IMG/VR virus record: IMGVR_UViG_3300037127_000056 | Location: 32,001 to 96,000 of that record | Length of the DNA: 64,000 nucleotides | Reading direction: 5' to 3' (one strand) | DNA from: a virus | Lineage: Duplodnaviria > Caudoviricetes | Part shown: piece by piece, positions 1 through 64,000 of the stretch | How positions within the stretch are numbered: the first letter of the stretch is position 1 | Layout: every line of letters starts with the position of its first letter | Position numbers and translations under genes: made by a program | The notes under the pieces: generated by a model | What the model was told of the DNA's origin: nothing | Databases searched by the model: none | Seen by the model: the letters and a program-made list of their open reading frames with translations, nothing else

Positions 1-192
1 GCCATTGTCTTCGCGGACCATGGCGCCGTCAGCATTCTCGGAAAACCCCTGATTCTGGAGTTCCTGCTTGAAGATCCGCTTGACGGGAACGCCGTGGATT
101 GGCACTGGTCCGAGATTGCCCTTGATGCGGTCGCTGGCGTCGATGACAGTCGTGCAGGTGTGCTTCGATTTGATCGTGATTTGATGACTCAT
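1..192 (-). CDS. Partial ORF running off the window edge; resembles an FtsH-ternary-system small accessory protein (fvmX5-like)
   Basis: Hand translation MSHQITIKSKHTCTTVIDASDRIKGNLGPVPIHGVPVKRIFKQELQNQGFSENADGAMVREDNG; preceded by TAAGGT-N6-ATG; directly downstream of the vWA/MoxR genes. Family resemblance is from memory. Confidence 0.5.
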   Translation of the reverse strand, partial: MSHQITIKSKHTCTTVIDASDRIKGNLGPVPIHGVPVKRIFKQELQNQGFSENADGAMVREDNG

Positions 193-243
193 GCGTCTAC
201 CTTACCTTGGTTCGATACAAAATTCAACGGGGGACTTCTGGGT

Positions 244-1509
244 TCAGATGAGAGCATTCAGCGCGGCGATGGCGGCGTTTTGCCACGCTCGTAGGGGTGA
301 GTGCCCGGCTTCACTAACGCGCTCGCCACAGACATGTGACGCCCGCTCGTCAACGGTAAGCCACGACTGACCGACCTCTGAATCGGCGGGCTCGTCATCT
401 TTCAAGGCCGGCGCCGATTCCCGCCGGCGGGACACGATATGGAGGATGTCGATTCGGGCGTCTTTGGGGTTCATGTCATCGGTATCGAAAGTACCCATGG
501 TGACGCTTGGCATGCCAAGCAAGCACAGCTCAAGGGCACCACGTTCCCGGTCCAAGTTCGCCGGCACTGCGACACGGATGTCCAGATCGTCGGCGGAAAG
601 CCACGTCGCCAGCCGCTCGCAACACACGCGGATCGTCGCAAGGGCAAGAATTCCACGTTGCCAATTGAGACTGGCGTCCTTCACGCGAGCACCGATGAGG
701 CTATCGTCTAGCCGGATCAAGACTTTGCGGCGGGTCCGCCACTGCCGATTGTCGTCGCGGTTGAAGTACAGAAGTTCATTCGTGACGAAGCGGGCAATGA
801 AAGGATCGATTTCCTCGTGGTCGTCGGCGAGCCCGAACTCGGACGGAACGATGCCGCTGGGACGGCCGTGATTGGAAAATCCGTCGTAGCCCCCAAACTC
901 GGAGCCGTCATCGTCGGGAACTGGCACCCGTGCGGCGTGGTCGGGGTATGGAACCAATCGGCCCGGCACGAGAGAAAAGATGGCGTCGCTTGCTGCCAGC
1001 ACGTGCGCGACGCCCATGCGCTTGCTTTCCGTGCTGAGAACGTCGAGGTGCTTGGCGGTGTAGGCATCCGATGGTAGGACTAGACGTCCACAGAGACGGG
1101 CTCCACGAATCGCCGCGCCTACGTCTTGGTCGAACTGGGCATCATTCGTATCACCCGGCATCAGCGCGTCTTCCACCGCTACGGCGGAGACTGGCCGCGA
1201 GGGAATACCGCAACGGCGCATGATCTGTTCCGCGATGATAGCCGCTTGGTCGGTGACCAAGCCGGCATTGATGATGCCTTGTATGTATGGTGAATTGCGG
1301 ATTCTGTCAATGATCTGGCGACGATACGCGATCACCGACGAATCATAGGACCCCGGAACGGGATGTCCCATTAGCACCGTCACGATGTCTCGTGCGATCG
1401 CGGGAACGTAGGCACGGTTACATACCTGGAGTGTCGCGCGAGCGATCGCAGCATCTTTCATGACGAATCCGCTGGTACGCAACCACGCGGCGTCGGATGA
1501 TCCGTTCAT
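244..1509 (-). CDS. vWA-related partner of MoxR (ternary-system inactive-vWA-like)
   Basis: GGYDGFSNHGRPSGIVPSEFG...FIARFVTNELLYFNRD then a beta strand VLIRLDDS; overlaps the MoxR stop by 4 nt. Confidence 0.65.
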   Translation of the reverse strand: MNGSSDAAWLRTSGFVMKDAAIARATLQVCNRAYVPAIARDIVTVLMGHPVPGSYDSSVIAYRRQIIDRIRNSPYIQGIINAGLVTDQAAIIAEQIMRRCGIPSRPVSAVAVEDALMPGDTNDAQFDQDVGAAIRGARLCGRLVLPSDAYTAKHLDVLSTESKRMGVAHVLAASDAIFSLVPGRLVPYPDHAARVPVPDDDGSEFGGYDGFSNHGRPSGIVPSEFGLADDHEEIDPFIARFVTNELLYFNRDDNRQWRTRRKVLIRLDDSLIGARVKDASLNWQRGILALATIRVCCERLATWLSADDLDIRVAVPANLDRERGALELCLLGMPSVTMGTFDTDDMNPKDARIDILHIVSRRRESAPALKDDEPADSEVGQSWLTVDERASHVCGERVSEAGHSPLRAWQNAAIAALNALI

Positions 1510-2477
1510 TTGGTCGAACCTCGGAGGTGGCGCGGGACTTCCGTTGCCAGCTGGTCAAGGGAATCCAGCGAGTCGCCACAGTACTTCAACAGTTCGAGAT
1601 CATTGCGGGTAACGACGTCGCCGCGTAGCAGCCACGCGTACGCCCGGATCATGGAATACATCTGGCCCAAGCGACGATCGGAGATGAAGATGTTGAGGTC
1701 GTGGCGGATGGTAGAAACCAAGCGCTTGAACTCGCGGAATTCGTCCTTGCCAAAGAGGGGGTCATTTTCACCGCTGGTACTGACCAAGTACTCGCGTACG
1801 GTGAGGACATCATCCAGACTACATGCAGTCGCCGCCCATGGCTTGCGGCCCGCGGCCTTGTGCCGGGCGATCTCGGCACCGGCATTGAGCAAGGCATCGA
1901 AGTGTTCGATTCTCAGAGGACGGACGACCATCTTGAGAGCGAACCGGTCCCGGAGGGCGCTGAGTTCGGAAGTCTGCGGGATGTCGTTGGTGGCGCCTAC
2001 CAGGACCTCCAGGGGGATGTCAATGGCCCGACCCTCCTCATACACCCGGTGATCGTTGATGGCACCAAGAAGGGCATTGAGGATTGCCGAGTTGCCCTTG
2101 AAGACCTCATCGAGGAACACCATCTTCGCCGTCGGGAGCATACCCTGCATGCGGCGAATCATGCGACCCTGCTTGAGGTTCATGATGTCCACCGGGCCAA
2201 GGACCTCGCCCGGCTCGGTGAACTTCGTCAGTAGTAGTTCGAAGTAGTCGTCATCTGAGACACCGATGGCGTCGCGGAACATCGTGATGGCCATCGATTT
2301 GCCGGTGCCCGGAGGGCCAGCAAGTAGCAACGGGTATCCCGCGACGGCGGAGACCGCAAGAAGATCGACGACCTCATCCCGCTGTACGAGGTTGGCCTTG
2401 ACGCCGTTGATGGCTGTGATGATGCGCTGCCGAGCCTCATTGGCCGCGGCATTGGACTTGGTTTTTTTCTTTCGCAT
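1506..2477 (-). CDS. MoxR/RavA-family AAA+ ATPase
   Basis: Walker A GPPGTGKS, Walker B FLDEVFKGNSAILNALL, GATN, ALRDRF. Confidence 0.92.
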   Translation of the reverse strand: MRKKKTKSNAAANEARQRIITAINGVKANLVQRDEVVDLLAVSAVAGYPLLLAGPPGTGKSMAITMFRDAIGVSDDDYFELLLTKFTEPGEVLGPVDIMNLKQGRMIRRMQGMLPTAKMVFLDEVFKGNSAILNALLGAINDHRVYEEGRAIDIPLEVLVGATNDIPQTSELSALRDRFALKMVVRPLRIEHFDALLNAGAEIARHKAAGRKPWAATACSLDDVLTVREYLVSTSGENDPLFGKDEFREFKRLVSTIRHDLNIFISDRRLGQMYSMIRAYAWLLRGDVVTRNDLELLKYCGDSLDSLDQLATEVPRHLRGSTK

Positions 2478-2510
2478 GGCGCCAACGCTACCAGGTCCCG
2501 CCGGCGGGAA

Positions 2511-3458
2511 TCAAGAGAATTCTGGGGTGTTCTCCACGATCATCGCATCGATGCCGGCAAAGTACGGGTCCAGCTCAGCGATCATTCTCAAGATGATGCG
2601 GCGACGTTTGGATGTCCGATGCAACTGGAGTGCCAACGTCCTCCAGTGCGTCATCACCCGGGACGTCGCAAAGAGATCCATAGCAGCGACGTGGACATCA
2701 TGGATCTCTGCCATTGTCGCCGCCCCCTCGGTGGGAACGAACTCATACACGTTCCCACGATGGACGTCATAGGCTTTGACGATGGCTCGGACGATCAGGC
2801 GGGCGAGGTCCTCACGCTCGGTGACTTGGCACGCCGTGAGGTAGCTGTGACGTGTGTTGGCCCCCGCTATGGCAGTGATTGGCCACGCGGAATCATACAC
2901 ACGCTGCTGAGCCGCCACGATGGAATCGGTGATGCGTGGCCCGAGGGCCGCGAGGATGATTGCCCCGCTCCCAGACATCCATGGGATCCACTGTTCCGGT
3001 TCTATGGAAATTCCACTATCGGGAAACATGAGTCCCGCGAGGGGATCGTTCTCCAACCGGTAGCGCGTCAACATGTCAACCCGCCGGTTCCCCGCACTCG
3101 CTACGAGGACCCCGAGTAAGGAATCCCCGGGGGTTTGCGGCGTGACGTGCAAGCTGTCGCCGTGCCGTGAGCGTCCGTTGAATCGGAAAATCTCGGTGGC
3201 GTAGCTGGAAAACTTGAGATCGCCGTGTGGGTACCGGTCCCATATCCGCCCGGCGGTATCGTCGAGCCCTTCTTCGGGTAACGCTCCATTCGTAAGCAAT
3301 ACCCGTGCCAGGCCCCTCTTTATCGTGTCGGTGATGCATGCCGCCCCACCTTCACTGAGGTTTTCAAACCCCAGCGCGCTGGGGTTGACCTCGCGGCCCA
3401 TGAATACCCGCTGGATGGCGTGAAGGAACGCAGCGTCCTGTTGTGTGACATTGTACAT
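2511..3458 (-). CDS. Hypothetical protein, FtsH-ternary-system accessory (fvmX6-like)
   Basis: CITDTIKRGLARVL...GRIWDRYPHGDLKFS resembles the recalled family pattern; immediately upstream of MoxR. Confidence 0.5.
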   Translation of the reverse strand: MYNVTQQDAAFLHAIQRVFMGREVNPSALGFENLSEGGAACITDTIKRGLARVLLTNGALPEEGLDDTAGRIWDRYPHGDLKFSSYATEIFRFNGRSRHGDSLHVTPQTPGDSLLGVLVASAGNRRVDMLTRYRLENDPLAGLMFPDSGISIEPEQWIPWMSGSGAIILAALGPRITDSIVAAQQRVYDSAWPITAIAGANTRHSYLTACQVTEREDLARLIVRAIVKAYDVHRGNVYEFVPTEGAATMAEIHDVHVAAMDLFATSRVMTHWRTLALQLHRTSKRRRIILRMIAELDPYFAGIDAMIVENTPEFS

Positions 3459-3542
3459 ATCGGCACCATATCATGACGGCGTCGAAGTGTTCAACCGCTA
3501 GTGCTCTTGTCTTCTGCGATACATTGGCGTATACATCGATGC

Positions 3543-5423
3543 ATGAGACCACAAGAACTGCTCACAACCGACGGTCCCCTCGCCGACATGATTCCCGGCT
3601 ACACTGAGCGTCGTTCTCAAATCGCGGCGGCGTCCACAATGTTCGATGCCATGACCCGCGGTGCCGAACTCATGATCAACGCCCCCACGGGAACCGGCAA
3701 GTCATTTGCGGCCGGCACCGCGGCGGTGAGCTATATCGCGGCACCTGGACCTCCCCGTCGTGTTCTCGTGGTCACCGGGTCCATCCCACTTATGGATCAG
3801 TACCTTCACACCGACCTTCCCGTCGTGCGTCGCATGGCCGCCGCTGTTGGCGTCCCCCTCGACATCGTTGCGATCAAGGGGTCCAACAACTACCTCTGCG
3901 CCGCGAAGCGGGCCACGTTGAAACGCAACGAAATCCCGCGGCGGGAACACAAGCGCCTCCGGGTGATTGAAGAATGGGCGGACACCACGAGGACCGGAGA
4001 CGTCGCGGAGCTGGAGACAGATCCGGGCCAACTGTGGGAGCATTTCAGCTTGGGACGGACCCCATGTCGAGGTCATGTTTGCCGTTACGCCGGTGCATGT
4101 AGTCTCTTGCATGCCAGGGCGAGGGCCCGGGATGCTCAGATCGTCGTGACGAACTACCACTACCTGTTGGCGCAGGCACGCCGAAGCCACAAGTGGATCG
4201 AAGGGTTCGACGCCATCATCTGCGATGAAGCTCATGTGATCGCCGACATCGCTCGGACCGCCCTGGGCTGGCAGATCGGGGAGCGACGGGTGGCCATTCT
4301 CTCACGATTCGCGGAACGATCGATATCGGACACTGCGGTACAAACCACGGCTGCGCTGAGCCGCATTCTAAAGCGCTTCGCCGGGGACTCCGCTACCCGT
4401 ATACCCGAGACAAGTACGGTACGCGTTGACGCGCTTGTGGGGGCCATACACGATGCATTGACATCGAGCCGCGATACCTTGGAAACGATCCCACCGACCA
4501 ACCGCGAGGCCCGCGCCGACGTCAACGCGGCAATCGCGGGCCTCGAAGATCTCATCAAGGAACTGTCGTCATTCTCACTTCAGGAGGATGGGTACGTTTT
4601 CTACGCCGAACCCGTCGGCAAAGGGGCGCGACTCTGTGCCGCGGTGGTGCAACCCGCGAGCCGGCTCCGCAATTTCGTCTGGCGTCACGTGGATTCCGTG
4701 GTGTGTATGTCCGCCACTCTGAGCCCCATGGACTTCGTGGCCCGCGAGATCGGCCTCACCGGTGCCCAAGAACTGTCGGTGTCGTCTCCGTTCGATTCAG
4801 AACGTCGGTTGTTCTACCTCCCCAATGCCCTGCCCTGGCCGACCCAACGGGATGCCTATCGTGAAGCCGCGGGCCGACACATCGTCAAGCTCATTCGTGG
4901 CGTCGGTGGGAAGGTGCTCAGCTTGCATACGTCCTACGCCGGGCTCAAAGCGGCATCGGAATCTCTTCGCCGCGCCCGGATCAAGCACCGATGTCAAGGG
5001 GATGCGAGCCGTGACGTTCTCGTTCGTTGGCTCCGCGAAACCGATGATGGTGTCCTTCTTGGGACGGAATCGTTCTGGACTGGGATTGATGTCCCCGGCA
5101 TGTCGTTGCTCGTGATTGACCGGCTGCCATTCACGCCACCCGGTGACCCCGTGGGAGACGCTCTCAAGGATAGATTCAAGGCTCGGTTCTTTCCGTTAGT
5201 GGCGCTACCTCAGATGCAAGTCAAGCTCTTGCAAGGCATCGGGCGGGCGCAACGCAAGGCCACGGATCGCCCAGTGGTGGCCATCTTGGATCCACGGATA
5301 TGCCCCGTCCCGCCGGCGGGAAAGAAGCGGGCCGGCTACGTGAAGCGGGTGCTCAAGGCGGCGGGGGTCACGAAATGGACCCCGGATCTGAAAAACGTGT
5401 TGAAGTGGGTTGGTGAGGGTTGA
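3543..5423 (+). CDS. dinG: DinG/YoaA-family Fe-S SF2 DNA helicase
   Basis: APTGTGKS, KGSNNYLC plus C-x4-C-x5-C Fe-S cysteines, VVTNYHYL, DEAH, SATL, SFWTGIDVPG, QGIGRAQR. Confidence 0.92.
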   Translation: MRPQELLTTDGPLADMIPGYTERRSQIAAASTMFDAMTRGAELMINAPTGTGKSFAAGTAAVSYIAAPGPPRRVLVVTGSIPLMDQYLHTDLPVVRRMAAAVGVPLDIVAIKGSNNYLCAAKRATLKRNEIPRREHKRLRVIEEWADTTRTGDVAELETDPGQLWEHFSLGRTPCRGHVCRYAGACSLLHARARARDAQIVVTNYHYLLAQARRSHKWIEGFDAIICDEAHVIADIARTALGWQIGERRVAILSRFAERSISDTAVQTTAALSRILKRFAGDSATRIPETSTVRVDALVGAIHDALTSSRDTLETIPPTNREARADVNAAIAGLEDLIKELSSFSLQEDGYVFYAEPVGKGARLCAAVVQPASRLRNFVWRHVDSVVCMSATLSPMDFVAREIGLTGAQELSVSSPFDSERRLFYLPNALPWPTQRDAYREAAGRHIVKLIRGVGGKVLSLHTSYAGLKAASESLRRARIKHRCQGDASRDVLVRWLRETDDGVLLGTESFWTGIDVPGMSLLVIDRLPFTPPGDPVGDALKDRFKARFFPLVALPQMQVKLLQGIGRAQRKATDRPVVAILDPRICPVPPAGKKRAGYVKRVLKAAGVTKWTPDLKNVLKWVGEG

Positions 5424-5435
5424 TGGCCGGCATCG

Positions 5436-6152
5436 TCACTGATCGCCGCCACCTTCACGCCGCTCGCGATCCCGCTTGAGGGCATCGTGGGTTTCCTGCA
5501 AGCGATGAAGGATGTCTTCCTCGCTCGTTGGGAGCCCGCCCATGGCCTGGACACCGATCACCTCATCGGGACCACCGAGTAGTTGCCGCTCCGCCTTCAG
5601 GAGCCGCTCCGCACTTGCCGTCGCCGCTTGATGGGCCTGGGTGAGCTTCCATATCACCGACGCCGCCTTCTCCGCCACGGCGATGTCGATGCCATCCTCG
5701 GAGTTCATGGACTGCGCGATCTCGAACGCCGCCCCATGAACGAGACCGGCTAGGGGTGCCATGCCCTCGATCAGCTCGTTCATGGAATCGATGAGGCCCA
5801 TGGCACCCCGACGCGCGCGCTGAACCATCCGGGTCTCTTCGATCTTTGTCGTTGCGGCATCGATGATGGCATCGTCGGCCGCCTCTTGCAACGCCTCACC
5901 GGCTTGCTTGAAGAGTGGGGTATCATCGGCTTGTGCCCGCCGGGCACGGGCGTCAATGACATCACCATCGGGCCACGACTGCAGCGGGGCCAACCCGGCA
6001 TCGGGGTTACCAAGTTCCCACGCGCGGGACGCGATGAGCTTTGATACTCCGGCTGCCCGTCCGAGTTTGACGATGAACCCCCGCTTCAAGGGATCCAGGG
6101 ACGGTAGAGCGTCACGCATCGCCGTCCATTCTGCAACACTCGGATATTTCAC
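5436..6152 (-). CDS. Helical protein with N-terminal HTH-like segment; terminase small subunit candidate
   Basis: GRAAGVSKLIASRAW HTH-like segment, C-terminal ERQLLGGPD; TATAAT-N7-GTG start. Confidence 0.35.
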   Translation of the reverse strand: MKYPSVAEWTAMRDALPSLDPLKRGFIVKLGRAAGVSKLIASRAWELGNPDAGLAPLQSWPDGDVIDARARRAQADDTPLFKQAGEALQEAADDAIIDAATTKIEETRMVQRARRGAMGLIDSMNELIEGMAPLAGLVHGAAFEIAQSMNSEDGIDIAVAEKAASVIWKLTQAHQAATASAERLLKAERQLLGGPDEVIGVQAMGGLPTSEEDILHRLQETHDALKRDRERREGGGDQ

Positions 6153-6182
6153 CGTAAGTATTATAGCACATACAATCACGGC

Positions 6183-6665
6183 ATGCCCATCGACCGCCGC
6201 GAGCTATCTGGTAAGAGTGTCGCTGAATCCCATGTCCCCAAGTTCTTGGATTTCATCGACACCCTAGAAAGTCGGCTCGAAGCCATTGAATCGTCGATTG
6301 GGACCGGTGTCATTACCATTCCAGAAGATCGATACTCGACCCTAGGATCGGTCACTGGCGGCACGACCGTTGCCGCCGGTTCGGTGCTTCCAGCAACAGG
6401 TGGCGTCGTAATCCCCGAGCCCGGAGCGACAACATGGATCAGAATTTCCGGTACCGATGCTCGAATCGGAGACGCGGTGTTTGCTGTGTACGAAGGGCGC
6501 CGAACCGCCCTGGATACGAACCCCGCGCAACGAATCCTTTCGGCCGCGGGCCCTGGGGCCCCGGGGGTCGATTCGATTCCTGCAGGCACGATCGAAATCG
6601 CCCTCAATTCTGCCAACACGGACCTCAACCGAGTGTTCTGGTTTTTGATGCGCGCCGCCGCATGA
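6183..6665 (+). CDS. Hypothetical, possible virion protein
   Basis: 160 aa, Gly/Thr/Ala-rich and beta-like; TACAAT-N6-ATG. Confidence 0.55.
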   Translation: MPIDRRELSGKSVAESHVPKFLDFIDTLESRLEAIESSIGTGVITIPEDRYSTLGSVTGGTTVAAGSVLPATGGVVIPEPGATTWIRISGTDARIGDAVFAVYEGRRTALDTNPAQRILSAAGPGAPGVDSIPAGTIEIALNSANTDLNRVFWFLMRAAA

Positions 6666-6722
6666 TTCCGTAATGACTTTGTAAGGCACGGTACACTCAT
6701 GGCATGAGAAGGACGGTGGCGT

Positions 6723-7442
6723 ATGGCCGAACATGAGATCGGTGATCTGGTAGAATACTTCCCTTTCGGGGAACCTCCAAGGGTTGCCATTGTTGTAGAC
6801 AAGCAAACATCGAACCAGGGCACGATTCGAACCCTGGCTCCCAACCCGGCCGATGACGTCCCAGTCGGGCCAACAGGCTCATGGTCAACCAATCAGATCG
6901 CTGTCACGATCAACGACACCGCAAACCCGGGCACCGCAACCCTATCGGCGTCAAGCCGGCTCCCACAGGACCTCCGAGACAAAACAGACCGCTGGCAGGT
7001 TGCCGGCAACTTCGACGACCGGTTCTGGGAATCGTCCACGTCTGGGACTCCAGGCATCACAAGCCATACGATCGAATGTTCGAATTCCAATCGTGATACT
7101 TGGATTTGGCATGCCACCAAGACCGAATACACCGTGGTGACGGTTGAGGTGAAGCACCCGCTGGGTACGACGGTTCGAGCGGAGCTGTATGAATACGACG
7201 GGGTCGCCGTTACGGGCCCAAGTGGGTCGTTTGCGGATGTCATACGACCCACCCTCGGAGTCAACAGCGATTCGGACGACGCCAACTGGCAGGTCATCAC
7301 AATCAATACGAGCGCAACGTCATATCCGACTCCGGTCCTTGGACGTATCTACACACTACGTCTCATTACTGGAACCAATCAACCCGGTGCCCTGTGGGAG
7401 GCACGCAACATCGACGGCGAAGCTGGCCCGATTCTGGTGTAA
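6723..7442 (+). CDS. Hypothetical beta-rich protein, possibly virion/tail
   Basis: 239-aa ORF, AAGGA upstream, Thr/Ser/Gly-rich. Confidence 0.55.
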   Translation: MAEHEIGDLVEYFPFGEPPRVAIVVDKQTSNQGTIRTLAPNPADDVPVGPTGSWSTNQIAVTINDTANPGTATLSASSRLPQDLRDKTDRWQVAGNFDDRFWESSTSGTPGITSHTIECSNSNRDTWIWHATKTEYTVVTVEVKHPLGTTVRAELYEYDGVAVTGPSGSFADVIRPTLGVNSDSDDANWQVITINTSATSYPTPVLGRIYTLRLITGTNQPGALWEARNIDGEAGPILV

Positions 7443-7444
7443 CT

Positions 7445-7849
7445 ATGGCGAACTATGACTACTCTCCTCAAACCATCGTGGGCTTCCTGCAGAAGGGTGG
7501 CGGCAATCGCACGCGGCGAATCAATGCCGATATCGGTGGCGGGCTCTTGAATCTGCTGATCGATTTCCACCACCTCGGGCTGGCACAAGACGCCATCTCC
7601 CCCGGAGTACCCAGCGCGGCGATTGCAGCCGTTCCACAGGGCTTCCAGTTCCTGCCTCACCTCGTGAAAGGCGCCAAGATTCACCCCGACGATTCCGTGT
7701 CCCCAACGGATTGGGGTGGCGTCCGCCCCAATACATTCGATGACGACAAGTTCGAAAGCGTCGAAATCGAAGATCCGTCGTTTACGACTACGGAGCCGTC
7801 ACCGGTTCTTGCGGACTGGGCCACCAAACTCGGCGGTACCGTGGGTTGA
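7445..7849 (+). CDS. Hypothetical protein
   Basis: ORF between 6723-7442 and the tape measure gene, same strand. Confidence 0.55.
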   Translation: MANYDYSPQTIVGFLQKGGGNRTRRINADIGGGLLNLLIDFHHLGLAQDAISPGVPSAAIAAVPQGFQFLPHLVKGAKIHPDDSVSPTDWGGVRPNTFDDDKFESVEIEDPSFTTTEPSPVLADWATKLGGTVG

Positions 7850-7897
7850 TTCCCGCCGGCGGGAATCGTCTCGTCCCATAACCGTACACTCTAACCC

Positions 7898-10800
7898 ATG
7901 GCTCTCAATCAGCTCGGCCTGGGAATGCTCTTCACGGCGCGCGATGCGGCATCCGCGACCGTGGTAGGGCTAACCAAGAACGTCGCCGGCCTTGAGGGTC
8001 GCAGCAAAGCAACCGCGTCCGCACTTCAGACTGGTCTGGGTGGTGTCGCGGCCGTTGCCGTTGGTGCCGGGTTGTCCAAGTTGGTCAACCAGGCGGCGGA
8101 CTTCGAATTCGGCTTGGCAGCGGTCAAGAACATCGCGAACGCCACGGCGTCGGACATGGTAATCCTACGGGACGCGGCATTCGAAGCCGGGCTCAAAACG
8201 CAATTTTCGCCGACCCAAGCCGTCGAGGGTTTGCAGAACCTCGCCGCCGCGGGCTTCAGTGCAGCGAAATCGGCGCAACTCCTAGACCGGTCTCTGATCC
8301 TCGCACAGGCTGGACAGATCAGCGTCGCCCAATCCACGGCGACGATGGCTACCGCGATCAAGCTATTCAACCTCCAGGGCAAGGACCAAGAAACCCTGGT
8401 TGACAAGTTACTCAAAACGACATCGATGTTCAAGATCCATAGTGTCGATCTCGAACAAGGTCTCGCCAAAACGGCTGCCGCTGCCCTCTTGACCAACCAG
8501 TCTGTGGATGAGATGTTGCTCACCGTCGGTCTCATCAAGAACGTCTTCCCGGACGCTGGCGAGGCGGGTAACTCGGTGAGTCGAGCGATGCAGTCCCTTT
8601 CACAGAAAGCCGACAAAGTCAAAAAAGATTTTGGCGTTGATGTGCTGGATGCGAATGGTGCGTTCAAGCCAGCCCTGGATCTCTTTCTGGAACTAGATGA
8701 AGCGTCTGCTAAAGCATTTCCCAATGCCGCTAAACGCTCGGAAAAGTTGAGCAGACTCCTTGGTTCCTTCGGCATCAAAGGCTTTTCCGCGGCGGTGGGC
8801 TCGATCGACGAATTCGCGACGTCGAACAACTTGACGCGCAAGCAAGCCGCGGCACAGCTACGAGGGGACATTGCTGGTGCAGAAGGAACTGCCGATCAGT
8901 TCTTGGCGGGTCTCAATGCGACATTCAAGGGACAGAGCATCATCTTGGAAGGTGCCGTCCAGACCCTCGCCGTCGCCCTCGGGGAACCGCTCCTGAAAGT
9001 GTTGGTTCCAGCGGTCAAACGTGCCGCAGAATTCGTTGCCGACCTCGCCAGGGTTGTCAAAGATGCCAACCCTGAGTTCAAGCAAATGATCGCCCGCATC
9101 GCCCTCACGGCGTCGGCCGTCCTCGCATTCGGCGGCATCGTTGCGATCCTCCGTGTCGGTCTCGGCCTCTTGCTACCGGCCCTCAAAGCCGCTGCCATCG
9201 GGTTCGCTGGTACCATGCTCGCCGCCATCCCATTGATTGCGGTGATCGGCGGTGTCGCCCTTGTGGCCCGCGCCGCGGCGAAATCCATGGACACCAGCTT
9301 CGGGGACGCCAAGGCTGCGGTCACCGGGTTCTTCGAAGACGCCGTGCTCGCGGGGAAGGCGTTCGTCCAGCTCATGCGGACCGGTGAGTTCAGTGGGTCC
9401 GTCAAGCAAGAACTGAACCGGGCTGAGAACGCCGGCATCAAACGATTCGTCATCCGGCTCGGGATGTTTGCGCATCGGATCGAGAAATTCTTCGAAGGCG
9501 TCGCTGGCGGTATCAATGCAACCATGGGACGAGTCCAGCCCGCGCTCAAGAGAGCTGGGCAAAGTCTCATGGGCCTTGGCAAGGCCATGGGGTTTGTGTC
9601 TCAGAAAGGTGATGGTGTCGGTGACAGCCTTCCTGGTGCGTCTTTCTTCGAAGCAGGGGCATCCATTGGGCGCGCGCTTGCAAGTATATTCACTGGCGCC
9701 GTGGACGTGTTCGGTGTTGTGGTCGATGTTGCAGCTGGCTTTATCAGCCGCATGAAAGGAATTTTTGAGACATTCAGCTCCGTGTTCACCGGGCTGTTTG
9801 ACAACCTGACCGAACTCGGCAACGAGATCGGTGTAACTTTCATGACAGTTGGCCGATCTGTCAATGGCGGCGCTGGACCCGCTGTCAACGTTGGCAAGAC
9901 AATTGCAAACGCTATTGGCCTTGTCACGATCGCATTGGTCAAAGCTGCCTCCATTGCGACCAAGATTGCAACAAGCCTGTTGCAGGCATTCCGCCCAATC
10001 AGCTACGTTGTCTTACCGATCCTAAGATTCGTGGCTAACCATCTCACCGAGATCATCTTGATTTTGGTCGGTATCAAGATGGCACGTTCCCTCCGTAACC
10101 TGTCAAGTCTCGCGGAGGGATTTACGGCGATCAAAACTGCAGCATCGGGTGCCGCCGCTGCGAGTGCATCGTTTCTGAGGACTCAGAAGAAGGCTCAGCC
10201 GGGGCGTGACGAGTTTGGTCGGTTCCTCCCCAAGGGTGCTCAAGCACCTGGAGGGGCCCGCCGCGACGCGACTGGTAGATTCTTGCCAGCCGGGGGTGTC
10301 GCTACCGCCGCTGATAAGACGGAAAAAGCTCTTGGCAAACTCGCCGTTGCAGCCGAAGTTCTCAAAGTGGGCTTCATGGGTTTCGCTCTTGGTACTGTAT
10401 TGGATCAATGGCTTGATATCAGTGGGCAAGTTTCGGACATGCTTACCAACCGGTCTGGCCGTGGAGCGGGTACCGCCAAAGGGACGAAGTTTGATCCCAC
10501 GGGGCGGGCGGCCAACCTCCGTAAGTTCGCAAAGGATATCGAAACCGACATCCAAAAATCGCAAAAAACGATCCAAAGTCTTGCCGAAGCCAAGGTCGTT
10601 CTACCACAATTTCGTGCAACTGCGGAACGTGCCAAAACCGGACAACTGCAAGAATCGGACGTAGGGGTGCTGCGAAAGATTGGTGGTTTCAAGGAAGAAG
10701 AAGCACTCATTACTCCAGACAAGTTGAACGCCGCGCAGGGTGAGATCCGGGACGCCCTCCGCGAAGCCGCCGCCATCGAAGCCGCGCAACGGGTTGCCCA

Positions 10801-11047
10801 ATCCGAGGACCTCGCGAAGGGCTTCGAGGCCATTGATCTCGAAGCGAAGTTCCGGGATGCTAGCATCGCCGCCAATGCCGTGGAGCGTGACAAGCTTGCG
10901 GCGATGCTGTCTCGCGAGATCAGCCAGCTCACAAATCGCCCCATCACCATACAGATCGATCAGGAAACCCTCGCCGTCGCGGTGTCCGAGGGCCAGCGAC
11001 AAGACGCGGCGCGCGGATTCCAGGCGGTGGGGCCAGGTGAGGGTTAG
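7898..11047 (+). CDS. Tail tape measure protein (TP901 / PhageMin_Tail type)
   Basis: 1049 aa, Ala/Gly-rich helical; AADFEFGLAAVKNIANAT...TQFSPTQAVEGLQNLAAAGFS core; central hydrophobic helices. Confidence 0.93.
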   Translation: MALNQLGLGMLFTARDAASATVVGLTKNVAGLEGRSKATASALQTGLGGVAAVAVGAGLSKLVNQAADFEFGLAAVKNIANATASDMVILRDAAFEAGLKTQFSPTQAVEGLQNLAAAGFSAAKSAQLLDRSLILAQAGQISVAQSTATMATAIKLFNLQGKDQETLVDKLLKTTSMFKIHSVDLEQGLAKTAAAALLTNQSVDEMLLTVGLIKNVFPDAGEAGNSVSRAMQSLSQKADKVKKDFGVDVLDANGAFKPALDLFLELDEASAKAFPNAAKRSEKLSRLLGSFGIKGFSAAVGSIDEFATSNNLTRKQAAAQLRGDIAGAEGTADQFLAGLNATFKGQSIILEGAVQTLAVALGEPLLKVLVPAVKRAAEFVADLARVVKDANPEFKQMIARIALTASAVLAFGGIVAILRVGLGLLLPALKAAAIGFAGTMLAAIPLIAVIGGVALVARAAAKSMDTSFGDAKAAVTGFFEDAVLAGKAFVQLMRTGEFSGSVKQELNRAENAGIKRFVIRLGMFAHRIEKFFEGVAGGINATMGRVQPALKRAGQSLMGLGKAMGFVSQKGDGVGDSLPGASFFEAGASIGRALASIFTGAVDVFGVVVDVAAGFISRMKGIFETFSSVFTGLFDNLTELGNEIGVTFMTVGRSVNGGAGPAVNVGKTIANAIGLVTIALVKAASIATKIATSLLQAFRPISYVVLPILRFVANHLTEIILILVGIKMARSLRNLSSLAEGFTAIKTAASGAAAASASFLRTQKKAQPGRDEFGRFLPKGAQAPGGARRDATGRFLPAGGVATAADKTEKALGKLAVAAEVLKVGFMGFALGTVLDQWLDISGQVSDMLTNRSGRGAGTAKGTKFDPTGRAANLRKFAKDIETDIQKSQKTIQSLAEAKVVLPQFRATAERAKTGQLQESDVGVLRKIGGFKEEEALITPDKLNAAQGEIRDALREAAAIEAAQRVAQSEDLAKGFEAIDLEAKFRDASIAANAVERDKLAAMLSREISQLTNRPITIQIDQETLAVAVSEGQRQDAARGFQAVGPGEG

Positions 11048-11523
11048 CCCATGATGTCTTTGGTCACCCATTCTTCGTTGAACTTGGTGAGCCTGGATAC
11101 AATGGGGGACCAATCAACATCGAACGTGGTGTAGTTTGCCCGGCACCGTAGCACTTCGAGTGCCGTCATGTAGGCGGCACGCTTTGCGGTGACTTGGCCC
11201 ATCAGTGCGCGGATCGAACGGGCGATCACCCATGGTGCATTGGTTTCGATCTTGGATGCGTGCGCGCGGCGTACCGTGTCGGTCGCCGCTGCATCGGCCG
11301 CCTTTATGGCGGCATCCACCTTTTCGCGAGGCATCTTTCCTCGAATGTACAGCTCAGCGACATCTATTACATCGGTTGTTCGGAGGTCATGTACGTACTC
11401 TGTCAAGAGCTTGAGACACCAACATGCGAAAAGTTTGACGTCCCGAACAGGGATGTGGGTAAGAAGATTCCACACCATATCGGTGGGATGCGAATCATCG
11501 TTGGGCATTTGCGTACGATTCAT
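11044..11523 (-). CDS. Hypothetical phage protein (Imm5-like helical family)
   Basis: LFACWC...DLRTTDVIDVAELYIRG...AAADAAA pattern. Confidence 0.5.
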   Translation of the reverse strand: MNRTQMPNDDSHPTDMVWNLLTHIPVRDVKLFACWCLKLLTEYVHDLRTTDVIDVAELYIRGKMPREKVDAAIKAADAAATDTVRRAHASKIETNAPWVIARSIRALMGQVTAKRAAYMTALEVLRCRANYTTFDVDWSPIVSRLTKFNEEWVTKDIMG

Positions 11524-11647
11524 GGCACAACACTACATCACTTGGTTGACTCAATGCAAGGAAGTCCGTACACAATCTCGGATTCCCGCCAGCGGGAATC
11601 CTGTTACCCTCCTTGCACCTCACCCCACGCCATGCTAAATCCATGGG

Positions 11648-12388
11648 ATGCTTACATCGATCATCCTAGGAATCACTGCGGTTTGTTCTGTAAATTCAGC
11701 AACTTACGTCACCGCCAACACGACATTCTATTGGGTGGCAGAAGAACGCCACGAGTCCGAATCCGTCCCCTTGATGGACAAATCGTGCCAACCCATTGCA
11801 TCTGTGGGCCCCGAGTTTCGCGATGACCTCCGTCGCGAGGGGACCGGGCGCGCCAACGACGGCTCCACCTACAACGTCTCCGGCCAGTGTAGCTGCCTCC
11901 CCGACCACGACTACTGCTACCACCGGGTCAAGCATCGCTGGGGCACAGGAGCCGGCTCAGCGCCACTGAAGCCATTCCGTTCCGTTGCCGTGGATCCCCA
12001 GGTCATCCCCATCGGGTCTCGAATCTACATTGCTTCCCTCGCGGGGCTTGCCGTTCGTGCGGGGAATCGCACCACTACCCACGATGGTTGGGTCACAGCA
12101 ATTGACACCGGTGGTGGCGTCCACGGGTTTCAGATCGACATCTTCACGGGGTCTAAGGGGGCGTATCATCGGACGTGGCGTCGGATTGCTCCGACACCTG
12201 GCGTTGACGTCGCGATCTATCCACCGCATCGTACACCGGGATCAGAGCTTCAGTGCCACCCAACTCATACGCACGAACGAGCCGACGGATTTGACCCGGT
12301 GTCCATTCTTGGACGTGCAATTTCACGTATAGAGGCAGCGGCTCGACAAGCGCTCCGAAGAATTCGGGATCACAGGCACCCAACGTGA
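11648..12388 (+). CDS. 3D-domain (MltA-like) lytic transglycosylase with N-terminal signal; endolysin candidate
   Basis: PFRSVAVDPQVIPIGSRIYI...AIDTGGGVHGFQIDIFTG (three Asp); hydrophobic N-terminus MLTSIILGITAVC. Confidence 0.85.
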   Translation: MLTSIILGITAVCSVNSATYVTANTTFYWVAEERHESESVPLMDKSCQPIASVGPEFRDDLRREGTGRANDGSTYNVSGQCSCLPDHDYCYHRVKHRWGTGAGSAPLKPFRSVAVDPQVIPIGSRIYIASLAGLAVRAGNRTTTHDGWVTAIDTGGGVHGFQIDIFTGSKGAYHRTWRRIAPTPGVDVAIYPPHRTPGSELQCHPTHTHERADGFDPVSILGRAISRIEAAARQALRRIRDHRHPT

Positions 12389-13127
12389 TCTCAGCGCCAA
12401 CCCGATTCAGGGCGCCGGGATGACCATAAGGAACGCACACAGCGACGGCTCCGGACGCGTGGATGGCGTCCAGCACAACATCGGTGACATCGCCTTCAAT
12501 GACCACGACATCGGGTTGAAGAATCGACACGATGTCGTGGTCAAACCCGGTGTGGAAGACCAATGGCCGAGCTATTGTATGAGCAGCTGCCCGTGCCGCC
12601 GACGACTTTCCAACACCCGGTGGGCCAAACAGTGCAACGCTACACCCGGCGGCGACCCAATCGCAGATCTCATTGGTCGCCTGGGACGCAATGACCTCCG
12701 ATCCGTCTGGACACTGTGCGGGTTCTACTCGCAGTTCGAAGTCGTGCGAGCCCACGGGATAGACACCGATCGCTACAAACTCCGTCCATAGGTCTGCAAC
12801 CAGCCCGTCCAATACGTCGCCGTGTGAGACGTTGTCGTCGTACACGATCTCGTGGCCCACGACAACGGGGTCTCCATCCATCTCAATGACAACCTCGCCG
12901 TGACGCTCTGTTGCAAGCGTTTCTTCGACAACATCGACGAACCACGGAGGCACCTTCAACCGCGGCCGGTTGGATGATGTCGATTCGAGAATCCCGGTTA
13001 CTGCACCCGCCGCAGTTCCAACCAACCTGATGGGGCTGTGGTCCCGCGACAGTTCGTCCGCAATCCGCACGATCCCGCCGATGATTTGCGCGCCTTGGTA
13101 CAGCGCCGACTTCCATTTGTGTCGCAT
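12153..13127 (-). CDS. P-loop (AAA-like) ATPase, divergent
   Basis: VALFGPPGVGKS; atypical Walker B (VVVIEG); N-terminus resembles 41374-42504. Confidence 0.6.
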   Translation of the reverse strand: MRHKWKSALYQGAQIIGGIVRIADELSRDHSPIRLVGTAAGAVTGILESTSSNRPRLKVPPWFVDVVEETLATERHGEVVIEMDGDPVVVGHEIVYDDNVSHGDVLDGLVADLWTEFVAIGVYPVGSHDFELRVEPAQCPDGSEVIASQATNEICDWVAAGCSVALFGPPGVGKSSAARAAAHTIARPLVFHTGFDHDIVSILQPDVVVIEGDVTDVVLDAIHASGAVAVCVPYGHPGALNRVGAEITLGACDPEFFGALVEPLPLYVKLHVQEWTPGQIRRLVRAYELGGTEALIPVYDAVDRSRRQRQVSEQSDATSDDTPP

Positions 13128-13131
13128 CGTC

Positions 13132-13698
13132 CTACTCGATCGTCACTCGGAGGTCACCAGGACCTTCGACGGTGAGAGTATTCCCATCGACGCGTAGTCG
13201 CCAATTGGGTACCAACGCGATGTCACCATCCCATTCAAGACTCATCGCCCACTTGATGACGGCGGCACGAGCATGATGCACGGCAGTCTCGGCATCGATA
13301 TCGAAAGCAACGCCATCGATGACTTGAACCCATGCCTTGGCCCCTTCGTTGATCGCCGCGAAGACTGTGAGCCACCCATCGTTGATCCGGTCGGTCCAGA
13401 TCACGTGCGCGGTGGTCTTTGTGATCACCGCGATGAAATCTGGTACGGTCCCCTGCGGGCCGCTTTCACTTCGTTCCGTGATTGCGTGACGAAGGTCCAC
13501 GCATACCGACGCCCAGTTGTTTTGGTTGGCATGGGGCTTGAATGCGTTGTAGCATGAATACCACGACCAATGTGGTGACAGCGACTTGATGTTCTTCAAC
13601 CATCGTTGGACGGCGACTCTGGGGACCGTCGCAACTGGATACCCGGAGTGGTGAATTTCACCTGTGGCCCGATTTTGGGAAAATGGATCTCGTGGCAT
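13132..13698 (-). CDS. Hypothetical protein
   Basis: 188-aa ORF; TAGGTT-N6-ATG. Confidence 0.6.
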   Translation of the reverse strand: MPRDPFSQNRATGEIHHSGYPVATVPRVAVQRWLKNIKSLSPHWSWYSCYNAFKPHANQNNWASVCVDLRHAITERSESGPQGTVPDFIAVITKTTAHVIWTDRINDGWLTVFAAINEGAKAWVQVIDGVAFDIDAETAVHHARAAVIKWAMSLEWDGDIALVPNWRLRVDGNTLTVEGPGDLRVTIE

Positions 13699-13730
13699 GG
13701 TGTGAACCTAGCACACGGTCGGCAGGGCTG

Positions 13731-14150
13731 TCAATCTTTGTTCACGCACACCGGACCAAGACCGAGTTCAAGGGACATCGGGACGGTGAGGGTACGGCGG
13801 CAGCGCCCACACTTGCCGTCGTGATGAACTTCCGACGATCCCAAGCCGTGACCGGCATTGAGGTGAGCCCACATCCAAGCGAACACCTTGAACGACGACG
13901 CATCGGGGCTCGGGCTCTTGCGGGTCGCGATGAAATCGCCTCGCCGACCGATGAGACCGATGTACTTGAAATCACTGGTGTTACTGGGGCCGTTGAGGAC
14001 ACTGACGAAGAACGCGGCACCATCATCCGCAGCGACGACGCGGTAGGTGAAGTGTGCGCCAGTCTTCCCGCTCTTGACGGTGGCAATGCTCCGGCCCGCG
14101 GTGAGATAGGGGATGATGGCGTCGGCGGCGAGCTTGGTGTTCGTGTTCAT
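13731..14150 (-). CDS. DUF6011-like Zn-finger phage protein
   Basis: KTGAHFTYRV, FFVSVLNGP, HHDGKCGRCRRTLTVPMSLELGLGPVC. Confidence 0.75.
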   Translation of the reverse strand: MNTNTKLAADAIIPYLTAGRSIATVKSGKTGAHFTYRVVAADDGAAFFVSVLNGPSNTSDFKYIGLIGRRGDFIATRKSPSPDASSFKVFAWMWAHLNAGHGLGSSEVHHDGKCGRCRRTLTVPMSLELGLGPVCVNKD

Positions 14151-14217
14151 CGGGATGTCCTTGCTTGGTGAAGCCGTTATACGATGACCGGCCTCCGCAT
14201 GCAAGGAAAATCGACGA

Positions 14218-14763
14218 CTATTTCGTGATACTCGTATCCGCGTCGAGATCTCGGGTGCTGCCCTGCGCGGTCCCTTGGTCCGTACTCGACGTATCGGTCA
14301 CCGCCGCCTTGTTGTTGTTCTGATTCGAGACATTGGTTTCCGATGCCGGGCCGCGCATGAATGCGATGGACATGATGACCACGAATGCCAAGGCCATCAC
14401 TACAGCGGCCCCCCACTTCATGGCGCGGAACATGCGCTCCAACGACTTCTCCATGTGCTGGACGCTGGTATGAGTCGCGGCGGTGGTGACCTTGAGATCC
14501 GCTAGCTTGCCATCGGTCTCCCCGAGTTGGGTCGTGAGCTTGTCCACCGCGGTACGCAGAGTCCTCGATTGCTCCGACACCGTGGCCACGTCGGCGACGA
14601 GTCGGTCTATCCGCTCGTTTGCCGCCCGCCGGTGATCGCGAAAATCGGACTGCATCAAGCGAACCTGTTGCCGGAGGTCGCTGAAAAGCGTTGCATAACC
14701 ATGGTCGTGACTCCGTCCATTGGACGGAATGGGATCGGAGGTCGGGGCGCGGGAAGGGTCCAT
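14218..14763 (-). CDS. Coiled-coil protein with one C-terminal transmembrane helix
   Basis: Heptad region then WGAAVVMALAFVVIMSIAF; TACACT-N6-ATG. Confidence 0.6.
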   Translation of the reverse strand: MDPSRAPTSDPIPSNGRSHDHGYATLFSDLRQQVRLMQSDFRDHRRAANERIDRLVADVATVSEQSRTLRTAVDKLTTQLGETDGKLADLKVTTAATHTSVQHMEKSLERMFRAMKWGAAVVMALAFVVIMSIAFMRGPASETNVSNQNNNKAAVTDTSSTDQGTAQGSTRDLDADTSITK

Positions 14764-14856
14764 GGTGTGAGTGTACCGCGGGGCGCCCGATCTCGCAAGG
14801 GAAATCTTCGGTGCTCTTAGCTTGCGCTCGTGTTGGAGATGCTGTACGCTGGGGCT

Positions 14857-15285
14857 ATGTCTGATAGGACCGAATTGAAGCCGTGTCCGGTATGTAGTTC
14901 GGCCCCTACATGTGGGGACGATTTTATCGAATGCCGATGCGGGATATATTTCGACGGCAATATGGTCGAGCCAACATTCCCGATGTTGGCAAAGTTGTGG
15001 AATGACCTCCCACGGCCGTGGGAAGTTGTCTCACACCTCGCCCACGCCTTGTTCGGGTCCGATGATCTCCCCAAGACTCGCGCCGACTGGGACGCCCGTA
15101 TCGACGCTCTCATCGAGTCCGGGGAGATCGGCGAGAAGCTTGCGGCGGAACGGCTGCATCGGCTCGGAACACAAGCGGCTCAGTTTCGAAAGATGCGTGA
15201 CGAGCTGTATGATGTCTACACCACTAGCGAGTCTCCTTGTCAAGTTGCAACGATCGCGCGGGTTTTGAAAAAGTACTCATCATGA
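14857..15285 (+). CDS. Lar-like Zn-ribbon protein with shared IDALIESGEIG module
   Basis: ELKPCPVC...IECRCG...LWN. Confidence 0.65.
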   Translation: MSDRTELKPCPVCSSAPTCGDDFIECRCGIYFDGNMVEPTFPMLAKLWNDLPRPWEVVSHLAHALFGSDDLPKTRADWDARIDALIESGEIGEKLAAERLHRLGTQAAQFRKMRDELYDVYTTSESPCQVATIARVLKKYSS

Positions 15286-15638
15286 GCACGCCATCCCCCA
15301 TCACATGCACGTTCTGCCGGCAAGAAGTACATCCCACGACAATACATTACGGCATCGGCTACCGGACTTCCATCCACTGCCACGACTGTGGCATCCTGTG
15401 CTACTCCACCGACATGGCGCCCGGCGTGGCAACTCAAAAAGCCCGTACCCAATGGTCTCGAATTCAGGCCACCGTAAATGAACGTGCGTTGTTCAAGCAT
15501 GTCGCCGACGCGCTCTTCGATGGTCCCATTTCAGACATCGATGCATGGAACGCCGCAATCGATGCGAAAATCGAAGCCGGCGAACTCGGAGACGCCTTGG
15601 CGAGCGCTCGCGTCAAGAAGTTGATGAGCAACGTATGA
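15282..15638 (+). CDS. Zn-ribbon protein, paralog of 14857-15285
   Basis: CTFC...CHDC; WNAAIDAKIEAGELG. Confidence 0.65.
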   Translation: MSTPSPITCTFCRQEVHPTTIHYGIGYRTSIHCHDCGILCYSTDMAPGVATQKARTQWSRIQATVNERALFKHVADALFDGPISDIDAWNAAIDAKIEAGELGDALASARVKKLMSNV

Positions 15639-16234
15639 CCCTCCAACCATGCCCATTCTGCGAGACGAGCGATGGCCTCGTACGTTCCGCAAGTTCAGCA
15701 ATCCGGATCCAATGCACGTCGTGTGATATCACCTTCGCGCCGCACCATGTAGGTGACTCGCTCGCTCACGTCGAGAATGAATGGAACTTCATGGTCGAAC
15801 GGATGACGCAACGGCGAGAGCTTGCAGACGCCATCACACAGGCCGTCTTCGGTGACCGCACCTTTGCCACCACCAACGAATGGGTCGTCGCCCTCGACGC
15901 TCTCATCGAATCTGGTGAGATTGGAGAACGCTTGGCAGACGCTCGACTCGCGGAACCGGAGCACGGGCTGGTGAGCCACCTCATGTCAATCGAACAGATC
16001 CTGACGTCGTCCAACAGCCCCGACTTTTTGCAAAATGCATACCACGCGATAATGGCCCTCGCGGACACTGCGCTAACCCGCAAACGGGACATATCGATTC
16101 GGGTGATGGCCGACCATGTCCGATTCACCGGGACCGCCATGTCATCGTTGGTCACAGCCTTTCGACGTACCGGGGAAGCCATGGCACGTTTCGCGGCGGC
16201 CCTACCCGATGACGACTTCGACCCGCCGGAATGA
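15635..16234 (+). CDS. Lar-like Zn-ribbon protein, paralog of 14857-15285
   Basis: LQPCPFC...IQCTSC...EWN; LDALIESGEIG. Confidence 0.65.
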   Translation: MTLQPCPFCETSDGLVRSASSAIRIQCTSCDITFAPHHVGDSLAHVENEWNFMVERMTQRRELADAITQAVFGDRTFATTNEWVVALDALIESGEIGERLADARLAEPEHGLVSHLMSIEQILTSSNSPDFLQNAYHAIMALADTALTRKRDISIRVMADHVRFTGTAMSSLVTAFRRTGEAMARFAAALPDDDFDPPE

Positions 16235-16244
16235 TCTCTGCGGG

Positions 16245-16547
16245 CTAGTCCTCATCCCACGACAGTTCGCTGTTGCCGCCGCGACGAGTCTCGCGATTTC
16301 GAAGACGGTTCAGCAAGTGAAGGTAGTCAAGAGCTTCCACCAACGTAAGCTCCATCACTTCACCCATGCGGAACGTGAATCCGGAGCCACGACTCTGGTA
16401 GCAGAGGTTCCCGATGATCTCGGTGATGTCTTGCCGGCTCGGTATCGGGACGACACCGCCGACGATCAGTCCTTCATCTGGCCGCGGGTCTTGCGCTTGC
16501 GCTTCGTTGAATTCGGACGCCAGAAGCTGGACATTCCTCCCAAAGGG
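16245..16547 (-). CDS. -1 frameshift extension of the tail chaperone (GT-like)
   Basis: Minus-strand C CCT TTG at 16547-16541; the -1 frame is open for 100 codons (…IIGNLCYQSRGSGFTFRMGEVMELTLVEALDYLHLLNRLRNRE…) to TAG. Confidence 0.75.
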   Translation of the reverse strand, partial: PFGRNVQLLASEFNEAQAQDPRPDEGLIVGGVVPIPSRQDITEIIGNLCYQSRGSGFTFRMGEVMELTLVEALDYLHLLNRLRNRETRRGGNSELSWDED

Positions 16548-17344
16548 AGGTCCACCTCACCGGACCATCCGCAGTTGCGGTCGTTGCAAGACAGGAAGAT
16601 CGACGTCTCGATGCCGCCGTCGTAGTCATCCATGAGATCTTGCAGCTCGACGAGACGGTAGCTGAAATCGCCCTTTTTCAGGACCTCTGCAATCTCAGAT
16701 CGGGCATTCGAGGTGTACACGACATTCCCGTCGGGATCCCGCGTGACGCCGACATCTCCGAAGCTGATCATGCGCGCCGCCAGCGACCGCGTCACCATCT
16801 CACCCGGAGCCTCACCGACAAACCGCTGGACGCTGTCTTGATCGCGACCACGCATGAGGCGGAACCGTACAGGGATCCCTTCCCACTCGATCTCGAAGAC
16901 GTTGTCGCCATCTTGGATCTTCTTGCGAGACTCGTCCGGCAACGGGATAACCTCATCGGTGACGATCTTCTCCAGGTCGAGCGTCGCGACACCCATGCCG
17001 CCGATGGGCTCATCCGGCAGCTGGAGCTTCCCCCGGCACGGCGTCGGAAGGGCGCGGGGACACTGGTGATCGATGGGAAGCCATCGCCCCCACACTGGGA
17101 TCCGCGTCGCCAGAAGCGCGACACTGCGATCACAGATCAAGACGTCGTTCCAGTTCACGGTACCGTCCTTGATCTGATACGGACCCGGATCGATCACGGC
17201 CGTCGTGCATTCCGTGAGCAACGTGGTTTCCATCGACGCCGGGCTCATCCGGCTGCGGACTTGGTCATTGGCCCACTTGATGTTCCATCCTCGGAGCGAG
17301 ACGGTGAGGCCGCTGGGGAGTTCAATCTCGAATGTAGTCGCCAT
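16466..17344 (-). CDS. Tail assembly chaperone (G-like; T4 gp26-like with Cys motifs)
   Basis: FEIELPSG start, DRSVALLATRI, CP..C, RFRLMRGRD, CNDRNC; slippery heptamer near the 3' end. Confidence 0.7.
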   Translation of the reverse strand: MATTFEIELPSGLTVSLRGWNIKWANDQVRSRMSPASMETTLLTECTTAVIDPGPYQIKDGTVNWNDVLICDRSVALLATRIPVWGRWLPIDHQCPRALPTPCRGKLQLPDEPIGGMGVATLDLEKIVTDEVIPLPDESRKKIQDGDNVFEIEWEGIPVRFRLMRGRDQDSVQRFVGEAPGEMVTRSLAARMISFGDVGVTRDPDGNVVYTSNARSEIAEVLKKGDFSYRLVELQDLMDDYDGGIETSIFLSCNDRNCGWSGEVDLPLGGMSSFWRPNSTKRKRKTRGQMKD

Positions 17345-17406
17345 GGCATGGATATAGCCGTGGCGGATTTTCCCGCCGGCGGGAAAGCTCGGCCTAAAAT
17401 CCCACT

Positions 17407-18150
17407 ATGGCCCAAGCCGACTGGAATGTCCTCAACAACACCATCCCTCAAGCCAGCGTCGAACGCGGAAGTACCTCCGGCATCCCGCGACCCAACGGCG
17501 GCGGGCAGTTCGTCTATGGCTTCAACAGCTTGCAGAGTATCGCAAACGGTGCCAGTGCCCAGTACCTCAACCTCACGGACTTCAACCCCACGGCAAAGGG
17601 GGCCCGGATCGCCGCCGCGATCCAGCGAGGACTCGGTGCCAATGACACCGGCTTTTCGGCGTGGGTGTATGTATGCCTTCAGAGCAACGACACCAATGAT
17701 GTCGGGTACATGCTCGGACTCTCGGACGCGTCACCATCCCGGCTCATCCTCCGTAAGGGTGTGCTGAGTTCCGGCATCCCCGATGACACCCCCGACCCGG
17801 CGGAGAATGGCAACCTCCTGGCCAGCACCAACACCTACGCCAGGGGGACGTGGGTCCACGTGCAACTCACCGCGATCGTGCAAGACAACGGCGACGTCGT
17901 GCTCACCGCTGAGACCAATGACCTCGATGCCAATGCTGTGACGGCGCCGGTGTGGACAACCCCCGGCGGTATGGAAGGCCCGCAAGACGGGGTGGCCGAT
18001 GGTCCGATCACTGGGTTCGTCGATGATGCCTTGCAGGTCAACACCGGGACGGCACCCCTTGTATCGGGCTTCATGGGATTCGGAATGGCCGTCAATGGGG
18101 CCGCTCGGCGCAGCTTCTTCGACCACATCACCGCGGCACGACAGACCTGA
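17407..18150 (+). CDS. Putative virion structural protein (beta-sandwich)
   Basis: Asn/Gly/Thr-rich with GTWVHVQLTAIV; strong phage codon bias; TAAAAT-N6-ATG. Confidence 0.55.
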   Translation: MAQADWNVLNNTIPQASVERGSTSGIPRPNGGGQFVYGFNSLQSIANGASAQYLNLTDFNPTAKGARIAAAIQRGLGANDTGFSAWVYVCLQSNDTNDVGYMLGLSDASPSRLILRKGVLSSGIPDDTPDPAENGNLLASTNTYARGTWVHVQLTAIVQDNGDVVLTAETNDLDANAVTAPVWTTPGGMEGPQDGVADGPITGFVDDALQVNTGTAPLVSGFMGFGMAVNGAARRSFFDHITAARQT

Positions 18151-18744
18151 TCATCGTCGCCTACGCCGTCGTCGAGAGCCAACCTCGCGCGAGTTGGCGC
18201 CCGTATTCCGGCGTAGCTCTTCAAGTCGCCGCTCCATGGCAATCGCGTCTGCGCGCTCGCCGCAACGATTGCACCGCGTCGATAGCTCCGTCATCCCATT
18301 ATGACGACACGGGCCCGGCTCGAGGAACACCGCAAGCTCCGGGGCGTCCTTGATACCTCGGGCTTGGATCTCTTTGAGCATTTCCGGTAGTACCCCGCCC
18401 TGAAGCAACCCTAGTTCCCACCGCGAGAATCTTGTGTCGCTGGGGATGTTTCGCATCAACATCCGGGCGGTGTTGATGAGGTGGGAGTTGCCCATCTCCG
18501 GCACCGGAGTGACTCGCCCATCTTTGGTCGTCCATACATTGGTGACTGCCTTGGGACGTGTGTGTCGCATGAACGCCACACCATACGCGTTCGCGAGCGT
18601 CCCTTGATCGATGAGGGCATCGACGGCGGCTGTGAGGGACTCGACATCATCTGGCTCGACGTCTTTGCCGAGAACATCCCGAGCCAGCGCGCAGATGATG
18701 TGACTCAACTTGAGAAGATTCGATACACTGACCTCGGCACTCAT
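18151..18744 (-). CDS. Hypothetical protein with a divergent IDALI module
   Basis: AVDALIDQGTL; WTTKDGRVTPVPEMGNSHLIN; C-terminal Cys/His cluster. Confidence 0.55.
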   Translation of the reverse strand: MSAEVSVSNLLKLSHIICALARDVLGKDVEPDDVESLTAAVDALIDQGTLANAYGVAFMRHTRPKAVTNVWTTKDGRVTPVPEMGNSHLINTARMLMRNIPSDTRFSRWELGLLQGGVLPEMLKEIQARGIKDAPELAVFLEPGPCRHNGMTELSTRCNRCGERADAIAMERRLEELRRNTGANSREVGSRRRRRRR

Positions 18745-18810
18745 GGTTCCGGTGTACATCATCCGGCAACGGATCACAAGTCCCGCCGGTGGGAATCGTA
18801 CAATGACGGT

Positions 18811-19104
18811 ATGAGCACCACCAAGACAATCATCATCGTGGCACTTGTGTTCGTTGCATCGTTCGGGCTCACCGCCGCGCTCTCTAAGCCGAGTGACATG
18901 GGCTTCCGGCAGTTCCAGGTCGCCGACGACATCGGGAACACTGGGCACTACTCGGCGCCGGTCTCTGGCCATTCACCGAGCTATGGCAACCATGGCCACG
19001 GCAACAACGCCGATGGGGTGGACTCCAGCAACCCCGGTCGTGGTGGACCATCGAGTGATGAATCGTGTGATGGGACCGGCGAGTGCATCGACGACGAGTT
19101 GTGA
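18811..19104 (+). CDS. Small secreted protein
   Basis: Signal peptide MSTTKTIIIVALVFVASFGLTAALS; NHGHGNNADGVDSSNPG. Confidence 0.6.
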   Translation: MSTTKTIIIVALVFVASFGLTAALSKPSDMGFRQFQVADDIGNTGHYSAPVSGHSPSYGNHGHGNNADGVDSSNPGRGGPSSDESCDGTGECIDDEL

Positions 19105-19159
19105 TCCGTGCCTGCAATTCCGTTGACACTTGGGCACAATTCGTGCCATACTTGGGAAT

Positions 19160-19594
19160 ATGAACGATGCAACTCAATGGAATCTTTGGGCATCTAATGG
19201 CTCCATCAGAACCGCGAGCAAGTTCCGGCTTCTTCCCGACACCTCCGGAACATCCCCGGGAGAGATGTGGCGTGTGGTCCGGACGTTCTATGCAGCGTCC
19301 AAGTCAAGTGCGATGTCCATTATGGAAGATGAAATCCGGTGTGCTGGCAACGAGCCGGTGTGGGATGACGGACCATATGAGCCCGCACCGGACGTCTTCA
19401 CTGGTAGGGTAGATGACGTTACCACAACCGATGCGGATCTCGCTAGAATGTGGTGTGTCGTAGATGTTTGTGGGCGTATGCATGTTCGGCCATGGGAACC
19501 CCATCTTCAATCACTTCGCTCAAAGCGATGGGCCGCACCGGTCTCCAGGGCACTTGCGCGGGAAACGTTGATTCCCGCCGGCGGGAATGGTTGA
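19160..19594 (+). CDS. Hypothetical protein
   Basis: TTGACA...CATACT-N7-ATG. Confidence 0.5.
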   Translation: MNDATQWNLWASNGSIRTASKFRLLPDTSGTSPGEMWRVVRTFYAASKSSAMSIMEDEIRCAGNEPVWDDGPYEPAPDVFTGRVDDVTTTDADLARMWCVVDVCGRMHVRPWEPHLQSLRSKRWAAPVSRALARETLIPAGGNG

Positions 19595-19627
19595 CATCGC
19601 CTACTCCGGCGTGCCATAGTCGTGTCC

Positions 19628-19849
19628 ATGGACGAATCCGACGACACCTACATCTGGAACATATGGGGCGACGCCGATACCGTGGAAGCATCGACGGACA
19701 CCATACTCGTCCCCATCAATCACCCCGATGCTGCCCGCGCCGCGAAGCCGCCGGTGTCAGAGGTCGAACTGCATATCATCGCAACGTCCGGTATCGAGAT
19801 GACATACCCACAAGCCGTGGACTGGCTACACGACCTCAAGGGGTGGTGA
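19628..19849 (+). CDS. Small hypothetical protein
   Basis: TTGACA-N18-CATAGT-N7-ATG. Confidence 0.5.
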   Translation: MDESDDTYIWNIWGDADTVEASTDTILVPINHPDAARAAKPPVSEVELHIIATSGIEMTYPQAVDWLHDLKGW

Positions 19850-20193
19850 TGCGAATCGCGACGCGATGGGCCATTGTTGAGACGGTGGCGGTGCGGTTTT
19901 TCACCGCCATACGTGCGCGTGATATCTGGCTGTATTCTCAAGCCATCGCCGAAATCACCGCCATTGTAACCAACCATACGTTTACGAGCGTAGCAAGTTG
20001 CTCAGAAATTTGCCATAATTTCATCGGAATTCAAAAATTCCCCACAATATCAAGCACCCTCAAAACAATCTCACGTGGGTACCCACGCGGCGAAGACTAT
20101 GCACTCATCATCGAGCGGTTCGGCCTCTACGACATGTCTCGCGATGAGATCATCGATTTCGTTCGGAATGAGTTGGTGAGTGATGCGGATTGA
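19849..20193 (+). CDS. Tandem paralog 1 (MRIxTR...FGLYxM family)
   Basis: MRIATRWAI...IIERFGLYDMSRDEIIDF. Confidence 0.65.
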   Translation: MRIATRWAIVETVAVRFFTAIRARDIWLYSQAIAEITAIVTNHTFTSVASCSEICHNFIGIQKFPTISSTLKTISRGYPRGEDYALIIERFGLYDMSRDEIIDFVRNELVSDAD

Positions 20194-20521
20194 GACACGT
20201 CGGGCGGTAACCAGAGAAGCGGCCCGCAGGTTTGTGATCTTGAGTGGTGGTGTGAACCAAGAGCTAATCGCCATTCTCCGATACCATGGCCCGTCCGGTT
20301 GCAGATACTTCAGTAACACCTATCCCAACCTCGGGCACGCCCTATTGGGTGTCAATGACCGTGAAATGATCGATAGGGGTGTCCGCATGGCCCGACAGTT
20401 GGGGCATGTCTTTACCAACCACGTGGTTCTTATCGTGGAGCACTTTGGTCTCTACCATATGGATTGGCAAGAGGTCGAAGACTTTGCCCATTCACTGCCA
20501 GAGAATTGGCATGAAACTTGA
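20183..20521 (+). CDS. Tandem paralog 2
   Basis: MRIETRRAV...IVEHFGLYHMDWQEVEDF. Confidence 0.65.
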   Translation: MRIETRRAVTREAARRFVILSGGVNQELIAILRYHGPSGCRYFSNTYPNLGHALLGVNDREMIDRGVRMARQLGHVFTNHVVLIVEHFGLYHMDWQEVEDFAHSLPENWHET

Positions 20522-20975
20522 AACCCGCCACGCCATCGCCCGCGAGGTTGCCCGCCGGTGCATCGAGTTCATCGGCTCGCGGGACCTGAGCACCTACCCG
20601 GCCTGGCGGTATGTCTCAGATGTCAACAACTTCGTGGCGTTGATGAGTCATCATAGATCACTTCGAGACACATGGTCATCTAACGTCAAGACCGTGATGT
20701 TGCTCGCCGGAGTGATTTCGAAGCTGCCAACTTCTTTCGCCGAAGCCGACAACCTCGCGGATCACTATGGGCGATTACTTCTTGGGCGACAATCAACGCC
20801 CGTCTGGGACCCCCGCCCCACATGGCGCACCCGCATCGCCGAGTACTTCGGGCTCCATCACATGACCGCCGATGAAGTCACGACATGGGCCATGAAGTAT
20901 GCATTCGAAGAACACTTCTCTAAGCCTAGACGCCCGCTAAGCAATCCCCGGTACCCAACCACCGGGCGACCATAA
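20511..20975 (+). CDS. Tandem paralog 3
   Basis: MKLETRHAI...IAEYFGLHHMTADEVTTW. Confidence 0.65.
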   Translation: MKLETRHAIAREVARRCIEFIGSRDLSTYPAWRYVSDVNNFVALMSHHRSLRDTWSSNVKTVMLLAGVISKLPTSFAEADNLADHYGRLLLGRQSTPVWDPRPTWRTRIAEYFGLHHMTADEVTTWAMKYAFEEHFSKPRRPLSNPRYPTTGRP

Positions 20976-21015
20976 AACGGCGCACACGGGCCGGCTCAGA
21001 ACGTCTCACGTGACA

Positions 21016-21510
21016 TCAACGACTTGCACCGATGTCGCGCGACCGGAAGTGCAGGAAGAAGAGGTTGCGGCGGGGGCGTCGGCCGAGTCCCCATCCCCGG
21101 GGGCGCAACTCATGGAGGTACAAGCCGGGTGACGACGACACGACAAGCATGGTCTCGCCCCCAAGGGTCTCCACGCGGGCGAGACGGTCTTGTTTTCCGA
21201 GAAGGGGTTGACCATCTGGGGCGATCAACCCCGCGGCCTTGAGCTGGCGTTCGTGCGTCGTGAGGTCCATGAACGAGACCGGGGAGTCGCCGTTGCTCAC
21301 TTGGCGGAGCCGCTCGAAGTCTTCATCGAGCATCTGGACCTTGACCTTGATCTCGGTGCTCTCGACGCGTTGGACGGTGCCGGTGCTGTCGAACAGGTCG
21401 TAGGGGAGTACCGACGGCTCCCGCAGCTCATCGTCATAGGGGATGGCGGACGTCTCGATGCGTGCGATAACGGCGTTGAACTTGAAGATCAGACGGTTCC
21501 CAGGAGGCAT
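21016..21510 (-). CDS. Putative head-closure / head-tail joining protein
   Basis: RLIFKFNAVIARI...YDDELREP...beta-rich, ~165 aa; TACAAT-N6-ATG; function inferred. Confidence 0.45.
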   Translation of the reverse strand: MPPGNRLIFKFNAVIARIETSAIPYDDELREPSVLPYDLFDSTGTVQRVESTEIKVKVQMLDEDFERLRQVSNGDSPVSFMDLTTHERQLKAAGLIAPDGQPLLGKQDRLARVETLGGETMLVVSSSPGLYLHELRPRGWGLGRRPRRNLFFLHFRSRDIGASR

Positions 21511-21551
21511 GCCAAGATTGTACGTTTTCCCGTGTGATCCTCGTGGGTTAG

Positions 21552-21852
21552 CCGAAAGGGATCCACATAACAGTCCTTCTTCTTTCGTGTCTCTTCCCGT
21601 CCAGCCGCTGCGCTCCGACCCGAGGGCCATCGTTGTGGCCTCGGTGACATGGGTTCCCGTCTCATGTGACGCGTCTCGCGAGCCATGTCTTGTGAGCCCC
21701 TGTTCTCACCTCTATCCCTCATGCATCTACGCCATCACATCGAACGGCGCCACGCGCCGGAGACTGGACCGATCAAGGGTGAGGACAAGAGCTGAAATGA
21801 CGAAGGGAGAAAAAAGAAGAAGAAGAAGGACTGTTATGTGGATCCCTTTCGG
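21552..21852. repeat. Inverted-repeat-bounded non-coding element, copy 1
   Basis: 33-bp perfect IR CCGAAAGGGATCCACATAACAGTCCTTCTTCTT; core GCCATCACATCGAACGGCGCCACGCGCCGGAGACTGGACCGATCAAG. Confidence 0.95.
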
Positions 21853-21921
21853 GATGAGCCTTGCCCCATAAGGGTTTCCTGGGATTTGACACGCTCCCCG
21901 AAACCATGGCACGATGCGCCC

Positions 21922-22497
21922 ATGCATGAGCCAGTTCCCATCCGTTACGTCGCGCTGTTAGATCCCAAGATCGATCGTGTGAGGCCAACATTCGCCGCCG
22001 CCATTCTTGCCAATGATGCAGGTCATGGCGTCATCGTTCCGTCGGCTTCAAAGACCCGAGGGCAGCTCGATGCATTCTTCGAACGATGGGGACTCCCGAT
22101 TGGATGTACCTACAAGTGGGCCGCCATCGACCCGGGATGGGATACCCCGGTATGGATTGACGCGCCGGGAGTGTTTTCATCCATGGCGCTGGAGTTCATG
22201 AGTGTCCACCAGGCCCGGGTGTACGCGCCCCCCGCGAATTGGTTCACCGTGCTACGTATGCTAGAACCGGCATGCGTCAATCGCGCGTCCAAGAATGAGC
22301 GGTACAACGGTCTGATCCAATTGAGGAAAATCATGTACCCCGTGGTCATCCCGATGTGGTTGAACCGACACGCCGCCCGCATCGGGATATCGACTCGGAC
22401 CCGTGATTGGCAGACCGTTGTCATCGATGCGCTCTACGAGAGCGGATATTCGGTGCCGGAACAATGGGTGGCATGGCTCAACGAGAGACAGAGGTAG
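21922..22497 (+). CDS. Hypothetical protein
   Basis: TTGACA-N18-CACGAT-N6-ATG adjacent to element copy 1. Confidence 0.55.
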   Translation: MHEPVPIRYVALLDPKIDRVRPTFAAAILANDAGHGVIVPSASKTRGQLDAFFERWGLPIGCTYKWAAIDPGWDTPVWIDAPGVFSSMALEFMSVHQARVYAPPANWFTVLRMLEPACVNRASKNERYNGLIQLRKIMYPVVIPMWLNRHAARIGISTRTRDWQTVVIDALYESGYSVPEQWVAWLNERQR

Positions 22498-23114
22498 ATC
22501 TCTGCAAGCGATTGATCGATGCCGCCGACGGGTGGACGGCTTACCCAGAGGTCGGACGATGGGACATCGTCCTGGAACGGGACGGTATCACCGTTGGGGT
22601 TCAAGCCAAGCTTCAGTGCTCGTGGCAACTCTTGGACCAGGTCACGCGTTCCCGCCGGCGGGAAATCCCCAACCATCGGACCATCTTGATCCCGAAGTTC
22701 AACAAGCGGTTCATGCGATTCGCGCGCCGACTCGGTGTCGGAACATACACCGCGAGTGGGCTGGCAACGATGGCCGGGTTCAAGCCGCGGGGCCCATATC
22801 AAGAATCGGACATATGGCTGCCCGATGTTCCATCCCCAACGCCGGCGGGATCGCCGTCGCCGTCATCGTTGACACCGTGGCGACAAGCGGCGATCCGTCT
22901 ATGCATCCTTCTCGACCGGCAAGGCTTCCTCAGCGGCGCTGACTTCGCCTCTCATGGCGTCAATCCTCAGCGGTGGGTTACCCGGGGGTGGCTTGTGAAA
23001 GACGGGTGGTGGGCGGCTGAGGGGCGGAGGTGGCGACGCTACACCCGCGGACCGGCGGAGACGATGCCGGACACCGGATGGGACGTGATCCGGGACCAAC
23101 TCACGCCGGCTTGA
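22473..23114 (+). CDS. PD-(D/E)xK-like nuclease-fold phage protein
   Basis: ETEVDLC...AYPEVGRWDIVL...VGVQAKL. Confidence 0.55.
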   Translation: MAQRETEVDLCKRLIDAADGWTAYPEVGRWDIVLERDGITVGVQAKLQCSWQLLDQVTRSRRREIPNHRTILIPKFNKRFMRFARRLGVGTYTASGLATMAGFKPRGPYQESDIWLPDVPSPTPAGSPSPSSLTPWRQAAIRLCILLDRQGFLSGADFASHGVNPQRWVTRGWLVKDGWWAAEGRRWRRYTRGPAETMPDTGWDVIRDQLTPA

Positions 23115-24492
23115 ACCGGACGCCATCCCACACGATGACGTCTCCGGCTGTCGCGTCAATTCCATTGATGAACGCGGGCGGAATGATCATCGGATCGTCG
23201 TTGCACTGAGCCCATTCGACCACGAGGCCGCCGGGGTATCCAAACACCTTTGGCAGTGTGAGCCGAACTCTGGCCTGTTCCCCGGGTTCTGTCTCGATGT
23301 TGGGTGACCATTCCTGCCAGCGGGAATTGAGTGCGTACAACCGTTCCACACTGGTACGGTAGATGTGTTCGGCGGCAACGTATTCCGCATCGAGCCCATC
23401 CGAATCTCTCGACGCATGGGTGCCGGGGAGTAGGGCACGGCTCAGAGAATAGGTCATCGTAGCTTCGAACGTGTACAGCTGCGCGAGGTCATCCCGTACC
23501 TGTGGGTCCTGTAGTGGGGCAGGATCATTGATGAATGTTTCTTGAACCATGTAGTGATCCAAATGGAGATGCTCCAACAGTTGGGGCCATGCCCCGATGT
23601 TCTTGACCCACTTGGCGTGCTCCCAGTCATTCACGTCGCAGGGCGGGGCGACAACACGCTCGGCGATGCGATCAAGCCGGGCGTGTTCGTTGGTACGGAA
23701 AGTGCGGGGGAAGTCGGGGGACGATAGGAGATCCCAGGTGTCCCGACGCACCCACGTGGCACTCAGGCGGGCCAAGACACCGAGCGCGAACTGTTGGTCT
23801 TCTGGAAAACCGAGATAGAATCCGGTGAGGTCTTTCCACCGTCGGCCGAAGTTTGCGACCCGGATGTGTGTGTGTACTTCATACCCATCACCACTTTGTC
23901 TCAAGACAAGTATGGCCCCCGCATCTGGGGTGGCATCACGGGTGAACCACTCTGAGAAGAATCTGTCGATTCCGGGATCTTCGTCACTGCCGGTGTAGGC
24001 GATGATGCGAAGGTCTTTCGATGATGGGTGTTGCCATACCGGTTTCCCGAGATATTGGCCAGCGGAAACAAACCCCAGGTCTGGGAGCCGGTCGAGTGTC
24101 GATGCCCGCGCCTCCCATGGTGGGGTCATGATGCTGCGCATGGCGTCGGAAAGTAGATAATCGGGGTAATCACCCAAGCCGTTGCTAGCGACCTTCACAA
24201 GCGATGCGACACCACTGAGGCCCAATTTTTTGGCGTATACCAACGCGGCGCCGGCTTCGTGGAATTCTTCCATGCCGTTGCAGCCGTTCCTACCAAAGCA
24301 TGGAACCACGGCGCGGTAGGGGACTGCGCTAGTCCATTCACCCGATGGCAACATGTCGCCAGGAGAGATCTTGACGGAACCCAGAGGATGCACCCGGTCA
24401 TCCATGGTAATTGGTCGAAGGATGATACAGACAGAGTCGTCCCCGGGGCGGATCGCCCCAAAGAGACAGTCATATTTGTTGAAAGTACCCAT
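23101..24492 (-). CDS. Hypothetical protein
   Basis: Long ORF (~463 aa) with no recognised motif. Confidence 0.6.
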   Translation of the reverse strand: MGTFNKYDCLFGAIRPGDDSVCIILRPITMDDRVHPLGSVKISPGDMLPSGEWTSAVPYRAVVPCFGRNGCNGMEEFHEAGAALVYAKKLGLSGVASLVKVASNGLGDYPDYLLSDAMRSIMTPPWEARASTLDRLPDLGFVSAGQYLGKPVWQHPSSKDLRIIAYTGSDEDPGIDRFFSEWFTRDATPDAGAILVLRQSGDGYEVHTHIRVANFGRRWKDLTGFYLGFPEDQQFALGVLARLSATWVRRDTWDLLSSPDFPRTFRTNEHARLDRIAERVVAPPCDVNDWEHAKWVKNIGAWPQLLEHLHLDHYMVQETFINDPAPLQDPQVRDDLAQLYTFEATMTYSLSRALLPGTHASRDSDGLDAEYVAAEHIYRTSVERLYALNSRWQEWSPNIETEPGEQARVRLTLPKVFGYPGGLVVEWAQCNDDPMIIPPAFINGIDATAGDVIVWDGVRFKPA

Positions 24493-24598
24493 AGCAGCTG
24501 TGTAGCACGATTTTCGCGGACTCGTCAACGGGTGACGCGCGCAAAAATGTATGGCCCAAGCGTTGACATCCGGGGCGGCGTGTGTCAACGTTGTGAGC

Positions 24599-24919
24599 AT
24601 GAGCCACGAAACCGAGAACAGTCCATTCCCAATCGACATGTCTGATCCCATCGTGGGATGGTGTGTCGAACAGATTCAACACGCAGACCCCGATGCTATG
24701 AACCTCCCTCATGGACGGATAGCTGCCTTATTCATCCGCGCTATCCTTGGGGAAACCGATGATGCCCGCGCGCGCACAATCAACGCAATCACAGCTGGTG
24801 GCCTTTTCGAGACGTTCCGACGCAATCTTCGTGCCATTCTGACTAATCCAACGGTTCTTGACGATTCGGAAGATCTGATCGAGTACCTCCAGGATCAGGA
24901 AGACGCCGACTCGCTATGA
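24599..24919 (+). CDS. Small helical protein, tandem family member
   Basis: FPIDMSDPIVGWCVEQI. Confidence 0.55.
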   Translation: MSHETENSPFPIDMSDPIVGWCVEQIQHADPDAMNLPHGRIAALFIRAILGETDDARARTINAITAGGLFETFRRNLRAILTNPTVLDDSEDLIEYLQDQEDADSL

Positions 24920-25332
24920 GTAATATGCATCTCTATGCAGTCAAAAATCTAGCTCTGGTTCAATTCGAGCTTCCCATCGACATCGACATCGACACCACGG
25001 GTCTGTCTGTCAAGAAGACGATATCGACTAAGCCGTCACACGAGGTTCCGAAGCAGAGTCTCATGACCATGTTAATGATGGCGCTTATGGGGGATTCATC
25101 CGATGCCGCTGTCTACAGGTGGATCCGCGCATTGGCGCCGCACCGAAGCTACGTCATTGAGTCCATCACGGAATACTTGCGCCTCGCGACACTAGCGGAC
25201 TCGCTTGGCCAGAACCAAGACCACAGCGAATGTGTTGTCGCACTGGTAGACAGATACGCCGAGACCGGGCACCCAATTTCGGCCATCATTGACGAGTTTT
25301 GGCACATCGATGATTTGTCACTTGACAAATGA
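24916..25332 (+). CDS. Small helical protein, possible tandem family member
   Basis: FELPIDIDIDTTGLSVKKTI; 4-nt overlap with the previous gene. Confidence 0.5.
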   Translation: MSNMHLYAVKNLALVQFELPIDIDIDTTGLSVKKTISTKPSHEVPKQSLMTMLMMALMGDSSDAAVYRWIRALAPHRSYVIESITEYLRLATLADSLGQNQDHSECVVALVDRYAETGHPISAIIDEFWHIDDLSLDK

Positions 25333-25396
25333 TGCCCGCGTGTGACACGATCCATATAACCCGGCGCAGTGATGCGCCCAAATCAAAGGAACGACA

Positions 25397-25741
25397 ATGA
25401 GTGACACAACGCCATTTCCAATGCCAAGCACCCCGACCGGACTGTGGGTCCAGCAAATCTTCCGCGATCGTGCTTCCCCCACCCTTGAAGCCCCTCATGA
25501 CCGAATCGCGGTGAAGTATATTTATGAGCTGCTCGGCGCCACCGAGGAGGAATGTACGGTGACGGCGGACACCATCATCGAAGAAGGACTGCGCGAGACG
25601 TTCGTCGATGCCGTGGAGTACGTTATTCGGAACGTCTTGCAGCTGAACTTGAAGCCAGAGGAATTCGTCGATCATCTGCGCCGGTACGCAAGCGACGGGA
25701 TTCCGAACGACCTCGACGAATCAGCTGATCGGGAGGATTGA
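25397..25741 (+). CDS. Small helical protein, tandem family member
   Basis: FPMPSTPTGLWVQQI...PHDRIA...LLG...TIIEEGLRETF; AAGGA RBS. Confidence 0.55.
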   Translation: MSDTTPFPMPSTPTGLWVQQIFRDRASPTLEAPHDRIAVKYIYELLGATEEECTVTADTIIEEGLRETFVDAVEYVIRNVLQLNLKPEEFVDHLRRYASDGIPNDLDESADRED

Positions 25742-26278
25742 CGTCAACACGTCGCGCCCATTGATCGTCACCACGGGGGCGTCGATGGTGATGCTGCCAC
25801 CCGCGGTGATCGATAGGTCTGCGGTGGCGCCGATGTCCACCTTCAACCCGTCGCGTGTGAGACGGAAGCCGCCACCGGTTTCACGATCGATCAATGCGGC
25901 GGTCTCGTTTTTGTCATCAAGTATGATGGCGTATCGCTTCCTGGCAATCACCCAGATCCGGGGTGACCCGCCTTCGGTTTCTGCAGGTACCGATGTCGTC
26001 GGCCACGAACCGCCGTAGTAGTAACCCTCATCGGGATTCCCGAGGAAGAATCTCACTACGACATCGGATCCCTTTTCGGGGACCATCCAAGCTCCGATAC
26101 CTGGCCCGGCACCCATCGCCGCTGGGTACAGCCATCCTGTCGCCGGCTGATCGACGATGCCATCAATCGTGGCACGGATACGACCAAGGCCGCGGGGATC
26201 TTCATTGTCGAACACGACGGCGGCGTAGTCACCGTTCAGATCGAGGCGGTCGCCTTGGTCATCGAATGTTGGTTCCAT
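25721..26278 (-). CDS. Baseplate central spike (gpV/gp5 OB-fold)
   Basis: DNEDPRGLGRIRA...GW...GAWMVPEKGSDVVVRFFLGNPDEGYYYGG; C-terminal ITIDAPVVTING. Confidence 0.88.
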   Translation of the reverse strand: MEPTFDDQGDRLDLNGDYAAVVFDNEDPRGLGRIRATIDGIVDQPATGWLYPAAMGAGPGIGAWMVPEKGSDVVVRFFLGNPDEGYYYGGSWPTTSVPAETEGGSPRIWVIARKRYAIILDDKNETAALIDRETGGGFRLTRDGLKVDIGATADLSITAGGSITIDAPVVTINGRDVLTSILPIS

Positions 26279-26319
26279 ACATGAGATGATAGCAAATACC
26301 GTGCCGTAAACTCGTCATC

Positions 26320-26682
26320 ATGATCCGACTGACGAATGTACGGCGCCCTCCGGCACCGATCGAAATGGCGGGGCCGGCGACCACCGTCGTAAAGCGTCTC
26401 AGGTCGCAGGCTACCAAAACACAGTCCCGACAGAGGGCACTCTCTGGCCGTTCCGCAAAGCGGGGTGTCCGTCGAGAGCAAGTCCACGTCCCGGTGGGGA
26501 TCCGACTGAATCCCGGCGTGCCGGTCGAGGTACCCGACGAATGGCAGCACACCGCGGACTTCAAGCGGCTCGTGGTTCGCCTCCGTTGGGTGCGCGCAGA
26601 GTTCATCCCAGACGCGGATGATTCGGCTCCAAAGGCATCCCCGGTGAAGAAGTCTCGGAAGCGGAATAAGGGGGGCAACTGA
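26320..26682 (+). CDS. Small basic protein preceding the sheath
   Basis: Stop overlaps the sheath start; TAAACT-N7-ATG. Confidence 0.55.
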   Translation: MIRLTNVRRPPAPIEMAGPATTVVKRLRSQATKTQSRQRALSGRSAKRGVRREQVHVPVGIRLNPGVPVEVPDEWQHTADFKRLVVRLRWVRAEFIPDADDSAPKASPVKKSRKRNKGGN

Positions 26683-28886
26683 TGTCGAACCAATATCTTT
26701 CGCCTGGTGTCTACGCCAGGGAAGCTCAGCCGACACGGCGAGCATTCGATCCCGTCCAGACTTCGGTGGCCGGATTCGTCGGTGTCACGGAGCGCGGGCC
26801 TTTCACGCCCACCGAGGTCGTCGGTTTCGATGAGTTCGAGCGCATCTTCGGTGGGTTCATCACCGACAGCGAACTCCCACAATCGGTCCTGGCGTTCTTC
26901 CTCGGGGGCGGACAACGCGCCATCATCACTCGGGTGGTTCACTACACCGATGTTCTTGACCCGGCGACCAAGACGTCCGCAGCCGCTACCTTGAATCTGC
27001 TCACGGCAAGCGGTGCTCCCACGGCCGCCGTGATTGACGGAACCAATCCCGGACCATTCGACTTTGAACCCGGTGATCAGGTTGCGATTGATGTCGATGG
27101 TGGCGGTGCCGTTCTCGCAACGTTCGATGCCGCGCCCGGTGCCCAGACGTCGGTCAACTCCGAGGACTACGTCCTCGCCGATCTTCAGACCCTTGACGTA
27201 AGCGTTGACGGCGGTCTGGCGCAGACCATCACGTTCCTCACCGCGGAGTTCGCCAACATCGCGCTCGCGAAATCGGCCGAGGTCGCGGCGGTCATCAATG
27301 CCAAGATCTCGGGGGCGTTCGCCAGCGGTGCCGGTGGCGTCGTGACCATCACGTCGGATACTCGGGGCACGGCGTCAAGCGTCGAGATTACCGGTGGTAC
27401 CGCGGCGGCGGCGTTCGCATTCCCGGCGGGTGCTGCTGTTGGTACCGGTGACGTCGCGGATATCGATGCCGTGACGGGCGCTGAGGTCAAGACGGTCGTC
27501 GAAGCCGATGTTCCTGGTACCACTGTGACGGTCCTTGGTTCCGGGGCGGTGCGGCTGGAGAGCAACACCACGGGCCCGGCGTCCACGCTTCAGGTCGCCA
27601 GCTCCGCGATCCAGATCGCCTTGGGTTGGACCACCGCTACGGTAAGCGGGACGTCCGGTGCTGCGGCGCCAACGGTACAGATTGACGGCAAGACCGACGG
27701 TGAGTATGCCAACACCTTGCAGGTGCGCATCGAAGATGCCACCAACGGGGACGCCGAGTTCTTCAACCTCTCGGTGGAAGACAACGGGCTCGTTCTCGAA
27801 CGGTTCGCCAATCTCACCATGGACCCCCTGAATAGCGGGTTCGTTGAGGCGGCGCTTACCGCGAGCGACTACATCTCGGCGACTGACCTCGAACTGGCAG
27901 CGGCGGACACCCGCCCCGCCAACGGGTTGCTGGGACCACTCACCGGCGGTGATGATGGTCTCGTGGGTCTTGCCGATACCGACTTTCTCGGTGGTCGCAG
28001 CGCCAATGGTGCTACCGGTCTCCGGGTACTTGACCAGACTGTGACGTCCATCTTGTGTGTCCCTGGCCAGACGTCGGCGGTACTCCAGAATGGGATCGTC
28101 GAATACTGCGAGGTGATTCGAGGCGGCGCCATCTTCGGGATCTTGGATCCGCCGGCGGGTCTCAATGAGGATGAGGTCGTCACTCACTTCAAGGCGACCA
28201 ACGCCCTCACCGGGCTCAGCGAATTCGTGATCACCTACTGGCCGCGCCCGCTCATCATCAATCCCGATGAGGTGGTGTTTGGGAATGCCGCCAACATCGC
28301 GATCCCGGTGAGTGGTGCTGTTGCCGGGCGCTATGCCGCCACGGACAACCTGTTTCCCGGTGGCATCTACCAGTCCCCGGCGGGTGACAACGAGCGCGGG
28401 CAACTCCGGGGCGTCGTCGGCGTCGAGGAACCGCGGGTCCGCGAGCGGGCGGTTCAAGACAAGGTCTACCCCGAGCTGATCAACCCCATCACGATCAACG
28501 ACGACGGCGTCGTGTACATCAATGGGACGAAGACCTTGCGCGCCGATAGCAATTTCCCGCGGGTGGCTCAGCGTCGCGGGGCGATTTTCATCGAGCAAAC
28601 CATCATCAAGGGCTTGACCCCGTTCTTGCACTTCCCCAATGACCAAAGCCTCCGTATCGAGGTCACGCGGGTCGTGGAACAGTTCTTGCTTTCGCAGCTC
28701 AAGATCGATGCCTTCCGGAGCAAGGATCCATCCACCGCGTACATCGTCAACTTCGGGGAGGCACTCAACCCCCCGGACAAGATCGAGGCCGGCGAGTTGA
28801 ACGGCAAGATTGGCCTCGCGTTCGCCACACCCGCGGACTTCATCATCATCGAGTTCTCACGCTTGTCGGCGGACTCCACGATCTAA
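26682..28886 (+). CDS. Contractile tail sheath protein
   Basis: YLSPGVYARE, VAGFVGVTERGP, FFLGGG, YWPR, SGAVAGRYA, SPAG, INPI, PADFIIIEF. Confidence 0.95.
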   Translation: MSNQYLSPGVYAREAQPTRRAFDPVQTSVAGFVGVTERGPFTPTEVVGFDEFERIFGGFITDSELPQSVLAFFLGGGQRAIITRVVHYTDVLDPATKTSAAATLNLLTASGAPTAAVIDGTNPGPFDFEPGDQVAIDVDGGGAVLATFDAAPGAQTSVNSEDYVLADLQTLDVSVDGGLAQTITFLTAEFANIALAKSAEVAAVINAKISGAFASGAGGVVTITSDTRGTASSVEITGGTAAAAFAFPAGAAVGTGDVADIDAVTGAEVKTVVEADVPGTTVTVLGSGAVRLESNTTGPASTLQVASSAIQIALGWTTATVSGTSGAAAPTVQIDGKTDGEYANTLQVRIEDATNGDAEFFNLSVEDNGLVLERFANLTMDPLNSGFVEAALTASDYISATDLELAAADTRPANGLLGPLTGGDDGLVGLADTDFLGGRSANGATGLRVLDQTVTSILCVPGQTSAVLQNGIVEYCEVIRGGAIFGILDPPAGLNEDEVVTHFKATNALTGLSEFVITYWPRPLIINPDEVVFGNAANIAIPVSGAVAGRYAATDNLFPGGIYQSPAGDNERGQLRGVVGVEEPRVRERAVQDKVYPELINPITINDDGVVYINGTKTLRADSNFPRVAQRRGAIFIEQTIIKGLTPFLHFPNDQSLRIEVTRVVEQFLLSQLKIDAFRSKDPSTAYIVNFGEALNPPDKIEAGELNGKIGLAFATPADFIIIEFSRLSADSTI

Positions 28887-28934
28887 CCCCACGGTTTCCC
28901 GCCGGCGGGAAACGCCACGGGGAGAGGAGACAAC

Positions 28935-29441
28935 ATGCCCATCACTTCACCTGGAGCCGCGACGACCTTCCACGATTCTTTCCGATTCATCGTGCAGATC
29001 GAAGGCGTGACGCGTGCGAAATTCCGTAGCGTGTCGGAAATCACAATGACCCACGAGGACATCGATCACTGGGAGGGCGGGCGCGCCATCGCGTACAAGT
29101 CCCCGGGCCGCGTGACCGTTGACGACGTTACCTTGGAGCGGGGGGTCATCGACAACGACGACGACCTCTACTTCTGGTTCATCACCACGACCGATGTCAA
29201 CGTCGATTCCCCGCTCGGTGCTGGCATCGGTACCGGTCTTGGTCTCGATGACGAAGCCTACAAGCGGGACGTCGATATCGTGCAGCTCAAGCGGGACGGC
29301 ACGCCGCGGAAGCGGATTCGTTTGGTCAACGCCTATCCCAAAACGGTGACTCTGGGGTCGATGAACAACGAAGAGGACGCCAAGACCATCGAGTCGGTCG
29401 TCCTGCGCTACGACTACCCCCGCGTCATTCCGGTTCAGTAG
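28935..29441 (+). CDS. Tail tube protein (T4 gp19-like)
   Basis: FRFIVQIEG...WEGG...KSPGRVTVDDVTLERG...NAYPK...IESVVLRYD. Confidence 0.92.
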   Translation: MPITSPGAATTFHDSFRFIVQIEGVTRAKFRSVSEITMTHEDIDHWEGGRAIAYKSPGRVTVDDVTLERGVIDNDDDLYFWFITTTDVNVDSPLGAGIGTGLGLDDEAYKRDVDIVQLKRDGTPRKRIRLVNAYPKTVTLGSMNNEEDAKTIESVVLRYDYPRVIPVQ

Positions 29442-29802
29442 CGGCGGGCTGCTGCGCGACAAGCCGCGCGAGGGCCACGACGTCATCGATGGTCTGCCAT
29501 CCTTGAACTTGGTCGAAGTGTCCTTGATACGAAACCCACGGCGCCTTGGTCGCCGGATCCCAGAACTTGCCACCGGGTAGTGTTACCGCAGTTTCCACGG
29601 TCACATCACCGCCAGTGTTTCGACCGACACTACTGTAGCTACCCCAGTGATACTGGATCGACAAGTGCATCCCGTTTTCGAACTCGACGATCATTCCGGT
29701 CGGTGAGCCGCAGCCCAACGAATCGGTCGGTGAGATGACGGAAGTGATACCCGCTTCCGCGATGCGGGTAGAGATGATCGTGTAGAGGTATTTTTTGTTC
29801 AT
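29425..29802 (-). CDS. Hypothetical protein
   Basis: FENGMHLSIQYHWGSYS. Confidence 0.6.
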   Translation of the reverse strand: MNKKYLYTIISTRIAEAGITSVISPTDSLGCGSPTGMIVEFENGMHLSIQYHWGSYSSVGRNTGGDVTVETAVTLPGGKFWDPATKAPWVSYQGHFDQVQGWQTIDDVVALARLVAQQPAATEPE

Positions 29803-29911
29803 GGTGTAGCCACTCTACATGAGCCACTTGGCCATGTCAAGCCCGTCGAACACAAAAATCGAACATCGTCTGAGTTGATCTCACCGCGCCCGTTGTGGTA
29901 GGTTCGCCCCC

Positions 29912-30559
29912 ATGAATGATGACGCATTGATGGCCGGCATCTACGAGAGCATGGTTGATCTCCTGGGACTCTCAACGGACCCCTTTGACCCGAAGTCACC
30001 CAAGGCGCTGACGGACGCCCTAGCCCTTGCCCTCATACGGCCGGAGAAGCGTGCCAAGGCGGTCCTGGAGTCGGCTACGGATTGGCCTCTGCACATAGTC
30101 ATTCGGTACCTTGTCACGCATTCTCCGATATACGTTAGACCCACCGGATGGGGCACGTATGTCCCGGGATCGTCGAGATGGAACACACCGGACACGTTGG
30201 TCACCACATTCGACTGGCTCATCGATAACGGGCGGGATGACCTCGTACAAGACGCCATGCTCTGGGGTGAGACGCAATGGGCAGTTGGGTTGTATGCCGG
30301 CGATGACCTTCTGGGGCGATACAAAGTATCGCAATCATCCACCATGTTCTCGTATGGATATGTAAGGGACGCGTCGGTCCCTTCGGGAACACGGTCTCAA
30401 ATCATCGATGACGATTCTATTTATAGGACCATCGTCGTCACACATCGAGACACTGATGCCGACTACTCCGTCTATAGTATCGACACGGTCAAACAGATAC
30501 TTGTTAAAACGGCACATAGTCCGGTTTACAACTGCTCTTGGATTGACATCATCCACTGA
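29912..30559 (+). CDS. Hypothetical protein
   Basis: 215-aa ORF with TAGGTT just upstream. Confidence 0.55.
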   Translation: MNDDALMAGIYESMVDLLGLSTDPFDPKSPKALTDALALALIRPEKRAKAVLESATDWPLHIVIRYLVTHSPIYVRPTGWGTYVPGSSRWNTPDTLVTTFDWLIDNGRDDLVQDAMLWGETQWAVGLYAGDDLLGRYKVSQSSTMFSYGYVRDASVPSGTRSQIIDDDSIYRTIVVTHRDTDADYSVYSIDTVKQILVKTAHSPVYNCSWIDIIH

Positions 30560-31097
30560 GTCCTCCGTCGAGTACTCGTAGTCGGGGTCGCGCTTTTCGT
30601 TCCCGGAGCCACCGGTAGATCGTTGACTTGCTGGCCCCGAGGTGTTTGCCTCGGACGTCGTACCAATGCGCGACGGAGCCGTACTTTGCCTTCCCGGCGA
30701 TGGCGGCATCCACGATTTCCCGCCGGCGGGAATCACTGAATCGTCCTCCCCCATCAAGAACCACGTCGGTATCATCCAATTCGATAACCTCGGGGTCCGG
30801 CTCATCCCTCACCGAATGCATCACCGCGGCGACGAACTCACGGAACATCCATGGGTGCCGCTCAGATGCCGTTGACGGTCGCCTCCATGTACCGACCCTC
30901 TCTGGGTGCGGGACAACACGGGCGCCGGCTACGGCTCGCTCAAGCTCACTGACGCCATTGAACGTCGCGGCGACCATCATGGTTCCAGCCACGGACATCC
31001 GCAACACGATTCGCCCACCGACGAGAGTTTCGGTTGTGAACAGCCGGCCTCGCGAAGTCTTGAACCTATCACCGGGCTTGTACTTGTACACATGCAT
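30549..31097 (-). CDS. Protein with C-terminal HTH
   Basis: HLGASKSTIYRWLR. Confidence 0.6.
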   Translation of the reverse strand: MHVYKYKPGDRFKTSRGRLFTTETLVGGRIVLRMSVAGTMMVAATFNGVSELERAVAGARVVPHPERVGTWRRPSTASERHPWMFREFVAAVMHSVRDEPDPEVIELDDTDVVLDGGGRFSDSRRREIVDAAIAGKAKYGSVAHWYDVRGKHLGASKSTIYRWLRERKARPRLRVLDGGLSG

Positions 31098-31153
31098 CCC
31101 GTAAGCCTATACGAATCCATCGTAAAGGGCAACCCTGAGCTACATTCATTGAT

Positions 31154-31738
31154 ATGTCGGATTGGGTATGTGGGTGCGGTGCCGACCGAATTTTGCTTGA
31201 CTTCAGGGGGCGGCCGTTCCGAGGATGTTCGAGGTACCCGGAGTGCAAGGACACGGCTCGCGGCACCCCATGGGATCGCGCAATCTCAGTCTACGCGAAG
31301 CGGGCGCCACGGCTTGCCAACGGTCGTGTCGTCGCCGGCCTGGACTACGGCTACACGGTGTGCAAGATTTTGCGCGCCGCGGAGTCTCGTCTCGTGATCG
31401 TGACATTTTCAATCGGCGATGATGGCATGGTTGATGCATTGGTGAACGATGCCATTGACCGCGGCGTTGATGTCGAAGTATGGGCCGGCGGTGTCGCCCG
31501 GAAACAAGGTCAACGGCTCAGTGATCTCGGCGCCCGCGTATGGTTACCGAAGCCGGGAACCAACTTGCATGCCAAGTTCATCGTCGCCGATGGTCTCGTC
31601 GCGGTCGTCGGTTCCGCGAACCTGGCGCAGACCAGTTTGACCCGCAACCTAGAGGTCGGCGTGATCTCGACCAAGGATGTCTCGATGTGGGCGGGGCAAT
31701 GGCGGCGCGACGCCGTCCGACGATTCCGCGTGCTTTGA
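31154..31738 (+). CDS. Phospholipase D-family (single HKD) nuclease with N-terminal topoisomerase-type Zn ribbon
   Basis: CGCG...FRGCSRYPEC; LHAKFIVADG...VGSANL...NLEVG. Confidence 0.85.
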   Translation: MSDWVCGCGADRILLDFRGRPFRGCSRYPECKDTARGTPWDRAISVYAKRAPRLANGRVVAGLDYGYTVCKILRAAESRLVIVTFSIGDDGMVDALVNDAIDRGVDVEVWAGGVARKQGQRLSDLGARVWLPKPGTNLHAKFIVADGLVAVVGSANLAQTSLTRNLEVGVISTKDVSMWAGQWRRDAVRRFRVL

Positions 31739-31777
31739 CCTTGATTTCCCGCCGGCGGGAATGCTAGTGTCGCCGGT

Positions 31778-33871
31778 ATGAGTAACAAACGCTACATCAA
31801 AGAGCGGGACCTTCCGGCAGAACTCGAACCCATCGACGCCGTCACGATCGGCTATGGTCCCCAACTGACGCGCGCCGCGGATGCGTTGGTCCGCGGCCAG
31901 CACGTCTTGATCTCAACGGACTTGATGGTCTCGACGTTCGTATCACAGATCATCTCGGACCGTCTCAAGAATCAAGACCAGAGTCTCGCGGACCGCATCC
32001 GCTACATCGACTCGGCACCCCTACCAGAGATGGAAGGTGCCGCACCGTCTCAGGTCATGATGGCAAAGATTCGAATGGCCATCAACAACCCGCCCGCGGA
32101 CGATTCGCCACCGATCATCATGATCCCGTTCCTCGGTGTGTTGGTGTCCGGCTCCGGCAGCCTCACCATGGAAGCTCGGCAGTTCGCGCAGCTCGTGGGC
32201 GAGAACCCCGAGGAAGCGATCTGGTTCGCGTGCATGGACCGGAACATCGTCATCCCGGATTCGTTGTCGAAGATCTTTGGCCTCCATGAGCGTTGCGAGG
32301 GTATCGCCCGTGAGCGGTTGCCGCAACTGGTGACCCGCGAGCACGCCCGCAAGTTCTCGGCGGCACCGAATCGGTTCGACCCATTCGGCCTTCACCAGCT
32401 CGTGTCGGGCCTCAACCCGTTTTCTCTGATCAAGGCCCTCGACGCCGTCAACGTGGCGCCGTACATCGATCCCGATGGGGCGTACGACCAGCTCGCGGAA
32501 GCGGCCACCGACGCCGATGTCGAGCGCCCCGACATCGGTCTCGACGACGACATCGGCGGATACCAAGACGTCAAGGACAAGCTCAACGACGAGATCATCT
32601 CGTTCCTGGAGCGGCTCGACGAAATCGATGACCCCGTGGAGTACAAAAAGACCGAATCGATGATCCCCCGCGGCATCCTCCTACATGGCCCCCCGGGCAC
32701 CGGCAAGACGCTGTTCGCCAAAGCGCTCGCCACGGCCATCAATGGCGTCTGCATCGTCGTCAACGGCCCGGAGCTGAAGTCCAAGTTCGTTGGCGAGTCG
32801 GAAGAAAACATCCGACGGGTTTTCCGTCGAGCCCGCCGCAATGCACCCGCAGTGATCGTGTTCGACGAGATCGATAGCCTCGCCCCGGCTCGGGACATGT
32901 ACTCCGGCGGCAACGGGGTCACCCACGCCATGGTCAATCAGCTACTCACCGAACTCGACGGGTTCCGCAAGGATGAACTGGTGTTCGTCATCGGCACCAC
33001 AAACTTCCCGTCATCCCTGGACCCCGCCCTGCTTCGGGACGGACGGCTCGGACATCAGATCTATGTCGGGTACCCCGATGACGACGCCCGCCGCGCGATC
33101 CTGAATCTGTACAACGACAAGCAAGAGCTGGAGATCGATGACGACGCCATGACGACTCTTGTCCGGCGCACCGCAGGTCCAACTCCCAACACCGGCACCC
33201 GATACACCGGGGCTGCACTCGCCGGCCTGTGTAGCGCCCTGGCTCGCTACCGCATCCGCGAGCGCGTCAAAGGGGTGACCACGAAGGAACACATCGACGC
33301 CCTCTTCGATTCGATGGTCGATCGCCCGGATCTCAACGAGGGGGAGCGTCGTACCGTCGCCGTCCACGAAGCCGGTCATGCCGTCGTCGCACTGCACCTG
33401 GAGCACGCGCCGCCGATCAGCCGTGTGACGATCGAGGGGGATGTCTCCGGCGCTCTGGGCTACGTGGCGTTCGATGACCCCAAGGACAAGTATGTCCAGA
33501 CCAAGCCCGCACTACTCGACCGGATATGCACCATGCTCGGTGGCCGGGCCGCTGAGGAGGTTGTACTCAAGGTGGTGTGCGCCGGTGCCAGCGACGACAT
33601 CGCCCGCGCCACGCGACTGGCCACCGCCATGGTCACTCAACTGGGGATGGGTGCAAGCCTCGCAATGACTGGCGACACCAACGTCCCGGCGAGTGTCAGT
33701 GAAGCCCGCCACGCCGAGATCGAAGGTATCCTCAAGGCGCAGCTCACGCGCGCCAAGGGCCTGATCGAAACCTACGCCGCGGAGCACGCCGGCATGGTCG
33801 AGGTCCTACTCAACAACGGGTCCTACGAGGTCGGCGGCGACGGTGAGCTGCGCGTCGAGAAGGGGGCGTAA
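31778..33871 (+). CDS. Soluble FtsH-like AAA+ ATPase / M41 metalloprotease (no TM helices)
   Basis: GPPGTGKT, VFDEID, TNFPSSLDPALLRDGRL, HEAGH, LGGRAAEEV, GASDDI; ~250-aa hydrophilic N-terminus. Confidence 0.92.
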   Translation: MSNKRYIKERDLPAELEPIDAVTIGYGPQLTRAADALVRGQHVLISTDLMVSTFVSQIISDRLKNQDQSLADRIRYIDSAPLPEMEGAAPSQVMMAKIRMAINNPPADDSPPIIMIPFLGVLVSGSGSLTMEARQFAQLVGENPEEAIWFACMDRNIVIPDSLSKIFGLHERCEGIARERLPQLVTREHARKFSAAPNRFDPFGLHQLVSGLNPFSLIKALDAVNVAPYIDPDGAYDQLAEAATDADVERPDIGLDDDIGGYQDVKDKLNDEIISFLERLDEIDDPVEYKKTESMIPRGILLHGPPGTGKTLFAKALATAINGVCIVVNGPELKSKFVGESEENIRRVFRRARRNAPAVIVFDEIDSLAPARDMYSGGNGVTHAMVNQLLTELDGFRKDELVFVIGTTNFPSSLDPALLRDGRLGHQIYVGYPDDDARRAILNLYNDKQELEIDDDAMTTLVRRTAGPTPNTGTRYTGAALAGLCSALARYRIRERVKGVTTKEHIDALFDSMVDRPDLNEGERRTVAVHEAGHAVVALHLEHAPPISRVTIEGDVSGALGYVAFDDPKDKYVQTKPALLDRICTMLGGRAAEEVVLKVVCAGASDDIARATRLATAMVTQLGMGASLAMTGDTNVPASVSEARHAEIEGILKAQLTRAKGLIETYAAEHAGMVEVLLNNGSYEVGGDGELRVEKGA

Positions 33872-33873
33872 CG

Positions 33874-34350
33874 GTGAGGTATACCCGCCCGGCGTGGAAA
33901 ATTGGGTTCCCAGTCAACGGTTCGTCATCCGACCAAGTCGTCCCTGTAACTATGACCGACCCGGAAATGGTGTTCGGCATCACCGGCATCGCTGTACACC
34001 CCGACGACGACCGTTACCGCGACGTGGTCGGGCTCACCGTCAAGATCCCATTGTCCGACATGACGGCGCCCATCGTCGCTGACACGGGTCGCTCGATGCA
34101 ACATAACGACGGTACCGTTGCCGTAATCCCGGCTCACGAAAGCTACATCGGGTGTTCGCGTGGGGAACGCCTCGGGTTGCAGCTGGATCGCGTGGTATGC
34201 AGGTACGACATCCATGACGGCGGCGTACTCATCGCCCCTTCCCCGGTGAAGTATCAGGGCATGCACCTCTACGCCGCTCGCAAAGCGGTTGTCAATGACC
34301 TCAACGCGGGCGGGCATCTACTCGCGGTATACGCTAGCAGTATACGCTAG
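33874..34350 (+). CDS. Stand-alone valyl-tRNA synthetase editing (CP1) domain homolog, possibly frameshift-truncated
   Basis: PEMVFGITGIAVHPDDDRYRDVVG...IPL...PIVAD...PAHE...KYQGMHLYAARKAVVNDL. Confidence 0.75.
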   Translation: MRYTRPAWKIGFPVNGSSSDQVVPVTMTDPEMVFGITGIAVHPDDDRYRDVVGLTVKIPLSDMTAPIVADTGRSMQHNDGTVAVIPAHESYIGCSRGERLGLQLDRVVCRYDIHDGGVLIAPSPVKYQGMHLYAARKAVVNDLNAGGHLLAVYASSIR

Positions 34351-34537
34351 CGATGCGGGTGATGGCCACCAACGGGCGGTAGAGTTCGACGGGCCCTTGG
34401 AGCCCGGTGCCATCATCGCGCTCGCCGTGCTCAACGAGCGGGTCGTGACGGTGCTTGGTGACGGTGCCCCCTTGGAGTTCGTCGCCGCGAAATGACTTGT
34501 GTCGGCCGCGAGCCGGCTCCTATGTAGCGCCGGATTT

Positions 34538-34780
34538 CTAGGCCACCCGTGTCGCTCCGGTAGTGACGCATGCACCGGTGCGTGGTTCGGGCTCGCTCGG
34601 TGAGGGGGCATCCACTACAGATATCTCCTGGAGCGCGATCTTTCGAGCCGCCGCCCGCGCCGCGGCAATGGCATCGACCAAGTCCCGCCGGCGGGAATCG
34701 TCGCGGAAGAACTGGGGAATGGCGTCGCGCTCCACGAGGTCGCAGAGGTGGGTGATGGCTTGCTTCTGGTCTGGGGTCAT
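34538..34780 (-). CDS. Small hypothetical protein
   Basis: TAGCAT-N7-ATG. Confidence 0.5.
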   Translation of the reverse strand: MTPDQKQAITHLCDLVERDAIPQFFRDDSRRRDLVDAIAAARAAARKIALQEISVVDAPSPSEPEPRTGACVTTGATRVA

Positions 34781-34894
34781 GGCGGGGATGCTAGCACGAT
34801 GCGGGCGGGATGCAAAGACGTGGGACTCGACTGTTTTCCATAAGAAAATCCCGAATGGTTCCGGTCACTTAGAAAAAAGACCGAAGAAAGTGAC

Positions 34895-34986
34895 GAAAGT
34901 TGTTGATCCCAGGTCATGGATTCGCTATAAACAGAATCAAGGGGGACGACAGAGACCCCAGCAACACGAACACACAGGACAAGACA
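34895..34986 (+). promoter_or_regulatory. Leadered promoter, class 2 (copy A)
   Basis: A-rich upstream region, TTGATC...GCTATAAA, leader ATCAAGGGGGACG...ACCCC; matches 47197-47290 on the minus strand. Confidence 0.65.
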
Positions 34987-35235
34987 ATGACCCACACAAA
35001 TCTCGTTACGCTTCTCAGCAACCTTTCCCCCACGAAGTTCACGTTTGCCGTTGATTGGACTGGAACGTCGGATGTCAAGGTGTCGGTTCGTCGAGCCGGG
35101 TGGCCGGTTCACAACAGCTACGTTGCAGACGTGCTGGTAACCACCCGGGGGTGGATGTTCAACAAAACCTACACCGACGTCAACGACGTCGTCACCAACC
35201 TGAACAAAATGTTCGATCTCGTAGAGGGAATGTAA
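34987..35235 (+). CDS. Small hypothetical protein, probably early
   Basis: AGGA RBS, follows the class-2 leader. Confidence 0.6.
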   Translation: MTHTNLVTLLSNLSPTKFTFAVDWTGTSDVKVSVRRAGWPVHNSYVADVLVTTRGWMFNKTYTDVNDVVTNLNKMFDLVEGM

Positions 35236-35237
35236 TC

Positions 35238-35348
35238 ATGAACAAAGAACACACCGACCTCCCCGGCGAGCTTTCAGAATCCCCGCTCCAGGCCATCCCC
35301 AGCACCCCAATGGCCCCGGTTGACGACTCCGACGAGATCCCGTTCTAG
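35238..35348 (+). CDS. 36-aa peptide ending in an SSB-like acidic tail
   Basis: MNKEHTDLPGELSESPLQAIPSTPMAPVDDSDEIPF; GAGGG upstream. Confidence 0.55.
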   Translation: MNKEHTDLPGELSESPLQAIPSTPMAPVDDSDEIPF

Positions 35349-35374
35349 GATCCACGCACCGATACGATCACGCT

Positions 35375-35563
35375 ATGCGTTGGATGATCGTGTCTCTGTT
35401 TGTGATGGTTGTTGGTCTCGGTGCGTGCGATGGCAAGGTGTCGCCGGGGCCGGATGCTGGGATGGTTGATGCCGGGGCTGAGATGGATGCGGGCATGTCG
35501 GACGGGAACGTCCCATGGGTAGACGTGTCATGTCCAGACGCTGTTCCGTGGCGATGCAAGTGA
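35375..35563 (+). CDS. Small lipoprotein with DAG repeats
   Basis: Lipobox-like LGAC; PDAGMVDAGAEMDAGM. Confidence 0.55.
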   Translation: MRWMIVSLFVMVVGLGACDGKVSPGPDAGMVDAGAEMDAGMSDGNVPWVDVSCPDAVPWRCK

Positions 35564-35647
35564 TGTATGTACGAGGTAGCCGATGATTTTCTAGTGAAAT
35601 CGGCCATCTCATGTTGACATCTGGTGAGTAGTGCATATCATCTCATC

Positions 35648-36091
35648 ATGAAGTCAACGATAATTTTTGCGCTCATTCTCGGGGCCTGCGCCCCTACGTC
35701 ACCCATTGACGGCGATTGCATCCCCACGATGCGTTCGACCATTGTCGATGCAAGAGGTGGCACCTACGATCCCCGCTATCACGCGGTCCTACGACTCAAC
35801 AACACGGAGTCTGTGACCTGGACACCGACGGGTATCCCGATCAGTGATTCTGTATGCGCCATCACTCTCTATACCGTGGGTGATGGGCACGTCGAATACA
35901 CGGTCCATTCGAATGCCGTTGAGAATGGAAAGTTCAGCGGCATCGCCTCCGGCACGTTCGACGGAAACGGCCCGATCACTATTCCAATTGACGTACCGGA
36001 GCCGACCGAATTTGCGAACGTATCAGTGAACCTGAACGTGTTTCATGACAACCGGCTAATCACCGGTATGGATGTATGGACAGTGCGTTAG
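35648..36091 (+). CDS. Lipoprotein
   Basis: MKSTIIFALILGAC; TATCAT-N6-ATG. Confidence 0.65.
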   Translation: MKSTIIFALILGACAPTSPIDGDCIPTMRSTIVDARGGTYDPRYHAVLRLNNTESVTWTPTGIPISDSVCAITLYTVGDGHVEYTVHSNAVENGKFSGIASGTFDGNGPITIPIDVPEPTEFANVSVNLNVFHDNRLITGMDVWTVR

Positions 36092-36093
36092 CT

Positions 36094-37296
36094 TCAGATC
36101 ACGCTACGGTCCAGGGTGACCTTGACGAACAAGAATTTGTCGCCGGCATCCGCAGATTGAATATTGAAAAATATCGCGTCCGTTGCTGTCACGGTGTAGG
36201 GGAATGTCCCTCCATCGACGCCGGAATCTAGCAACGCGCTTTGTGGGCCAGCTCCAGACGCGGTTGACGCAAAAAGCGACGATGTCGTTGCGGCAGCCGA
36301 CGAAATGATCTCAAGACGGCCATCAGACGTCCCGACACCAGAATTTTTTACAACGAAGAATTCGAACGATTGGATCACGTCGCCAACTTGTACACCAGTG
36401 AGTGGGATCAGAATCGTCGTTCCCGCGGCACTCGCGACGAACGATTTGTTGGAATCCGCGTACGACACTGAGCCAGTTCCGAGTACAGCGTCACCCGCTA
36501 GAACTGCAGGCACCATGATCACCTTCGTGTTCGCCGCCGCTAGTTCATCGAGTTGTGTTCGCACTGTTCCAACTGAAAGTGGCGGCGCAGCCGCAGCCGC
36601 AATATCTGTTGCATCGAGACCGGCGATGACGTCAACATTCGTGCTGATCGCCGTCACCAGCTGATCCACGGCATCCACCACCGTCCCGGCATCAATATCA
36701 AGGTTCGTCGATGTCGCACGGATGGCGAAGTCCCGTCGCGTCTCGACATCGATACCCCCGGCAACCACCGGAGGCGAGGAATCCACGATCTGAATCGTCC
36801 CTTGCTCGATCCTCACGTCGGCGACGATGATGTCCGAGGTATCCACCGGGGGCTTGGTGGCCGCTCCGATGAGGGCCTCCGTCCCCTGGGTGACCACGAT
36901 CTCCGTCGCTTCGTCCTGGACATAGAACACGGGGTTCCCGTTGCCATCGGTGCGCTCATCGGACAGGGCGCGGGTGGCACGGAGGTAGATGGTGATCCAC
37001 TTCTCGTTGCCGCCCCCGAGGACGGCCGTGGGGATCCCGTCGGAGTCGAATTCGAGATCGACGGTCTGCGGGGAAGTGATCTCCAGGCGGGCCCCCTGTT
37101 TGTCGGTGCCGACGCCGGCTCCGAGTTCGACGGTGAGGTCGGGCGCCCCCTGCTGGGTGACGGTGAGCCCGCTGAAGATGCCGGTGTAGTCGGCGTCCAC
37201 GTTCTGATTGCGGTCCGCCTCTTCGGCGAGGTCGAACCATTCGTTGGCCTCTGGGGCTGTTACAAGGTGCTTAAAGTAGGTGATTCGACGCTGCAT
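36094..37296 (-). CDS. Putative tail / tail-fibre-associated virion protein
   Basis: GIFSGLTVTQQGAPDLTVELGAGVGTDKQG N-terminus; compositionally different C-terminal half; AAGGA RBS. Confidence 0.6.
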   Translation of the reverse strand: MQRRITYFKHLVTAPEANEWFDLAEEADRNQNVDADYTGIFSGLTVTQQGAPDLTVELGAGVGTDKQGARLEITSPQTVDLEFDSDGIPTAVLGGGNEKWITIYLRATRALSDERTDGNGNPVFYVQDEATEIVVTQGTEALIGAATKPPVDTSDIIVADVRIEQGTIQIVDSSPPVVAGGIDVETRRDFAIRATSTNLDIDAGTVVDAVDQLVTAISTNVDVIAGLDATDIAAAAAPPLSVGTVRTQLDELAAANTKVIMVPAVLAGDAVLGTGSVSYADSNKSFVASAAGTTILIPLTGVQVGDVIQSFEFFVVKNSGVGTSDGRLEIISSAAATTSSLFASTASGAGPQSALLDSGVDGGTFPYTVTATDAIFFNIQSADAGDKFLFVKVTLDRSVI

Positions 37297-37480
37297 ACAC
37301 TTCCTTACATGTAGGTGTGAGCCCTACATCGTCTGGGTTGTGGGTTCGGCGGCCCGGTGATGTATGCATCCATTATAGGGACCGACGTCATCACCCATAG
37401 ACGCGATCGTCGCTACGCCGTCCGTAGAAGCCGCCGAACTTCACTTGACACCACCCTCCGCCCCATCATACGATACCCCA

Positions 37481-38065
37481 ATGAAAGACCGCATCTTCGC
37501 AGAATTCACAGACCACGAGCGCGACCTGTTCCAGCTATCCGAATCTCAGGACATTGACAGCAAGCTCAGGATCACTCTGAAATCCGCCATCGACGTCTAC
37601 ATCTACGCGATCAAAGACCGACTCAGAGCAGCCGACCTGGAAACGATCCGGGCCGCCGTCAAGCCGTGCCCCTTCTGTACCGGCAAGCCCGTCGTCGAAA
37701 CGCTCACGGGCGGTGATGGCGGCGATGGCCTCTACAGGTTCGAGGCGGCACCATACCGCGTCGAGTGCAATGAATGCTCCCACAGCAGCCGGCAGGTATC
37801 GACGGACCCGCAAGTGGTGATCGACGAATGGAATGGCGTGTTCTTCGTCCGCCGCGGGACGACCGACGAATCCGACCGTGATACCCTCACCGCGCGGATC
37901 GCTACCGCCGTCGAGCTGGCCGCCAGTTATGGGAACGTGAAGACTCGACACAAGACGCAATGGCTGATCGACCAAATGCTGCGCGCACTTCTCGACGATG
38001 CCGGCTACGAAGAGTTCGTGGCGCGATGCGGGCCCGACGGGTGGTGGGTCGGCTCCGAATCGTGA
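37481..38065 (+). CDS. Lar-like Zn-ribbon-containing protein
   Basis: KPCPFC...VECNEC...IDEWN; TTGACA-N18-TACGAT-N6-ATG. Confidence 0.65.
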   Translation: MKDRIFAEFTDHERDLFQLSESQDIDSKLRITLKSAIDVYIYAIKDRLRAADLETIRAAVKPCPFCTGKPVVETLTGGDGGDGLYRFEAAPYRVECNECSHSSRQVSTDPQVVIDEWNGVFFVRRGTTDESDRDTLTARIATAVELAASYGNVKTRHKTQWLIDQMLRALLDDAGYEEFVARCGPDGWWVGSES

Positions 38066-38109
38066 TTGGTGCCCTTGACCTCGTATCGCGCCCATGATAC
38101 TGTCCTGAC

Positions 38110-38418
38110 ATGACCTATCCCCAGGTAGTTCGCTCCATCGAACAAGAATTTGTCAAGCATGGCTGTACCGTCATCTGTCACGGTTGGGTGACCTCTTCAA
38201 CTGGCCGCGTATGGAACATCCATGTCATCGAACCCACGGCACTTCATGGACCCGGTTCATTCTCGATCGATGAGCTGAAGTGCTATCGCCCCGACGGGTA
38301 CTTGAATCATTCGTCCTACGAACGGGACGTGGTGAGGCGTGTCGGCCTGACGGCTCAGGGACCGACGCGGACGACACCGGAGAACATCGTAGCGATGGTC
38401 GCATCAGCGGTGAGCTGA
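38110..38418 (+). CDS. Hypothetical protein
   Basis: TTGACC...TACTGT-N6-ATG. Confidence 0.5.
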   Translation: MTYPQVVRSIEQEFVKHGCTVICHGWVTSSTGRVWNIHVIEPTALHGPGSFSIDELKCYRPDGYLNHSSYERDVVRRVGLTAQGPTRTTPENIVAMVASAVS

Positions 38419-38572
38419 TCGCCCCACCCTGTGCAGACGTTCGACAAGACGCGTGTGACTTGCGCCGCGTGTCTAGACTTCCATTTCCCGCTGGCGGGAA
38501 AGTCTCCGAGCGACTGAGACCCAGCTCATCGCGTGGGCACGTCACATCCCACCAGACGCCCTCAGCCGCCCG

Positions 38573-39133
38573 TCACTCGACGATTTCTTTGGCGATGTCC
38601 CCAACCCCCGCGTCGTCACAGAAGCACGTGACGGTCTTTAGAACGTCGAGGTTGATGCCCGCTTGGTCGAGGATGAGGACGGCGAGGGCCGCGTACTCTT
38701 CGGGGTGAAGGGCTTCGGGGATCAGGTCTTCGAGTGTCTTGATGGTGTTCATGGGGTGACTATCGCACATCACCCACTGGGGCGACAAGCGGAATCGGTA
38801 CGCCGGTGTGACGAATGTCGAGAATTCCGCGAGGTGCGCTTTGGCGTCGCGAGCAACAGCACGGAGCCGCTCGTGGATGTAGCCGCCGTTGTAGACCCGC
38901 TGAGTCCCATGTTGTCCGCAAGCGATGCCGTAGGTGCCCGGGCCCGCCCATGCTTCGTCAACCAGCTCATCGATGTTAGCCTCACGCTCGTGCTCAAGGC
39001 CGCCACAATACTCCGGCGGGTTGACGCGGGCTCGCAGGTCGGCGCGGGTGGCGAAGTGCTCGAACTCGATGTGATCGACGTCATCATCGAAGACCACGTG
39101 GAAGGCGGCGGGGATGGTTTGGTCATTGCTCAT
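38573..39133 (-). CDS. Hypothetical protein
   Basis: TTGACG-N18-TACCAT-N7-ATG adjacent to element copy 2. Confidence 0.6.
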   Translation of the reverse strand: MSNDQTIPAAFHVVFDDDVDHIEFEHFATRADLRARVNPPEYCGGLEHEREANIDELVDEAWAGPGTYGIACGQHGTQRVYNGGYIHERLRAVARDAKAHLAEFSTFVTPAYRFRLSPQWVMCDSHPMNTIKTLEDLIPEALHPEEYAALAVLILDQAGINLDVLKTVTCFCDDAGVGDIAKEIVE

Positions 39134-39202
39134 GGCGGTCATGGTAGCCCGCGGTGGGTGGATGCGTCAAGGGCCAGGAAACCCGCGTCGTTGCTGGCTC
39201 AT

Positions 39203-39499
39203 CCCGAAAGGGATCCACATAACAGTCCTTCTTCTCTCTCCTCTCTCCCCTTCTTCTCCTCCTTCGTCATCTCAGTTCTTGTCCCCACCCTTGATCGGTC
39301 CAGTCTCCGGCGCGTGGCGCCGTTCGATGTGATGGCGCATGGGTGAGAAGGACAGATGTGAGGACGACGGCTCACAGGACATGGCTCGCGAGACGGGAAC
39401 CCACATCACCTGGGCCACGGAGATGGCCCGCGGGACGGAGCGCAGCGACGGGAGGAAAGAGGAAAAGAGAGAAGGACTGTTATGTGGATCCCTTTCGGG
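39203..39499. repeat. Inverted-repeat-bounded non-coding element, copy 2 (reverse complement of copy 1)
   Basis: Same IR and core as 21552-21852. Confidence 0.95.
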
Positions 39500-39604
39500 T
39501 AACTCATCGACATCACAAGGGAAATCGCCACATTTCGCCCTCATCACCGACGCCCCCTACCACAAGGCTTGACATTGCCCCACCGATCGCGGTACAACGC
39601 CGAC

Positions 39605-40180
39605 ATGAGCACCAATCAAACATTTCAAACGGCCTACAAAATCTTCCCGAAGTACATGTCGGACGACACCATTCGTCTCGGCCATTACGAAACGGTGAAT
39701 GCACTCATCGATGACCTCGGCCCCGCGTCGGACGCGGTGAAGCGGATGGCCATTGCCGTATGGAGTTGGCCAGGGGTGTATGCCATCGTTCAAGCCGTCA
39801 ACGGAACGACCATTGACGTGATTCCGGGACACGAGGTCGAACGCGCCCTTGGCAGCGCGGAAGCCGTCTTCCGAGATCTGCGACTCAAGCTGGCCCCGGT
39901 TCCCGCCGGCGGGAAAGCGTATGACTGTCTCCCCAACCTCACCGGAAGTGAAGGACGAATCTACGACGTTCGATTCGAGACGCTCATGGAAGACCCCGGC
40001 GTTCCCGATGATACTTGGTTCGAATGGTCTGTCCCCGGCACATATATGACATATACTGCGGGCGAGATCCGGCAATGTGACCTCGCGCAGCGGGCCATGA
40101 TCAAGGTTTCGGAGCAGAGGGCGCAGCTCGATGAGATCGAGACCATGTTTCACCAGTTCGTTGCCAACACAGAAGACTGA
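39605..40180 (+). CDS. Hypothetical protein
   Basis: TTGACA...TACAAC-N6-ATG. Confidence 0.6.
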   Translation: MSTNQTFQTAYKIFPKYMSDDTIRLGHYETVNALIDDLGPASDAVKRMAIAVWSWPGVYAIVQAVNGTTIDVIPGHEVERALGSAEAVFRDLRLKLAPVPAGGKAYDCLPNLTGSEGRIYDVRFETLMEDPGVPDDTWFEWSVPGTYMTYTAGEIRQCDLAQRAMIKVSEQRAQLDEIETMFHQFVANTED

Positions 40181-40183
40181 GCC

Positions 40184-40810
40184 ATGTACATCGGAACCGC
40201 CAATCCCAACAAGCGACGAGAGTTCGGTGACATGCTTGTCGGGCTCGGAGTTGACGTCAAGTTCCTGGACGCCGATGTCCCGGAGACCGCAGACACCATC
40301 GCCGGCAACGCCCGCCAGAAAGCTCACGCCTACGCCGCGATGGCCCCCGGGGAATGGGTGATGGCTGAGGATAGCGGTCTCGTGGTCCCCAATCTTGACG
40401 GCATGCCGGGCCCGTGGTCGGCGAGGTTCCATGCACTGGATCTGGAGTCCAAAGAAGTTCGCGTCCCCATCAAGTCATCGCTGGCAGAAAAGTGGAACAC
40501 CATCCGCCTTCTCGACATGATGCGTGAGTGGCCGCCAGAGGACCGCTACGCCTATTTCGAAGCCGTGGTGGTAGTGGTGGGCCCAGACGGAAAGGAAGCC
40601 TACATCGGCCGCTCTGTGGCGCATGGGGCAATCACTACCGCATCGCGTGGGACGGACGGCTGGGGTTACGACTCGGTGTTCGTGTCCGCACGCAGCGGTG
40701 GCAAGACGTGGGCGGAGATCCCGGTGGAGTTGAAGAACGAGATCAGTCACCGCGCCGATGCCGTGAGGAAGCTCCAGGTGTGGGCGTCGGGGTGTAAGGG
40801 TTTGCGGTGA
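40184..40810 (+). CDS. rdgB: Ham1/RdgB non-canonical purine NTP pyrophosphatase (ITPase)
   Basis: TANPNKRREF, PETADTIAGNARQKA, EDSGLVVPNLDGMPGPWSARF, GWGYDSVF, KNEISHRADA. Confidence 0.93.
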   Translation: MYIGTANPNKRREFGDMLVGLGVDVKFLDADVPETADTIAGNARQKAHAYAAMAPGEWVMAEDSGLVVPNLDGMPGPWSARFHALDLESKEVRVPIKSSLAEKWNTIRLLDMMREWPPEDRYAYFEAVVVVVGPDGKEAYIGRSVAHGAITTASRGTDGWGYDSVFVSARSGGKTWAEIPVELKNEISHRADAVRKLQVWASGCKGLR

Positions 40811-40912
40811 CCCGCGCAGAGCATGTTCCGATTCTGGGACATCTTGTTGGCGACGATTGAGTTGCGGGCCCGCCGGTTGTGATTCGGCGACAGATGGGCT
40901 ATAGGGGTGGGT

Positions 40913-41335
40913 ATGTCTCAAGAAATCATGATCATCCCACCCGGTTCAACCCTCCTCGTCAAAGGGGGCACCCTTTCGAAGAAGGCCATTGCTCATCTTG
41001 AGCAATATGCCAATCTCTGCGTAGTCGTTGACGAACCCGAGCCGGCACCCGAGCCGGCACCCAAGTACTCCGAGGGTGTGGCAGGTGTCGTACAGCGACT
41101 CGGCGGGTCCGCAGGCAGGGGTGATGGCGTTATCGTGTACGGTCCGGCAGGTGCTATCGAACCTTTGCGAAAGCAAGTGCCGGAGGCAACATTCATCGTG
41201 TCCGACGGTGATGGTCTGAAGATCCCCGTCGGGATGCGGGCCAGCGCCCTGGTTTTGGTCAATGGTGTAACCCCGCCAGCTGCATTGGAAGAGCGTCGGA
41301 TGCCACCATATGTGACTGTCCAAGTCACAATGTAG
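40913..41335 (+). CDS. Hypothetical protein
   Basis: ~140-aa ORF with an EPAPEPAP linker. Confidence 0.5.
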   Translation: MSQEIMIIPPGSTLLVKGGTLSKKAIAHLEQYANLCVVVDEPEPAPEPAPKYSEGVAGVVQRLGGSAGRGDGVIVYGPAGAIEPLRKQVPEATFIVSDGDGLKIPVGMRASALVLVNGVTPPAALEERRMPPYVTVQVTM

Positions 41336-41373
41336 GGCTTGCATCCCGTGCCGATTCGCGCTACCATGGCCCC

Positions 41374-42504
41374 ATGAAACTCGATCTCCTCAAGTCCAAG
41401 ATCACTCGTGGCGTAGCCGCCGGGGTACGCTATGCCAACAAGAACGCCGCCCCCGCGCTCAAGGCGGCTGAGACCCTGGGACGGGCGTGGGCGCTCAAGA
41501 ATCCGTCACCCCTTGCTGTGGTGGGGGCCGCTGCAACAACGGTCACGGAGCTGGGGAAGTGGGCGGATCGTAATGCAACTGACGGCTACGTCTCTGTCAG
41601 ATATTCATTCGATTTGTGTACGTTTCTGTTTCTCAGCATTGGGCGCGGATGGGCGGCTTCGAACGGAACGATCGACGTTGATGGTGTGGTATTTCGTCAC
41701 GCAGAGGCACTACATAGCCGCGTCCCAAAATACAGCGTCTTAGTCCCAGTTCATGACAGTGAGCGCGCGCATGAACTTCTTGCCCAGTTGGTATCGAGGG
41801 CGGTGCCCCGGTGGATAGAAGGTCACATGAATTGGCGAGGAATGGCAACATACGGGCAAGATATACCTCCGAGTATTCCTTCGCCGATCAAAAGTGAACC
41901 CGCGGACCTCATCATTTCGCGGACGAAACCGTTCTTTGATGCAGGCGTTCGCCGGGCCATATTGATCCATGGGCGTCCTGGTGTCGGAAAAAGTTGTGCT
42001 GCAACGTACATCGCCGACGCGCTTGGAGCGGACCATATCGTGTGGGCGACCATGCTCAAAAATAGAAACATGGTAACTGATGTACCGAGGGTTGTGTCAT
42101 CGAAGAAGCTCATTCTCATACTCGACGACGTGGACAAAGTTTCCCTGGGGACATCGGACTACCGCTTGCTTCGTGAGCCCTATCTCCTCACCATTCTCAC
42201 CGCCAACAACGGGACCGACGACAAGGTTCTTGACGGCTCTCTCGTACGCCCCGGCAGCATCGACGAGACATTCCACATGGAGTCCCCGGGGTTCGACCCT
42301 ACGGATAGGGAGCCGCTGAGCCAGCTGTCTCCAGAGGTCCGAGATTGCATCCGCGGATGGTCCGTCGCTGCCTTGAACGAGGTCGCGCTTCGAGTCAAGC
42401 ACTTCGGGACGGATGAGTCTGCACTGCGCCTCGACGACATCGAGACCCGGAATGGGATGAAGTGTCATTCCGTGAAGGTCCGTCCGCTCAGAGAGGAATC
42501 ATGA
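41374..42504 (+). CDS. AAA+ ATPase
   Basis: RAILIHGRPGVGKS, LILDDVD, TAN, LVRPGSIDE. Confidence 0.8.
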   Translation: MKLDLLKSKITRGVAAGVRYANKNAAPALKAAETLGRAWALKNPSPLAVVGAAATTVTELGKWADRNATDGYVSVRYSFDLCTFLFLSIGRGWAASNGTIDVDGVVFRHAEALHSRVPKYSVLVPVHDSERAHELLAQLVSRAVPRWIEGHMNWRGMATYGQDIPPSIPSPIKSEPADLIISRTKPFFDAGVRRAILIHGRPGVGKSCAATYIADALGADHIVWATMLKNRNMVTDVPRVVSSKKLILILDDVDKVSLGTSDYRLLREPYLLTILTANNGTDDKVLDGSLVRPGSIDETFHMESPGFDPTDREPLSQLSPEVRDCIRGWSVAALNEVALRVKHFGTDESALRLDDIETRNGMKCHSVKVRPLREES

Positions 42505-42562
42505 TTCCCGCTGGCGGGAAAGGCATGCTTGCATTTGGCAGACCATGTGCTACGGTTCCACC

Positions 42563-42820
42563 ATGACATCACATGAACGCGTTGCGCGACTATATGGCCT
42601 GGACTCGGACCACATTGCAATTTGGTCCGGTCTGAGAACATGGAACGGCGACGCCGACCGAACCTGCCGAGCGATGTGGCGGTTCGGCCCGAACCGTGAT
42701 GTGTACCCGTACTGGATTGAGATCAAAGATCTCCCAAGGTTGGATGACCCGCCCCGAGACATGAACGACGTCATCTACAAGGCGTGGCACTGCTACTACA
42801 CCGCACTGGGACTGCTATGA
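42563..42820 (+). CDS. Small hypothetical protein
   Basis: TTGCAT...TACGGT-N6-ATG. Confidence 0.5.
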   Translation: MTSHERVARLYGLDSDHIAIWSGLRTWNGDADRTCRAMWRFGPNRDVYPYWIEIKDLPRLDDPPRDMNDVIYKAWHCYYTALGLL

Positions 42821-42859
42821 AACCTACCTACATTCCCGGCTCGGTGTTCCGGCGGTGGC

Positions 42860-43273
42860 GTGATGTCTAGCGTGAAGTGGTACGACGTCTTGGCCGAGCA
42901 CGACCCCGTGAGGTATCGTCGAGTGATGAATGTCAGCAATCACCGAGACATTGGTATTGGTCCGATGTACCCCGCCGGGGTGGGTTCCAAGCAACTGGCG
43001 TGGGCATGGGTATGGTACCTGTTGCGAGTGAAGACGCGATGGATTTACAAAGTTCGCTTGCAAAGACGCCTATCCCTGGTCATGGGGTGGGTCATGAATC
43101 CGCCTCGTTCCGTACCAATAGAGTCCACGTGGGTACATGATCTTCTGTCGGAGCACCACATGAAGTTGTTGAAGTCGGACCGTCAGTTGATGGATCAAAC
43201 CATGCAAGACATGTTCCAGTTTTGGGAGCTGCTAGTTGCACTCCGACAGCTGCAAATCATGCGCGCGTCATAG
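42860..43273 (+). CDS. Hypothetical protein
   Basis: 137-aa ORF, start uncertain. Confidence 0.4.
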   Translation: MMSSVKWYDVLAEHDPVRYRRVMNVSNHRDIGIGPMYPAGVGSKQLAWAWVWYLLRVKTRWIYKVRLQRRLSLVMGWVMNPPRSVPIESTWVHDLLSEHHMKLLKSDRQLMDQTMQDMFQFWELLVALRQLQIMRAS

Positions 43274-43274
43274 A

Positions 43275-43877
43275 TCAGTCATCGTGTGTGGTTCGACTAA
43301 GGTAGCTGAGCCCACGACGTGGTGACGGACTCGTAGGTGACAGGGGATCGATGAGTGTCGGGTCATCCCATTCTGGATCGGGCTCCGGGAATACGATCTC
43401 GCGCGCCGCATCGTGCAGGGTCATTGCGGCGACCGTCTCGGAATCGAGATCGATAGCCGGCACTGCCACTGCACCCAAATCAGAAACCATCTCGGTCAAA
43501 GCATCAACCTTGGCCTGGAGATGAGAGATCCTGGCGTGCGCCACCTTGTCCCCGATCGATCCGTCTTCGATCATGGCATCGATACGGGCTTCCCACTCAG
43601 GGAGTGAGCCCGGCCGTGACCCAAGGATCGCCGTCGCGACGTGCAAGCCGAGATCGTCAATCCGGTCATAGCGCCGGCTGTCGTGGACGCCATAGACGTT
43701 GATGTCCACGGGGTGTGGACCTTGCATCGCGAGGCCAGAAGACACCGCTTCTATGACAACGATGGGACGTCCAATGGCTTCACCTGCACTTTCAAGACGG
43801 CTGGTGACTGTCTTTGGGATGCGCCCGTTGGCGACAGTGATGAAGATGGGTTCGGGCGGGATCGTGGGTTCGCTCAT
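43275..43877 (-). CDS. Hypothetical protein with the shared IDALI module
   Basis: EWEARIDAMIEDGSIGDKVAHAR. Confidence 0.6.
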   Translation of the reverse strand: MSEPTIPPEPIFITVANGRIPKTVTSRLESAGEAIGRPIVVIEAVSSGLAMQGPHPVDINVYGVHDSRRYDRIDDLGLHVATAILGSRPGSLPEWEARIDAMIEDGSIGDKVAHARISHLQAKVDALTEMVSDLGAVAVPAIDLDSETVAAMTLHDAAREIVFPEPDPEWDDPTLIDPLSPTSPSPRRGLSYLSRTTHDD

Positions 43878-43913
43878 ACCCGTGCATATAGGGTGGCAAG
43901 GGCACGAACACAA

Positions 43914-44252
43914 CTACGAGATCACGGAGCCGCCAGCGTTGATGGAGCCACCAACGGAACGACAGATCACGCTACCATCTGCGGTGACGTTTCCACCAAC
44001 GTCACCACACTGTACCGATCCGCAGGCGTCGATGCGCTCAACATCGCCAGTCACTTGCACACTCTTGTCTGTGCTGATGTACCCGACATTGCCAGTGATG
44101 ACGATGTCTCCAGTCTTGTCGGTTTCGCCGACGGTTTTACCGTCAATCGTGATGACACCGTTGTCAATGGAAACGGAGCTACCGACGTAGGTCTGCCCGT
44201 CGATGGTGATGGTCGAGCCTTTGTAGGCATTCTTACGAAATGGTCCAAACAT
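43914..44252 (-). CDS. Small beta-helix-like phage protein
   Basis: ITIDG repeats; GSVQCGDVGGNVTADGSVICRSVGGSINAGGSV. Confidence 0.7.
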   Translation of the reverse strand: MFGPFRKNAYKGSTITIDGQTYVGSSVSIDNGVITIDGKTVGETDKTGDIVITGNVGYISTDKSVQVTGDVERIDACGSVQCGDVGGNVTADGSVICRSVGGSINAGGSVIS

Positions 44253-44284
44253 GTACGAGATGATACACGATTGAACCAGAAGTA

Positions 44285-44629
44285 TCAAATCCCGCCGGCG
44301 GGAAATTCGACATCAGGGAGCGGTACGGTGTTGGGCTCGACGATAGCACCCACAGTGGACCATGCCTTGTCGGTGGCGTAGAACTCGATGGAATCGTCGA
44401 AGTCATGCACACCACGGAACGAGGTGACGATTGCAACCCAATGTGGCCCGACCAAGATAATCGGATCGTGCTTGGCCCAATCATCCGACTGGGAAATGGC
44501 ACTGTAGCATGGGCCCAAGAGCTTGTAGGAACCATCCACCCGCACGGTGTGGACGTCAAGTGGACGCCATTCCGATACAGGTATGGCGGCGATGAATGTG
44601 TCGATATCTGTCGCGGTGTTTTCAATCAT
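44285..44629 (-). CDS. Hypothetical protein
   Basis: TAGGGT-N6-ATG. Confidence 0.5.
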   Translation of the reverse strand: MIENTATDIDTFIAAIPVSEWRPLDVHTVRVDGSYKLLGPCYSAISQSDDWAKHDPIILVGPHWVAIVTSFRGVHDFDDSIEFYATDKAWSTVGAIVEPNTVPLPDVEFPAGGI

Positions 44630-44687
44630 GGGCCTACCCTAGCACGCTTCCGCCGATGTCGCAACCTCCGTCCGCTAAAACCATGGC

Positions 44688-46430
44688 ATGAGAAATGCAG
44701 AAGGTGACAACGAGGTCAAGGTCAACGGCTACGTCCTAGGCGGAGACAAAGTCTTCAAGGCGTACTCCGTCCCGGGGGTGGCGCAGTCCAACGCCATGCC
44801 GACGACGGCGCTCAATCATAGCGCCCAACTCTTGGACCCGCGCTTCGACCCCGTGCGTCTTGCGGAGGTGTACCAGACGTCGGCTCACCTCCGGCCCCCC
44901 ATCGGGGCCATGGTCGCGAACATCGATGCTATGGGACACGTCCTGGAGCCATTCGTTGACCTCTCGTCCGCGGAAGCCGATGAGATCATCAAGACGGCGT
45001 TGATCACCGAGGGCGTCGATGATGGGTTGACGTATGATGAGGCGACCCCGAGTGACGATGACATCGCCGCCGCCAAGGAAATCCTTGCACGGGACCAACG
45101 AATCGAGCGTGTCCATCTCGACCGGTGGTTCGCATCGGTTGGCATCGGTACCACTTGGACGGAGCTGCGGAAGCGCACCCGCCTCGACTTGGAGATTACC
45201 GGCAACGCCTACTGGGAAATCTTGCGGGGTACCGACGATGCCCCCGCGGTCGGTCGCGATGGGTCGTCGATTCCCCTGGGACCGATCACGCGTATCCGAC
45301 ATCTCAGGTCGCCCGAATTTCGCCTTGCCCGTAGTGACGGGAAGCGGGTTGATGTGGCGCGCGTCGTGCGAACATCTCCAGTCGCGGTTGACATCGAAAC
45401 CGATTCCCGCAAAGTCCGGCGGTTCGTGCAGATGGTCGGCGGGCATACCGTATGGTTCCGGGAATTCGGCGATCCCAGGACGGTATCGTCCAAGACCGGC
45501 GTCGTGTATGAGAGTGAGGACGAACTCCACCGAACCGAGGGGGCCGATGCTGTTCCCGCGACGGAGGTCATTCACTTCTCGATCTACGACTCCCTCAGCG
45601 TCTATGGCGTCCCGCGATGGGCTGGCACCCGCCTATCCGTCTTGGGCTCTACGGCGGCCGATGAGGTCAACCTCGACTACTTCGACAGCAAGCCCCCGGC
45701 GGGAATGCTTCTGGTCACCGGTGGCCGACTCGGTAAGAAGACCGTAGGACGCCTGGAGAAGCTCTGGGAGGCTCAGGCCCGGGGGCGCGCGAAGTTCCAC
45801 GGTCTTGTCGTGATCGAAGCCGTTGAGGGCGGCCTCGCGATGCAAGCCAACGGTTCTGGCAAAGCGGCGGTGAGCTTTCAACCACTCACAGGGACGCAAC
45901 AGTCCGACGCCCTGTTCTCTGACTACGACCGCGAGAACGCCAACAAGATCGGGCGCAGCTGGCGGCTTTCCCCCATTCTCCGGGGCGATAGCCGCGACGC
46001 CAACCGCGCCACCGCACAAGCCGCCGTCGCAATCGCGGATGAGCAAGTGTTCTCAGATGAGCGCAAAACATTCGACACATTCGTCACCGACACCGTTCTC
46101 CCCCAAGCCGGCTTCACGCGGTGGCGCTTCATCACCAACTCCCCGGCGCCGAGTTCAGACCCCATCGAGCTGACCAATTCCATCGCGAACTTGATGGACA
46201 AGTCGCCGGGTTTGCTGTCTATCAACGAAGCCCGGCGCATGCTTTCCAAAGCCCTGAATGAGGACCTCGATCCCGTCGATAACCAGCACACGGATCCCAT
46301 GGAGCTGGCCAAGGTTCTGAGCACCATCGGCGAGAAATTGACCGACGTGTTCACGCCGCAGGAAGTGCGCGTCATGATGGCCCGCGCCCTCAAGGTGAAC
46401 CTAGAAGAGCTTGAGTCTATTGCTAAATAG
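44688..46430 (+). CDS. Phage portal protein (PBSX-like)
   Basis: DLEITGNAYWEILR, ATEVIHF, YGVPRW, NLDYFD, QSDALF, NRATA, SINEAR. Confidence 0.92.
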   Translation: MRNAEGDNEVKVNGYVLGGDKVFKAYSVPGVAQSNAMPTTALNHSAQLLDPRFDPVRLAEVYQTSAHLRPPIGAMVANIDAMGHVLEPFVDLSSAEADEIIKTALITEGVDDGLTYDEATPSDDDIAAAKEILARDQRIERVHLDRWFASVGIGTTWTELRKRTRLDLEITGNAYWEILRGTDDAPAVGRDGSSIPLGPITRIRHLRSPEFRLARSDGKRVDVARVVRTSPVAVDIETDSRKVRRFVQMVGGHTVWFREFGDPRTVSSKTGVVYESEDELHRTEGADAVPATEVIHFSIYDSLSVYGVPRWAGTRLSVLGSTAADEVNLDYFDSKPPAGMLLVTGGRLGKKTVGRLEKLWEAQARGRAKFHGLVVIEAVEGGLAMQANGSGKAAVSFQPLTGTQQSDALFSDYDRENANKIGRSWRLSPILRGDSRDANRATAQAAVAIADEQVFSDERKTFDTFVTDTVLPQAGFTRWRFITNSPAPSSDPIELTNSIANLMDKSPGLLSINEARRMLSKALNEDLDPVDNQHTDPMELAKVLSTIGEKLTDVFTPQEVRVMMARALKVNLEELESIAK

Positions 46431-46435
46431 GAGGC

Positions 46436-46867
46436 ATGAGTCTCCATCCAAGCAGTCCCGCCGGCGGGAATCCCGGCCCAATCCTCAACCCCAAACAGGC
46501 CGCCCTCAAGGCACGCCTTCAGCAATCTCTCAAGCATATCGGTCCCGAGGCATTCGAGGACCTCTACGGCTCACTTCAGGACCTCGTAAGGTCTGACAGC
46601 GAGGCCAAGGAAGTGTTCGCCGGCTTCTTCAAGGCGATCGTCGCGTCATTCTACACCGATCAGGTACAGCTACTCCAGATCACCGCGCATGAACTCCGGC
46701 GCCGTGTCATGCTGTGTATCCAGCTGTTCCGGGACATGCGCGGTGATTGCTACTGGACCTTGAATCGGACCCTTGACACGCTTCCCCATGCCCTCCGGGT
46801 GACCCTCGATGGCGAGGTTTTCGAGCCCAAGAAGGAACGCTCGACATGGGCAGCCACCGATGACTAG
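46436..46867 (+). CDS. Hypothetical protein downstream of portal
   Basis: GGAGG RBS, 143 aa. Confidence 0.65.
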   Translation: MSLHPSSPAGGNPGPILNPKQAALKARLQQSLKHIGPEAFEDLYGSLQDLVRSDSEAKEVFAGFFKAIVASFYTDQVQLLQITAHELRRRVMLCIQLFRDMRGDCYWTLNRTLDTLPHALRVTLDGEVFEPKKERSTWAATDD

Positions 46868-47196
46868 GACTGATTCGCGAGGACGAGCCACGTCGCCACC
46901 GACTCGCGGTCTTCGAACTGAGACATATTGGTTTGCGTGAGGCCGATGCGAACGGTCTGGTTGTTGATCGTGGACGTTGCAGTCGCAACGATGACCGCAT
47001 GGTCCCCCACGACTCCGGGGTAATTGCCGGAGACATCAACCGCCATCTGAACCGGCGCGGTGGGCGTGACGTTCCGAACCGTCCTGCGAAAGGCGGGCTT
47101 GAAGTTGTTGTGGAAGCTAGAAGCGACCTGGTTCCATGCGCAATGGGTGGAGAAGCGGCCGTTGGTCTTGCTGGTGGTGGTCTTGAAAGTGGTCAT
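46864..47196 (-). CDS. Small hypothetical protein, probably early
   Basis: Follows class-2 leader copy B. Confidence 0.6.
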   Translation of the reverse strand: MTTFKTTTSKTNGRFSTHCAWNQVASSFHNNFKPAFRRTVRNVTPTAPVQMAVDVSGNYPGVVGDHAVIVATATSTINNQTVRIGLTQTNMSQFEDRESVATWLVLANQS

Positions 47197-47290
47197 TGTT
47201 GGCGTCCGGTGTTTGGTGTGGCGGGGTTTCTTCCGTCCCCTTGATTTTCTTTATAGCAAGGCTAACTCCGCCCGTCTACAAAAAACGACA
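47197..47290 (-). promoter_or_regulatory. Leadered promoter, class 2 (copy B)
   Basis: GCTATAAAGAAAATCAAGGGGACGGAAGAAACCCC...ACAATGACC. Confidence 0.65.
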
Positions 47291-47362
47291 CATTCTTCGA
47301 ACTTTTTTCCCCCGTGATTTGCAAGATTTGGCCCGTTATATGCACATCTTATAATCGATGGC

Positions 47363-48823
47363 ATGCGAATTGCAAAGCAGATCCCCGAATCCGATGCGGA
47401 CATCGGGGAGCGTCGAGAAGCCGCCGATGAGCGAGCCGAAGGGTTCCCCGAGATCGAAGTCCTTGAAGACCAAGGGCTGAGCGCGGCGGAAGATGACCCT
47501 CTCGACGAAGCTCTATGGGGTGACCCCGTCAACCTCCGGTTCCCGCTGGCCTACCGCGGCGACACCGAGCCGGACCGTGAGCGGTCGTCAAATGCCCGGT
47601 CGCGGTTCAAAGGGCCGGACGGGGCGGATGCTTACGAGCGCGACGAAACTAAAGGGGTCGTCCACACCCGGATCGTGCAAGCGGAGATCGATGCCGGCGT
47701 CGAGCCCGGCTACGACCCGCAGGACCCACTAGATCGTCTGCTGAGTCCGCAAGTCAAACGACAACTGGGAGTTGAAAAGATGCATTACGGCGACGCGGTT
47801 CCATCTCCGTCTATCCCAACCCATGACGACAGCCCAGAGCACAAGCTCTACACCCTTGTCGAGCGCCACGACCGATACCCAGACATCGCGATACTCGATG
47901 GCATGCCCGCCGCGCGGCGCGATGAGCCGCTGTGTGAGGACCTCTGGGGCGATCCCGTCAACCTGATTTTCCCGCTGGCGGGACGCCACGAGGACTGGCC
48001 CAACGCCATCCACGCCAACACGGCGCGCGAGTGCTTCAAGGATGAGGATTCTTGGCGCAACGCGATGATCTACCCCGATGACCTGAGCCGGGCGTGTGTG
48101 CATGAGCGCATCGTCCGGGCCCAGATCGCCGCGGGAATGACCCCTGAGATTGATCCCGAGGATCCATTGGACTGCCTTCTGCCGGCGGACCTTTTGTATG
48201 GGGCCTCTGATGTTGACTCGGCATACCGGAGGAAGTCTATGCCACTGAATTTCGAGGCCAAACTGGCCGCCCTCGCGCCGGAGCCCGCTACCCCGGCGAA
48301 ACCCACCCTGGACAGTCTCCGTGAGACCCTGGCGTCGTTGGCGAAGTCGGCGGACGGGGGGCTCAAGGACGGGCTGACCAAAGCCCTCGCCGATCTCGAT
48401 GTCATCCGCAAGGCGTTTGATTCGATTGAAGGCGTAGGCTCATTCACCGAGACCTATGGTCCCGGCGGTATGGCTGAGCCGGAGATGAAGCTCACCGACC
48501 CCGATCCGGTACCCCCGGTGATCGACGATCACAATCAAGAGGATGAGCTGGCCCCGGACGCGCAGTTCGATGTCGATGATCCCCGGCTGCGGCAGCGTGA
48601 AATCCACGGCATCGCGACCAACGATGTTGCGGTCGTTCCGTGGGAAGCGAATGCCCGCACCGAAGCCAACCCCGGTCGGCCGGATGCGACCTCGGTGATC
48701 CCGATGGTTGGTCCGTCGGGTGCCGAGTTCGCCCCAGTCGATGGTGTCGCAAAGGCGTTCGGCGATTTCGAAAAGTTGCCCGCCCTTGGCTACGACTCGC
48801 AGATCCTCGGAGCGAGCAAGTAA
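47363..48823 (+). CDS. Head-associated acidic protein with a tandemly duplicated domain
   Basis: Two copies of LWGDPVNLxFPLA...N.AR..FK...VH.RIV.A.I.AG..P..DP.DPLD.LL; first gene of the head operon. Confidence 0.7.
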   Translation: MRIAKQIPESDADIGERREAADERAEGFPEIEVLEDQGLSAAEDDPLDEALWGDPVNLRFPLAYRGDTEPDRERSSNARSRFKGPDGADAYERDETKGVVHTRIVQAEIDAGVEPGYDPQDPLDRLLSPQVKRQLGVEKMHYGDAVPSPSIPTHDDSPEHKLYTLVERHDRYPDIAILDGMPAARRDEPLCEDLWGDPVNLIFPLAGRHEDWPNAIHANTARECFKDEDSWRNAMIYPDDLSRACVHERIVRAQIAAGMTPEIDPEDPLDCLLPADLLYGASDVDSAYRRKSMPLNFEAKLAALAPEPATPAKPTLDSLRETLASLAKSADGGLKDGLTKALADLDVIRKAFDSIEGVGSFTETYGPGGMAEPEMKLTDPDPVPPVIDDHNQEDELAPDAQFDVDDPRLRQREIHGIATNDVAVVPWEANARTEANPGRPDATSVIPMVGPSGAEFAPVDGVAKAFGDFEKLPALGYDSQILGASK

Positions 48824-50338
48824 GTGCGCTTGCACGTCCACACATTCGTCGATCCATTTGACGGAACGACGAACACGACGGCCGCGGAGATGGGGCAGTC
48901 GCACGTCCACACCGGGACATGGTCCAATGGCGAGACATACGTCACTTCGATGGCGGACGATGTTCCCAATCATGGACATCACGTCGTGTTCCCTGAGACC
49001 GGTGAGACTCTGGTGTCTAGCTACTCCCTGACCGTCATTCCTGGAGGCGAAACCATGAAATCCTATCCCCATGTCTTGACGTGGGAGGCCGTGGCAGCGA
49101 ACTACCTGCCGGACGATGGGTCATCGGGGATGCCGGAATCTCTTGAAGCCGACATCCCCGGTCGATACCAGTTCTGGAAGTGCGAGGCTACCGAAGACAA
49201 ACTCGCGGTTCGGCGCGCTCTCGTCGAATCCGGCATTGTCGCGGAAAGCAACATCCGCATCGTGACCGTCAAGTCCGGGAACGAGACCGTCGGTGAGGAA
49301 CTGCACCGCGTCGTCTTCAAAGAGACGTCGGCGATGGTCCTGCCTTCGCCGGAGCCTGGAGCCCCGGTCGTTCCTACATTCAAGTCGGATCTCACCCTGG
49401 CCGCGGATGTCGCCGGTCTTGAGAACCCCTTGGTGATGGACACCAACATCGTGTCCCTGTTCGGACTTGATGAAACTCTACGGCGCGCGGAAGCCGGCGC
49501 CCGAGACTGGCTTGTCCAGATTGATCCCGACTCCCCCGCATTCGACGCCGCTCTCAAGCGCTATGACGCTCCGACGCTGTATGCCCTCAAGCACAGTGAC
49601 GCCGCGGTGTATCTCGCAAGCGGTATCCCCGATGACGGTGATGTCCGATGGTTGATGAAAGCGGATACCGATGCCGTCACCAACCTGCTCTGCCGACAGA
49701 ACCTTTCACCCGTCGAGATTCTCCAGCGGGCGGACAATGAGGTCATCCCGGAGCGGGTCGCGGACCTTGCGGAACACGTCTCCAGCATCGCCGCCAAGCG
49801 AGCCGGTTGGTCTGACTACGATGCCAGGGTTGCAACCCGTGCCGTGGTCACTATCCAACGGGAACTCGCCAAGGGTGCGACCGCCGACGCTGCGACCCTG
49901 CAGTCTCTGGGTGTGGACGTCCGCAAGGCGGTGTCCGACCTCGCGGAGCGGGTGCAGGAAATCAGCATCCACAAAGCCGATCGTCCCGATGAGGAACGCA
50001 TCGTCTACGGCATCGTCCTCGAACCGGACACCGTTGACCTCCAGGGTGATGTCGTCACCGCGGACACCATCCGCAAGGCGGCACACGACTACATGGAGCA
50101 CTCCGGTGCCATCGGTCTCCAGCATGAGGAGATCATCACCGGCAAGGCCAAGATCCTGGAGACGTTCATCGCCCCCGTGGACTTCGACGTCGGCGGCCGT
50201 GTGATCCGCAAGGGTAGTTGGGTGATGTGCCAGCGGATCGTCGATGACGGCCTCTGGAAAGCCGTCAAAGCCGGCGACATCACTGGCTTTTCCATCGGGG
50301 GCCGTGGAACCCGCGAGCCCGTAGGAGGTGTCGCGTGA
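48824..50338 (+). CDS. XkdF-like prohead serine protease (C-terminal domain) with long N-terminal extension
   Basis: EERIVYGIVLEPDTVDLQGD...IGLQHE...GSWVM...LWKAVKAGDITGFSIGG. Confidence 0.88.
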   Translation: MRLHVHTFVDPFDGTTNTTAAEMGQSHVHTGTWSNGETYVTSMADDVPNHGHHVVFPETGETLVSSYSLTVIPGGETMKSYPHVLTWEAVAANYLPDDGSSGMPESLEADIPGRYQFWKCEATEDKLAVRRALVESGIVAESNIRIVTVKSGNETVGEELHRVVFKETSAMVLPSPEPGAPVVPTFKSDLTLAADVAGLENPLVMDTNIVSLFGLDETLRRAEAGARDWLVQIDPDSPAFDAALKRYDAPTLYALKHSDAAVYLASGIPDDGDVRWLMKADTDAVTNLLCRQNLSPVEILQRADNEVIPERVADLAEHVSSIAAKRAGWSDYDARVATRAVVTIQRELAKGATADAATLQSLGVDVRKAVSDLAERVQEISIHKADRPDEERIVYGIVLEPDTVDLQGDVVTADTIRKAAHDYMEHSGAIGLQHEEIITGKAKILETFIAPVDFDVGGRVIRKGSWVMCQRIVDDGLWKAVKAGDITGFSIGGRGTREPVGGVA

Positions 50339-51285
50339 ACAAAGCTCGAACGAATCGCCGGGCCCGCAAGGCCCAGAACAAACTGAAGAACCTCACGGTT
50401 CAGGAGGTGTCGATCGTGGATCGTCCCGCAAATGACCACCCGTTTCATCTGACCAAGTCCGAGACCCCCGTACAGGTGGACGGGGATAGCTTGGTCATCG
50501 ACCGTTCCGCATCGGCAGCCGCAACCGCCGCTCTCGTCGCGGGACAACACTTCAGCGCCGCCATCACGAAGATGCTTACGGTTTCCGAGCATGGGCGCCA
50601 GCAGGTGCATTCCTACCTCGGTGAGCTGTACATGCGCATCGATGAGCTGTGCAACATCCTAGCCAATGTCGATGGCAACCCCATGGGGGGCACCCTGGAC
50701 TCCGCGATCGGACAAGAGCTTGCGGAAATCGCCGGGATTTTCATGAAGCTGGCCACCGCGTTTGGTGCGACTTCGATCGTCGAGCCGGCTGCAAAGGCAG
50801 ATGCCAGTGACGACGCCGACGTGTCCAAGGCCGGTCGCAAGATGAGCAAGATGAATGCGTCTCGGTTGCGTGATGCCATCGTGCTTCTGAACGAGCTGGC
50901 GCAGACCGTCATGCCGGATGAGATCTCGGGTATGTACGAGAAGATGTACGGCGGGAAGTTCAAAAAGTCGGACGACGCGAGTCCCGCCGGCGGGAATCTC
51001 CCGGCCTACATCCCCGGCGCCGATGTCGCAGCCGCGCTTGCTGATACCGTCTCGAAGTTCGACAACGGTCTCAGTTCTACACTCGATCATGTGGTGGCTC
51101 TTACTCAGCGTGTGGATGCCCTGGAAGCCCGACCGGTTGCGAAAGCGGCCCCGGCGCGCCGGATCAACACCCATGCACCCAGCAATGCCATCGACACCGC
51201 GGATGCTGCCCCCCGGCATGCCCGTGCCACCGAACTCGATGCCAAAGTCCCCGCGTTGGGCTGGGACTCGGAACTGGCCCGCTAG
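50335..51285 (+). CDS. Putative scaffold protein
   Basis: LKNLTVQEVSIVDRPAN N-terminus, KAGRKMSKMN..RL; lies between protease and capsid. Confidence 0.7.
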   Translation: MNKARTNRRARKAQNKLKNLTVQEVSIVDRPANDHPFHLTKSETPVQVDGDSLVIDRSASAAATAALVAGQHFSAAITKMLTVSEHGRQQVHSYLGELYMRIDELCNILANVDGNPMGGTLDSAIGQELAEIAGIFMKLATAFGATSIVEPAAKADASDDADVSKAGRKMSKMNASRLRDAIVLLNELAQTVMPDEISGMYEKMYGGKFKKSDDASPAGGNLPAYIPGADVAAALADTVSKFDNGLSSTLDHVVALTQRVDALEARPVAKAAPARRINTHAPSNAIDTADAAPRHARATELDAKVPALGWDSELAR

Positions 51286-51315
51286 GCCACAACCCTTACC
51301 ACGAGGTATAGCAAT

Positions 51316-52275
51316 ATGAGTATCAACAACCTGGCCCAGCGAGAGCCCGAAGCGATCAAGAAGGCCGACCTCCGTCTCAGCAACATCCTGGATCCTCTGG
51401 GTGAGCTTGTCCCGGCTCAGGCGAACAACTTCGTCCGCCTGATGCAGAAGGAATCCGTGCTCTTGGGTGCGGCCAATGTCGAGGTTCTGCGCGCCAAGAA
51501 GCAGCGCGTCAACAAGGTGCGGTTCGCGCAACGGATCCTCCGCCGTGGCGTCGAGGGGCAGGCCCTGTCCCAGGCCGACCGCAGTGCCCCGGACTTCACC
51601 GTCGCGGAGTTCGACACCCAGCTGATGAAGGCTGAGGTCAACCTTACTCAGGAAGTGCTGGAGGACAACATCGAGGGGGATCGGTTCATCTCGACTCTCC
51701 TGGAGCTGATGTCCGGCGCCATCGCCCGCGACCTCGAAGATGTCGTGGTCAACGGTGATACCAGTATCGTCGATCCGACCAATCTCCTGGGCACCTTCGA
51801 CGGTATGCTGGTTTCCGCGACCACCAACGTCACCAACGCCCTGGGCTCCGTGTTCGATCAGAACGTCGCCAACGCGATGATCCAGACCATGCCGGTGGAG
51901 TTCCGCAAGAACCGTGCCGCGCAGCGCTTCATGACGGATCACAACTCCGATCAGAACGCCCGCAATACCCAGGCCACTCGTGCCACCGAGTTGGGCGATG
52001 ACCAGCTGACCAACTACAACGCCGTGCGCTGGCACGGCATCAACCTCATGCCGATCGATGTCTGGCCGAGCAACTTGGGTGGCGGTCTCGATGAGACCAA
52101 TGTCATCCTCACCGCACTGCAGAATGTTGGCGTCGGCATCTGGCGCCGCTTCAAAATCACTCGCGAAGTGGACAACCGCGCGGACACCGTCTCCTGGATT
52201 GCGTCGGTTCGGGCGGATTTCAAGTACATCGAAGAAACCGCGGTCGTGAAGGCGATCCAGGTTCAGAGCCTGTAA
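51316..52275 (+). CDS. Major capsid protein (HK97 fold, XkdG-like)
   Basis: GELVPAQANNF, EVLEDNIEG, ARDLEDVVVNGDT, FDGML, RADFKYIEETAVVK. Confidence 0.92.
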   Translation: MSINNLAQREPEAIKKADLRLSNILDPLGELVPAQANNFVRLMQKESVLLGAANVEVLRAKKQRVNKVRFAQRILRRGVEGQALSQADRSAPDFTVAEFDTQLMKAEVNLTQEVLEDNIEGDRFISTLLELMSGAIARDLEDVVVNGDTSIVDPTNLLGTFDGMLVSATTNVTNALGSVFDQNVANAMIQTMPVEFRKNRAAQRFMTDHNSDQNARNTQATRATELGDDQLTNYNAVRWHGINLMPIDVWPSNLGGGLDETNVILTALQNVGVGIWRRFKITREVDNRADTVSWIASVRADFKYIEETAVVKAIQVQSL

Positions 52276-52287
52276 GGAGGACTCAGT

Positions 52288-52626
52288 ATGGCACTTTCTA
52301 CTCCCGCTACTGCGCCACTGCGCGCGCATCAATCGCCAGAACTCCAGGTCTACTGCGACGTCATCGAGTTCCCTGGGGACGACGACTACGTCACCGGTGG
52401 TACCCCCGAGTTCCAGTCGTTCGTCCGGGCCGCGGTGGGTCACAACGTCACCGTGATCGCGATCATCGATGTCGGCAGCAACACCGCCGGTACTCCAGCG
52501 CTGTTCGAGCCGGTCTATGACCAGGCCAACGACACCCTCATCGTGCTGGACCCGGCGCGAGTCGAGGTGGCCGCGACGACCGACCTCAGCACCACGACCT
52601 TCCGCCTCGCGGTACTTTCCAAGTAG
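52288..52626 (+). CDS. Putative head decoration protein
   Basis: AAGGAGG RBS after the capsid gene; YVTGG...EVAATTDLS. Confidence 0.6.
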   Translation: MALSTPATAPLRAHQSPELQVYCDVIEFPGDDDYVTGGTPEFQSFVRAAVGHNVTVIAIIDVGSNTAGTPALFEPVYDQANDTLIVLDPARVEVAATTDLSTTTFRLAVLSK

Positions 52627-52641
52627 GAGGAACTCCTCAGT

Positions 52642-52926
52642 ATGGCTACTATCTACCCCACCACGTTCGATGGTCAAAACAACATTGAACGCGGCACCAA
52701 GGTCGTCAAGCGATCTGGTGAGTCGGATCTCGCGACCATCCTTCGGGACGCCGCGGGAGACCTCGCCAACAGTTCGACCGATCTGGGCTTGATTCTTCAG
52801 GCCCTGCAAGCGCTGTCCGACAAGCTGGATCTGGACGCCGGTGTCAGCGACACCGACTACCGAGCCACCCTTGACGGCATCATCACCGTAGTCGCTAGCG
52901 CGTCGCCCTCCACGATCGCCGGCTAA
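52642..52926 (+). CDS. Small putative head protein
   Basis: AGGAGG RBS; KLDLDAGVSDTDY. Confidence 0.6.
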   Translation: MATIYPTTFDGQNNIERGTKVVKRSGESDLATILRDAAGDLANSSTDLGLILQALQALSDKLDLDAGVSDTDYRATLDGIITVVASASPSTIAG

Positions 52927-52958
52927 CATCATCCCCATACTCCAACCAACGAGGAACT

Positions 52959-53525
52959 ATGTACAATTTTGATCCTGACCTAGAAGAATGGTCCCCCGAA
53001 GCCGACTACTGGGTGCGGTTTGCTCCGGTCCAGCCGAACATGAAGACCTACACGATCCTCGGGTTCGGCAAGATCACCTCGACTCAGGAGTGGGTGGTTT
53101 GCAAGGGTGACGTCGCGAAACATCTTGCCTACACCACCACGAGTGGCTACAGCGTGACGATTGCGGAACGACTGGGACGCGGGCGCTACAAGCTGGCGTT
53201 CGACGTTGCCCGGAATCCCGAGGAAGCCACGGCGATCGAGCGCTGGTATCAGCGCAACGTCGAGGTCGAGCGACCGGGTACCATCGCGCGCCCCAACGCC
53301 TTGAAGCGGTTGACTCCAAAGTCGATCGAGGCACGTCAGCGTCTCGTCGAACGGCAGGAGCTGCCGGAATTGAACCCCGCGGTTCCGGTGGAGAATCCTC
53401 CGCCACCCCCGATGCCCTCTCTGGGTACCCCCGCGAAGCTGAGCCCGCCGGCACTTGCCGAGAGTGCGCCCAAAGCGAAGCGAGGACGGGGGCGTCCCCG
53501 CAAGGGCGATTCCGCGAGCAAGTAA
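52959..53525 (+). CDS. Head-operon protein with C-terminal AT-hook-like motif
   Basis: GAGGA RBS; Pro-rich linker; KRGRGRPRK. Confidence 0.6.
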   Translation: MYNFDPDLEEWSPEADYWVRFAPVQPNMKTYTILGFGKITSTQEWVVCKGDVAKHLAYTTTSGYSVTIAERLGRGRYKLAFDVARNPEEATAIERWYQRNVEVERPGTIARPNALKRLTPKSIEARQRLVERQELPELNPAVPVENPPPPPMPSLGTPAKLSPPALAESAPKAKRGRGRPRKGDSASK

Positions 53526-53587
53526 GCTCATGATATGACCGGGTTGGAGAGCCCGTTCTGACATAAGGGTTGGATGGTGTATGGGTT

Positions 53588-53627
53588 GAGCCGGGCCACT
53601 TCGGTGGTGAGCCGGCTCTTTTTTTTT
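53588..53627 (+). terminator. Rho-independent terminator of the head operon
   Basis: GAGCCGG-CCAC-TTCG-GTGG-CCGGCTC followed by T9. Confidence 0.8.
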
Positions 53628-53634
53628 GTCGGAA

Positions 53635-54927
53635 TCACACGACCTTCACATGCGTCACCCACGTGTCCGGCTCGCCGCGGAACTCGCGATGTTGCTTCAC
53701 CTTGGCCCGAATGGTGTAACACTCGCCCTTGGTCATCTCCGGGTACGACGACGTCTTCCAGCTCATCTTGTCGCCCGCTTGGGTACGGAACACGAACAAC
53801 CGGGTGAATCCGCCGTAGCCGTTCTCACCGAAGTCGATGATCTTCTCCAAGGTGACCTCACCGGTGGCGTACTGCCCGACGATCCCGACGTGCTCCCCGG
53901 CAGGCTTGGATCCGTTCCGCTTTCTGGCGTCGTCCTGACGCTTCTGGTACCAGATCCACGCCGCCGCCGCGATGCGGGTGTGACGGTCCTGTAGGTAGAC
54001 GTCCTTGAGACTGGCGATGAGATTGGCCTCGAAGTCATTCCCGCCGGCGGGAATCTCACCCACCGCGGCGACCATCCGCTCGGCATGAGCCCGGTCATCA
54101 TCGGTCACCATAAGCGGATCCTGTCCCCAATAGGACACCATCGCGCGAGACGCCGTCGGAATGAGATTCCGCTCGTACGCCGCCTTGCCGGACACCCATC
54201 CATAGACGCGGGCCGCGGCGCAGACATGCGCCATGAAATCGTCCCGTTCCACGACATGGGGGTAGTCGTTGCCGACGTACCGCATCTCGCCAACGGCCTT
54301 GCCGATCCGTGCGATGTCCTTGAACGTGGTTTCCAGCATGCCGCCATCATCCACGAAGTCCGTGAGACACGTGGAGCCGACCTGTAACGACGTATCGCCG
54401 TTGTGTAGGACGAATGTGGTGTGCCGGCGACGCTTCGTCTGGCAGTGGTCACAGAATGCCGTGGAGCGGACCTTATTCCAGTCCACCCCAGCAAGGAGCA
54501 TCATCTGCGCTCGCGCCATAGCCCCGGTGAACTCGTGTCCGGTCTCGATCATGTGGTCCATGGCAACCATAGCGGATTCCGCGTCGTTGACACCCATCTC
54601 TACCCCGGCGTTGCGGGCCGCGTTGGCGATGATACCGATCGCCGGGATCGACTTGATGACCGCGGTGTCCCCGGCATGCTCGACCTTGGCCAAAACCGTC
54701 CATTCATGGGTCTGCCACACGAGGCCGCTGATCGTGACATCGACCACGGCGACATCGCGAGGCAGCCCCCACGACAGTCCCGACACGGTGTAGATGTCAG
54801 ACGTCGTGATGGTCAATGCGTTGAGGTCACCCCCCTTGGCGCGGCGACGATTGATGCGACCCACGGTCTTGGTGATGACGTCATTCCGGCCGGCGGGAAT
54901 CGTGATGGTGTAGTTCTGCGTGTTCAT
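53635..54927 (-). CDS. Conserved phage protein with Cys cluster and C-terminal OB-fold-like region
   Basis: CDHCQTKRRR...QVGSTCLTDF; WKTS...IRAKVKQHREFRG. Confidence 0.7.
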   Translation of the reverse strand: MNTQNYTITIPAGRNDVITKTVGRINRRRAKGGDLNALTITTSDIYTVSGLSWGLPRDVAVVDVTISGLVWQTHEWTVLAKVEHAGDTAVIKSIPAIGIIANAARNAGVEMGVNDAESAMVAMDHMIETGHEFTGAMARAQMMLLAGVDWNKVRSTAFCDHCQTKRRRHTTFVLHNGDTSLQVGSTCLTDFVDDGGMLETTFKDIARIGKAVGEMRYVGNDYPHVVERDDFMAHVCAAARVYGWVSGKAAYERNLIPTASRAMVSYWGQDPLMVTDDDRAHAERMVAAVGEIPAGGNDFEANLIASLKDVYLQDRHTRIAAAAWIWYQKRQDDARKRNGSKPAGEHVGIVGQYATGEVTLEKIIDFGENGYGGFTRLFVFRTQAGDKMSWKTSSYPEMTKGECYTIRAKVKQHREFRGEPDTWVTHVKVV

Positions 54928-54980
54928 GACCGTTACACTAGCGCATCCGCCGGCAACCCGCAAGATCTAAACTCGACTTT

Positions 54981-57005
54981 GTGGCGGACATCTCGACATT
55001 TTTCCCCGATCGCATTGGCTTCGAACACGGGCGTATCGTCCCGGAGTCGGTCACACCAGCGGATGGCGACTATGTCCTGAGTCTCGGCGGCGATCGCCCC
55101 TACACGACGTCATTGTTCACACCCGGTGATACGGTCGCCTATAGCCAGGAGCTGGCCCGCGGGACGAACAACCTGCTTCGGATGGTCGCCGCCACAATCG
55201 GCGTCCCCGTCCCTGTCATCACCACACCCCCGGTGTTCGCGCTCGCCGACGCCGAGACCATCACATTCACTTCCGACGGGGAGACCGAAGTCGTCACCCT
55301 TTCGACCGATGACTTCGTGGACATCGCGAACGCCACCGGCCAGGAGGTCGCCGATGTACTCGCCCGTGACCTCTCCGGGATCTACTCCGTGCGGCTCAGC
55401 AAAGATTACCGCGTCACCGTGGTGAGCACCCAGCGCGGCAAACAATCTGAGATCGTTGTAGGGGGCACGGCGACCCTTGGCTTTCGTCGCCCGCGCTGGA
55501 TCCTTGAAGCCGACGTCGAGGGGGTCATCGTATCTCGCGAAATCTTGTCCGGCGATGCCCAAGTCTACACCGACATCGCTGTCTACCTCGATGGTCTGCC
55601 GGCAAGCGTGACCACCACACTGAAGCTCTCGTTCCTGGACGCCGATGGTGTGGTCGATGCCGGCGTCCTGATGTTGGCGGAGCTACCGGGTGCGTACTTC
55701 GACAACCTCGTGTTCCTCACGGTGTCGCCCACCACTCTGATCAACCGCGTCCCTGAGCCCGGACATAGCGACCATCCCGTGGGCGACAACATCGTTCTCG
55801 AAGCCGTGGCGGATGCTCCCATCGCGATCGGCGATGTCTCGATCAACGTGTCCATCAATGGCGACGATTTCACCGCGATCGACACCGGCTCATTCGTCGC
55901 CCCATTCGATGGCCCGGAGTCGGCACTGACTCAGATTGGACCGAACCATATCGGGATCGTCATTGACCCCGTGGATGACCTGCCGGAGCAAACCGAGATC
56001 ACGGTGATGTTTTTGGCACCGCTGAATGGCGGCGCCGGTCCCATCACATACCAGTTCGTCACCGAAGACCTTACCGGGCCAAGGATCGAATCTCTCACGG
56101 CGCTGAGCAAGACAGAAGTCGTGATCACGTTCAACGAAGGCGTCGCCGATGACGCCCTGGATCCCGCGAACTGGACATACACCGCGGTCACGTTGCCGGC
56201 AATAACGCCCGTCGTGGTCTCTGTGGTACGCATCTCCACGCGTGCCGTGAAGCTCATCATCGACACCGAAACCTCGGTGGGTCGCATCTATGAAGTCGCC
56301 GCCGAATCCGTCGATGATACGTCCGGGAATGATAGTGGTCCGATCTCAATCCGCTACACCGCCCCGGCGTCATCGAACTCGCCCACGGACAGAGATTTCC
56401 GAGTTCAAGACTTTGTCCCGGACTACAACTGGTCCCTCGATGCGGCCGGCGACTTGCGGAGGTTCATCGACAGCTTGCAAGACATCGTTGACGTCCTGTT
56501 GTGCTCCATCGACGAATGGGTTTTGCAACTCGACCCCGATACCGCCAGTGAGCCAGTACTCGATGCCATGTTGTGCGATCTCGGGAATCCGTTCAACTTT
56601 GTCTTGTCCGAGAATGAAAAGCGCAAGTTGATCCGGGTCTTGGTGGCCATCTACCGGCTCAAGGGCACCAAGGTTGGGATCGAACAAACCATTCTGTTCT
56701 TTCTTGGGATCTCCGTCGAGGTCGTATGTCCGTTTCTTGAGACGACTTGGATCATGGGCGTGTCCGAAATGGGGATTTCCACCATCATGGGAAGCGGCTC
56801 ATCTTACGACAAGTACTCGTTCTACATTGTCTCACCGGTGGAATTGACCGATGCACAGAGAGAGCAAATCACGAGCATCGCGGAACTGATGAAGCCAGCG
56901 CACACCCACTTCTTGAGAATCGATGAACCCACCCCACCACCCCCGGTCGTGACCACCTTGATAATGGGTGTGTCTGAAATGGGGATCAACTGGATCATGA
57001 ATTGA
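54981..57005 (+). CDS. Baseplate wedge / tail protein (P2 gpI-like domain plus Ig-like domains)
   Basis: LDPDTASEPVLDAML.DLG...YRLKGTKVGI...MKPAHTH. Confidence 0.85.
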   Translation: MADISTFFPDRIGFEHGRIVPESVTPADGDYVLSLGGDRPYTTSLFTPGDTVAYSQELARGTNNLLRMVAATIGVPVPVITTPPVFALADAETITFTSDGETEVVTLSTDDFVDIANATGQEVADVLARDLSGIYSVRLSKDYRVTVVSTQRGKQSEIVVGGTATLGFRRPRWILEADVEGVIVSREILSGDAQVYTDIAVYLDGLPASVTTTLKLSFLDADGVVDAGVLMLAELPGAYFDNLVFLTVSPTTLINRVPEPGHSDHPVGDNIVLEAVADAPIAIGDVSINVSINGDDFTAIDTGSFVAPFDGPESALTQIGPNHIGIVIDPVDDLPEQTEITVMFLAPLNGGAGPITYQFVTEDLTGPRIESLTALSKTEVVITFNEGVADDALDPANWTYTAVTLPAITPVVVSVVRISTRAVKLIIDTETSVGRIYEVAAESVDDTSGNDSGPISIRYTAPASSNSPTDRDFRVQDFVPDYNWSLDAAGDLRRFIDSLQDIVDVLLCSIDEWVLQLDPDTASEPVLDAMLCDLGNPFNFVLSENEKRKLIRVLVAIYRLKGTKVGIEQTILFFLGISVEVVCPFLETTWIMGVSEMGISTIMGSGSSYDKYSFYIVSPVELTDAQREQITSIAELMKPAHTHFLRIDEPTPPPPVVTTLIMGVSEMGINWIMN

Positions 57006-57006
57006 G

Positions 57007-57654
57007 ATGGTCTCTGAATGGCACAACCGCGCCGTGGCTCGACTCCGGGCGTATGAATGGCTCATCGACCACGCGGGCGTCCGCGACGTGTTGACGACGA
57101 CTCTCGATGCTGCCGTTGAGCAAGGCATCGAAGGTTCCGTAGAGGTCGCGGACGCCCTTGCTGTTCCATTGGGTCCACCGAATTGGAACGTCCGGCCCGA
57201 TGTCGTGATGCGGACCATATTGGCAGCGGTTTCAGAAGCCGCAATGGCCGAGAGTGTCGGTGGTGACACGATGGTCGGCTTTGTCGTTGGAACGAACCTC
57301 CAGCTCTATATCGATGCCAACGATGCCGGCGCCGAGATGCAAATCACTCAGGCCATCTACCACCACTTGCACCGAGCTGGGTTCGCAACGCATGACATCG
57401 GGATCCGTATCGGAGAAATCCCAACGGCGTGCGAACGATGGACATTCTCTTGGCGCGGGCGCCCGCAGGTAACGCATGTCCTCGAACTCAGCCGATGGTT
57501 GTCCCATTATTCGGCATTTGCTGTCATCGTGGGCGATACGGACACTGCATGGGTGGGTGAGGTTTTGTGTTCTGATCCGCCCGCACTAGATGGTGACGCT
57601 AGCGGCGCCCGTAACCCCCGTCACCTTCTCACGATAGACGACGCGGATGAGTAG
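57007..57654 (+). CDS. Hypothetical protein
   Basis: 215-aa ORF directly after the baseplate gene. Confidence 0.5.
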   Translation: MVSEWHNRAVARLRAYEWLIDHAGVRDVLTTTLDAAVEQGIEGSVEVADALAVPLGPPNWNVRPDVVMRTILAAVSEAAMAESVGGDTMVGFVVGTNLQLYIDANDAGAEMQITQAIYHHLHRAGFATHDIGIRIGEIPTACERWTFSWRGRPQVTHVLELSRWLSHYSAFAVIVGDTDTAWVGEVLCSDPPALDGDASGARNPRHLLTIDDADE

Positions 57655-57966
57655 GCCATCGCCGTCGCCTTGAACATCCACGGCCTCCGTGGCGACGGAC
57701 AAGACCTGTACAGAATCCATCCATTCCGTGAGGGCTTCTTGGACCAAGGCTCCGGCAAGGGCGGGGAGCCCATCGTCATTGGGCAAAAACTTCAAGGTGT
57801 GCAACCGTGATCCGAACCGTGCGTTCCACGGCAGCTCCCCTTGTCGCGTGCCTAGGACCTGGCCGATGTGCTCGGCAATCAAGGTCGAGCCAGTCTCGGA
57901 ATCGATGTCGGCGGCCCCGCGTCGGAAGGTGCTGGAGATGCCGGTTTGCTGGTTGCGGAGTGCCAT
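57586..57966 (-). CDS. Baseplate gp25/GPW-family protein
   Basis: IGQVLGTRQGELPWNARFGSRL...EALTEW. Confidence 0.85.
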   Translation of the reverse strand: MALRNQQTGISSTFRRGAADIDSETGSTLIAEHIGQVLGTRQGELPWNARFGSRLHTLKFLPNDDGLPALAGALVQEALTEWMDSVQVLSVATEAVDVQGDGDGLLIRVVYREKVTGVTGAASVTI

Positions 57967-57997
57967 GAGGCAATTGTAGGATCGGGTCAAAAAGAAT

Positions 57998-58026
57998 GCC
58001 CCCAATGAGACTATCTCATTGGGGGC
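57998..58026 (-). terminator. Hairpin, probable minus-strand terminator
   Basis: GCCCCCAATGAGA-3nt-TCTCATTGGGGGC followed on the minus strand by ATTCTTTTT. Confidence 0.55.
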
Positions 58027-58140
58027 ATCATGACTCAGTCGGTCGGCTTACCGGGCTTCTCCTTGCGCGGGGGCGGGGGAGGCGGCGGCGGGGGTGGGAA
58101 GTCGGGATCGGGGTCCGTTGGGGTGGCATGGTTCTTGTAG

Positions 58141-58743
58141 TCATTCATCATCATCGTTACTCCTTTGCTTGCGCTTGAAGCGCTGAAATCGGTTCGTCCA
58201 ATCGTGCATCGCGGATGCCCATCGAACATCCATCTCCTTACGCCAGTCCGTGAGATTATTGAGCTTGTGCTCCAAGAGCTGGATCTTGGATTCCATTTCG
58301 TGGATCCTGGCGTTGAACTTTGAGATCTCATTGATCTTGTCGAACATCGTGTCGAACCGCCCCTCCAGTTTCTGGAAGCGCAGCTCGACGTCGCTCTTGA
58401 GCGCTCCAATGGCTTGCGCGTTGTCGCTGGGGGTGAGGTACCCGCCGCTGAGAAACGCCGCCACAATCGCTCCCAGGACGGCCCCATAGCGCGTCCACGT
58501 ATGTTGGATGAACACCTGGCCCGGTGATGGCTCCCCATCCGTTGGGTGTTGCCCCGGAGGAACGGTGGCGGCTCTAGGCAGCCGCTCATGCATCCCCTCA
58601 TTATCACCGACACTCTGGGCTCGTTCCCGCGGCCCCCACCCATCATACCCATGCATGCTGTTGAGTGTATGGTCTTTCCGTAACCATCGTCGCGCATTGA
58701 GCTTACAACGCGGGCACAACGAAGGTGGATCGGTGGGGCGCAT
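58141..58743 (-). CDS. Membrane-anchored coiled-coil protein
   Basis: YGAVLGAIVAAFLSGGYL then heptads; start uncertain. Confidence 0.55.
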   Translation of the reverse strand: MRPTDPPSLCPRCKLNARRWLRKDHTLNSMHGYDGWGPRERAQSVGDNEGMHERLPRAATVPPGQHPTDGEPSPGQVFIQHTWTRYGAVLGAIVAAFLSGGYLTPSDNAQAIGALKSDVELRFQKLEGRFDTMFDKINEISKFNARIHEMESKIQLLEHKLNNLTDWRKEMDVRWASAMHDWTNRFQRFKRKQRSNDDDE

Positions 58744-58802
58744 GTGAAGTATATGGTACCGGCATCGAAAAGGGTGATTTCCCTTGTGATGTCGATGGGT
58801 TA

Positions 58803-59032
58803 CCCGAAAGGGATCCACATAACGGTCCTTTCTCTCTCTCCTCTTCTTCTTCCTCTCTCTCAGCTCTTGCCCCAGCTCTTGATCGATCCAGTCTCCGGCG
58901 CGTGGCGCCGTTCAATGTGATGGCGCATGGGTGAGAGGGTCGGAGGTGAGGACGATGACCCGCGGGACGGAGCGAAGCGACGAGAGGAGGACACAAGAGA
59001 AGAAAAGGACTGTTATGTGGATCCCTTTCGGG
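58803..59032. repeat. Inverted-repeat-bounded non-coding element, copy 3 (shorter, core flipped)
   Basis: Same IR (1 mismatch) and core; about 70 bp shorter. Confidence 0.93.
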
Positions 59033-59184
59033 GGCTACCTCAAGCATCATCGCCATACAACTCCATCATGGCCATGAGATGCGTTCTATCGCCGCCGACA
59101 TCGTCCCGGTGGTTGGGTACCAAGAAGGCAGACCATCGCCACCACGCCCGGCTCAACACGTCTTATGGGATACCACGACCGGCA

Positions 59185-59655
59185 TCACTTGAGGGGGTTG
59201 GGGTCGAACGCCCAGTTCAACAGGGAGATGTCTCGCCGGCTCAAGGGACATTCATCGGACACCGGCTTCCCTTGTTCCACCGCCGACATCCGAACGATGA
59301 AGGCGATGGTTCGTTTCGCGTCCTCGATGTCGCGCTCATCCCATTCGTCCTTGGGAGTCGTCAGCAAGCGGAGGTTCCGTTCGATGGGTGCCCGGGACAA
59401 TGACGCCTCACGGCTGCAGGGGTCGTCAGCCCACTCTCTGAGTTCGGATGCCGTCATGTTCACGACATCGTGGTACTCGGCCCAGACATTATCGAGGATT
59501 TCGGAATCGACGGCTTTGAATGTGAGCCTTACGGTGTCGCCGGTAGAGAGGTCGGTCGTGTCATCGAGCCGGAGTCGCCAGACGGTATCGGGGTCACCGT
59601 CGATGGTTGCGGTGATGGCGTTGGGCTCGATGGTGTGGATGCGGGCGATGGTCAT
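59185..59655 (-). CDS. DUF3140-like protein
   Basis: VVNMTASELREW...SLLNWAFDP. Confidence 0.7.
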   Translation of the reverse strand: MTIARIHTIEPNAITATIDGDPDTVWRLRLDDTTDLSTGDTVRLTFKAVDSEILDNVWAEYHDVVNMTASELREWADDPCSREASLSRAPIERNLRLLTTPKDEWDERDIEDAKRTIAFIVRMSAVEQGKPVSDECPLSRRDISLLNWAFDPNPLK

Positions 59656-59681
59656 ACCCGCATTGTATCTCATTGGGATTG

Positions 59682-60059
59682 TTAGTCATCGTCCGGATCG
59701 GCTGGCGGGGGCCACGGTGCTCCGGGAACGTGTTGGACGCCGCCGACATGGAACGCGATGAAGTAGCCCAATGAGCCGGTGTATCCGAGGATGTCATGGG
59801 TTCGCTGGGGACATTCGTCCCGCCACAGGCGATGGTCTTCAAATGATATGCCTTGGTTGACCTCACCTTGAAAGTAGAGTTCCACGAAGTGGTCGGCGTC
59901 TGGGATGGTGCTTAGCCACTCTTCTTTGCTCGGGCATCGGAGGACAAACGCTTGAGACGTTCCCCGGTAGATGAGCTTCCCGTTTCGATACAGATGCCAA
60001 TCTGTGGGTGTCCCAGATACAGACCAGTTGTCGGGGTAGTCGATTCCGTCGATGTTCAT
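59682..60059 (-). CDS. Hypothetical protein
   Basis: TAGCGT upstream of ATG; ~125 aa. Confidence 0.5.
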   Translation of the reverse strand: MNIDGIDYPDNWSVSGTPTDWHLYRNGKLIYRGTSQAFVLRCPSKEEWLSTIPDADHFVELYFQGEVNQGISFEDHRLWRDECPQRTHDILGYTGSLGYFIAFHVGGVQHVPGAPWPPPADPDDD

Positions 60060-60215
60060 GATGACCGACGCTACCGCGGGTGACCTGAGGATGTCAAGCC
60101 CGCCGGTACGGTTTCGCGAGCAACCCCAACACCTATGGGTAATCTGACAGCGGCGGGGTAACTTTCCCGCCGGCGGGACTTGACGCAACGTTGGGTTCTA
60201 TGTACAGTAGCCGAC

Positions 60216-60371
60216 GTGAACATACGCATCACGAACCCTGACACCGGCGAGGTTTCAACTCTCGACACCCGCACCATGATCCGCGACGGCAAGATGGTGG
60301 AGAGTAGCAACCGCACCTTCAGCCCGGCGGTGGAACGACTGATGCACGAACTACTGGAGACAGACCGATGA
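60216..60371 (+). CDS. Small hypothetical protein
   Basis: TTGACG-N17-TACAGT-N7-GTG. Confidence 0.5.
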   Translation: MNIRITNPDTGEVSTLDTRTMIRDGKMVESSNRTFSPAVERLMHELLETDR

Positions 60372-61060
60372 AAGATGACACCCGCACCACTCACGAATCC
60401 TATGGCACCGTTCAGTTCAGTCGTCGCTCCGGCGACCGGCACCTCTTCGGGTCCGCGATCGAAGATCACCATCAATACGTGACGCTCACGATTTCGCAAG
60501 CCGAAGTCGTGCAGAGTGACGACACGCTCAGCGAACACGTCCACCCACTATTGCACCAGCCTGTGGTGCAGGTATCGATGTCGGAGGCTCAGTTCGCCCG
60601 CGCGATCACCAGCTTCGGGATCGGTACCGGCGTCCCCGTGACCATTGACCGCATCGGACATCAGCAACTGGAAGGCCCGCCCCGGAGTCCCGCATCGGTT
60701 CGGAGGGTAGGCGAGCAAGCGCACCGCGACATCGGGTCCACGAGGGATACCATCGGTGCGATGATCGCGGGCATCGGCGACAAGCTCACCGTCGCCAAGG
60801 TGTCAAAGAAGCGCCACACCGAGATCATGAACGAACTCCGAGGTGTCGCCCGGAAGCTCACGGGGCTGGCGGATTGGGTCGGCGAGGTCGTCGATGAGGA
60901 AGTCGAACGCGGCATATCCACCGCGGCGATCGAGATCGATGCCATGGTCACGGCGGCTCGTAAGCAGATGGGCGAAGCCGCCGTGGCGCAGCTACAAGGC
61001 CAGCGAGCCAGGTCAGACGTTTTCTTTGCGATCGACGTCTCTGATGAAAAGCCCGAATGA
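60368..61060 (+). CDS. Conserved hypothetical phage protein
   Basis: HESYGTVQFSR...LFGS...VSMSEAQFARAITSFGIGTGVPVTI. Confidence 0.7.
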   Translation: MKDDTRTTHESYGTVQFSRRSGDRHLFGSAIEDHHQYVTLTISQAEVVQSDDTLSEHVHPLLHQPVVQVSMSEAQFARAITSFGIGTGVPVTIDRIGHQQLEGPPRSPASVRRVGEQAHRDIGSTRDTIGAMIAGIGDKLTVAKVSKKRHTEIMNELRGVARKLTGLADWVGEVVDEEVERGISTAAIEIDAMVTAARKQMGEAAVAQLQGQRARSDVFFAIDVSDEKPE

Positions 61061-61063
61061 CCA

Positions 61064-63586
61064 TCACCGCCAGCGCGGCGTCGGCACACTCTCCCACTCA
61101 TCGTCGTCATCGTCGCTGACACCGATGACCGTCATCTCTGCCCCAGGCTCGTCACCATCTTCGTCATCACGGTCCGGTGGCGCCAGTTCGTCGAAGCGTT
61201 CCTCCACGATCTCGTCGTTGGCCCATAGGAGGCCGCGGCAACCCTCACGCGCGAACCACAGCGCCATGAGATGGTCCCCGGTGTGTGCGCCGCGGGTGTA
61301 TGAGACGATCTCGTCCTGGAGCATCATCAAGGGGGTATGACATGCGCACGGCTCCGTGGGGGCCGTCGCCGGCATCACCCATTGGTCGCGGTCGATTTCC
61401 GCCGAAAGGCCCTCGATGCCGTTGATGGGATCCGACTTCTGACGCCCGGTGGTGAACGCCTGGAATGGTGGTGTCGGAATGGCTGTGTCGTCGCCGGCTT
61501 TGAGACGATCGATTTCAAGGAGCCCCTCCATCACCTGGAAGATGTAGTCCTGTGCGGCGTTGTTCTCGATGATGATCGCCGCGGGGGCGAATCTCTTGTT
61601 GAGATCTAGGACCACTTGACCGATTTCGTCGGCTCGCCATCGCCCGGATTCGACCCACACCAGCTGGTAGACGTGCTGAGTCGGCCACAACACGACGACA
61701 CACATCGCGGACATATCCGCCTTGGCGTGGTTGCGCGCCGCGAGGTCAACCCCGATGACGACGTGGCACCCGAGATCCCGTTGTTCTTGAAGTGAGATCG
61801 ACTTGAACGTCGATGCGCCGGTGCCGCCCTCGTGGTGATGGGGATGCCGGAACAATGACCGGACCTTGGCCTGGTTGAACGGCGATTCCTTGTCATCGGT
61901 GGCCTGGCAGAGGTAGCCGCGTGCAAATTCTGCCGGGGGCTTGTCCTTGCGGAGGAACTCGATCCGCTCGCTGGGGTAGAAGTGGGGGAGCTGCAACTCG
62001 ACATCATCGAGGGGGATGTCGTACACCGCTGGCTTGTACACCGGGAACTTCTTGCATACCCACGGCGACTCCCCGGGCCGGCGGATCATGTCGCGTTCGT
62101 ACTCATGCCATGGGTCACGGGGGTGCCACGGGTTGGCGGCAAGAATGATCCGACCATCCGGCATCAAGCGTTCTTCCATGGTCGTGAGCCACTTCATGAG
62201 CCGCTTCCGGTCTCTGGCGCTGGCAACCGCCTTGAGGTCATAGAGGTCGTCGTAGACCAAGAGATCGACGCGCGCGCCGGTGATCAGGTTGGTGAAGTTG
62301 TTGCCGGGGGCCGCGATCTGGAGGGTGTAGTCTTTTTCTGCGAACGTCGAGCGGCGGACCCGGAAGCGCGACACCTCCCAGGGCAGCGCCTTGTGGAGGT
62401 GGGGAAAGACTTTCCGTACCTCCGGGGAGTCCGAGATCAGGGAACGGACCTGCTGCGCGATCTTGCGGCACGTCGATTCGCCACCCTTGGTCGCGGAGGC
62501 CACGACGATTCGAATGTCTGGGTTGCGGCCGATGAGCCAGACGAGACGATTGATGATCTGGGTGGTGTTGTGGGTGACGTGATAGCCGCGCCCGGCGATG
62601 TAGCTGGAGTCGGGGCTGTCAACCTGGATACAACGCATCGGCCCCGACGGGATGGGTGTGATGGCTGTGACGGTGCGGTAGAGGGATTTCGTGTGGTGCC
62701 CGTCAAAAGTGATCCTGTAGCACGTTTTCGTGAATGGGGCGTGCTCGACATTGATCGTCGCCTTGAAGCCCAAGGACCGGATCAGCTCAAGGGCGTCATG
62801 AGCGAGCCCATGGTACCAGATGGTAAGCTCGACCTGGCCGGATAGCTTGTCGAGCTGCCCGGGGTCCTCACCGCTACCACTGAGTAGGCCCGCTAGCAGG
62901 TTCCGGCGTTGCTCAATGGATGCGGTGAGGTATGTATCCGGGATACGTGGGTCTGCGCGATGGGTTAGGTCCTTGCCGCAGGTGTATGGATCGTTTGGAA
63001 GGTCACGGGCCGAGTACTGGACTGCTAGTGACAGCGGCATCCGCCATCGCTCGCCGGACTTGATGAACACCCCGCCATCCACGAGATCCTGTGTCGTTTT
63101 GACGCAAAGTGCGGGATGCATCGACGTCGTGTCCCGGACCCACCATTGATGGTCGGAGCACGCGTCCATGAACGTCCCGTCATCGAACTCGATGCGGTAG
63201 CTCACAGCCGGTGTCTCAATGGGACTCACGAACACCACGTTGCACCGCCGGCCGTGGCGGTCGAACACTTCGTCGCCAACCTTGAGATCTCCCATTGGAA
63301 CGAATCCACCGGGCGTCGGGATGGGTGTTTGAACGGGAATTTCTTTACCCGTCTCCGGCGAGGTCATGATCCCAAGCCGTGGATGCTCATCCATCAACCT
63401 CTGTAGCTCGACATGAAACGGCGACTGTACGATTTTGGGAATCAATCCACTATCGGCTTTGGCACGGGTATTGTATCCAACGTATTCGATGAACGAGTTG
63501 ACGTCCTCGCGCGCCCGTGCGATCTGCTGTTCCTCGGTGTACCGGAGAAGCTCCAACGCGGTCCGTAGCGTATTGGGATCAACCAT
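61064..63586 (-). CDS. terL: Terminase large subunit, intein-containing
   Basis: Walker A PETGK|T split by the intein, ITGARVDLLVYDD, NPWHPRD, nuclease IGVDLA, IENNAAQ, HTGDHLMALW. Confidence 0.92.
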   Translation of the reverse strand: MVDPNTLRTALELLRYTEEQQIARAREDVNSFIEYVGYNTRAKADSGLIPKIVQSPFHVELQRLMDEHPRLGIMTSPETGKEIPVQTPIPTPGGFVPMGDLKVGDEVFDRHGRRCNVVFVSPIETPAVSYRIEFDDGTFMDACSDHQWWVRDTTSMHPALCVKTTQDLVDGGVFIKSGERWRMPLSLAVQYSARDLPNDPYTCGKDLTHRADPRIPDTYLTASIEQRRNLLAGLLSGSGEDPGQLDKLSGQVELTIWYHGLAHDALELIRSLGFKATINVEHAPFTKTCYRITFDGHHTKSLYRTVTAITPIPSGPMRCIQVDSPDSSYIAGRGYHVTHNTTQIINRLVWLIGRNPDIRIVVASATKGGESTCRKIAQQVRSLISDSPEVRKVFPHLHKALPWEVSRFRVRRSTFAEKDYTLQIAAPGNNFTNLITGARVDLLVYDDLYDLKAVASARDRKRLMKWLTTMEERLMPDGRIILAANPWHPRDPWHEYERDMIRRPGESPWVCKKFPVYKPAVYDIPLDDVELQLPHFYPSERIEFLRKDKPPAEFARGYLCQATDDKESPFNQAKVRSLFRHPHHHEGGTGASTFKSISLQEQRDLGCHVVIGVDLAARNHAKADMSAMCVVVLWPTQHVYQLVWVESGRWRADEIGQVVLDLNKRFAPAAIIIENNAAQDYIFQVMEGLLEIDRLKAGDDTAIPTPPFQAFTTGRQKSDPINGIEGLSAEIDRDQWVMPATAPTEPCACHTPLMMLQDEIVSYTRGAHTGDHLMALWFAREGCRGLLWANDEIVEERFDELAPPDRDDEDGDEPGAEMTVIGVSDDDDDEWESVPTPRWR
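62567..63343 (-). mobile_element. Class-3-type intein (259 aa) with degenerate LAGLIDADG remnant
   Basis: EIPVQTPIPTPGG..MGDLKVGDEV, DHQWWV, MRCIQVD, VTHN|T. Confidence 0.88.
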
Positions 63587-63687
63587 GTATCAATCTTAGC
63601 CGGATAGGTGCGTTTCCCGCCGGCGGGAAAGATTTTCGACAATGCGCTTGACGTGCTGAGGTCACCGGTGTACAAATTGGTCTATCC

Positions 63688-64000
63688 ATGAACACTATTT
63701 CCACCAACGAGATCAACATGCTGGAATCCACGACCCAAGACAACGACATCCACGAACGTTTCGTGAGAGCCGGCGTCGAGTACTACGCCCGCGTCGGTGA
63801 GCTTCAAGAACAACTGCGGGCCGCGAACGCTCGTATCCATGAACTCGAACGACGACTCGACATGGCGACGCGGTTGCAACGAATCTGCGACGGCGACGAT
63901 GAGACCCAAGCCCGGCCAATCGAATGGCGCCAGTCGCTTCCAACCTCATCCGAGGCAGACGCACATTCACGAGCATACCCGTTGCCACGGACAAACCTCC
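63688..64000 (+). CDS. Partial hypothetical coiled-coil protein
   Basis: MNTISTNEINMLES... open to the window end; TTGACG...TACAAA upstream. Confidence 0.45.
   Translation, partial: MNTISTNEINMLESTTQDNDIHERFVRAGVEYYARVGELQEQLRAANARIHELERRLDMATRLQRICDGDDETQARPIEWRQSLPTSSEADAHSRAYPLPRTNL

What the first reader, a model, noticed from the sequence alone, without database searches (positions are those of the whole stretch)
1..33871. Phage-encoded MoxR-vWA-FtsH 'ternary' conflict-system-like module, split over two loci
Seen: a minus-strand cluster 3458->1 (315-aa ORF, MoxR AAA+, vWA-like ORF with GGY..SNHG...PSE...ELLYF, small partial ORF), and at 31778-33871 an FtsH-like AAA+/M41 protease with a soluble N-terminus instead of membrane helices. 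Established: this combination (MoxR, inactive vWA, soluble FtsH, small 'fvmX' accessory proteins) defines the FtsH ternary NTP-dependent conflict systems described computationally in complex bacteria such as planctomycetes and myxobacteria. From memory, 2511-3458 resembles fvmX6 and 1-192 resembles fvmX5. Inference: a phage has captured a putative host defence/proteostasis machine and may use it as counter-defence, for superinfection exclusion or to remodel host proteins.
Basis: partly seen in the sequence, partly recalled or inferred. Interest (0 to 1): 0.9.

Follow-up and report, generated by a model that had tools for sequence, protein, structure and literature searches.

The report
Phage-borne FtsH ternary conflict system
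A 116-kb tailed phage carries a complete, intact-looking copy of the 'FtsH ternary system', a multi-enzyme machine so far only predicted, as an anti-virus defence, in myxobacteria, planctomycetes and actinobacteria, so a virus can own this machine too and its purpose can now be tested from the virus side.

Summary
It lies in a single 116,337-bp virus record, rated 100% complete by CheckV, with terminase, portal, prohead protease, sheath and tape measure, and no integrase.

A 7.8-kb minus-strand block encodes fvmX6, MoxR, ivWA, fvmX5, an 86-aa X3-like ORF, a 1030-aa fvmX7 protein and a radical-SAM enzyme. All named families score above Pfam cut-offs.

About 28 kb away lies a membrane-less FtsH-like protein with three parts: an inactive AAA+ domain, an active AAA+ domain and an M41 protease. 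Its nearest full-length relatives (41-45% identity) sit inside bacterial FtsH-ternary loci of Myxococcota and Planctomycetota. In a tree it falls in their clade, apart from housekeeping and jumbo-phage FtsH.

Catalytic motifs are intact. Codon use is phage-like. The phage-wide palindrome occurs inside the block. The MoxR and FtsH genes share a near-identical palindrome-bearing leaderless promoter.

No fvmX7, ivWA or ternary-type FtsH N-domain was found in 50,697 phage records or in IMG/VR.

Identity is firm. Function is inferred, as is the direction of transfer. This scan had met the system before only in bacteria.

The parts
2511..3458 (-). fvmX6-family protein, 315 aa, with its own leaderless promoter (TTGAAC-18-TATGGT-6-ATG at 3465-3494)
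   Evidence: Pfam PF20004 fvmX6, 32.7 bits against a cut-off of 27. 25% identity to the fvmX6 genes of loci L007/L008. Promoter.
2485..2514 (-). MoxR promoter: TTGATT, an 18-nt spacer holding the palindrome CCCGCCGGCGGG, TAGCGT, then 7 nt to the ATG. The -35 hexamer overlaps the fvmX6 stop codon.
   Evidence: Read directly from the sequence. One of only 3 of the 25 leaderless-type promoters in the genome that carry the palindrome. The promoter pattern occurs 25 times in the real genome against 0.8 in simulated sequence.
1506..2477 (-). MoxR-clade AAA+ ATPase, 323 aa. Walker A is GPPGTGKS and Walker B is FLDE. The stop overlaps the ivWA start by 4 nt.
   Evidence: Pfam bpMoxR 190.5 bits, AAA_5, AAA_lid_8. 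43% identity to the MoxR of ternary locus L006. Alignment A10.
244..1509 (-). ivWA protein, 421 aa. It has an all-helical N-domain (1-180), a conserved linker motif (206-256) and a degenerate vWA domain (260-420). The MIDAS position reads D268-x-S270-x-I272.
   Evidence: Pfam PF19997, 49.8 bits against a cut-off of 35. 380 relatives by exhaustive HMMER, the best at 36% identity, with top hits next to bpMoxR genes. AF2 model at pLDDT 77.5. Best structural match is the NorD vWA domain, Z 7.8, among many vWA domains. MIDAS columns.
1..192 (-). First 64 codons of fvmX5. The whole gene is 187 aa and runs to 371 nt left of the window (L004:11629-12192). Further left on the same strand lie an 86-aa X3-like ORF (L004:11367-11627), the 1030-aa fvmX7 protein (L004:8274-11366) and a 199-aa radical-SAM enzyme (L004:7678-8277).
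   Evidence: fvmX5 at 60.1 bits and fvmX7 at 109.3 bits. The rSAM is 41-49% identical to the rSAM genes of five bacterial ternary loci and its Cx3Cx2C motif is intact. For the X3-like ORF, position, size and a short T.K..IIS...D...L..EH.D motif match, but hhalign gives only E 0.065.
31741..31770 (+). FtsH promoter: TTGATT, an 18-nt spacer holding the palindrome TCCCGCCGGCGGGA, TAGTGT, then 7 nt to the ATG. It has the same design as the MoxR promoter.
   Evidence: Read directly from the sequence and found in the genome-wide promoter scan.
31778..33871 (+). Ternary-type soluble FtsH, 697 aa. The N-terminal AAA+-like domain (about 17-250) has no P-loop. The active AAA+ domain (about 252-513) has GPPGTGKT and FDEID. 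The M41 protease domain (519-693) has HEAGH.
   Evidence: Pfam AAA and Peptidase_M41. End-to-end alignment at 41-44% identity with 20 bacterial ternary FtsH proteins. AF2 model at pLDDT 81.6. Tandem type-II AAA+ structures span residues 17-514 (Rix7, Z 22.8, 453 residues aligned), and the FtsH protease domain 2di4_B matches at Z 19.7, rmsd 1.6 A. The tree clade has SH-aLRT 100.

Best explanation
The phage encodes a complete, functional copy of the 'simple', radical-SAM subtype of the FtsH ternary system. The copy is adapted to the phage genome.

Shown by the tests here:
- Seven family-assigned components are present and intact: fvmX6, MoxR, ivWA, fvmX5, fvmX7, the radical-SAM enzyme and the tandem-AAA+/M41 FtsH.
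- A probable eighth component, an X3-like small acidic peptide, is also present.
- All these genes are resident in a virulent-looking myovirus genome.

Inferred:
- The two loci act together. In bacteria these genes form one neighbourhood. In the phage, the MoxR-ivWA unit and the distant FtsH gene are driven by near-identical leaderless promoters. Each promoter's 18-nt spacer holds the phage's own palindrome, which could serve as a common operator.

Most likely mechanism (inferred from the families):
- The MoxR hexamer, with its degenerate-MIDAS vWA adaptor, remodels or loads a large fvmX5/6/7 scaffold.
- The radical-SAM enzyme is of the small glycyl-radical-activase-like type. No NrdD is present in the genome. 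It modifies the small peptide or a scaffold protein.
- The soluble double-ring FtsH unfolds and cleaves a substrate to release or activate the effector.

My committed reading is that the phage runs this ATP-gated machine during infection as a weapon of its own. The target is either rival phages or mobile elements that co-infect the cell, or host proteins. I do not read it as a decoy or a virion chaperone.

I put identity as a phage-borne ternary system at about 0.9. The conflict or takeover role is about 0.55 of the total.
For: Identity:
- Pfam hits are above the curated cut-offs.
- The nearest FtsH homologues (41-45% identity, 95-100% coverage) are encoded inside bacterial loci of the form rSAM-fvmX6-fvmX5-FtsH-X3analog-fvmX7(-MoxR...ivWA).
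- tblastn of the phage proteins against those loci gives rSAM 41-48%, MoxR 43%, FtsH 43%, ivWA 29%, fvmX5 29%, fvmX7 23-27% and fvmX6 25% identity.
- In the tree, the phage protein and 28 FtsH proteins of the same family (four checked, all in ternary loci) form one clade (SH-aLRT 100, stem length 2.0). The clade excludes Salmonella FtsH, two jumbo-phage FtsH and ten IMG/VR FtsH.

Intact enzymes:
- FtsH has Walker A, Walker B and HExxH.
- MoxR has GPPGTGKS and FLDE.
- The rSAM has C29-x3-C33-x2-C36.
- The fold of FtsH and of ivWA agrees with these assignments.

Residence in the phage:
- The record is a 100%-complete virus record with TerL, portal, protease, sheath and tape measure.
- There is no integrase or resolvase.
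- The palindrome occurs 28 times in the genome. Three copies lie inside the block and one in the FtsH promoter.
- Codon-use distance to the phage gene pool is 0.02-0.07 for the large ternary genes. The phage median is 0.062, and bacterial FtsH genes score 0.16.

Co-regulation:
- The MoxR and FtsH promoters are near-identical.
- The leaderless promoter class is real: 25 in the genome, 0 in the reversed sequence and 0.8+/-0.9 in simulated sequence.

The rSAM is not an RNR activase: no NrdD is present and the phage RNR is class I/II type.
Against: - No expression or functional data exist for this phage, and none for any FtsH ternary system. Only the 2020 prediction paper names the system. No PADLOC model hits the specific components.
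- FtsH lies 28 kb from the rest, so joint action rests on bacterial synteny and promoter similarity only.
- The X3-like peptide is not a significant homologue (Pfam gives nothing; hhalign E 0.065).
- The phage MoxR lacks the GxxxTAKS P-loop seen in the bacterial ternary MoxRs.
- A virulent phage has less obvious need for an immunity-type system than a prophage does.
- The host is unknown.
Confidence: 0.55

Rival explanations
1. The machine serves the phage's own morphogenesis or proteostasis. The MoxR-vWA pair and the FtsH-like unfoldase/protease would fold, assemble or trim virion or replication proteins. This is as proposed for the MoxR-vWA pairs of Acidianus two-tailed virus and of group 2.2 jumbo phages.
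For: - MoxR-vWA pairs in viruses have been interpreted as virion-assembly chaperones (PMC7824862; PMC7159879 section 8).
- The FtsH gene lies among structural genes, between the sheath (26682-28886) and the portal (44688-46430).
- Other large phages carry their own FtsH.
Against: - All seven assigned components are orthologous to a bacterial system that sits in ordinary chromosomal contexts with no virion genes nearby.
- Three kin phages, which share the sheath at 48-53% identity, have no FtsH-like gene within 10 kb of the sheath, the place where this phage has one. Their whole genomes could not be read.
- The fvmX proteins and the rSAM have no counterpart in PHROGs or in 50,697 phage records.
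Confidence: 0.17
2. Counter-defence by mimicry. The phage copies would intermix with, titrate or mis-activate the host's own FtsH ternary system, acting as dominant-negative or decoy subunits, so that the host system cannot fire.
For: - The ternary-type FtsH N-domain was found in 225 bacterial species genomes, and the 80 best matches are nearly all Myxococcota and Planctomycetota. A phage of such hosts would meet the system.
- The phage proteins are divergent (23-49% identity) but keep the family architecture.
- The MoxR P-loop differs from the bacterial TAKS form.
Against: - A decoy rarely needs all seven or eight components.
- Every catalytic motif (two ATPases, the protease, the rSAM cluster) is intact rather than degraded.
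- The host is unknown, and it is not known whether it carries the system.
Confidence: 0.1
3. Artefact or dead cargo. The block would be host DNA joined to the phage by mis-assembly, or a recently acquired passenger with no role.
For: - The record is a single contig without terminal repeats (it is classed 'linear').
- The FtsH gene has a somewhat high GC3 of 0.80, against 0.67+/-0.06 for the phage's genes.
- No sequenced relative shares the block.
Against: - The two loci are 28 kb apart and both are embedded between phage genes.
- The phage-wide palindrome lies in the fvmX7 gene, the ivWA gene and both promoters.
- Leaderless phage-type promoters precede fvmX6, MoxR, fvmX5, the X3-like ORF and FtsH.
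- Codon use matches the phage.
- All ORFs are open and their motifs intact.
- Divergence from every bacterial homologue (at most 49% identity) argues against a recent capture.
Confidence: 0.04

Closest known systems
FtsH ternary system, 'simple' radical-SAM subtype (Kaur, Burroughs, Iyer, Aravind 2020, eLife 9:e52696; Pfam fvmX1-7, ivWA, bpMoxR)
   Same: It has the same protein families:
- a MoxR ATPase
- a degenerate vWA protein with a helical N-domain
- a soluble FtsH with an inactive and an active AAA+ domain plus M41
- fvmX5, fvmX6 and fvmX7
- a small activase-like radical-SAM enzyme
- a small ORF directly upstream of fvmX7
Identity to bacterial loci is 23-49% across the components.
   Different: - It is carried by a virus, not by a myxobacterium, planctomycete or actinobacterium.
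- The gene order is rearranged: X6-MoxR-ivWA-X5-X3like-X7-rSAM.
- FtsH is displaced by 28 kb.
- The genes are cut into at least five leaderless transcription units.
- The MoxR P-loop is the canonical GPPGTGKS instead of G.PGTAKS.
- The X3-analog is not detectable by HMM.
Housekeeping FtsH (TIGR01241) and the FtsH genes of jumbo phages (PA5oct/PAC2-like, MaAM05)
   Same: A classical-clade AAA+ module followed by an M41 zinc protease with HExxH. Identity is 31-35% over residues of about 155-680.
   Different: - It has no transmembrane helices.
- It has an extra N-terminal AAA+-like domain.
- It scores 281 bits against the 600-bit cut-off of TIGR01241.
- It forms a separate, fully supported clade.
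Viral MoxR-vWA chaperone pairs (Acidianus two-tailed virus tail development; group 2.2 jumbo phages, Iyer et al. 2021, PMC7824862)
   Same: A virus-encoded MoxR ATPase next to a vWA co-chaperone. tblastn of the phage MoxR finds these ATPases at 25-31% identity.
   Different: Those pairs stand alone, or the vWA is fused to a metallopeptidase. They have no fvmX proteins, no rSAM and no FtsH. Here the vWA is of the ivWA family and its MIDAS motif is degenerate.
NorQ-NorD and RavA-ViaA (MoxR ATPase with vWA adaptor that remodels a client complex)
   Same: The best structural match of the ivWA C-domain is the NorD vWA domain in complex with NorQ (Z 7.8, 146 residues aligned). NCBIfam places the MoxR nearest RavA (120.7 bits, below the cut-off).
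   Different: The clients there are respiratory enzymes and metal insertion. There is no protease, rSAM or fvmX partner, and the structural Z-score is only modest.

Membership tests
FtsH ternary system (Kaur et al. 2020) | MoxR-clade AAA+ ATPase of the ternary (bpMoxR) type | tested here: met
   PF20030, 190.5 bits against a cut-off of 27. 43% identity to the MoxR of ternary locus L006 and 37% to that of L080.
FtsH ternary system (Kaur et al. 2020) | Highly divergent vWA partner that may lack the metal-binding residues. In the simple subtype it is fused to a large all-alpha N-terminal domain. | tested here: met
   PF19997 ivWA, 49.8 bits against a cut-off of 35. The model has helices at 1-180 and an alpha/beta domain at 260-420. 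The best structural matches include many vWA domains, at modest Z of about 7-8. The MIDAS position reads D-x-S-x-I, and the third position is never Ser in 30 relatives. The Pfam ivWA-helical_N model itself did not hit.
FtsH ternary system (Kaur et al. 2020) | Third component with two FtsH-type AAA+ domains. The N-terminal one is inactive (no P-loop or Walker B) and the second is active. | tested here: met
   Tandem type-II AAA+ structures (p97, Rix7, NVL, Pex1/6) align across model residues 17-514 at Z 20-23. There is no GxxGxGK[ST] in residues 1-250, while GPPGTGKT and FDEID are present in the second domain. Profile comparison of the two domains by sequence found nothing.
FtsH ternary system (Kaur et al. 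2020) | System-specific accessory proteins (Pfam fvmX families) | tested here: met
   fvmX5 at 60.1 bits, fvmX6 at 32.7 bits and fvmX7 at 109.3 bits, all above their cut-offs. fvmX1 and fvmX2 are absent, as they are in the bacterial loci L005-L008.
FtsH ternary system (Kaur et al. 2020) | Small fvmX3-analog protein directly upstream of fvmX7 | tested here: inconclusive
   An 86-aa ORF (74 aa from the promoter-proximal ATG) fills that exact position and abuts the fvmX7 start. It is 26-29% identical in alignment A1. However, there is no Pfam hit at E 10 and hhalign gives E 0.065.
FtsH ternary system (Kaur et al. 2020) | Simple subtype: a distinctive radical-SAM enzyme as the effector-maturation component | tested here: met
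   The 199-aa Fer4_12 protein is 41-49% identical to the rSAM genes that flank fvmX6 in loci L005-L008 and L080. The Cx3Cx2C motif is intact. It is NrdG/PFL-activase-like but below the cut-offs. There is no NrdD in the genome.
FtsH ternary system (Kaur et al. 2020) | All components encoded in one conserved gene neighbourhood | tested here: not met
   FtsH lies about 28 kb from the other genes. The link is kept only through a shared promoter design. Bacterial loci also vary: L005 and L007 show no MoxR or ivWA in the part of the locus that could be read.
FtsH ternary system (Kaur et al. 2020) | MoxR P-loop variant GxxxTAKS (stated in the paper as frequent, not universal) | tested here: not met
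   The phage has GPPGTGKS, while the bacterial L006 and L080 have G[KP]PGTAKS.
FtsH ternary system (Kaur et al. 2020) | Acts as an anti-invader conflict system | not testable with these tools
   This is a computational prediction only. No experimental paper was found and PADLOC has no model for the specific components.
Housekeeping FtsH (TIGR01241 / PRK10733) | Two N-terminal transmembrane helices, a single AAA+ module and a score above the equivalog cut-off | tested here: not met
   It scores 281 bits against a cut-off of 600. It has no TM-like segments, unlike the Salmonella and PAC2 controls. It forms a separate clade.

The most novel reading that the evidence does not exclude
FtsH ternary systems may not be purely cellular immune systems. 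They could be machines that viruses also wield and help to spread. The phage copy, which the best tree places outside all sampled bacterial copies, would then represent an old viral lineage of the system. It would be used by a lytic phage to kill or exclude competitors, or to reprogram the host, through a radical-SAM-modified peptide released by a soluble FtsH.
Probability: 0.15. Interest if true: 0.8.

Novelty: new variant of a known kind. Interest (0 to 1): 0.62.

Why it matters
The FtsH ternary system is one of the large NTP-dependent 'conflict systems' predicted in 2020 for multicellular bacteria. I found no experimental test of it.

A full set of its genes with intact catalytic motifs, in a complete virulent-type phage genome, matters in three ways.
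- It shows the machine is not confined to cells.
- It questions the simple reading that it is 'anti-phage immunity'.
- It offers a compact test bed of 9.9 kb of coding sequence. The pieces are already cut into separately promoted units, two of which share a candidate operator.

If the phage uses the system against rivals or against the host, it would join the short list of elaborate defence-type systems turned to viral use. It would also give a first handle on what the fvmX proteins, the degenerate vWA and the activase-like radical-SAM enzyme do.

Tried and rejected
- Complex prediction of the FtsH N-domain (1-260) with fvmX5 gave no verdict (score 0.00, controls not run). It says nothing either way.
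- Profile comparison of the FtsH N-domain with its own active AAA+ domain found nothing. The AAA+ nature of the N-domain rests on the predicted structure.
- The X3-like ORF had no Pfam hit and no significant hhalign match.
- Generic E. coli-type promoter and terminator scans were at chance level. A pattern tailored to the phage's leaderless promoters was strongly enriched instead.
- Searches for other viral carriers found none.
  - tblastn of fvmX7 and ivWA against 50,697 phage records gave no match.
  - IMG/VR scans with FtsH, fvmX7, the FtsH N-domain alignment, the fvmX7 alignment and the ivWA alignment gave no relatives.
  - A generic FtsH scan of IMG/VR gave only matches that start at residue 231 or later.
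  - Caveats: the IMG/VR scans depend on short exact peptide patterns, and records of this genome or of very near ones may be masked.
- Whole-genome checks of kin phages were impossible. Their records are not held and only +/-10 kb around the sheath gene could be read.
- Relatives of a virus record cannot be drawn, so the host was not determined.
- The placement of the phage FtsH inside the ternary clade is unresolved. AU tests give p 0.43 and 0.36 for the two alternatives.
- The NrdG (class III RNR activase) reading of the rSAM was rejected. There is no NrdD and the rSAM has strong identity to the ternary-locus rSAMs.

Full report
WHAT THE WINDOW IS

The window is bases 32001-96000 of a single 116,337-bp contig. 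The genome tool classes it as a virus record, linear, 100% complete by CheckV.

PHROGs and Pfam identify the main phage genes:
- tape-measure protein, 7898-11047
- tail sheath, 26682-28886
- portal, 44688-46430
- prohead protease, 48824-50338
- large terminase, 61064-63586

The left arm encodes a class I/II-type ribonucleotide reductase, a sigma-70-family factor and a clamp-like protein. No tyrosine or serine integrase is present, so the phage looks virulent.

The nearest relatives of the sheath protein are 45-54% identical. They sit on metagenomic contigs, several of about 100-140 kb. No deposited phage is close: the sheath is at most 27% identical and the terminase at most 28%. Records of this genome or very near ones may be masked in those searches.

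THE OBSERVATION

- fvmX6, 2511-3458
- bpMoxR/AAA_5, 1506-2477
- ivWA, 244-1509
- the start of fvmX5, 1-192
- AAA plus Peptidase_M41, 31778-33871

Reading leftwards out of the window (L004 is genome 20001-39000), fvmX5 is a complete 187-aa gene scoring 60.1 bits. It is followed on the same strand by three more genes:
- an 86-aa ORF
- a 1030-aa protein with an fvmX7 domain (109.3 bits)
- a 199-aa Fer4_12 radical-SAM protein

The block therefore spans genome 27678-35458 (7.8 kb). It reads fvmX6 / MoxR-ivWA / fvmX5 / X3-like-fvmX7-rSAM. MoxR-ivWA and fvmX7-rSAM overlap by four bases, and the X3-like stop abuts the fvmX7 start.

IS THE PROTEASE OF THE TERNARY KIND?

Yes, on four lines of evidence.

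1. Homologues. In a 5.8-billion-protein search, the full-length homologues of about 700 aa are 41-45% identical over 95-100% of the length. Those that carry a name come from Myxococcota, Planctomycetota and unclassified Proteobacteria, with one alphaproteobacterial MAG. Four of them were looked up. All four lie inside loci of the form rSAM-fvmX6-fvmX5-FtsH-fvmX3analog-fvmX7, with MoxR and ivWA further on in two of them.

2. Alignment. The alignment runs end to end and conserves Walker A (GPPGTGKT), Walker B (FDEID), an aromatic pore-loop residue and HEAGH.

3. Tree. The tree used Salmonella FtsH, two jumbo-phage FtsH, a staphylococcal contig and ten IMG/VR FtsH as outsiders. The phage protein joins the 28 bacterial FtsH proteins of this family in one clade with SH-aLRT 100 on a stem of 2.0 substitutions per site. 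Within that clade it branches first (support 90). AU tests do not reject a position with either bacterial subclade (p 0.43 and 0.36).

4. Structure. The AlphaFold model has pLDDT 81.6.
- Tandem type-II AAA+ ATPases (p97, Rix7, NVL, VAT, Pex1/6) match across residues 17-514 at Z 20-23, with up to 462 residues aligned.
- The FtsH protease domain 2di4_B matches residues 519-693 at Z 19.7, rmsd 1.6 A.
- The first domain has no P-loop. This is the two-AAA+ architecture that Kaur et al. give as the hallmark of the ternary FtsH (PMC7159879 section 21).
- Hydrophobicity controls confirm that the protein has no membrane anchor.
- It fails the NCBIfam FtsH equivalog cut-off, 281 against 600 bits.

THE OTHER COMPONENTS

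tblastn of all phage ORFs against the bacterial loci links exactly the expected genes and no others:

| Component | Identity to bacterial loci |
|---|---|
| rSAM | 41-48% |
| MoxR | 43% |
| FtsH | 43% |
| ivWA | 29% |
| fvmX5 | 29% |
| fvmX7 | 23-27% |
| fvmX6 | 25% |

- rSAM. It keeps the C-x3-C-x2-C cluster motif and a family-specific RRWIGSxNQ motif. It resembles glycyl-radical activases (NrdG, PFL-AE) below their cut-offs. The phage has no NrdD, so it is not an RNR activase.
- ivWA. An exhaustive HMMER search of 1.84 billion representatives gives 380 relatives, the best at 36% identity. The top hits lie beside bpMoxR genes. Its model shows a helical N-domain, a poorly modelled but highly conserved linker motif, and an alpha/beta domain. 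The best structural match of that domain is the NorD vWA domain bound to the MoxR ATPase NorQ, among many vWA domains at Z of about 7. The MIDAS position reads D-x-S-x-I and is variable in the family, which fits an 'inactive' vWA.
- MoxR. It has canonical GPPGTGKS, whereas the two bacterial ternary MoxRs examined have G.PGTAKS, the variant noted by Kaur et al..
- The 86-aa ORF. It occupies the place of fvmX3-analog and shares a short motif and an acidic tail. It is not a statistically supported homologue.
- fvmX1 and fvmX2 are absent, as in the bacterial loci compared.

IS THE BLOCK REALLY PHAGE DNA?

Four observations say it is.

1. Position. The two loci are 28 kb apart and each lies between phage genes.

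2. Palindrome. The palindrome CCCGCCGGCGGG, usually extended to TCCCGCCGGCGGGA, occurs 28 times along the contig from 3.6 to 111.8 kb. None is expected by chance. Copies lie in the fvmX7 gene, the ivWA gene, the MoxR promoter and the FtsH promoter.

3. Promoters. The genome uses a distinctive promoter class: TTGAnn, 16-19 nt, TAnnnT, then 5-9 nt to the start codon. The real genome has 25 such sites, the reversed sequence has 0, and Markov simulations give 0.8+/-0.9. These promoters precede fvmX6, MoxR, fvmX5, the X3-like ORF and FtsH.

4. Composition. GC content and codon use of the ternary genes fall inside the phage's own distribution. Bacterial FtsH homologues are far from it. FtsH has a somewhat raised GC3.

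Together with divergence of at least 51% from every known homologue, this excludes a mis-join and argues for long residence.

WHY SPLIT, AND DO THE HALVES BELONG TOGETHER?

Three kin phages have a collinear morphogenesis module of about 22 kb: protease, capsid, sheath, tube, tape measure, baseplate. In this phage the homologous genes are scattered from genome 39 to 105 kb on both strands. The genome has been extensively rearranged into small, separately promoted units. Displacement of FtsH fits that pattern.

None of the three kin loci has an FtsH near the sheath.

The MoxR and FtsH promoters are near-identical. Both read TTGATT, an 18-nt spacer filled by the palindrome, TAG[C/T]GT, then 7 nt to the ATG. 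Only one other of the 25 promoters shares this design. I read this as co-regulation through a common operator. That is an inference. An earlier first-stage note of this scan pointed to the same similarity, and I verified it on the sequence.

HOW RARE IS IT?

No fvmX7 or ivWA match exists in 50,697 deposited phage records. PHROGs has no family for fvmX5, fvmX6, fvmX7 or ivWA.

Seven scans of IMG/VR (2.9 million contigs) were run.
- Six found no relative of the query: FtsH, fvmX7, the FtsH N-domain alignment, the fvmX7 alignment, the ivWA alignment, and the tail sheath, the last used to look for kin phages.
- The seventh, with the full-length FtsH alignment, found only generic FtsH and AAA+ matches beginning at residue 231 or later.

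By contrast, the N-domain alignment finds 225 bacterial species genomes. The 80 best are almost all Myxococcota and Planctomycetota, at 30-37% identity.

The literature library holds one paper that names the system, the original prediction. It does not mention phage carriers. The same group's survey of jumbo phages reports a different MoxR-vWA pair, proposed to act in virion assembly, and no FtsH.

Earlier follow-ups in this scan met the system in planctomycete chromosomes only.

WHAT IT MOST LIKELY DOES

Shown:
- A complete set of ternary-system genes with intact catalytic motifs is stably resident in a virulent-type phage.
- Two of its units share a promoter design.

Inferred from the families:
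- An ATP-gated assembly in which MoxR and its vWA adaptor remodel a large fvmX scaffold.
- The activase-like rSAM modifies the small peptide or a scaffold protein.
- The double-ring soluble FtsH unfolds and cleaves a substrate to release or activate an effector.

I consider a role in conflict the most likely. The target would be co-infecting rivals or host proteins. My reasoning is that the whole active system, not a fragment, has been kept and re-wired to phage promoters.

My estimates for the alternatives are:

| Reading | Estimate |
|---|---|
| Conflict or takeover role | about 0.55 |
| Virion assembly or proteostasis | about 0.17 |
| Decoy against a host copy | about 0.10 |
| Artefact or dead cargo | about 0.04 |

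None of these is tested here.

The direction of transfer is open.

VERDICT

The finding is real and correctly identified. It is a new variant of a known, computationally predicted kind: the first viral carrier I could find, with rearranged and split gene order and phage-type regulation. Interest is moderate to high. The identity is solid, but the biology is entirely untested and the host is unknown.

Noticed in passing
whole genome; in the window at 419, 2496, 5308, 7851, 17371, 19573, 22650, 28897, 30718, 31747, 34683, 39901, 44290, 46456, 50982, 54039, 60165, 63615: The 14-bp perfect palindrome TCCCGCCGGCGGGA (core CCCGCCGGCGGG) occurs 28 times in the 116-kb genome. None is expected by chance. 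Most copies lie inside genes and a few lie in promoter spacers. Its function is unknown; it could be an operator, a methylation or restriction site, or a recombination site.
   Followed up: partly
genome 39-105 kb, compared with kin loci L083, L084 and L085: Structural genes that are collinear in one module of about 22 kb in kin phages (protease, capsid-like, sheath, tube, tape measure, baseplate) are scattered over about 65 kb on both strands in this phage. The genome is unusually scrambled.
   Followed up: partly
whole genome, e.g. window 192, 2477, 3458, 13698, 29912, 31778, 37481: About 25 genes start 5-9 nt after a TAnnnT box that lies 16-19 nt downstream of TTGAnn. This is a leaderless-mRNA promoter architecture (25 sites real, 0.8 in simulated sequence).
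   Followed up: yes
L003:1788-1934 (-), which is genome 97788-97934: This is the third promoter with the TTGATT-palindrome design. It precedes a 48-aa very hydrophobic ORF that is antisense to a plus-strand operon. It may be a small membrane peptide or an antisense RNA co-regulated with MoxR and FtsH.
   Followed up: no
window 31154-31738 (+): A PLD-family nuclease-like protein (PLDc_2; best PADLOC and NCBIfam matches are to the DISARM protein DrmC) with an N-terminal zinc ribbon lies immediately upstream of the FtsH promoter. It was not found in the bacterial ternary loci examined.
   Followed up: partly
L001:4459-5895 (+): The phage encodes a 478-aa sigma-70-family factor with regions 2, 3 and 4. 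It may read the phage's own promoter class.
   Followed up: no
L004:2781-6551 (-): A 1256-aa fusion of a DUF6094 methyltransferase with a ResIII/DEAD helicase lies just downstream of the ternary block, after a 295-aa ORF of unknown family. It looks like a polyvalent or anti-restriction protein.
   Followed up: no
L080 (bacterial locus), gene at 10001-13012: A second class of ternary-locus FtsH, about 980-1000 aa, has an extra AAA+ module. It forms the sister clade of the 700-aa class and sits in an equivalent locus: rSAM, fvmX5, X3-analog, a giant protein, MoxR.
   Followed up: partly
window 41374-42504 (+): A further 376-aa AAA+ ATPase gene in the phage shows weak similarity to the AAA module of the bacterial ternary FtsH genes (25-27% identity).
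   Followed up: no

Follow-up and report, generated by a model that had tools for sequence, protein, structure and literature searches.

A dispersed 18-bp palindrome of an uncultured wetland myovirus as the putative operator of a phage-encoded dimeric protein

Dispersed repeats in phages and plasmids as points of comparison

Stoperators act beyond classical operators as asymmetric 13-mers oriented with transcription, and they belong to temperate phages that carry an integrase and an immunity repressor. In the Cluster A mycobacteriophages the sites of L5 gp71 number ~20-30, lie in short intergenic gaps and serve one repressor, as they are summarised in PMC4351075. Phage-wide palindromic repeats have also been described already: the Cluster O mycobacteriophages, Corndog and its relatives, carry 17-bp dyad repeats (TGTTCGGNNNCCGAACA; 34 in Corndog), for which the authors predicted a dimeric binder in a phage that is not obviously temperate (PMC4351075). 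On plasmid RK2, the palindromic site OB (core TTTAGCGGCTAAA) allows KorB to exert global repression, partly at a distance (PMC11790492).

The phage considered here is an uncultured myovirus (Caudoviricetes) from a wetland metagenome, known from the 116,337-bp IMG/VR record IMGVR_UViG_3300037127_000056. The window is the 64,000-nt stretch at positions 32,001 to 96,000 of that record. Genes (138 called proteins and starts) and promoters are in-silico predictions. A sequencing-run look-up placed the phage in one DNA run of a wetland metagenome, probably the source sample, with no RNA run listed. No Rfam family was found in the window, and a tRNA search found none.

The palindrome of this phage is likened to the Cluster O repeats by analogy only, as the two lineages differ. 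Both occur in tens of invariant palindromic copies (>~15) across the genome, of which about a third to half are intragenic and the others occupy short intergenic gaps. The Cluster O repeats are absent from hosts and other phages, and the present site is rare elsewhere among the matches listed. However, the Cluster O repeat is unrelated in sequence and has a 3-bp variable centre, whereas the palindrome here is uninterrupted. Further, most Cluster O sites lie off promoters, with a higher density at one end of the genome, whereas here 17 of 39 sites lie at predicted promoters and the spacing is even.

With stoperators the present sites share dispersal as tens of copies in short intergenic gaps. 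Unlike those asymmetric sites, they have a perfect 14-bp core palindrome within a symmetric 18-bp consensus, and many copies lie inside predicted promoters; moreover, no integrase, ParB_N, HTH_3 or PHROGs repressor was found here, in contrast to the temperate stoperator phages. Some RK2 OB copies adjoin a -35 element and others lie far from promoters, as here, but KorB is a ParB-family CTP clamp and RK2 is a plasmid with far fewer sites. The first-pass annotation had compared the repeat with both stoperators and parS. In the strict sense it is neither: not a stoperator, given its perfect palindromy and the negative search for an integrase, and not a parS or KorB site because no ParB N-terminal domain is encoded.

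Two further comparisons concern promoter-linked palindromes. MerR-type operators place a dyad in a 19-20 bp spacer, whereas the spacers here are 18 bp, most sites lie outside them and no MerR_1 match was found. IMG/VR contig 3300035445_000156 holds 16 identical, evenly placed (CV 0.47) copies of a 22-bp palindrome, GAGATAACACCGGTGTTATCTC, with a central CCGG. There the palindrome always goes with an asymmetric GGGACAAACC box and with a ribosome-binding site, in one orientation and 25-28 nt before start codons, a cassette that stands beside the start-associated sequences of Cluster K mycobacteriophages among known systems. Since that contig shares only ~4 proteins with this phage, its palindrome is an analogue rather than the form that the site takes in a relative.

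Sequence, symmetry and distribution of the palindrome

Exact counting in the window gave 18 perfect and 6 one-mismatch copies of TCCCGCCGGCGGGA, where dinucleotide shuffles expect 0.00 and 0.07 and none reached the observed counts. The first-pass annotation had listed the same 24 coordinates, and its density of about one per 2.7 kb (64,000/24) stands. The whole record holds 28 perfect, 11 one-mismatch and 4 two-mismatch copies of the 14-bp core. Markov models of orders 0-5 expect 0.002-0.02 copies and a reversed-pattern control gave 0, so that composition does not explain the frequency. The copies in the window, with the centre given relative to the start codon where a promoter is predicted, are as follows.

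419..432, perfect: inside the vWA-like gene 244-1509 (minus strand), reading SRRR
2496..2509, perfect: fills the MoxR promoter spacer on the minus strand, TTGATT-N18-TAGCGT-N7-ATG; centre -24.5
5308..5321, perfect: inside the helicase gene 3543-5423 (plus strand), whose stop is 102 nt further on
7851..7864, perfect: 1 nt past the upstream stop and 33 nt ahead of the tape-measure start, covering the -35 position of TACACT-N7-ATG; centre -39.5
11584..11597, one mismatch (TCCCGCCAGCGGGA): upstream of the promoter of gene 11044-11523 (minus strand); centre -66.5
17371..17384, perfect: middle of a 62-bp divergent gap, facing gene 16466-17344 (minus strand) and lying over the -35/spacer of TAAAAT-N6-ATG of gene 17407; centre -28.5
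18781..18794, one mismatch: in the -35/-10 spacer, 4 nt upstream of TACAAT-N6-ATG of a 97-aa ORF starting at 18811; centre -22.5
19573..19586, perfect: 4 nt upstream of TTGACA-N18-CATAGT-N7-ATG of gene 19628; centre -47.5
22650..22663, perfect: inside gene 22464-23114 (plus strand)
28897..28910, perfect: in the 48-nt gap between sheath and tube, with a Shine-Dalgarno sequence and no -10 box after it
30718..30731, perfect: inside ORF 30549-31091 (minus strand), coding SRRRE at the start of the helical C-terminal domain
31747..31760, perfect: fills the FtsH-like promoter spacer, TTGATT-N18-(TGc)TAGTGT-N7-ATG; centre -23.5
34683..34696, perfect: inside the small gene 34538-34780 (minus strand)
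38486..38499, one mismatch: in a convergent gap (38418/38573), the only copy in such a gap
39901..39914, perfect: inside gene 39575-40180 (plus strand)
42506..42519, one mismatch: 1 nt past the stop of 41374-42504 and 9 nt upstream of TTGCAT-N16-TACGGT-N6-ATG; centre -49.5
44290..44303, perfect: 1 nt upstream of TTGATA-N17-TATCAT-N7-ATG of gene 43914-44252 (minus strand); centre -43.5
46456..46469, perfect: 25 nt past the portal stop, in the first 20 nt of the called gene 46436-46867 (plus strand)
47970..47983, one mismatch: inside gene 47363-48823 (plus strand)
50982..50995, perfect: inside gene 50659-52932 (minus strand)
54039..54052, perfect: inside the conserved gene 53635-54927 (minus strand), coding PAGG in a variable-length loop
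54885..54898, one mismatch: 29 nt past the start, within gene 53635-54927 (minus strand)
60165..60178, perfect: in a divergent gap, 1 nt upstream of TTGACG-N17-TACAGT-N7-GTG of gene 60216; centre -43.5
63615..63628, perfect: in a divergent gap, over the -35 position of TAAGAT-N6-ATG of terL (61064-63586, minus strand); centre -34.5

The real unit is an 18-bp palindrome, WTTCCCGCC|GGCGGGAAW. Its T/A flanks, already described as usual, are present as TTCCCGCCGGCGGGAA in 17 of the 28 perfect sites. Information reaches the W at +/-9 and then stops, and the 14 core positions are all conserved to an equal degree. The flanking T/A and W bases are chosen independently on either side, complementarity past +/-2 is at chance level, and none of the one- and two-mismatch variants is compensated. 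Lone half-sites are not enriched (4 observed, 9 expected), and a Chi-like function of the half-site was rejected on that account. Together, these features argue that the palindrome consists of two 9-bp half-sites read by a dimer rather than of pairing bases, in agreement with the dimeric symmetry proposed at first pass.

CCGG and GCCGGC occur in the genome near their expected frequency (ratios 1.04 and 1.16). Other 6-bp palindromes are strongly avoided: GTCGAC occurs 0 times where 55 are expected, and CTCGAG once where 40 are expected. The palindrome contains CCGG, GCCGGC and CGCCGGCG and could be a restriction-modification or methylation target in a phage that avoids GTCGAC and CTCGAG and encodes both a DUF6094 methyltransferase and a PHROG DNA methyltransferase. 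However, phages avoid restriction targets rather than accumulate them, CCGG and GCCGGC are not depleted or enriched, the 18-bp conservation exceeds typical enzyme sites, and the promoter placement would be left unexplained. We consider such a function extremely improbable.

Outside this genome the motif is rare. In IMG/VR, 32 other contigs have one copy each and none has more than one. A scan of genome collections gave single scattered copies with unrelated flanks among the matches listed, and a metagenome scan for the 18-mer gave single copies only among the 120 matches listed. Metagenome locus L366, an unrelated repeat region, was set aside. By these sequence comparisons, in which the matches listed are single copies, the motif does not appear to be a host or pan-phage repeat; the REP/HIP-like abundance that would have refuted the first-pass reading was not seen among them.

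Relatives of the phage are distant. The portal region had no nucleotide match in a phage collection, portal relatives in IMG/VR reach at most 38% identity and lack the repeated palindrome, and a protein-pattern scan of metagenomes, run with the sheath, turned up no relative. In L177, the closest sheath relative (54% identity in the sheath), TTCCAACCGGTTGGAA occurs 3 times where 0.01 are expected. There the palindrome frame is kept with a symmetric two-base change (CG to AA) that alters both arms in every copy. The TTCC-N8-GGAA palindrome was found in none of the ~85 related loci other than L177. A palindrome in L282 was rejected as a third variant of the frame, being a single copy without T/A flanks.

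With 28 identical copies of a lineage-specific motif, and a sheath-tube gap ~22-36 nt longer than the 12-26 nt, site-free gap of relatives, the site could be a selfish short palindromic element recently copied around the genome in REP or MITE manner. Yet information and palindromy end at 18 bp without target duplications, no Y1/RAYT transposase (PF01797) was matched, and no genome among the matches listed has the motif in abundance. Further, the copy at 54039 is not an inserted block: compared with 41 homologues of gene 53635-54927, the loop that holds it has no insertion. For the vWA-like protein (244-1509), no word-sharing homologue was found for such a comparison. Random insertion also predicts neither the even spacing nor the precise promoter placement set out below, and a selfish origin appears highly unlikely.

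Placement at predicted promoters and spacing along the genome

Intergenic positions hold 14 of the 28 perfect sites versus 14.9% (P=1e-5), or 19 of 39 when one-mismatch copies are counted, and many of these sites fill gaps of 33-62 bp. Site-bearing junctions comprise 13 co-directional, 6 divergent and 1 of 27 convergent ones; in co-directional gaps the sites lie 1-13 nt past the upstream stop codon. The intragenic copies use all three reading frames, giving SRRRE, PPAG and PAGG. The use of all frames, from which the first-pass annotation had argued the same, and the presence of one site in a variable protein loop that has no inserted block show that selection works at the level of the DNA.

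The called starts provide a promoter grammar against which the sites can be read. TANNNT stands 6-7 nt ahead of 36 of the 138 independently called starts, compared with ~1 at other offsets. These starts are mutually exclusive with Shine-Dalgarno sequences, and 21 of the 36 have a TTGACA-like -35 element. The predicted promoters are leaderless and sigma-70-type, TTGACA-N17/18-TANNNT-N6/7-ATG. A scanner built on the E. coli consensus placed both promoters and terminators at chance level and confirmed only the promoter at 19591.

Seventeen of the 39 sites lie at most 75 nt upstream of 18 TANNNT starts, compared with 5% for random positions (P=1e-12). Their centres fall at -22.5 to -28.5 (n=7), -34.5, -39.5, -43.5 to -50.5 (n=7), -58.5 and -66.5. 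The spacer or the -35 element is overlapped by 9 or 10 sites, whereas 7 stand 1-9 nt ahead of the -35. A dyad over core promoter elements is the feature of a classical dimeric-factor operator, and it is seen here at predicted promoters. The genes behind these promoters include MoxR, FtsH-like, tape measure and terL, while about half of the sites lie away from any predicted promoter. A role as the -35 element of a phage sigma factor, or as a MotA-like activator box, was rejected, as the sites stand at anything from 4 to 48 nt from the -10.

Most individual placements proposed at first pass were recovered. The sites at 2496, 18781 and 31747 lie in the -35/-10 spacer, those at 19573, 44290 and 60165 are 1-4 nt upstream of the -35, the one at 17371 lies between divergent starts, and others precede tape measure (7851) and terL (63615) or separate sheath from tube (28897). 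The site at 11584, also described as lying between divergent starts, does so only if an uncalled ORF is real; by the called genes, it is 60 nt upstream of one minus-strand gene.

A hairpin in RNA or single-strand DNA, acting between genes as a terminator, processing site or mRNA stabiliser, would also suit the position just past upstream stops in co-directional gaps. A 6-8 bp stem with a CCGG loop can form, and pairing is kept in the L177 variant. However, the stem is followed on both strands by A(A/T) and not by the T-run of an intrinsic terminator. Convergent junctions, at 1 of 27, almost lack the site, while divergent gaps have 6. At leaderless promoters transcription starts downstream of the site, which is therefore absent from that mRNA. 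Further, the loop is as conserved as the stem, no compensated variant occurs in the genome, and folding z-scores are modest (-0.9 to -2.2). We therefore find the hairpin very doubtful.

The sites are also more even than chance, which answers the spacing check suggested at first pass. Perfect sites have a spacing CV of 0.64, and sites with up to one mismatch a CV of 0.60, compared with 0.94-1.04 in three null models, and P ranges across these models from <0.0002 (0 of 5000 runs) to 0.011. The smallest gap between sites is 767 bp, whereas the median minimum in the null models is 31-166 bp. Intragenic sites stay clear of intergenic ones (P=0.003).

Simple promoter control does not predict this even spacing. 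The sites could instead be mainly architectural, that is, even loading or anchoring points for a phage protein that spreads, slides or bridges as KorB or ParB does but has another fold. Silencing, compaction or protection of the genome could be its task, and promoter overlap would be one consequence among several. Besides the over-dispersion and the mutual avoidance of intragenic and intergenic sites, this reading draws on the 12 to 14 perfect intragenic sites, which must be under selection as chance expects 0.002. KorB itself offers a precedent, as one clamp-repressor that uses palindromes both near and far from promoters (PMC11790492). Against it, the phage encodes no ParB N-terminal domain and partition and integrase genes were not found, and an organiser does not require the specific -35/spacer placement. 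A mainly architectural role is, in our estimate, a serious but unlikely alternative.

Candidate binding proteins and the proposed regulon

Searches of all 138 called proteins against Pfam and PHROGs returned a sigma factor as the only regulator and no repressor in PHROGs. Profile searches for RHH_1 and MerR_1 gave no match, and those for HTH_3, the ParB N-terminal domain ParB_N (PF02195, in six frames), tyrosine integrase and serine recombinase gave none at E<=1. Two ORFs had been put forward as helix-turn-helix (HTH) binders at first pass. The ORF at 5436-6152 shows no HTH and was rejected: it has no Pfam match, and its model consists of long helices without an HTH (pLDDT 53). The other, given then as 30549-31097, has sub-threshold HTH signals only, and is listed here in its called extent.

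30549..31091, minus strand: 180-aa ORFan, the genome's only ORF with any helix-turn-helix signal

These signals comprise HTH_28 (E=0.0018) and four more HTH families, and the ORF holds the sole HTH_17 trace in the six-frame genome (E=0.0017). An AlphaFold2 model has a mean pLDDT of 50, with a helical bundle at residues 120-167 (pLDDT ~80) and the rest poor. No homologue was found among 5.8 billion proteins, no Atlas match was obtained, and a Foldseek search against the PDB gave nothing at E<=0.001. On the profile traces and the model, the ORF may be regarded as an unproven candidate binder.

That profile searches detect no phage regulator would suit a site for a host protein, by which the phage recruits or soaks up a host transcription factor. 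However, the symmetric variant in L177 is explained more simply by a phage protein that changes with its sites, and the genome-collection matches listed are scattered single copies with unrelated flanks. We think a host protein improbable.

With modest confidence, we favour the reading that the palindrome is the operator of a putative phage-encoded dimeric DNA-binding protein, mainly a repressor and possibly with a genome-wide role. The sites, their statistics, their placement with respect to predicted promoters and the co-varying motif of L177 are observed; binding, repression and the phage origin of the protein are what we infer. The 18-bp unit would be recognised by a sequence-specific homodimer, most likely phage-encoded. 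At ~17 leaderless promoters a bound dimer would sit between the -35 and the -10, on the -35 or immediately before it, and from there would block or modulate host RNA polymerase. The site would thus be an operator, and the phage-wide regulon under its control would include terL, the tape measure gene, the gene of the FtsH-like protease and the MoxR operon. Intragenic copies and even spacing suggest that the same protein may have a further genome-wide role, as a roadblock or by bridging or spreading. In favour of the operator reading are the copy number, the half-site behaviour, the intergenic and promoter placement, the lineage specificity, the concerted change in L177 and the loop at 54039 that has no insertion. 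Against it, profile searches found no binder, the one HTH-like ORF is sub-threshold and poorly modelled, about half of the sites lie away from predicted promoters, the sheath-tube site precedes a Shine-Dalgarno-led gene that has no -10 box, and the even spacing is not predicted. Overall, the first-pass interpretation keeps its DNA-level selection, dimeric symmetry and operator-like placement, and loses its stoperator and parS comparisons in their strict form and one of its two HTH candidates.

A bolder and quite unlikely form of the idea is that the palindromes are evenly spaced nucleation sites of a putative new, non-ParB phage protein that loads at each of them, silences, bridges or shields the whole 116-kb genome and directly switches off the ~17 leaderless promoters. 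Between sister phages, the DNA specificity of this protein and the complete set of sites would evolve together, as in the CG to AA change of L177. If true, this would be a phage-borne genome-wide silencing system with a fold not yet described, and it would offer an explanation for Cluster O-type repeats too.

The phage offers a cleaner case of genome-wide palindromic repeats than those described before, with a promoter grammar, an intragenic half, even spacing and an in-step change in a sister phage. Together, the promoter link, the upkeep of intragenic copies, the even spacing and the sister-phage change predict one trans-acting dimeric protein. The products of the unusual MoxR and FtsH-like genes belong to one predicted 'ternary' conflict-type system. 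By placing these genes in a single putative regulon with terL and genes of the tail, the site may provide a handle on the timing of that system during infection.

The phage genome and its predicted leaderless promoters

The window covers bases 32,001-96,000 of a 116,337-bp IMG/VR virus record that is 100% complete by CheckV, has a G+C content of 59.2% and contains no terminal repeat. A single public sequencing run, a wetland metagenome, contains this genome, and the collections hold no close relative (sheath relatives are all <=54% identical). The phage is contractile-tailed, with identified genes for sheath, T4 gp19-like tube, tape measure, portal, an XkdF-type protease and terL; it also encodes a sigma-70 family factor, ribonucleotide reductase, helicases and a MoxR/vWA/'FtsH ternary system' gene set with an AAA+/M41 FtsH-like protease. 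The members of this conflict-system set, MoxR (bpMoxR), an ivWA protein, fvmX5/6/7 domains, a radical SAM protein and the separate protease, are divided between two loci. Residues 215-299 of terL form a homing-endonuclease (Hom_end) domain, and this interruption is probably an intein.

Conflict-system genes and terL
Window 244-3458, minus strand: 'FtsH ternary' conflict-system genes, first of two loci
Window 31778-33871, plus strand: 'FtsH ternary' conflict-system genes, second of two loci
Genome 27678-35458: 'FtsH ternary' conflict-system genes, in whole-genome coordinates
Window 61064-63586, minus strand: terL, phrog_38 (E=9e-42), 840 aa

Our own in silico gene calls, made with a codon-usage model, comprise 138 genes (85% coding) with 55 strand switches in 116 kb. 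The motif TANNNT ends 6-7 nt 5' of 36 of the 138 predicted starts, compared with about one gene at any other offset, and the number rises to 53 when alternative starts are allowed. These genes exclude Shine-Dalgarno (SD) sequences: of the 39 SD genes, one overlaps with them. A TTGACA match of at least 4/6 stands 16-19 nt upstream in 21 of the 36. On these in silico predictions, many phage genes would each have a sigma-70-type promoter and yield a leaderless single-gene mRNA, which would explain the mosaic strand pattern. Examples are found at window 2477, 7898, 17407, 31778 and 63586, and across the genome the TANNNT hexamer often comes with TGn and TTGACA-N17/18. Structural genes are co-linear in relatives, whereas their orthologues here are spread over both strands; those of the tail module are scattered, each with its own predicted promoter.

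Several 6-bp palindromes are strongly avoided genome-wide, namely GTCGAC (0 vs 55 expected), CTCGAG (1 vs 40) and GAGCTC (1 vs 35), as well as AGGCCT (0 vs 11.5), GTGCAC (1 vs 16) and AAGCTT (4 vs 16). This suggests host restriction systems with those specificities and, together with the TANNNT leaderless promoters, an actinobacterium-like host.

Copy number, symmetry and spacing of the palindrome

The first-pass annotation had counted 18 perfect and 6 single-mismatch copies of the 14-bp palindrome TTCCCGCCGGCGGGAA in the window, and each was recovered at its coordinate, where shuffles expect 0.00 and 0.07. The whole genome holds 28 perfect, 11 one-mismatch and 4 two-mismatch copies, while Markov backgrounds of orders 0-5 expect only 0.002-0.02 copies against the 28 perfect ones. 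No other palindrome is over-represented in the genome. The observation is genuine and strongly non-random.

Tabulated by position, the 39 best copies define a symmetric 18-bp unit, WTTCCCGCC followed by GGCGGGAAW, with nothing informative outside it. Complementarity outside +/-2 is at chance, and isolated half-sites are not enriched (4 vs 9 expected). A transcript of the motif could form a stem of 6-8 bp, but a hairpin reading is disfavoured: folding z-scores are modest, a T-run after the stem is absent on both strands, all 14 core positions are equally conserved including the would-be loop CCGG, and none of 15 variant copies carries a compensating change. Further, T/A and W flank frequencies are those expected for independent choice on each side. 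Equal core conservation, independent flanks, chance-level outer complementarity, unenriched isolated half-sites and the lack of compensation are the behaviour of two half-sites that would be read by a protein dimer, unlike that of a selected stem.

The copies are also distributed more evenly than chance. Spacing between perfect copies has a coefficient of variation (CV) of 0.64, or 0.60 once copies with up to one mismatch are counted, whereas null models (uniform; stratified for coding vs intergenic; one site per gap) give 0.94-1.04, with P from <0.0002 (0/5000 runs) to 0.011 across nulls. The smallest gap between two sites is 767 bp, compared with a median minimum of 31-166 bp in the nulls, and intragenic sites avoid proximity to intergenic ones (P=0.003). 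Simple promoter control does not predict such evenness, which points to an added genome-scale role. The main rival explanation, a primarily architectural role through spreading or bridging, draws on the same evenness, but we regard it as unlikely. Its ParB-like form, put forward earlier as a parS-like organiser, is not supported, since a six-frame ParB_N search found no ParB-fold protein.

The phage carries a second repeat family, nine copies of CCGAAAGGGATCCACATAACAGTCC followed by a CT-rich tract. Most copies pair up in inverted orientation on either side of a 270-400 bp non-coding region that separates divergent genes, and the flanks fall into two subtypes, including outward-facing -10 boxes. 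Two copies lie within a 965-aa gene (genome 7456-10353).

Copies of CCGAAAGGGATCCACATAACAGTCC
Window: 21558, 21833, 39210, 39479, 58810, 59012
Genome: 8547, 8737, 101571

Placement at predicted promoters and within genes

The first estimate put about half of the copies in intergenic DNA or at promoters. Across the whole genome, where 14.9% of the DNA is intergenic, 14/28 perfect copies are intergenic (P=1.3e-5), and 19/39 when one-mismatch copies are included (P=6e-7). Sites occupy 13 co-directional and 6 divergent junctions and only 1 of 27 convergent ones, which argues against a terminator. Seventeen of the 39 sites lie <=75 nt upstream of 18 TANNNT starts, compared with 5% of random positions and 16% of random intergenic positions (P=1e-12). 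Seven are centred at -22.5 to -28.5 from the start codon, within the promoter spacer; here the MoxR and FtsH-like genes have the common design TTGATT-N18-TAG(C/T)GT-N7-ATG with the palindrome as spacer. The sites of terL (-34.5) and tape measure (-39.5) cover a -35 position without a TTGACA-like hexamer, seven others (-43.5 to -50.5) lie 1-9 nt upstream of good -35 boxes, and two further sites are centred at -58.5 and -66.5. Such a range, spacer included, is typical for a repressor operator. Activator boxes and sigma -35 elements, which both require a fixed distance, were rejected because site-to-promoter distances vary. The sheath-tube copy (window 28897) stands before an SD-led gene without a -10 box, in a gap of 48 nt vs 12-26 nt in relatives.

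Between 12 and 14 perfect copies lie within genes and use all three frames, in line with the first-pass annotation. At 54039 the site is translated as PAGG, within a loop of variable length in a protein (gene 53635-54927, minus strand) that has >5,000 homologues. Aligned with 41 of these, the phage protein has one of the shortest loops, so the site did not arrive as an inserted 18-bp block. Spread as a mobile element is disfavoured by this copy and by a six-frame genome search that returned no Y1 transposase. Six-frame searches for tyrosine integrase and serine recombinase were negative as well. The intragenic copies thus look selected at the DNA level, as had been proposed. A host-factor binding site and a restriction-modification target are, like the hairpin and the mobile element, disfavoured, each reading being countered by specific tests.

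Comparable systems, the candidate binder and relatives

Stoperators are asymmetric, oriented and found in temperate phages. The initial comparison with them holds for dispersal but fails for asymmetry, orientation and temperate lifestyle, the palindrome here being symmetric. Other analogues are the C1 operators of phage P1 and the conserved inverted repeats of phiC31. The closest known system is the Cluster O mycobacteriophage repeat, a 17-bp dyad that is present 34 times, about a third of them intragenic. It is not in hosts, belongs to phage not obviously temperate and has no established function (PMC4351075); our phage differs in its much stronger promoter link and its even spacing. KorB-OB of RK2 is similar in that palindromes close to promoters and others far from them serve a single repressor (PMC11790492), although there the repressor has a ParB fold. 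An unrelated 91-kb phage (IMGVR_UViG_3300035445_000156, loci L485-L489; 71% G+C, direct terminal repeats), with only ~4 proteins in common with ours, has 16 identical, evenly spaced copies (CV 0.47) of a 22-bp palindrome, GAGATAACACCGGTGTTATCTC, most followed by CGGGACAAACC and a ribosome-binding site, 25-28 nt upstream of start codons.

Pfam and PHROGs searches of all called proteins found no regulator except the sigma factor, and six-frame genome searches found no ParB_N, HTH_3, RHH_1 or MerR_1. Of two ORFs named earlier as HTH candidates, 5436-6152 showed no HTH. The other, 30549-31091 (minus strand), is the sole genome location with any HTH signal, all sub-threshold: five families, and in addition HTH_17 at E=0.0017. 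It is an ORFan whose model is confident only in a helical C-terminal bundle and has no structural match.

Across 2.9 million IMG/VR contigs the palindrome 16-mer is present in 32, with one copy in each. Among the matches listed, those in the genome collection are scattered over many phyla as single copies whose flanks are unrelated, and metagenome contigs likewise have single scattered copies. The 14-16-mer also lies within a 23-bp tandem repeat of a Dysgonamonadaceae MAG (L063, 310-486) and a repeated non-coding unit of a metagenome contig (L366, 2883-3476), neither with protein similarity to the phage. Distant sheath relatives have their own dyads: CGAACCCGGGTTCG three times, one copy with a mismatch (L469 3064, 8794, 18931), and CGAAGC-N3-GCTTCG four times (L471/L472 415, 2703, 17831, 18968).

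Among six loci around sheath homologues and 77 IMG/VR loci, a same-frame palindrome was found only in the relative with the most similar sheath, a 16-kb fragment (L177, IMG/VR 3300035193_000083; sheath 54%, tape measure 45% identical). It has three copies of TTCCAACCGGTTGGAA (0.01 expected), one upstream of the sheath gene and two intragenic, 3.0 and 4.4 kb apart. Relative to the palindrome of our phage, all copies carry the same symmetric arm change, CG to AA and, in the other arm, CG to TT. Uniformity within a genome and concerted change between genomes are the expected product of a trans-acting factor and its site set. Collectively, we lean towards the palindrome being the operator of a predicted dimeric DNA-binding protein, probably phage-encoded, that would read it as two half-sites and, once bound, would act mainly as a repressor at ~17 leaderless promoters.

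What the first reader, a model, noticed from the sequence alone, without database searches (positions are those of the whole stretch)
21520..59040. Three ~230-300 bp elements with long terminal inverted repeats and a conserved core
Copies at 21552-21852, 39203-39499 and 58803-59032, spaced about 18-20 kb apart. Each is IR CCGAAAGGGATCCACATAACAGTCCTT, a variable CT-rich tract, a core, an AG-rich tract and the IR, so single-stranded DNA or RNA could form a long stem. The conserved core has CGCT(G/T)CGCTCCG.CCCG and a ~48-nt block GCCATCACAT.GAACGGCGCCACGCGCCGGAGACTGGA.CGATCAAG with a GGCGC-CAC-GCGCC hairpin. No transposase or target-site duplication is evident. Copies 1 and 2 lie between divergent genes and share an outward promoter (GGGATGAGCC...GGGTTTCCTGG...TTGAC-...-ATG). 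Candidates: an undescribed structured ncRNA, replication or priming origins (GAGCGCAGCG/GAGCGAAGCG recalls plasmid single-strand initiation motifs), or recombination/regulatory hubs.
Basis: partly seen in the sequence, partly recalled or inferred. Interest (0 to 1): 0.85.

Follow-up and report, generated by a model that had tools for sequence, protein, structure and literature searches.

The report
Five palindromic origin-like phage modules
A 116-kb uncultured tailed phage carries five copies of a 230-300 bp module bounded by an invariant 27-bp repeat; one copy lies inside the phage's own primase-type replication gene, and strand composition flips at the copies, so they are most likely replication origins or initiator-binding sites, not a small RNA or a jumping element.

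Summary
The three copies sit at the stated coordinates, and the 27-bp repeat never occurs by chance in shuffles. The window belongs to a 116,337-bp phage record that holds five copies.

- **Repeat arms:** the ten arms show 2 changes in 270 nt, while the interiors are only 72-81% identical. This points to a sequence-specific protein site, not just a stem.
- **Purine/pyrimidine tracts:** every arm abuts one, and all ten such runs of 14 nt or more in the genome lie in these modules.
- **Copy in a gene:** one copy lies in frame in the inter-domain linker of a 978-aa primase-like (AEP) protein. Six distant homologues lack this insert.
- **GC skew:** it switches from negative to positive across the copies (p about 0.0002-0.001 jointly). 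Gene orientation does not explain this. Only the copy in the primase gene is significant alone.
- **Negative results:** no Rfam match, covariation, internal promoter, target-site duplication, transposase, recombinase or reverse transcriptase, and no copy in any other public sequence searched.

Best reading (about 45%): dispersed origin or initiator-binding modules, as with SPP1 oriL/oriR. A regulatory cassette, a MITE-like element and an invertible segment remain possible. Other first-stage notes on this same genome had already called two copies origin-like; nothing comparable was found on other DNA.

The parts
21526..21550 (+). Copy B: conserved outer 'L' flank motif (TTTCCCGTGTGATCCTCGTGGGTTA). 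It lies just outside the left arm and overlaps the upstream region of the leftward gene, whose ATG is at 21510 on the minus strand.
   Evidence: The motif occurs only next to four of the modules in the whole genome.
21552..21578 (+). Copy B: left 27-bp arm. It contains a CC-GAAA-GG mini-palindrome and the word ATCCACA.
21579..21825 (+). Copy B: interior. It runs CT-rich tract, asymmetric conserved core, then a 29-nt homopurine run that starts at 21802. The core holds CGCTGCGCTCCG, GGCCA-N6-TGGCC, CGTCTCGCGAGCCATGTC and the ~48-nt block 21729-21779 with GGCGCC-ACG-CGCC.
21826..21852 (-). Copy B: right 27-bp arm. The arms are perfectly complementary over 33 bp in this copy.
   Evidence: (I11).
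21851..21924 (+). Copy B: conserved outer 'R' flank, with GGGATGAGCC at 21851-21860 and GGGTTTCCTGG at 21872-21882. It runs into an outward leaderless promoter: TTGACA 21886-21891, 18-nt spacer, CACGAT 21910-21915, ATG at 21922.
   Evidence: The promoter was read from the sequence; it is below the threshold of the scan.
39141..39205 (-). Copy C: 'R' flank plus outward promoter on the minus strand (TTGACG-18-TACCAT, 39170 to 39141), driving the leftward gene.
39204..39230 (+). Copy C: arm on the window's left side, followed by a 40-nt homopyrimidine run (39226-39265).
39231..39471 (-). Copy C: interior, in reverse orientation relative to copy B.
   Evidence: (I1, I2).
39472..39498 (-). Copy C: second arm, preceded by a 27-nt homopurine run (39450-39476).
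39500..39524 (-). Copy C: 'L' flank motif in reverse complement. The promoter of the rightward gene lies 45 nt further on (TTGACA 39569-39574, TACAAC 39593-39598, ATG 39605).
58778..58802 (+). Copy D: 'L' flank motif. Here it adjoins the arm that is the far arm in the other copies, so the interior is flipped relative to the flank.
58804..58830 (+). Copy D: arm carrying the only substitution seen in any arm (A to G), followed by a 36-nt homopyrimidine run (58826-58861).
58831..59004 (-). Copy D: interior with a ~70-nt deletion of the left core. The 48-nt block is retained.
59005..59031 (-). Copy D: second arm. There is no R motif beyond it. The stop codon of a minus-strand gene (59185-59673) lies 150 nt further on.

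Best explanation
The modules are dispersed cis-acting replication elements of the phage: origins, or at least binding sites for its initiator. Each arm is a 27-bp recognition site joined to a purine/pyrimidine tract that melts easily.

The proposed working is this. The phage's 978-aa AEP (primase-polymerase type) protein, alone or with a host initiator, binds the arms. The adjacent tract opens. The pyrimidine-rich template strand is primed, so that synthesis leaves the module outward on both sides.

The copy inside the primase gene, which has direct arms and so forms no hairpin in the mRNA, would be the principal origin, as ori-lambda lies in gene O and SPP1 oriL lies in gene 38. The four palindromic copies would be further origins or initiator-bound sites, like SPP1 oriR.

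Shown here: the repeat family, the extreme conservation of the arms, the uniqueness and low stability of the tracts, the in-frame position in the primase linker, and the skew polarity switch. Inferred and untested: who binds the arms, the unwinding, the priming and its direction, and firing at all five copies.
For: 1. Arm conservation. Ten arms (270 nt) carry 1 substitution and 1 deletion, while the interiors are 72-81% identical (79-92% in the core). About 22 changes are expected, P(<=2) = 6e-8. On the most conservative rate the figure is P = 8e-4. The letters themselves are kept, as for a protein site.

2. Tracts. All ten homopurine or homopyrimidine runs of 14 nt or more in the 116-kb genome lie directly inside an arm. 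Their 40-nt windows are among the least stable 0-1% of the genome.

3. Position of copy A. It lies in frame in the linker between the AEP domain and the C-terminal domain of the 978-aa protein. The catalytic motifs hDhDAH, SPxGGxH and DhYP...RLPLG align with six distant homologues. All six lack the 80-90 residues encoded by the element. The family profile hits solved prim-pol domains 7NQD/7NQF at E = 2e-5. There are weak Pfam AEP and PHROG primase hits.

4. No other replication initiator. No DNA polymerase or other initiator family appeared in Pfam sweeps of about 110 ORFs, so this protein is the obvious initiator candidate.

5. GC skew.
- The four most prominent minima of cumulative skew (88.6, 9.0, 70.6 and 53.0 kb) lie 0.2-2.2 kb from copies D, A, C and B.
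- Skew to the right minus skew to the left of the nearest copy is 0.045. This gives p = 0.0002-0.0008 against five random sites and p < 0.0002 against five random divergent junctions. Only rotations within about 1.5 kb of the true positions reach this value.
- In a gene-level regression the side effect has t = 3.4, the strand effect is not significant, and the side effect is seen in genes of both orientations.
- With A fixed, the other four copies add more than four random sites do (p = 0.007).

6. Precedent. SPP1 gp38 binds repeats in oriL, which lies inside its own gene, and in a second intergenic oriR. Each has repeats plus an unwinding element (PMC6316719).
Against: - Individually only copy A (top 1-2% of genome positions) has a notable skew switch, and D is borderline (6-7%). 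B, C and E are at 12-30%. Without A the joint p is 0.02-0.07. With A and D fixed, the other three add only marginally (p = 0.058).
- AT skew shows nothing.
- The modules are not AT-rich (56-64% G+C). At a 100-nt scale they are not among the least stable sites of the genome.
- No binding, unwinding or replication datum exists. The host is unknown.
- No relative carries the element, so conservation across phages cannot be tested.
- The primase loci of two distant relatives show no analogous repeats.
- The conserved L and R flanks and the asymmetric GC-rich core are not explained by a bare origin model.
- Five origins in 116 kb would be unusual for a phage.
Confidence: 0.45

Rival explanations
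1. Regulatory cassette. The arms are operators for a phage DNA-binding regulator that controls the flanking promoters, perhaps by looping the 200-270 bp between the two arms. The whole unit (L flank, arms, core, R flank with a -35 box) has been copied in front of different genes. This would resemble the promoter-plus-stem-loop cassettes of T4-type phages.
For: Copies B, C and E lie between divergent genes. They share an R flank that runs into an outward TTGAC -35 box, followed by a -10 box and a leaderless ATG. Conservation extends beyond the arms on both sides. The arms are conserved as letters, as operators are. The phage encodes its own sigma-70-family factor.
Against: This reading does not explain the GC-skew polarity switch, which is independent of gene orientation and absent at divergent junctions in general. 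It does not explain a copy inside the primase gene linker. It does not explain why the genome's only purine/pyrimidine tracts sit there. The distance from the L motif to the start codon ranges from 16 to 80 nt, so L is not a fixed promoter part. Copy D has no R promoter. This reading and the origin reading are not exclusive.
Confidence: 0.2
2. MITE-like non-autonomous mobile element. It would have 27-bp terminal inverted repeats, would have spread in this phage lineage, and would be mobilised by a host transposase. One insertion would be tolerated in frame in the primase linker, as with Rickettsia palindromic elements.
For: The anatomy fits: terminal inverted repeats, 230-300 bp, no coding capacity of its own, dispersed and mostly intergenic copies. 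The insertion in the primase linker is absent from all homologues. Five of the six reading frames through the arm are open (read from the sequence). MITEs are documented in viral genomes (PMC11602168, seen; abstract only).
Against: No target-site duplication at any copy. No transposase, recombinase or reverse transcriptase in the phage. No copy in INPHARED, IMG/VR, JGI metagenomes or GTDB genomes. The nine metagenome and two genome hits to an 18-mer are single and do not extend, so they are chance hits. No empty L|R site exists in the genome, and L and R occur only next to the elements, so the repeated unit is larger than the inverted-repeat-bounded part. All ten arms are intact although the interiors have diverged by about 20%. 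This implies selection on every copy, which is not expected of decaying passengers.
Confidence: 0.2
3. Invertible DNA segments (invertons). A site-specific recombinase, supplied by the host, would flip the asymmetric interior between the 27-bp arms and so switch something carried inside.
For: The anatomy matches invertons: inverted repeats of 27 bp or more around a 175-245 bp asymmetric segment. Copy D's interior is flipped relative to its L flank. Copy A has its right end inverted. So inversions at the arms have happened at least twice.
Against: Six-frame family searches and Pfam sweeps found no serine or tyrosine recombinase. No sigma-70-type promoter lies inside the elements. Rare homologous recombination between 27-33-bp repeats would also explain two historical flips. 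This reading does not explain the skew result or the tracts.
Confidence: 0.07
4. Structured non-coding RNA (or a long double-stranded RNA hairpin processed by RNase III) transcribed from the modules.
For: Either strand folds far better than shuffles do (-141 and -149 kcal/mol, z = -7.5). The interior contains small conserved hairpins.
Against: The fold energy comes from the perfect arms. There is no covariation in the interior. The few 'compensated' pairs lie in CT/AG tracts that pair equally well between different copies. There is no Rfam family and no promoter or terminator inside. In B, C and E the flanking promoters point away from the element. The arms are conserved as sequence, not as pairs.
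Confidence: 0.04

Closest known systems
Bacillus phage SPP1 oriL / oriR with origin-binding protein gp38 (PMC6316719)
   Same: One copy of the repeat element lies inside the gene of the replication initiator. Further copies lie in intergenic regions among other genes. Each copy pairs repeated protein sites with an easily melted stretch.
   Different: [quoted passage not shown] Its initiator is a lambda-O-like organiser that loads a DnaB-type helicase. Here there are five copies, 27-bp arms mostly in inverted orientation around a conserved GC-rich core, purine/pyrimidine tracts in place of AT-rich DNA, and an AEP primase-like protein. Binding is not shown.
ori-lambda inside gene O (own knowledge)
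   Same: The origin is embedded in frame in the inter-domain linker of the initiator gene.
   Different: Lambda has a single origin with four 19-bp iterons and an AT-rich region, and no dispersed copies.
Herpes simplex virus oriS / oriL (own knowledge)
   Same: Several palindromic origins per genome. Each has initiator boxes in inverted orientation and lies between divergently transcribed genes.
   Different: That is a eukaryotic virus. Its palindromes are 45-144 bp with an AT centre, and its initiator UL9 is a helicase. There is no homology, only a resemblance in layout.
Bacterial MITEs such as Neisseria Correia elements and Rickettsia palindromic elements; MITEs in viral genomes (PMC11602168)
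   Same: Terminal inverted repeats of about 26-27 bp, a size of 100-300 bp, dispersed intergenic copies that can carry outward promoter parts, and occasional in-frame insertion in genes.
   Different: Here there is no target-site duplication, no transposase, no copy outside this one genome, conservation beyond the repeats, and intact arms in every copy despite diverged interiors.
Promoter-early stem-loop (PeSL) cassettes of T4-type phages (own knowledge)
   Same: Repeated intergenic cassettes that combine a promoter with a hairpin-forming repeat and are placed before unrelated genes.
   Different: PeSLs are short (tens of bp) and far more numerous. They have no link to a replication gene or to strand-composition switches.
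Invertons (invertible promoters; Hin/Gin/Cin type switches) (own knowledge)
   Same: Inverted repeats flank a short asymmetric segment. One copy is found flipped relative to its flank.
   Different: No invertase gene, no internal promoter, and no evidence of both orientations coexisting.

Membership tests
Initiator-dependent phage/plasmid origin (lambda, SPP1, P4 type) | Repeated, sequence-conserved binding sites for the initiator | tested here: inconclusive
   Ten near-identical 27-bp arms under strong sequence constraint. Which protein binds them was not tested.
Initiator-dependent phage/plasmid origin (lambda, SPP1, P4 type) | DNA unwinding element next to the sites | tested here: inconclusive
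   The purine/pyrimidine tracts next to each arm are in the least stable 0-1% of 40-nt windows. At 100 nt they are unremarkable, and they are not AT-rich.
Initiator-dependent phage/plasmid origin (lambda, SPP1, P4 type) | Position in or beside the initiator gene | tested here: met
   Copy A lies in frame in the linker of the AEP primase-like gene. The other four copies are 10-45 kb away.
Initiator-dependent phage/plasmid origin (lambda, SPP1, P4 type) | Strand-composition polarity switch (negative to positive GC skew) at the site | tested here: met
   Jointly p = 0.0002-0.001, independent of gene strand. Clear only for A when copies are taken singly, and borderline for D.
Initiator-dependent phage/plasmid origin (lambda, SPP1, P4 type) | Supports initiation of replication | not testable with these tools
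   This needs an origin assay, marker-frequency analysis or nascent-strand mapping.
MITE | Terminal inverted repeats bounding a short non-coding element | tested here: met
   27-bp arms, 228-301 bp.
MITE | Target-site duplication | tested here: not met
   The flanks of all copies were read and no direct repeat was found.
MITE | Cognate transposase with matching ends somewhere (in the element's host or a full-length IS) | tested here: not met
   None in the phage. The arm sequence is absent from GTDB genomes, JGI metagenomes and IMG/VR apart from chance 18-mers. The host is unknown.
MITE | Insertion polymorphism or empty sites | tested here: inconclusive
   No empty L|R site in the genome. No close relative is available for comparison.
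Inverton | Site-specific invertase encoded nearby | tested here: not met
   No Resolvase or Phage_integrase family match in six frames.
Inverton | Both orientations present in a population | tested here: inconclusive
   Only contigs of one run were available, and they break at the arms.
Inverton | Promoter or coding end inside the flipped segment | tested here: not met
   No sigma-70-type promoter inside the elements. A promoter for the phage's own sigma factor cannot be excluded.
Described structured RNA (Rfam) | Match to a family model at its gathering score | tested here: not met
Described structured RNA (Rfam) | Compensatory base changes supporting a fold | tested here: not met
   Four copies; no covariation outside the low-complexity tracts.
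Plasmid single-strand initiation (ssi) signals | Conserved ssi hairpin and motif recognised by a primase or primosome | not tested
No reference sequences were on hand.
DnaA-box origin | Consensus DnaA boxes (TTATCCACA) | tested here: inconclusive
   Each arm holds GGATCCACA, a 7-of-9 match. A match this good is expected by chance in about 5% of 27-mers. The host and its box are unknown.

The most novel reading that the evidence does not exclude
A tailed phage replicates from five dispersed palindromic origins. Each is built from two inverted units of [27-bp initiator site + pyrimidine-tract priming template] around a conserved core. The origins are fired by the phage's own AEP primase-polymerase, which primes directly on the pyrimidine strand. 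This would be a multi-origin, herpesvirus-like layout not described for bacteriophages, with the master copy written in frame into the initiator's own linker.
Probability: 0.2. Interest if true: 0.8.

Novelty: new variant of a known kind. Interest (0 to 1): 0.55.

Why it matters
Replication origins are known for only a handful of model phages, and almost nothing is known for phages that use AEP-type primase-polymerases as initiators. If these modules are origins, they give three things. First, a defined 27-bp recognition site and a candidate priming template for such an enzyme. Second, a natural case of multiple origins in one phage genome. Third, a clear set of constructs to test: five natural variants, including a flipped copy, a deleted copy and a copy with direct repeats. 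If they are instead operators or a mobile element, they are still a compact module, so far found only in this phage, that places promoters in front of unrelated genes.

Tried and rejected
**Searches for the element elsewhere**
- blastn and megablast against INPHARED phages: no match.
- Exact 20-mer and a paired-arm pattern in IMG/VR: nothing.
- 18-mer in JGI metagenomes and GTDB genomes: nine and two single hits. None extends to the 27-mer or has a partner, so they are chance hits.
- Portal-based search for related phages: best hit 38% identity, none with the element.

**Sequencing runs**
- Only one holder was found, a wetland metagenome that is probably the source of the record. No RNA holder is listed.
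- Laying its contigs showed only that they break at the arms and cross-map between copies. Nothing can be said on inversion, depth peaks or transcripts.

**Primase-like protein**
- The word-based homologue search found only the protein itself.
- The exhaustive search found distant homologues, plus a 77-aa 'protein' that is merely an ORF call across copy C of this same genome.
- The primase loci of two distant relatives (L037, L038) have no comparable repeats. A third had no DNA available.

**Readings tested and dropped**
- Coding reading of the element: lengths between ATGGCC and the arm differ by multiples of three in four copies. But copy D and the 1-nt deletion in copy E break the frame, and the tracts are trinucleotide-rich, so this was dropped.
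- Arm co-evolution in the CT/AG tracts: none.
- AT skew: no signal.
- Single-origin model with A alone: poor fit (r = 0.04).

**Other**
- Host assignment from the sigma factor was inconclusive, with Myxococcota and Planctomycetota-like neighbours.

Full report
**1. What is there**

The three elements are at window 21552-21852, 39204-39498 and 58804-59031. The 27-mer CCGAAAGGGATCCACATAACAGTCCTT occurs six times at up to 3 mismatches. Five of these are exact, and there were none in 100 shuffles.

The window is bases 32001-96000 of a 116,337-bp IMG/VR virus record rated complete. It is a tailed phage with a portal, tape measure, XkdF-type protease, T4 gp19-like tube and a large terminase containing an intein. 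It has about 59% G+C, no tRNA genes, and genes that change strand often.

The whole genome holds five copies, given here in genome coordinates:

| Copy | Position | Notes |
|---|---|---|
| A | 8541-~8830 | rearranged; the two arms are direct repeats |
| B | 53552-53852 | complete |
| C | 71204-71498 | reverse orientation |
| D | 90804-91031 | reverse orientation; ~70-nt internal deletion |
| E | 101312-101590 | one arm has a 1-nt deletion |

**2. Anatomy**

Reading inward from either end, each complete copy has a 27-bp arm and then a pyrimidine-rich tract of 15-40 nt. Between the tracts lies an asymmetric, GC-rich core of about 150 nt. The core has three small palindromes (GGCCA-N6-TGGCC, CTCGCGAG, GGCGCC-ACG-CGCC) and a 48-nt block that hardly varies.

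Conservation goes beyond the arms. An 'L' motif of about 25 bp lies on one side in B, C, D and E. An 'R' motif of about 40 bp lies on the other side in B, C and E, and runs into an outward TTGAC -35 box, a -10 box and a leaderless ATG. L and R occur nowhere else in the genome, and no empty L|R junction exists.

In D the interior is flipped relative to L, and R is missing. Copy A consists of the left two thirds of an element, then (GGCGCCCCC)x3, then a right end in inverted orientation. As a result its two arms are direct repeats 190 bp apart. B, C and E lie between divergent genes, D lies between two minus-strand genes, and A lies inside a gene.

**3. Constraint**

The interiors are 72-81% identical (79-92% in the core). 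The ten arms carry one substitution and one deletion in 270 nt. About 22 changes would be expected, P = 6e-8. On the most conservative rate, P = 8e-4.

The CT and AG tracts of one copy pair no better with each other than with tracts of other copies. The interior shows no covariation. So the arms are kept as a sequence, which points to a protein site. The long stem beyond them is a by-product of composition.

All ten homopurine or homopyrimidine runs of 14 nt or more in the genome lie in these modules. Their 40-nt windows are in the least stable 0-1% of the genome, but at 100 nt they are unremarkable.

**4. What it is not, as far as can be tested**

- *RNA family:* Rfam gave no match at gathering scores. 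At permissive E-values the only match was a plant miRNA-precursor model at 31 bits against a gathering score of 200, which is a hairpin artefact.
- *Transcription signals:* no sigma-70-type promoter or terminator lies inside the elements.
- *Mobility signatures:* no target-site duplication. Six-frame searches found no resolvase or integrase family. Pfam sweeps of about 110 ORFs found no transposase or reverse transcriptase.
- *Copies elsewhere:* none in INPHARED, IMG/VR, JGI metagenomes or GTDB genomes beyond chance 18-mers.
- *Reads:* only one sequencing run holds the phage. It is kept as contigs that break at the arms, so orientation, depth and transcription could not be read.

**5. The link to replication**

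Copy A lies in a 978-aa ORF on the minus strand. An exhaustive protein search found distant homologues. Aligned with them, the protein has the three AEP primase motifs (hDhDAH, SPxGGxH, DhYP...RLPLG) and a conserved C-terminal domain (G-STG-x-D-x-RQ ... W-A). The element-encoded 80-90 residues fall in the linker between these domains and are absent from all six homologues.

The family profile matches solved prim-pol domains 7NQD/7NQF at E = 2e-5. Pfam AEP-TOTE and a PHROG primase family give weak hits over the same residues. No DNA polymerase or other initiator family was seen in the sweeps. An origin written into the linker of the initiator gene is the lambda and SPP1 arrangement. SPP1 also has a second, intergenic copy bound by the same protein (PMC6316719).

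**6. Strand composition**

Coding-strand GC skew is about zero on average (-0.009), so gene orientation does not drive the skew in this genome.

- The four most prominent minima of cumulative skew (88.6, 9.0, 70.6 and 53.0 kb) lie 0.2-2.2 kb from D, A, C and B.
- With the elements themselves masked, skew to the right minus skew to the left of the nearest copy is 0.045. This gives p = 0.0002-0.0008 against five random sites and p < 0.0002 against five random divergent junctions. Among all rotations of the five positions round the circle, only those within about 1.5 kb of the true positions reach 0.04.
- In a gene-level regression the side effect has t = 3.4 and the strand effect is not significant. 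Genes of both orientations show the side effect.

The limits must be stated. Taken singly, only A is in the top 1-2% of genome positions, and D is at 6-7%. B, C and E are at 12-30%. Without A the joint p is 0.02-0.07. A alone as a single origin fits badly (r = 0.04), while A+C+D or all five fit best (r = 0.28-0.30). The four other copies add more to A than four random sites do (p = 0.007), but B, C and E add only marginally to A+D (p = 0.058). AT skew shows nothing.

**7. Reading**

The best-supported explanation is that the arms are sites for the replication initiator, with a meltable purine/pyrimidine tract beside each. The modules would be origins or initiator-bound sites, with A as the main one.

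A mechanistic guess fits the geometry. AEP primases favour pyrimidine-rich templates (own knowledge). On each strand the pyrimidine tract lies just inside the arm, so a primer made on it would grow outward through the arm. That gives two diverging leading strands per palindromic copy, and one direction only at A. This is inference and none of it is shown.

An earlier first-stage note pointed out that each arm holds GGATCCACA, a 7-of-9 match to the E. coli DnaA box. A match this good is expected by chance in about 5% of 27-mers, so it is a lead only.

The conserved R promoter part and the L motif suggest that the modules also organise transcription of their neighbours, as herpesvirus origins between divergent genes do. 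The origin and regulatory readings may both hold.

The flipped interior of D and the inverted end in A show that recombination at the arms has occurred. Without a recombinase gene or read evidence, I rate a programmed switch as unlikely. A MITE origin of the family cannot be excluded. However, the missing duplications, the missing transposase, the conservation beyond the repeats and the intact arms in all copies argue against a merely selfish element.

**8. Verdict**

This is a new variant of a known kind: phage origins made of initiator-site repeats, with one copy inside the initiator gene. It is unusual in copy number, palindromic design, purine/pyrimidine tracts and the AEP-type initiator. 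All functional steps await experiment.

Noticed in passing
window 415-63631 (for example 2492-2512, 7847-7867, 28893-28913, 39897-39917): The 14-16-bp perfect palindrome (T)TCCCGCCGGCGGGA(A) recurs about 25 times in the window, mostly at gene boundaries. Earlier first-stage notes place it in promoter spacers. It could be a phage operator or a terminator-like hairpin.
   Followed up: partly
window 38573-39133 (-) and 39605-40180 (+): The two genes that diverge from copy C may be distant paralogues (26% identity over 108 aa, E = 0.004 in a tiny database; both start MS(N/T)(D/N)QT and share a W-x-G-P/W-P-G-x-Y motif). If so, the palindromic layout around this copy would extend into the genes.
   Followed up: partly
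window 61064-63586 (-): The large terminase subunit (840 aa, PHROG 38, E = 9e-42) is interrupted by a homing-endonuclease/intein-like segment (Pfam Hom_end, residues 215-299).
   Followed up: no
genome 16459-17892 (+), outside the window (locus L010): The phage encodes a 478-aa sigma-70-family factor with regions 2, 3 and 4. Its nearest atlas clusters are primary-type sigma factors of Myxococcota and Planctomycetota. Its promoters are unknown and could lie in the modules.
   Followed up: partly
window 247-3458 (-), window 31778-33871 (+), and genome 22-32 kb: There is a MoxR-vWA-FtsH 'ternary system' gene set: bpMoxR, ivWA, fvmX5/6/7 domains, a radical SAM protein and a soluble FtsH-like AAA+/M41 protease. 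It is carried by a phage and split over two loci.
   Followed up: no
whole genome: Most genes have a -10 box 6-7 nt before the start codon and no Shine-Dalgarno sequence, which implies leaderless mRNAs. Genes change strand 54 times across 117 predicted genes, which is unusual for a tailed phage. No DNA polymerase family and no tRNA gene was found.
   Followed up: partly
genome 8700-8730 (locus L010), inside copy A: A (GGCGCCCCC)x3 tandem repeat lies at the rearrangement junction of copy A and is translated as APGAPGAPG in the primase linker. It starts where the other copies have the GGCGCC-ACG-CGCC palindrome, which suggests that the palindrome was the breakpoint.
   Followed up: partly
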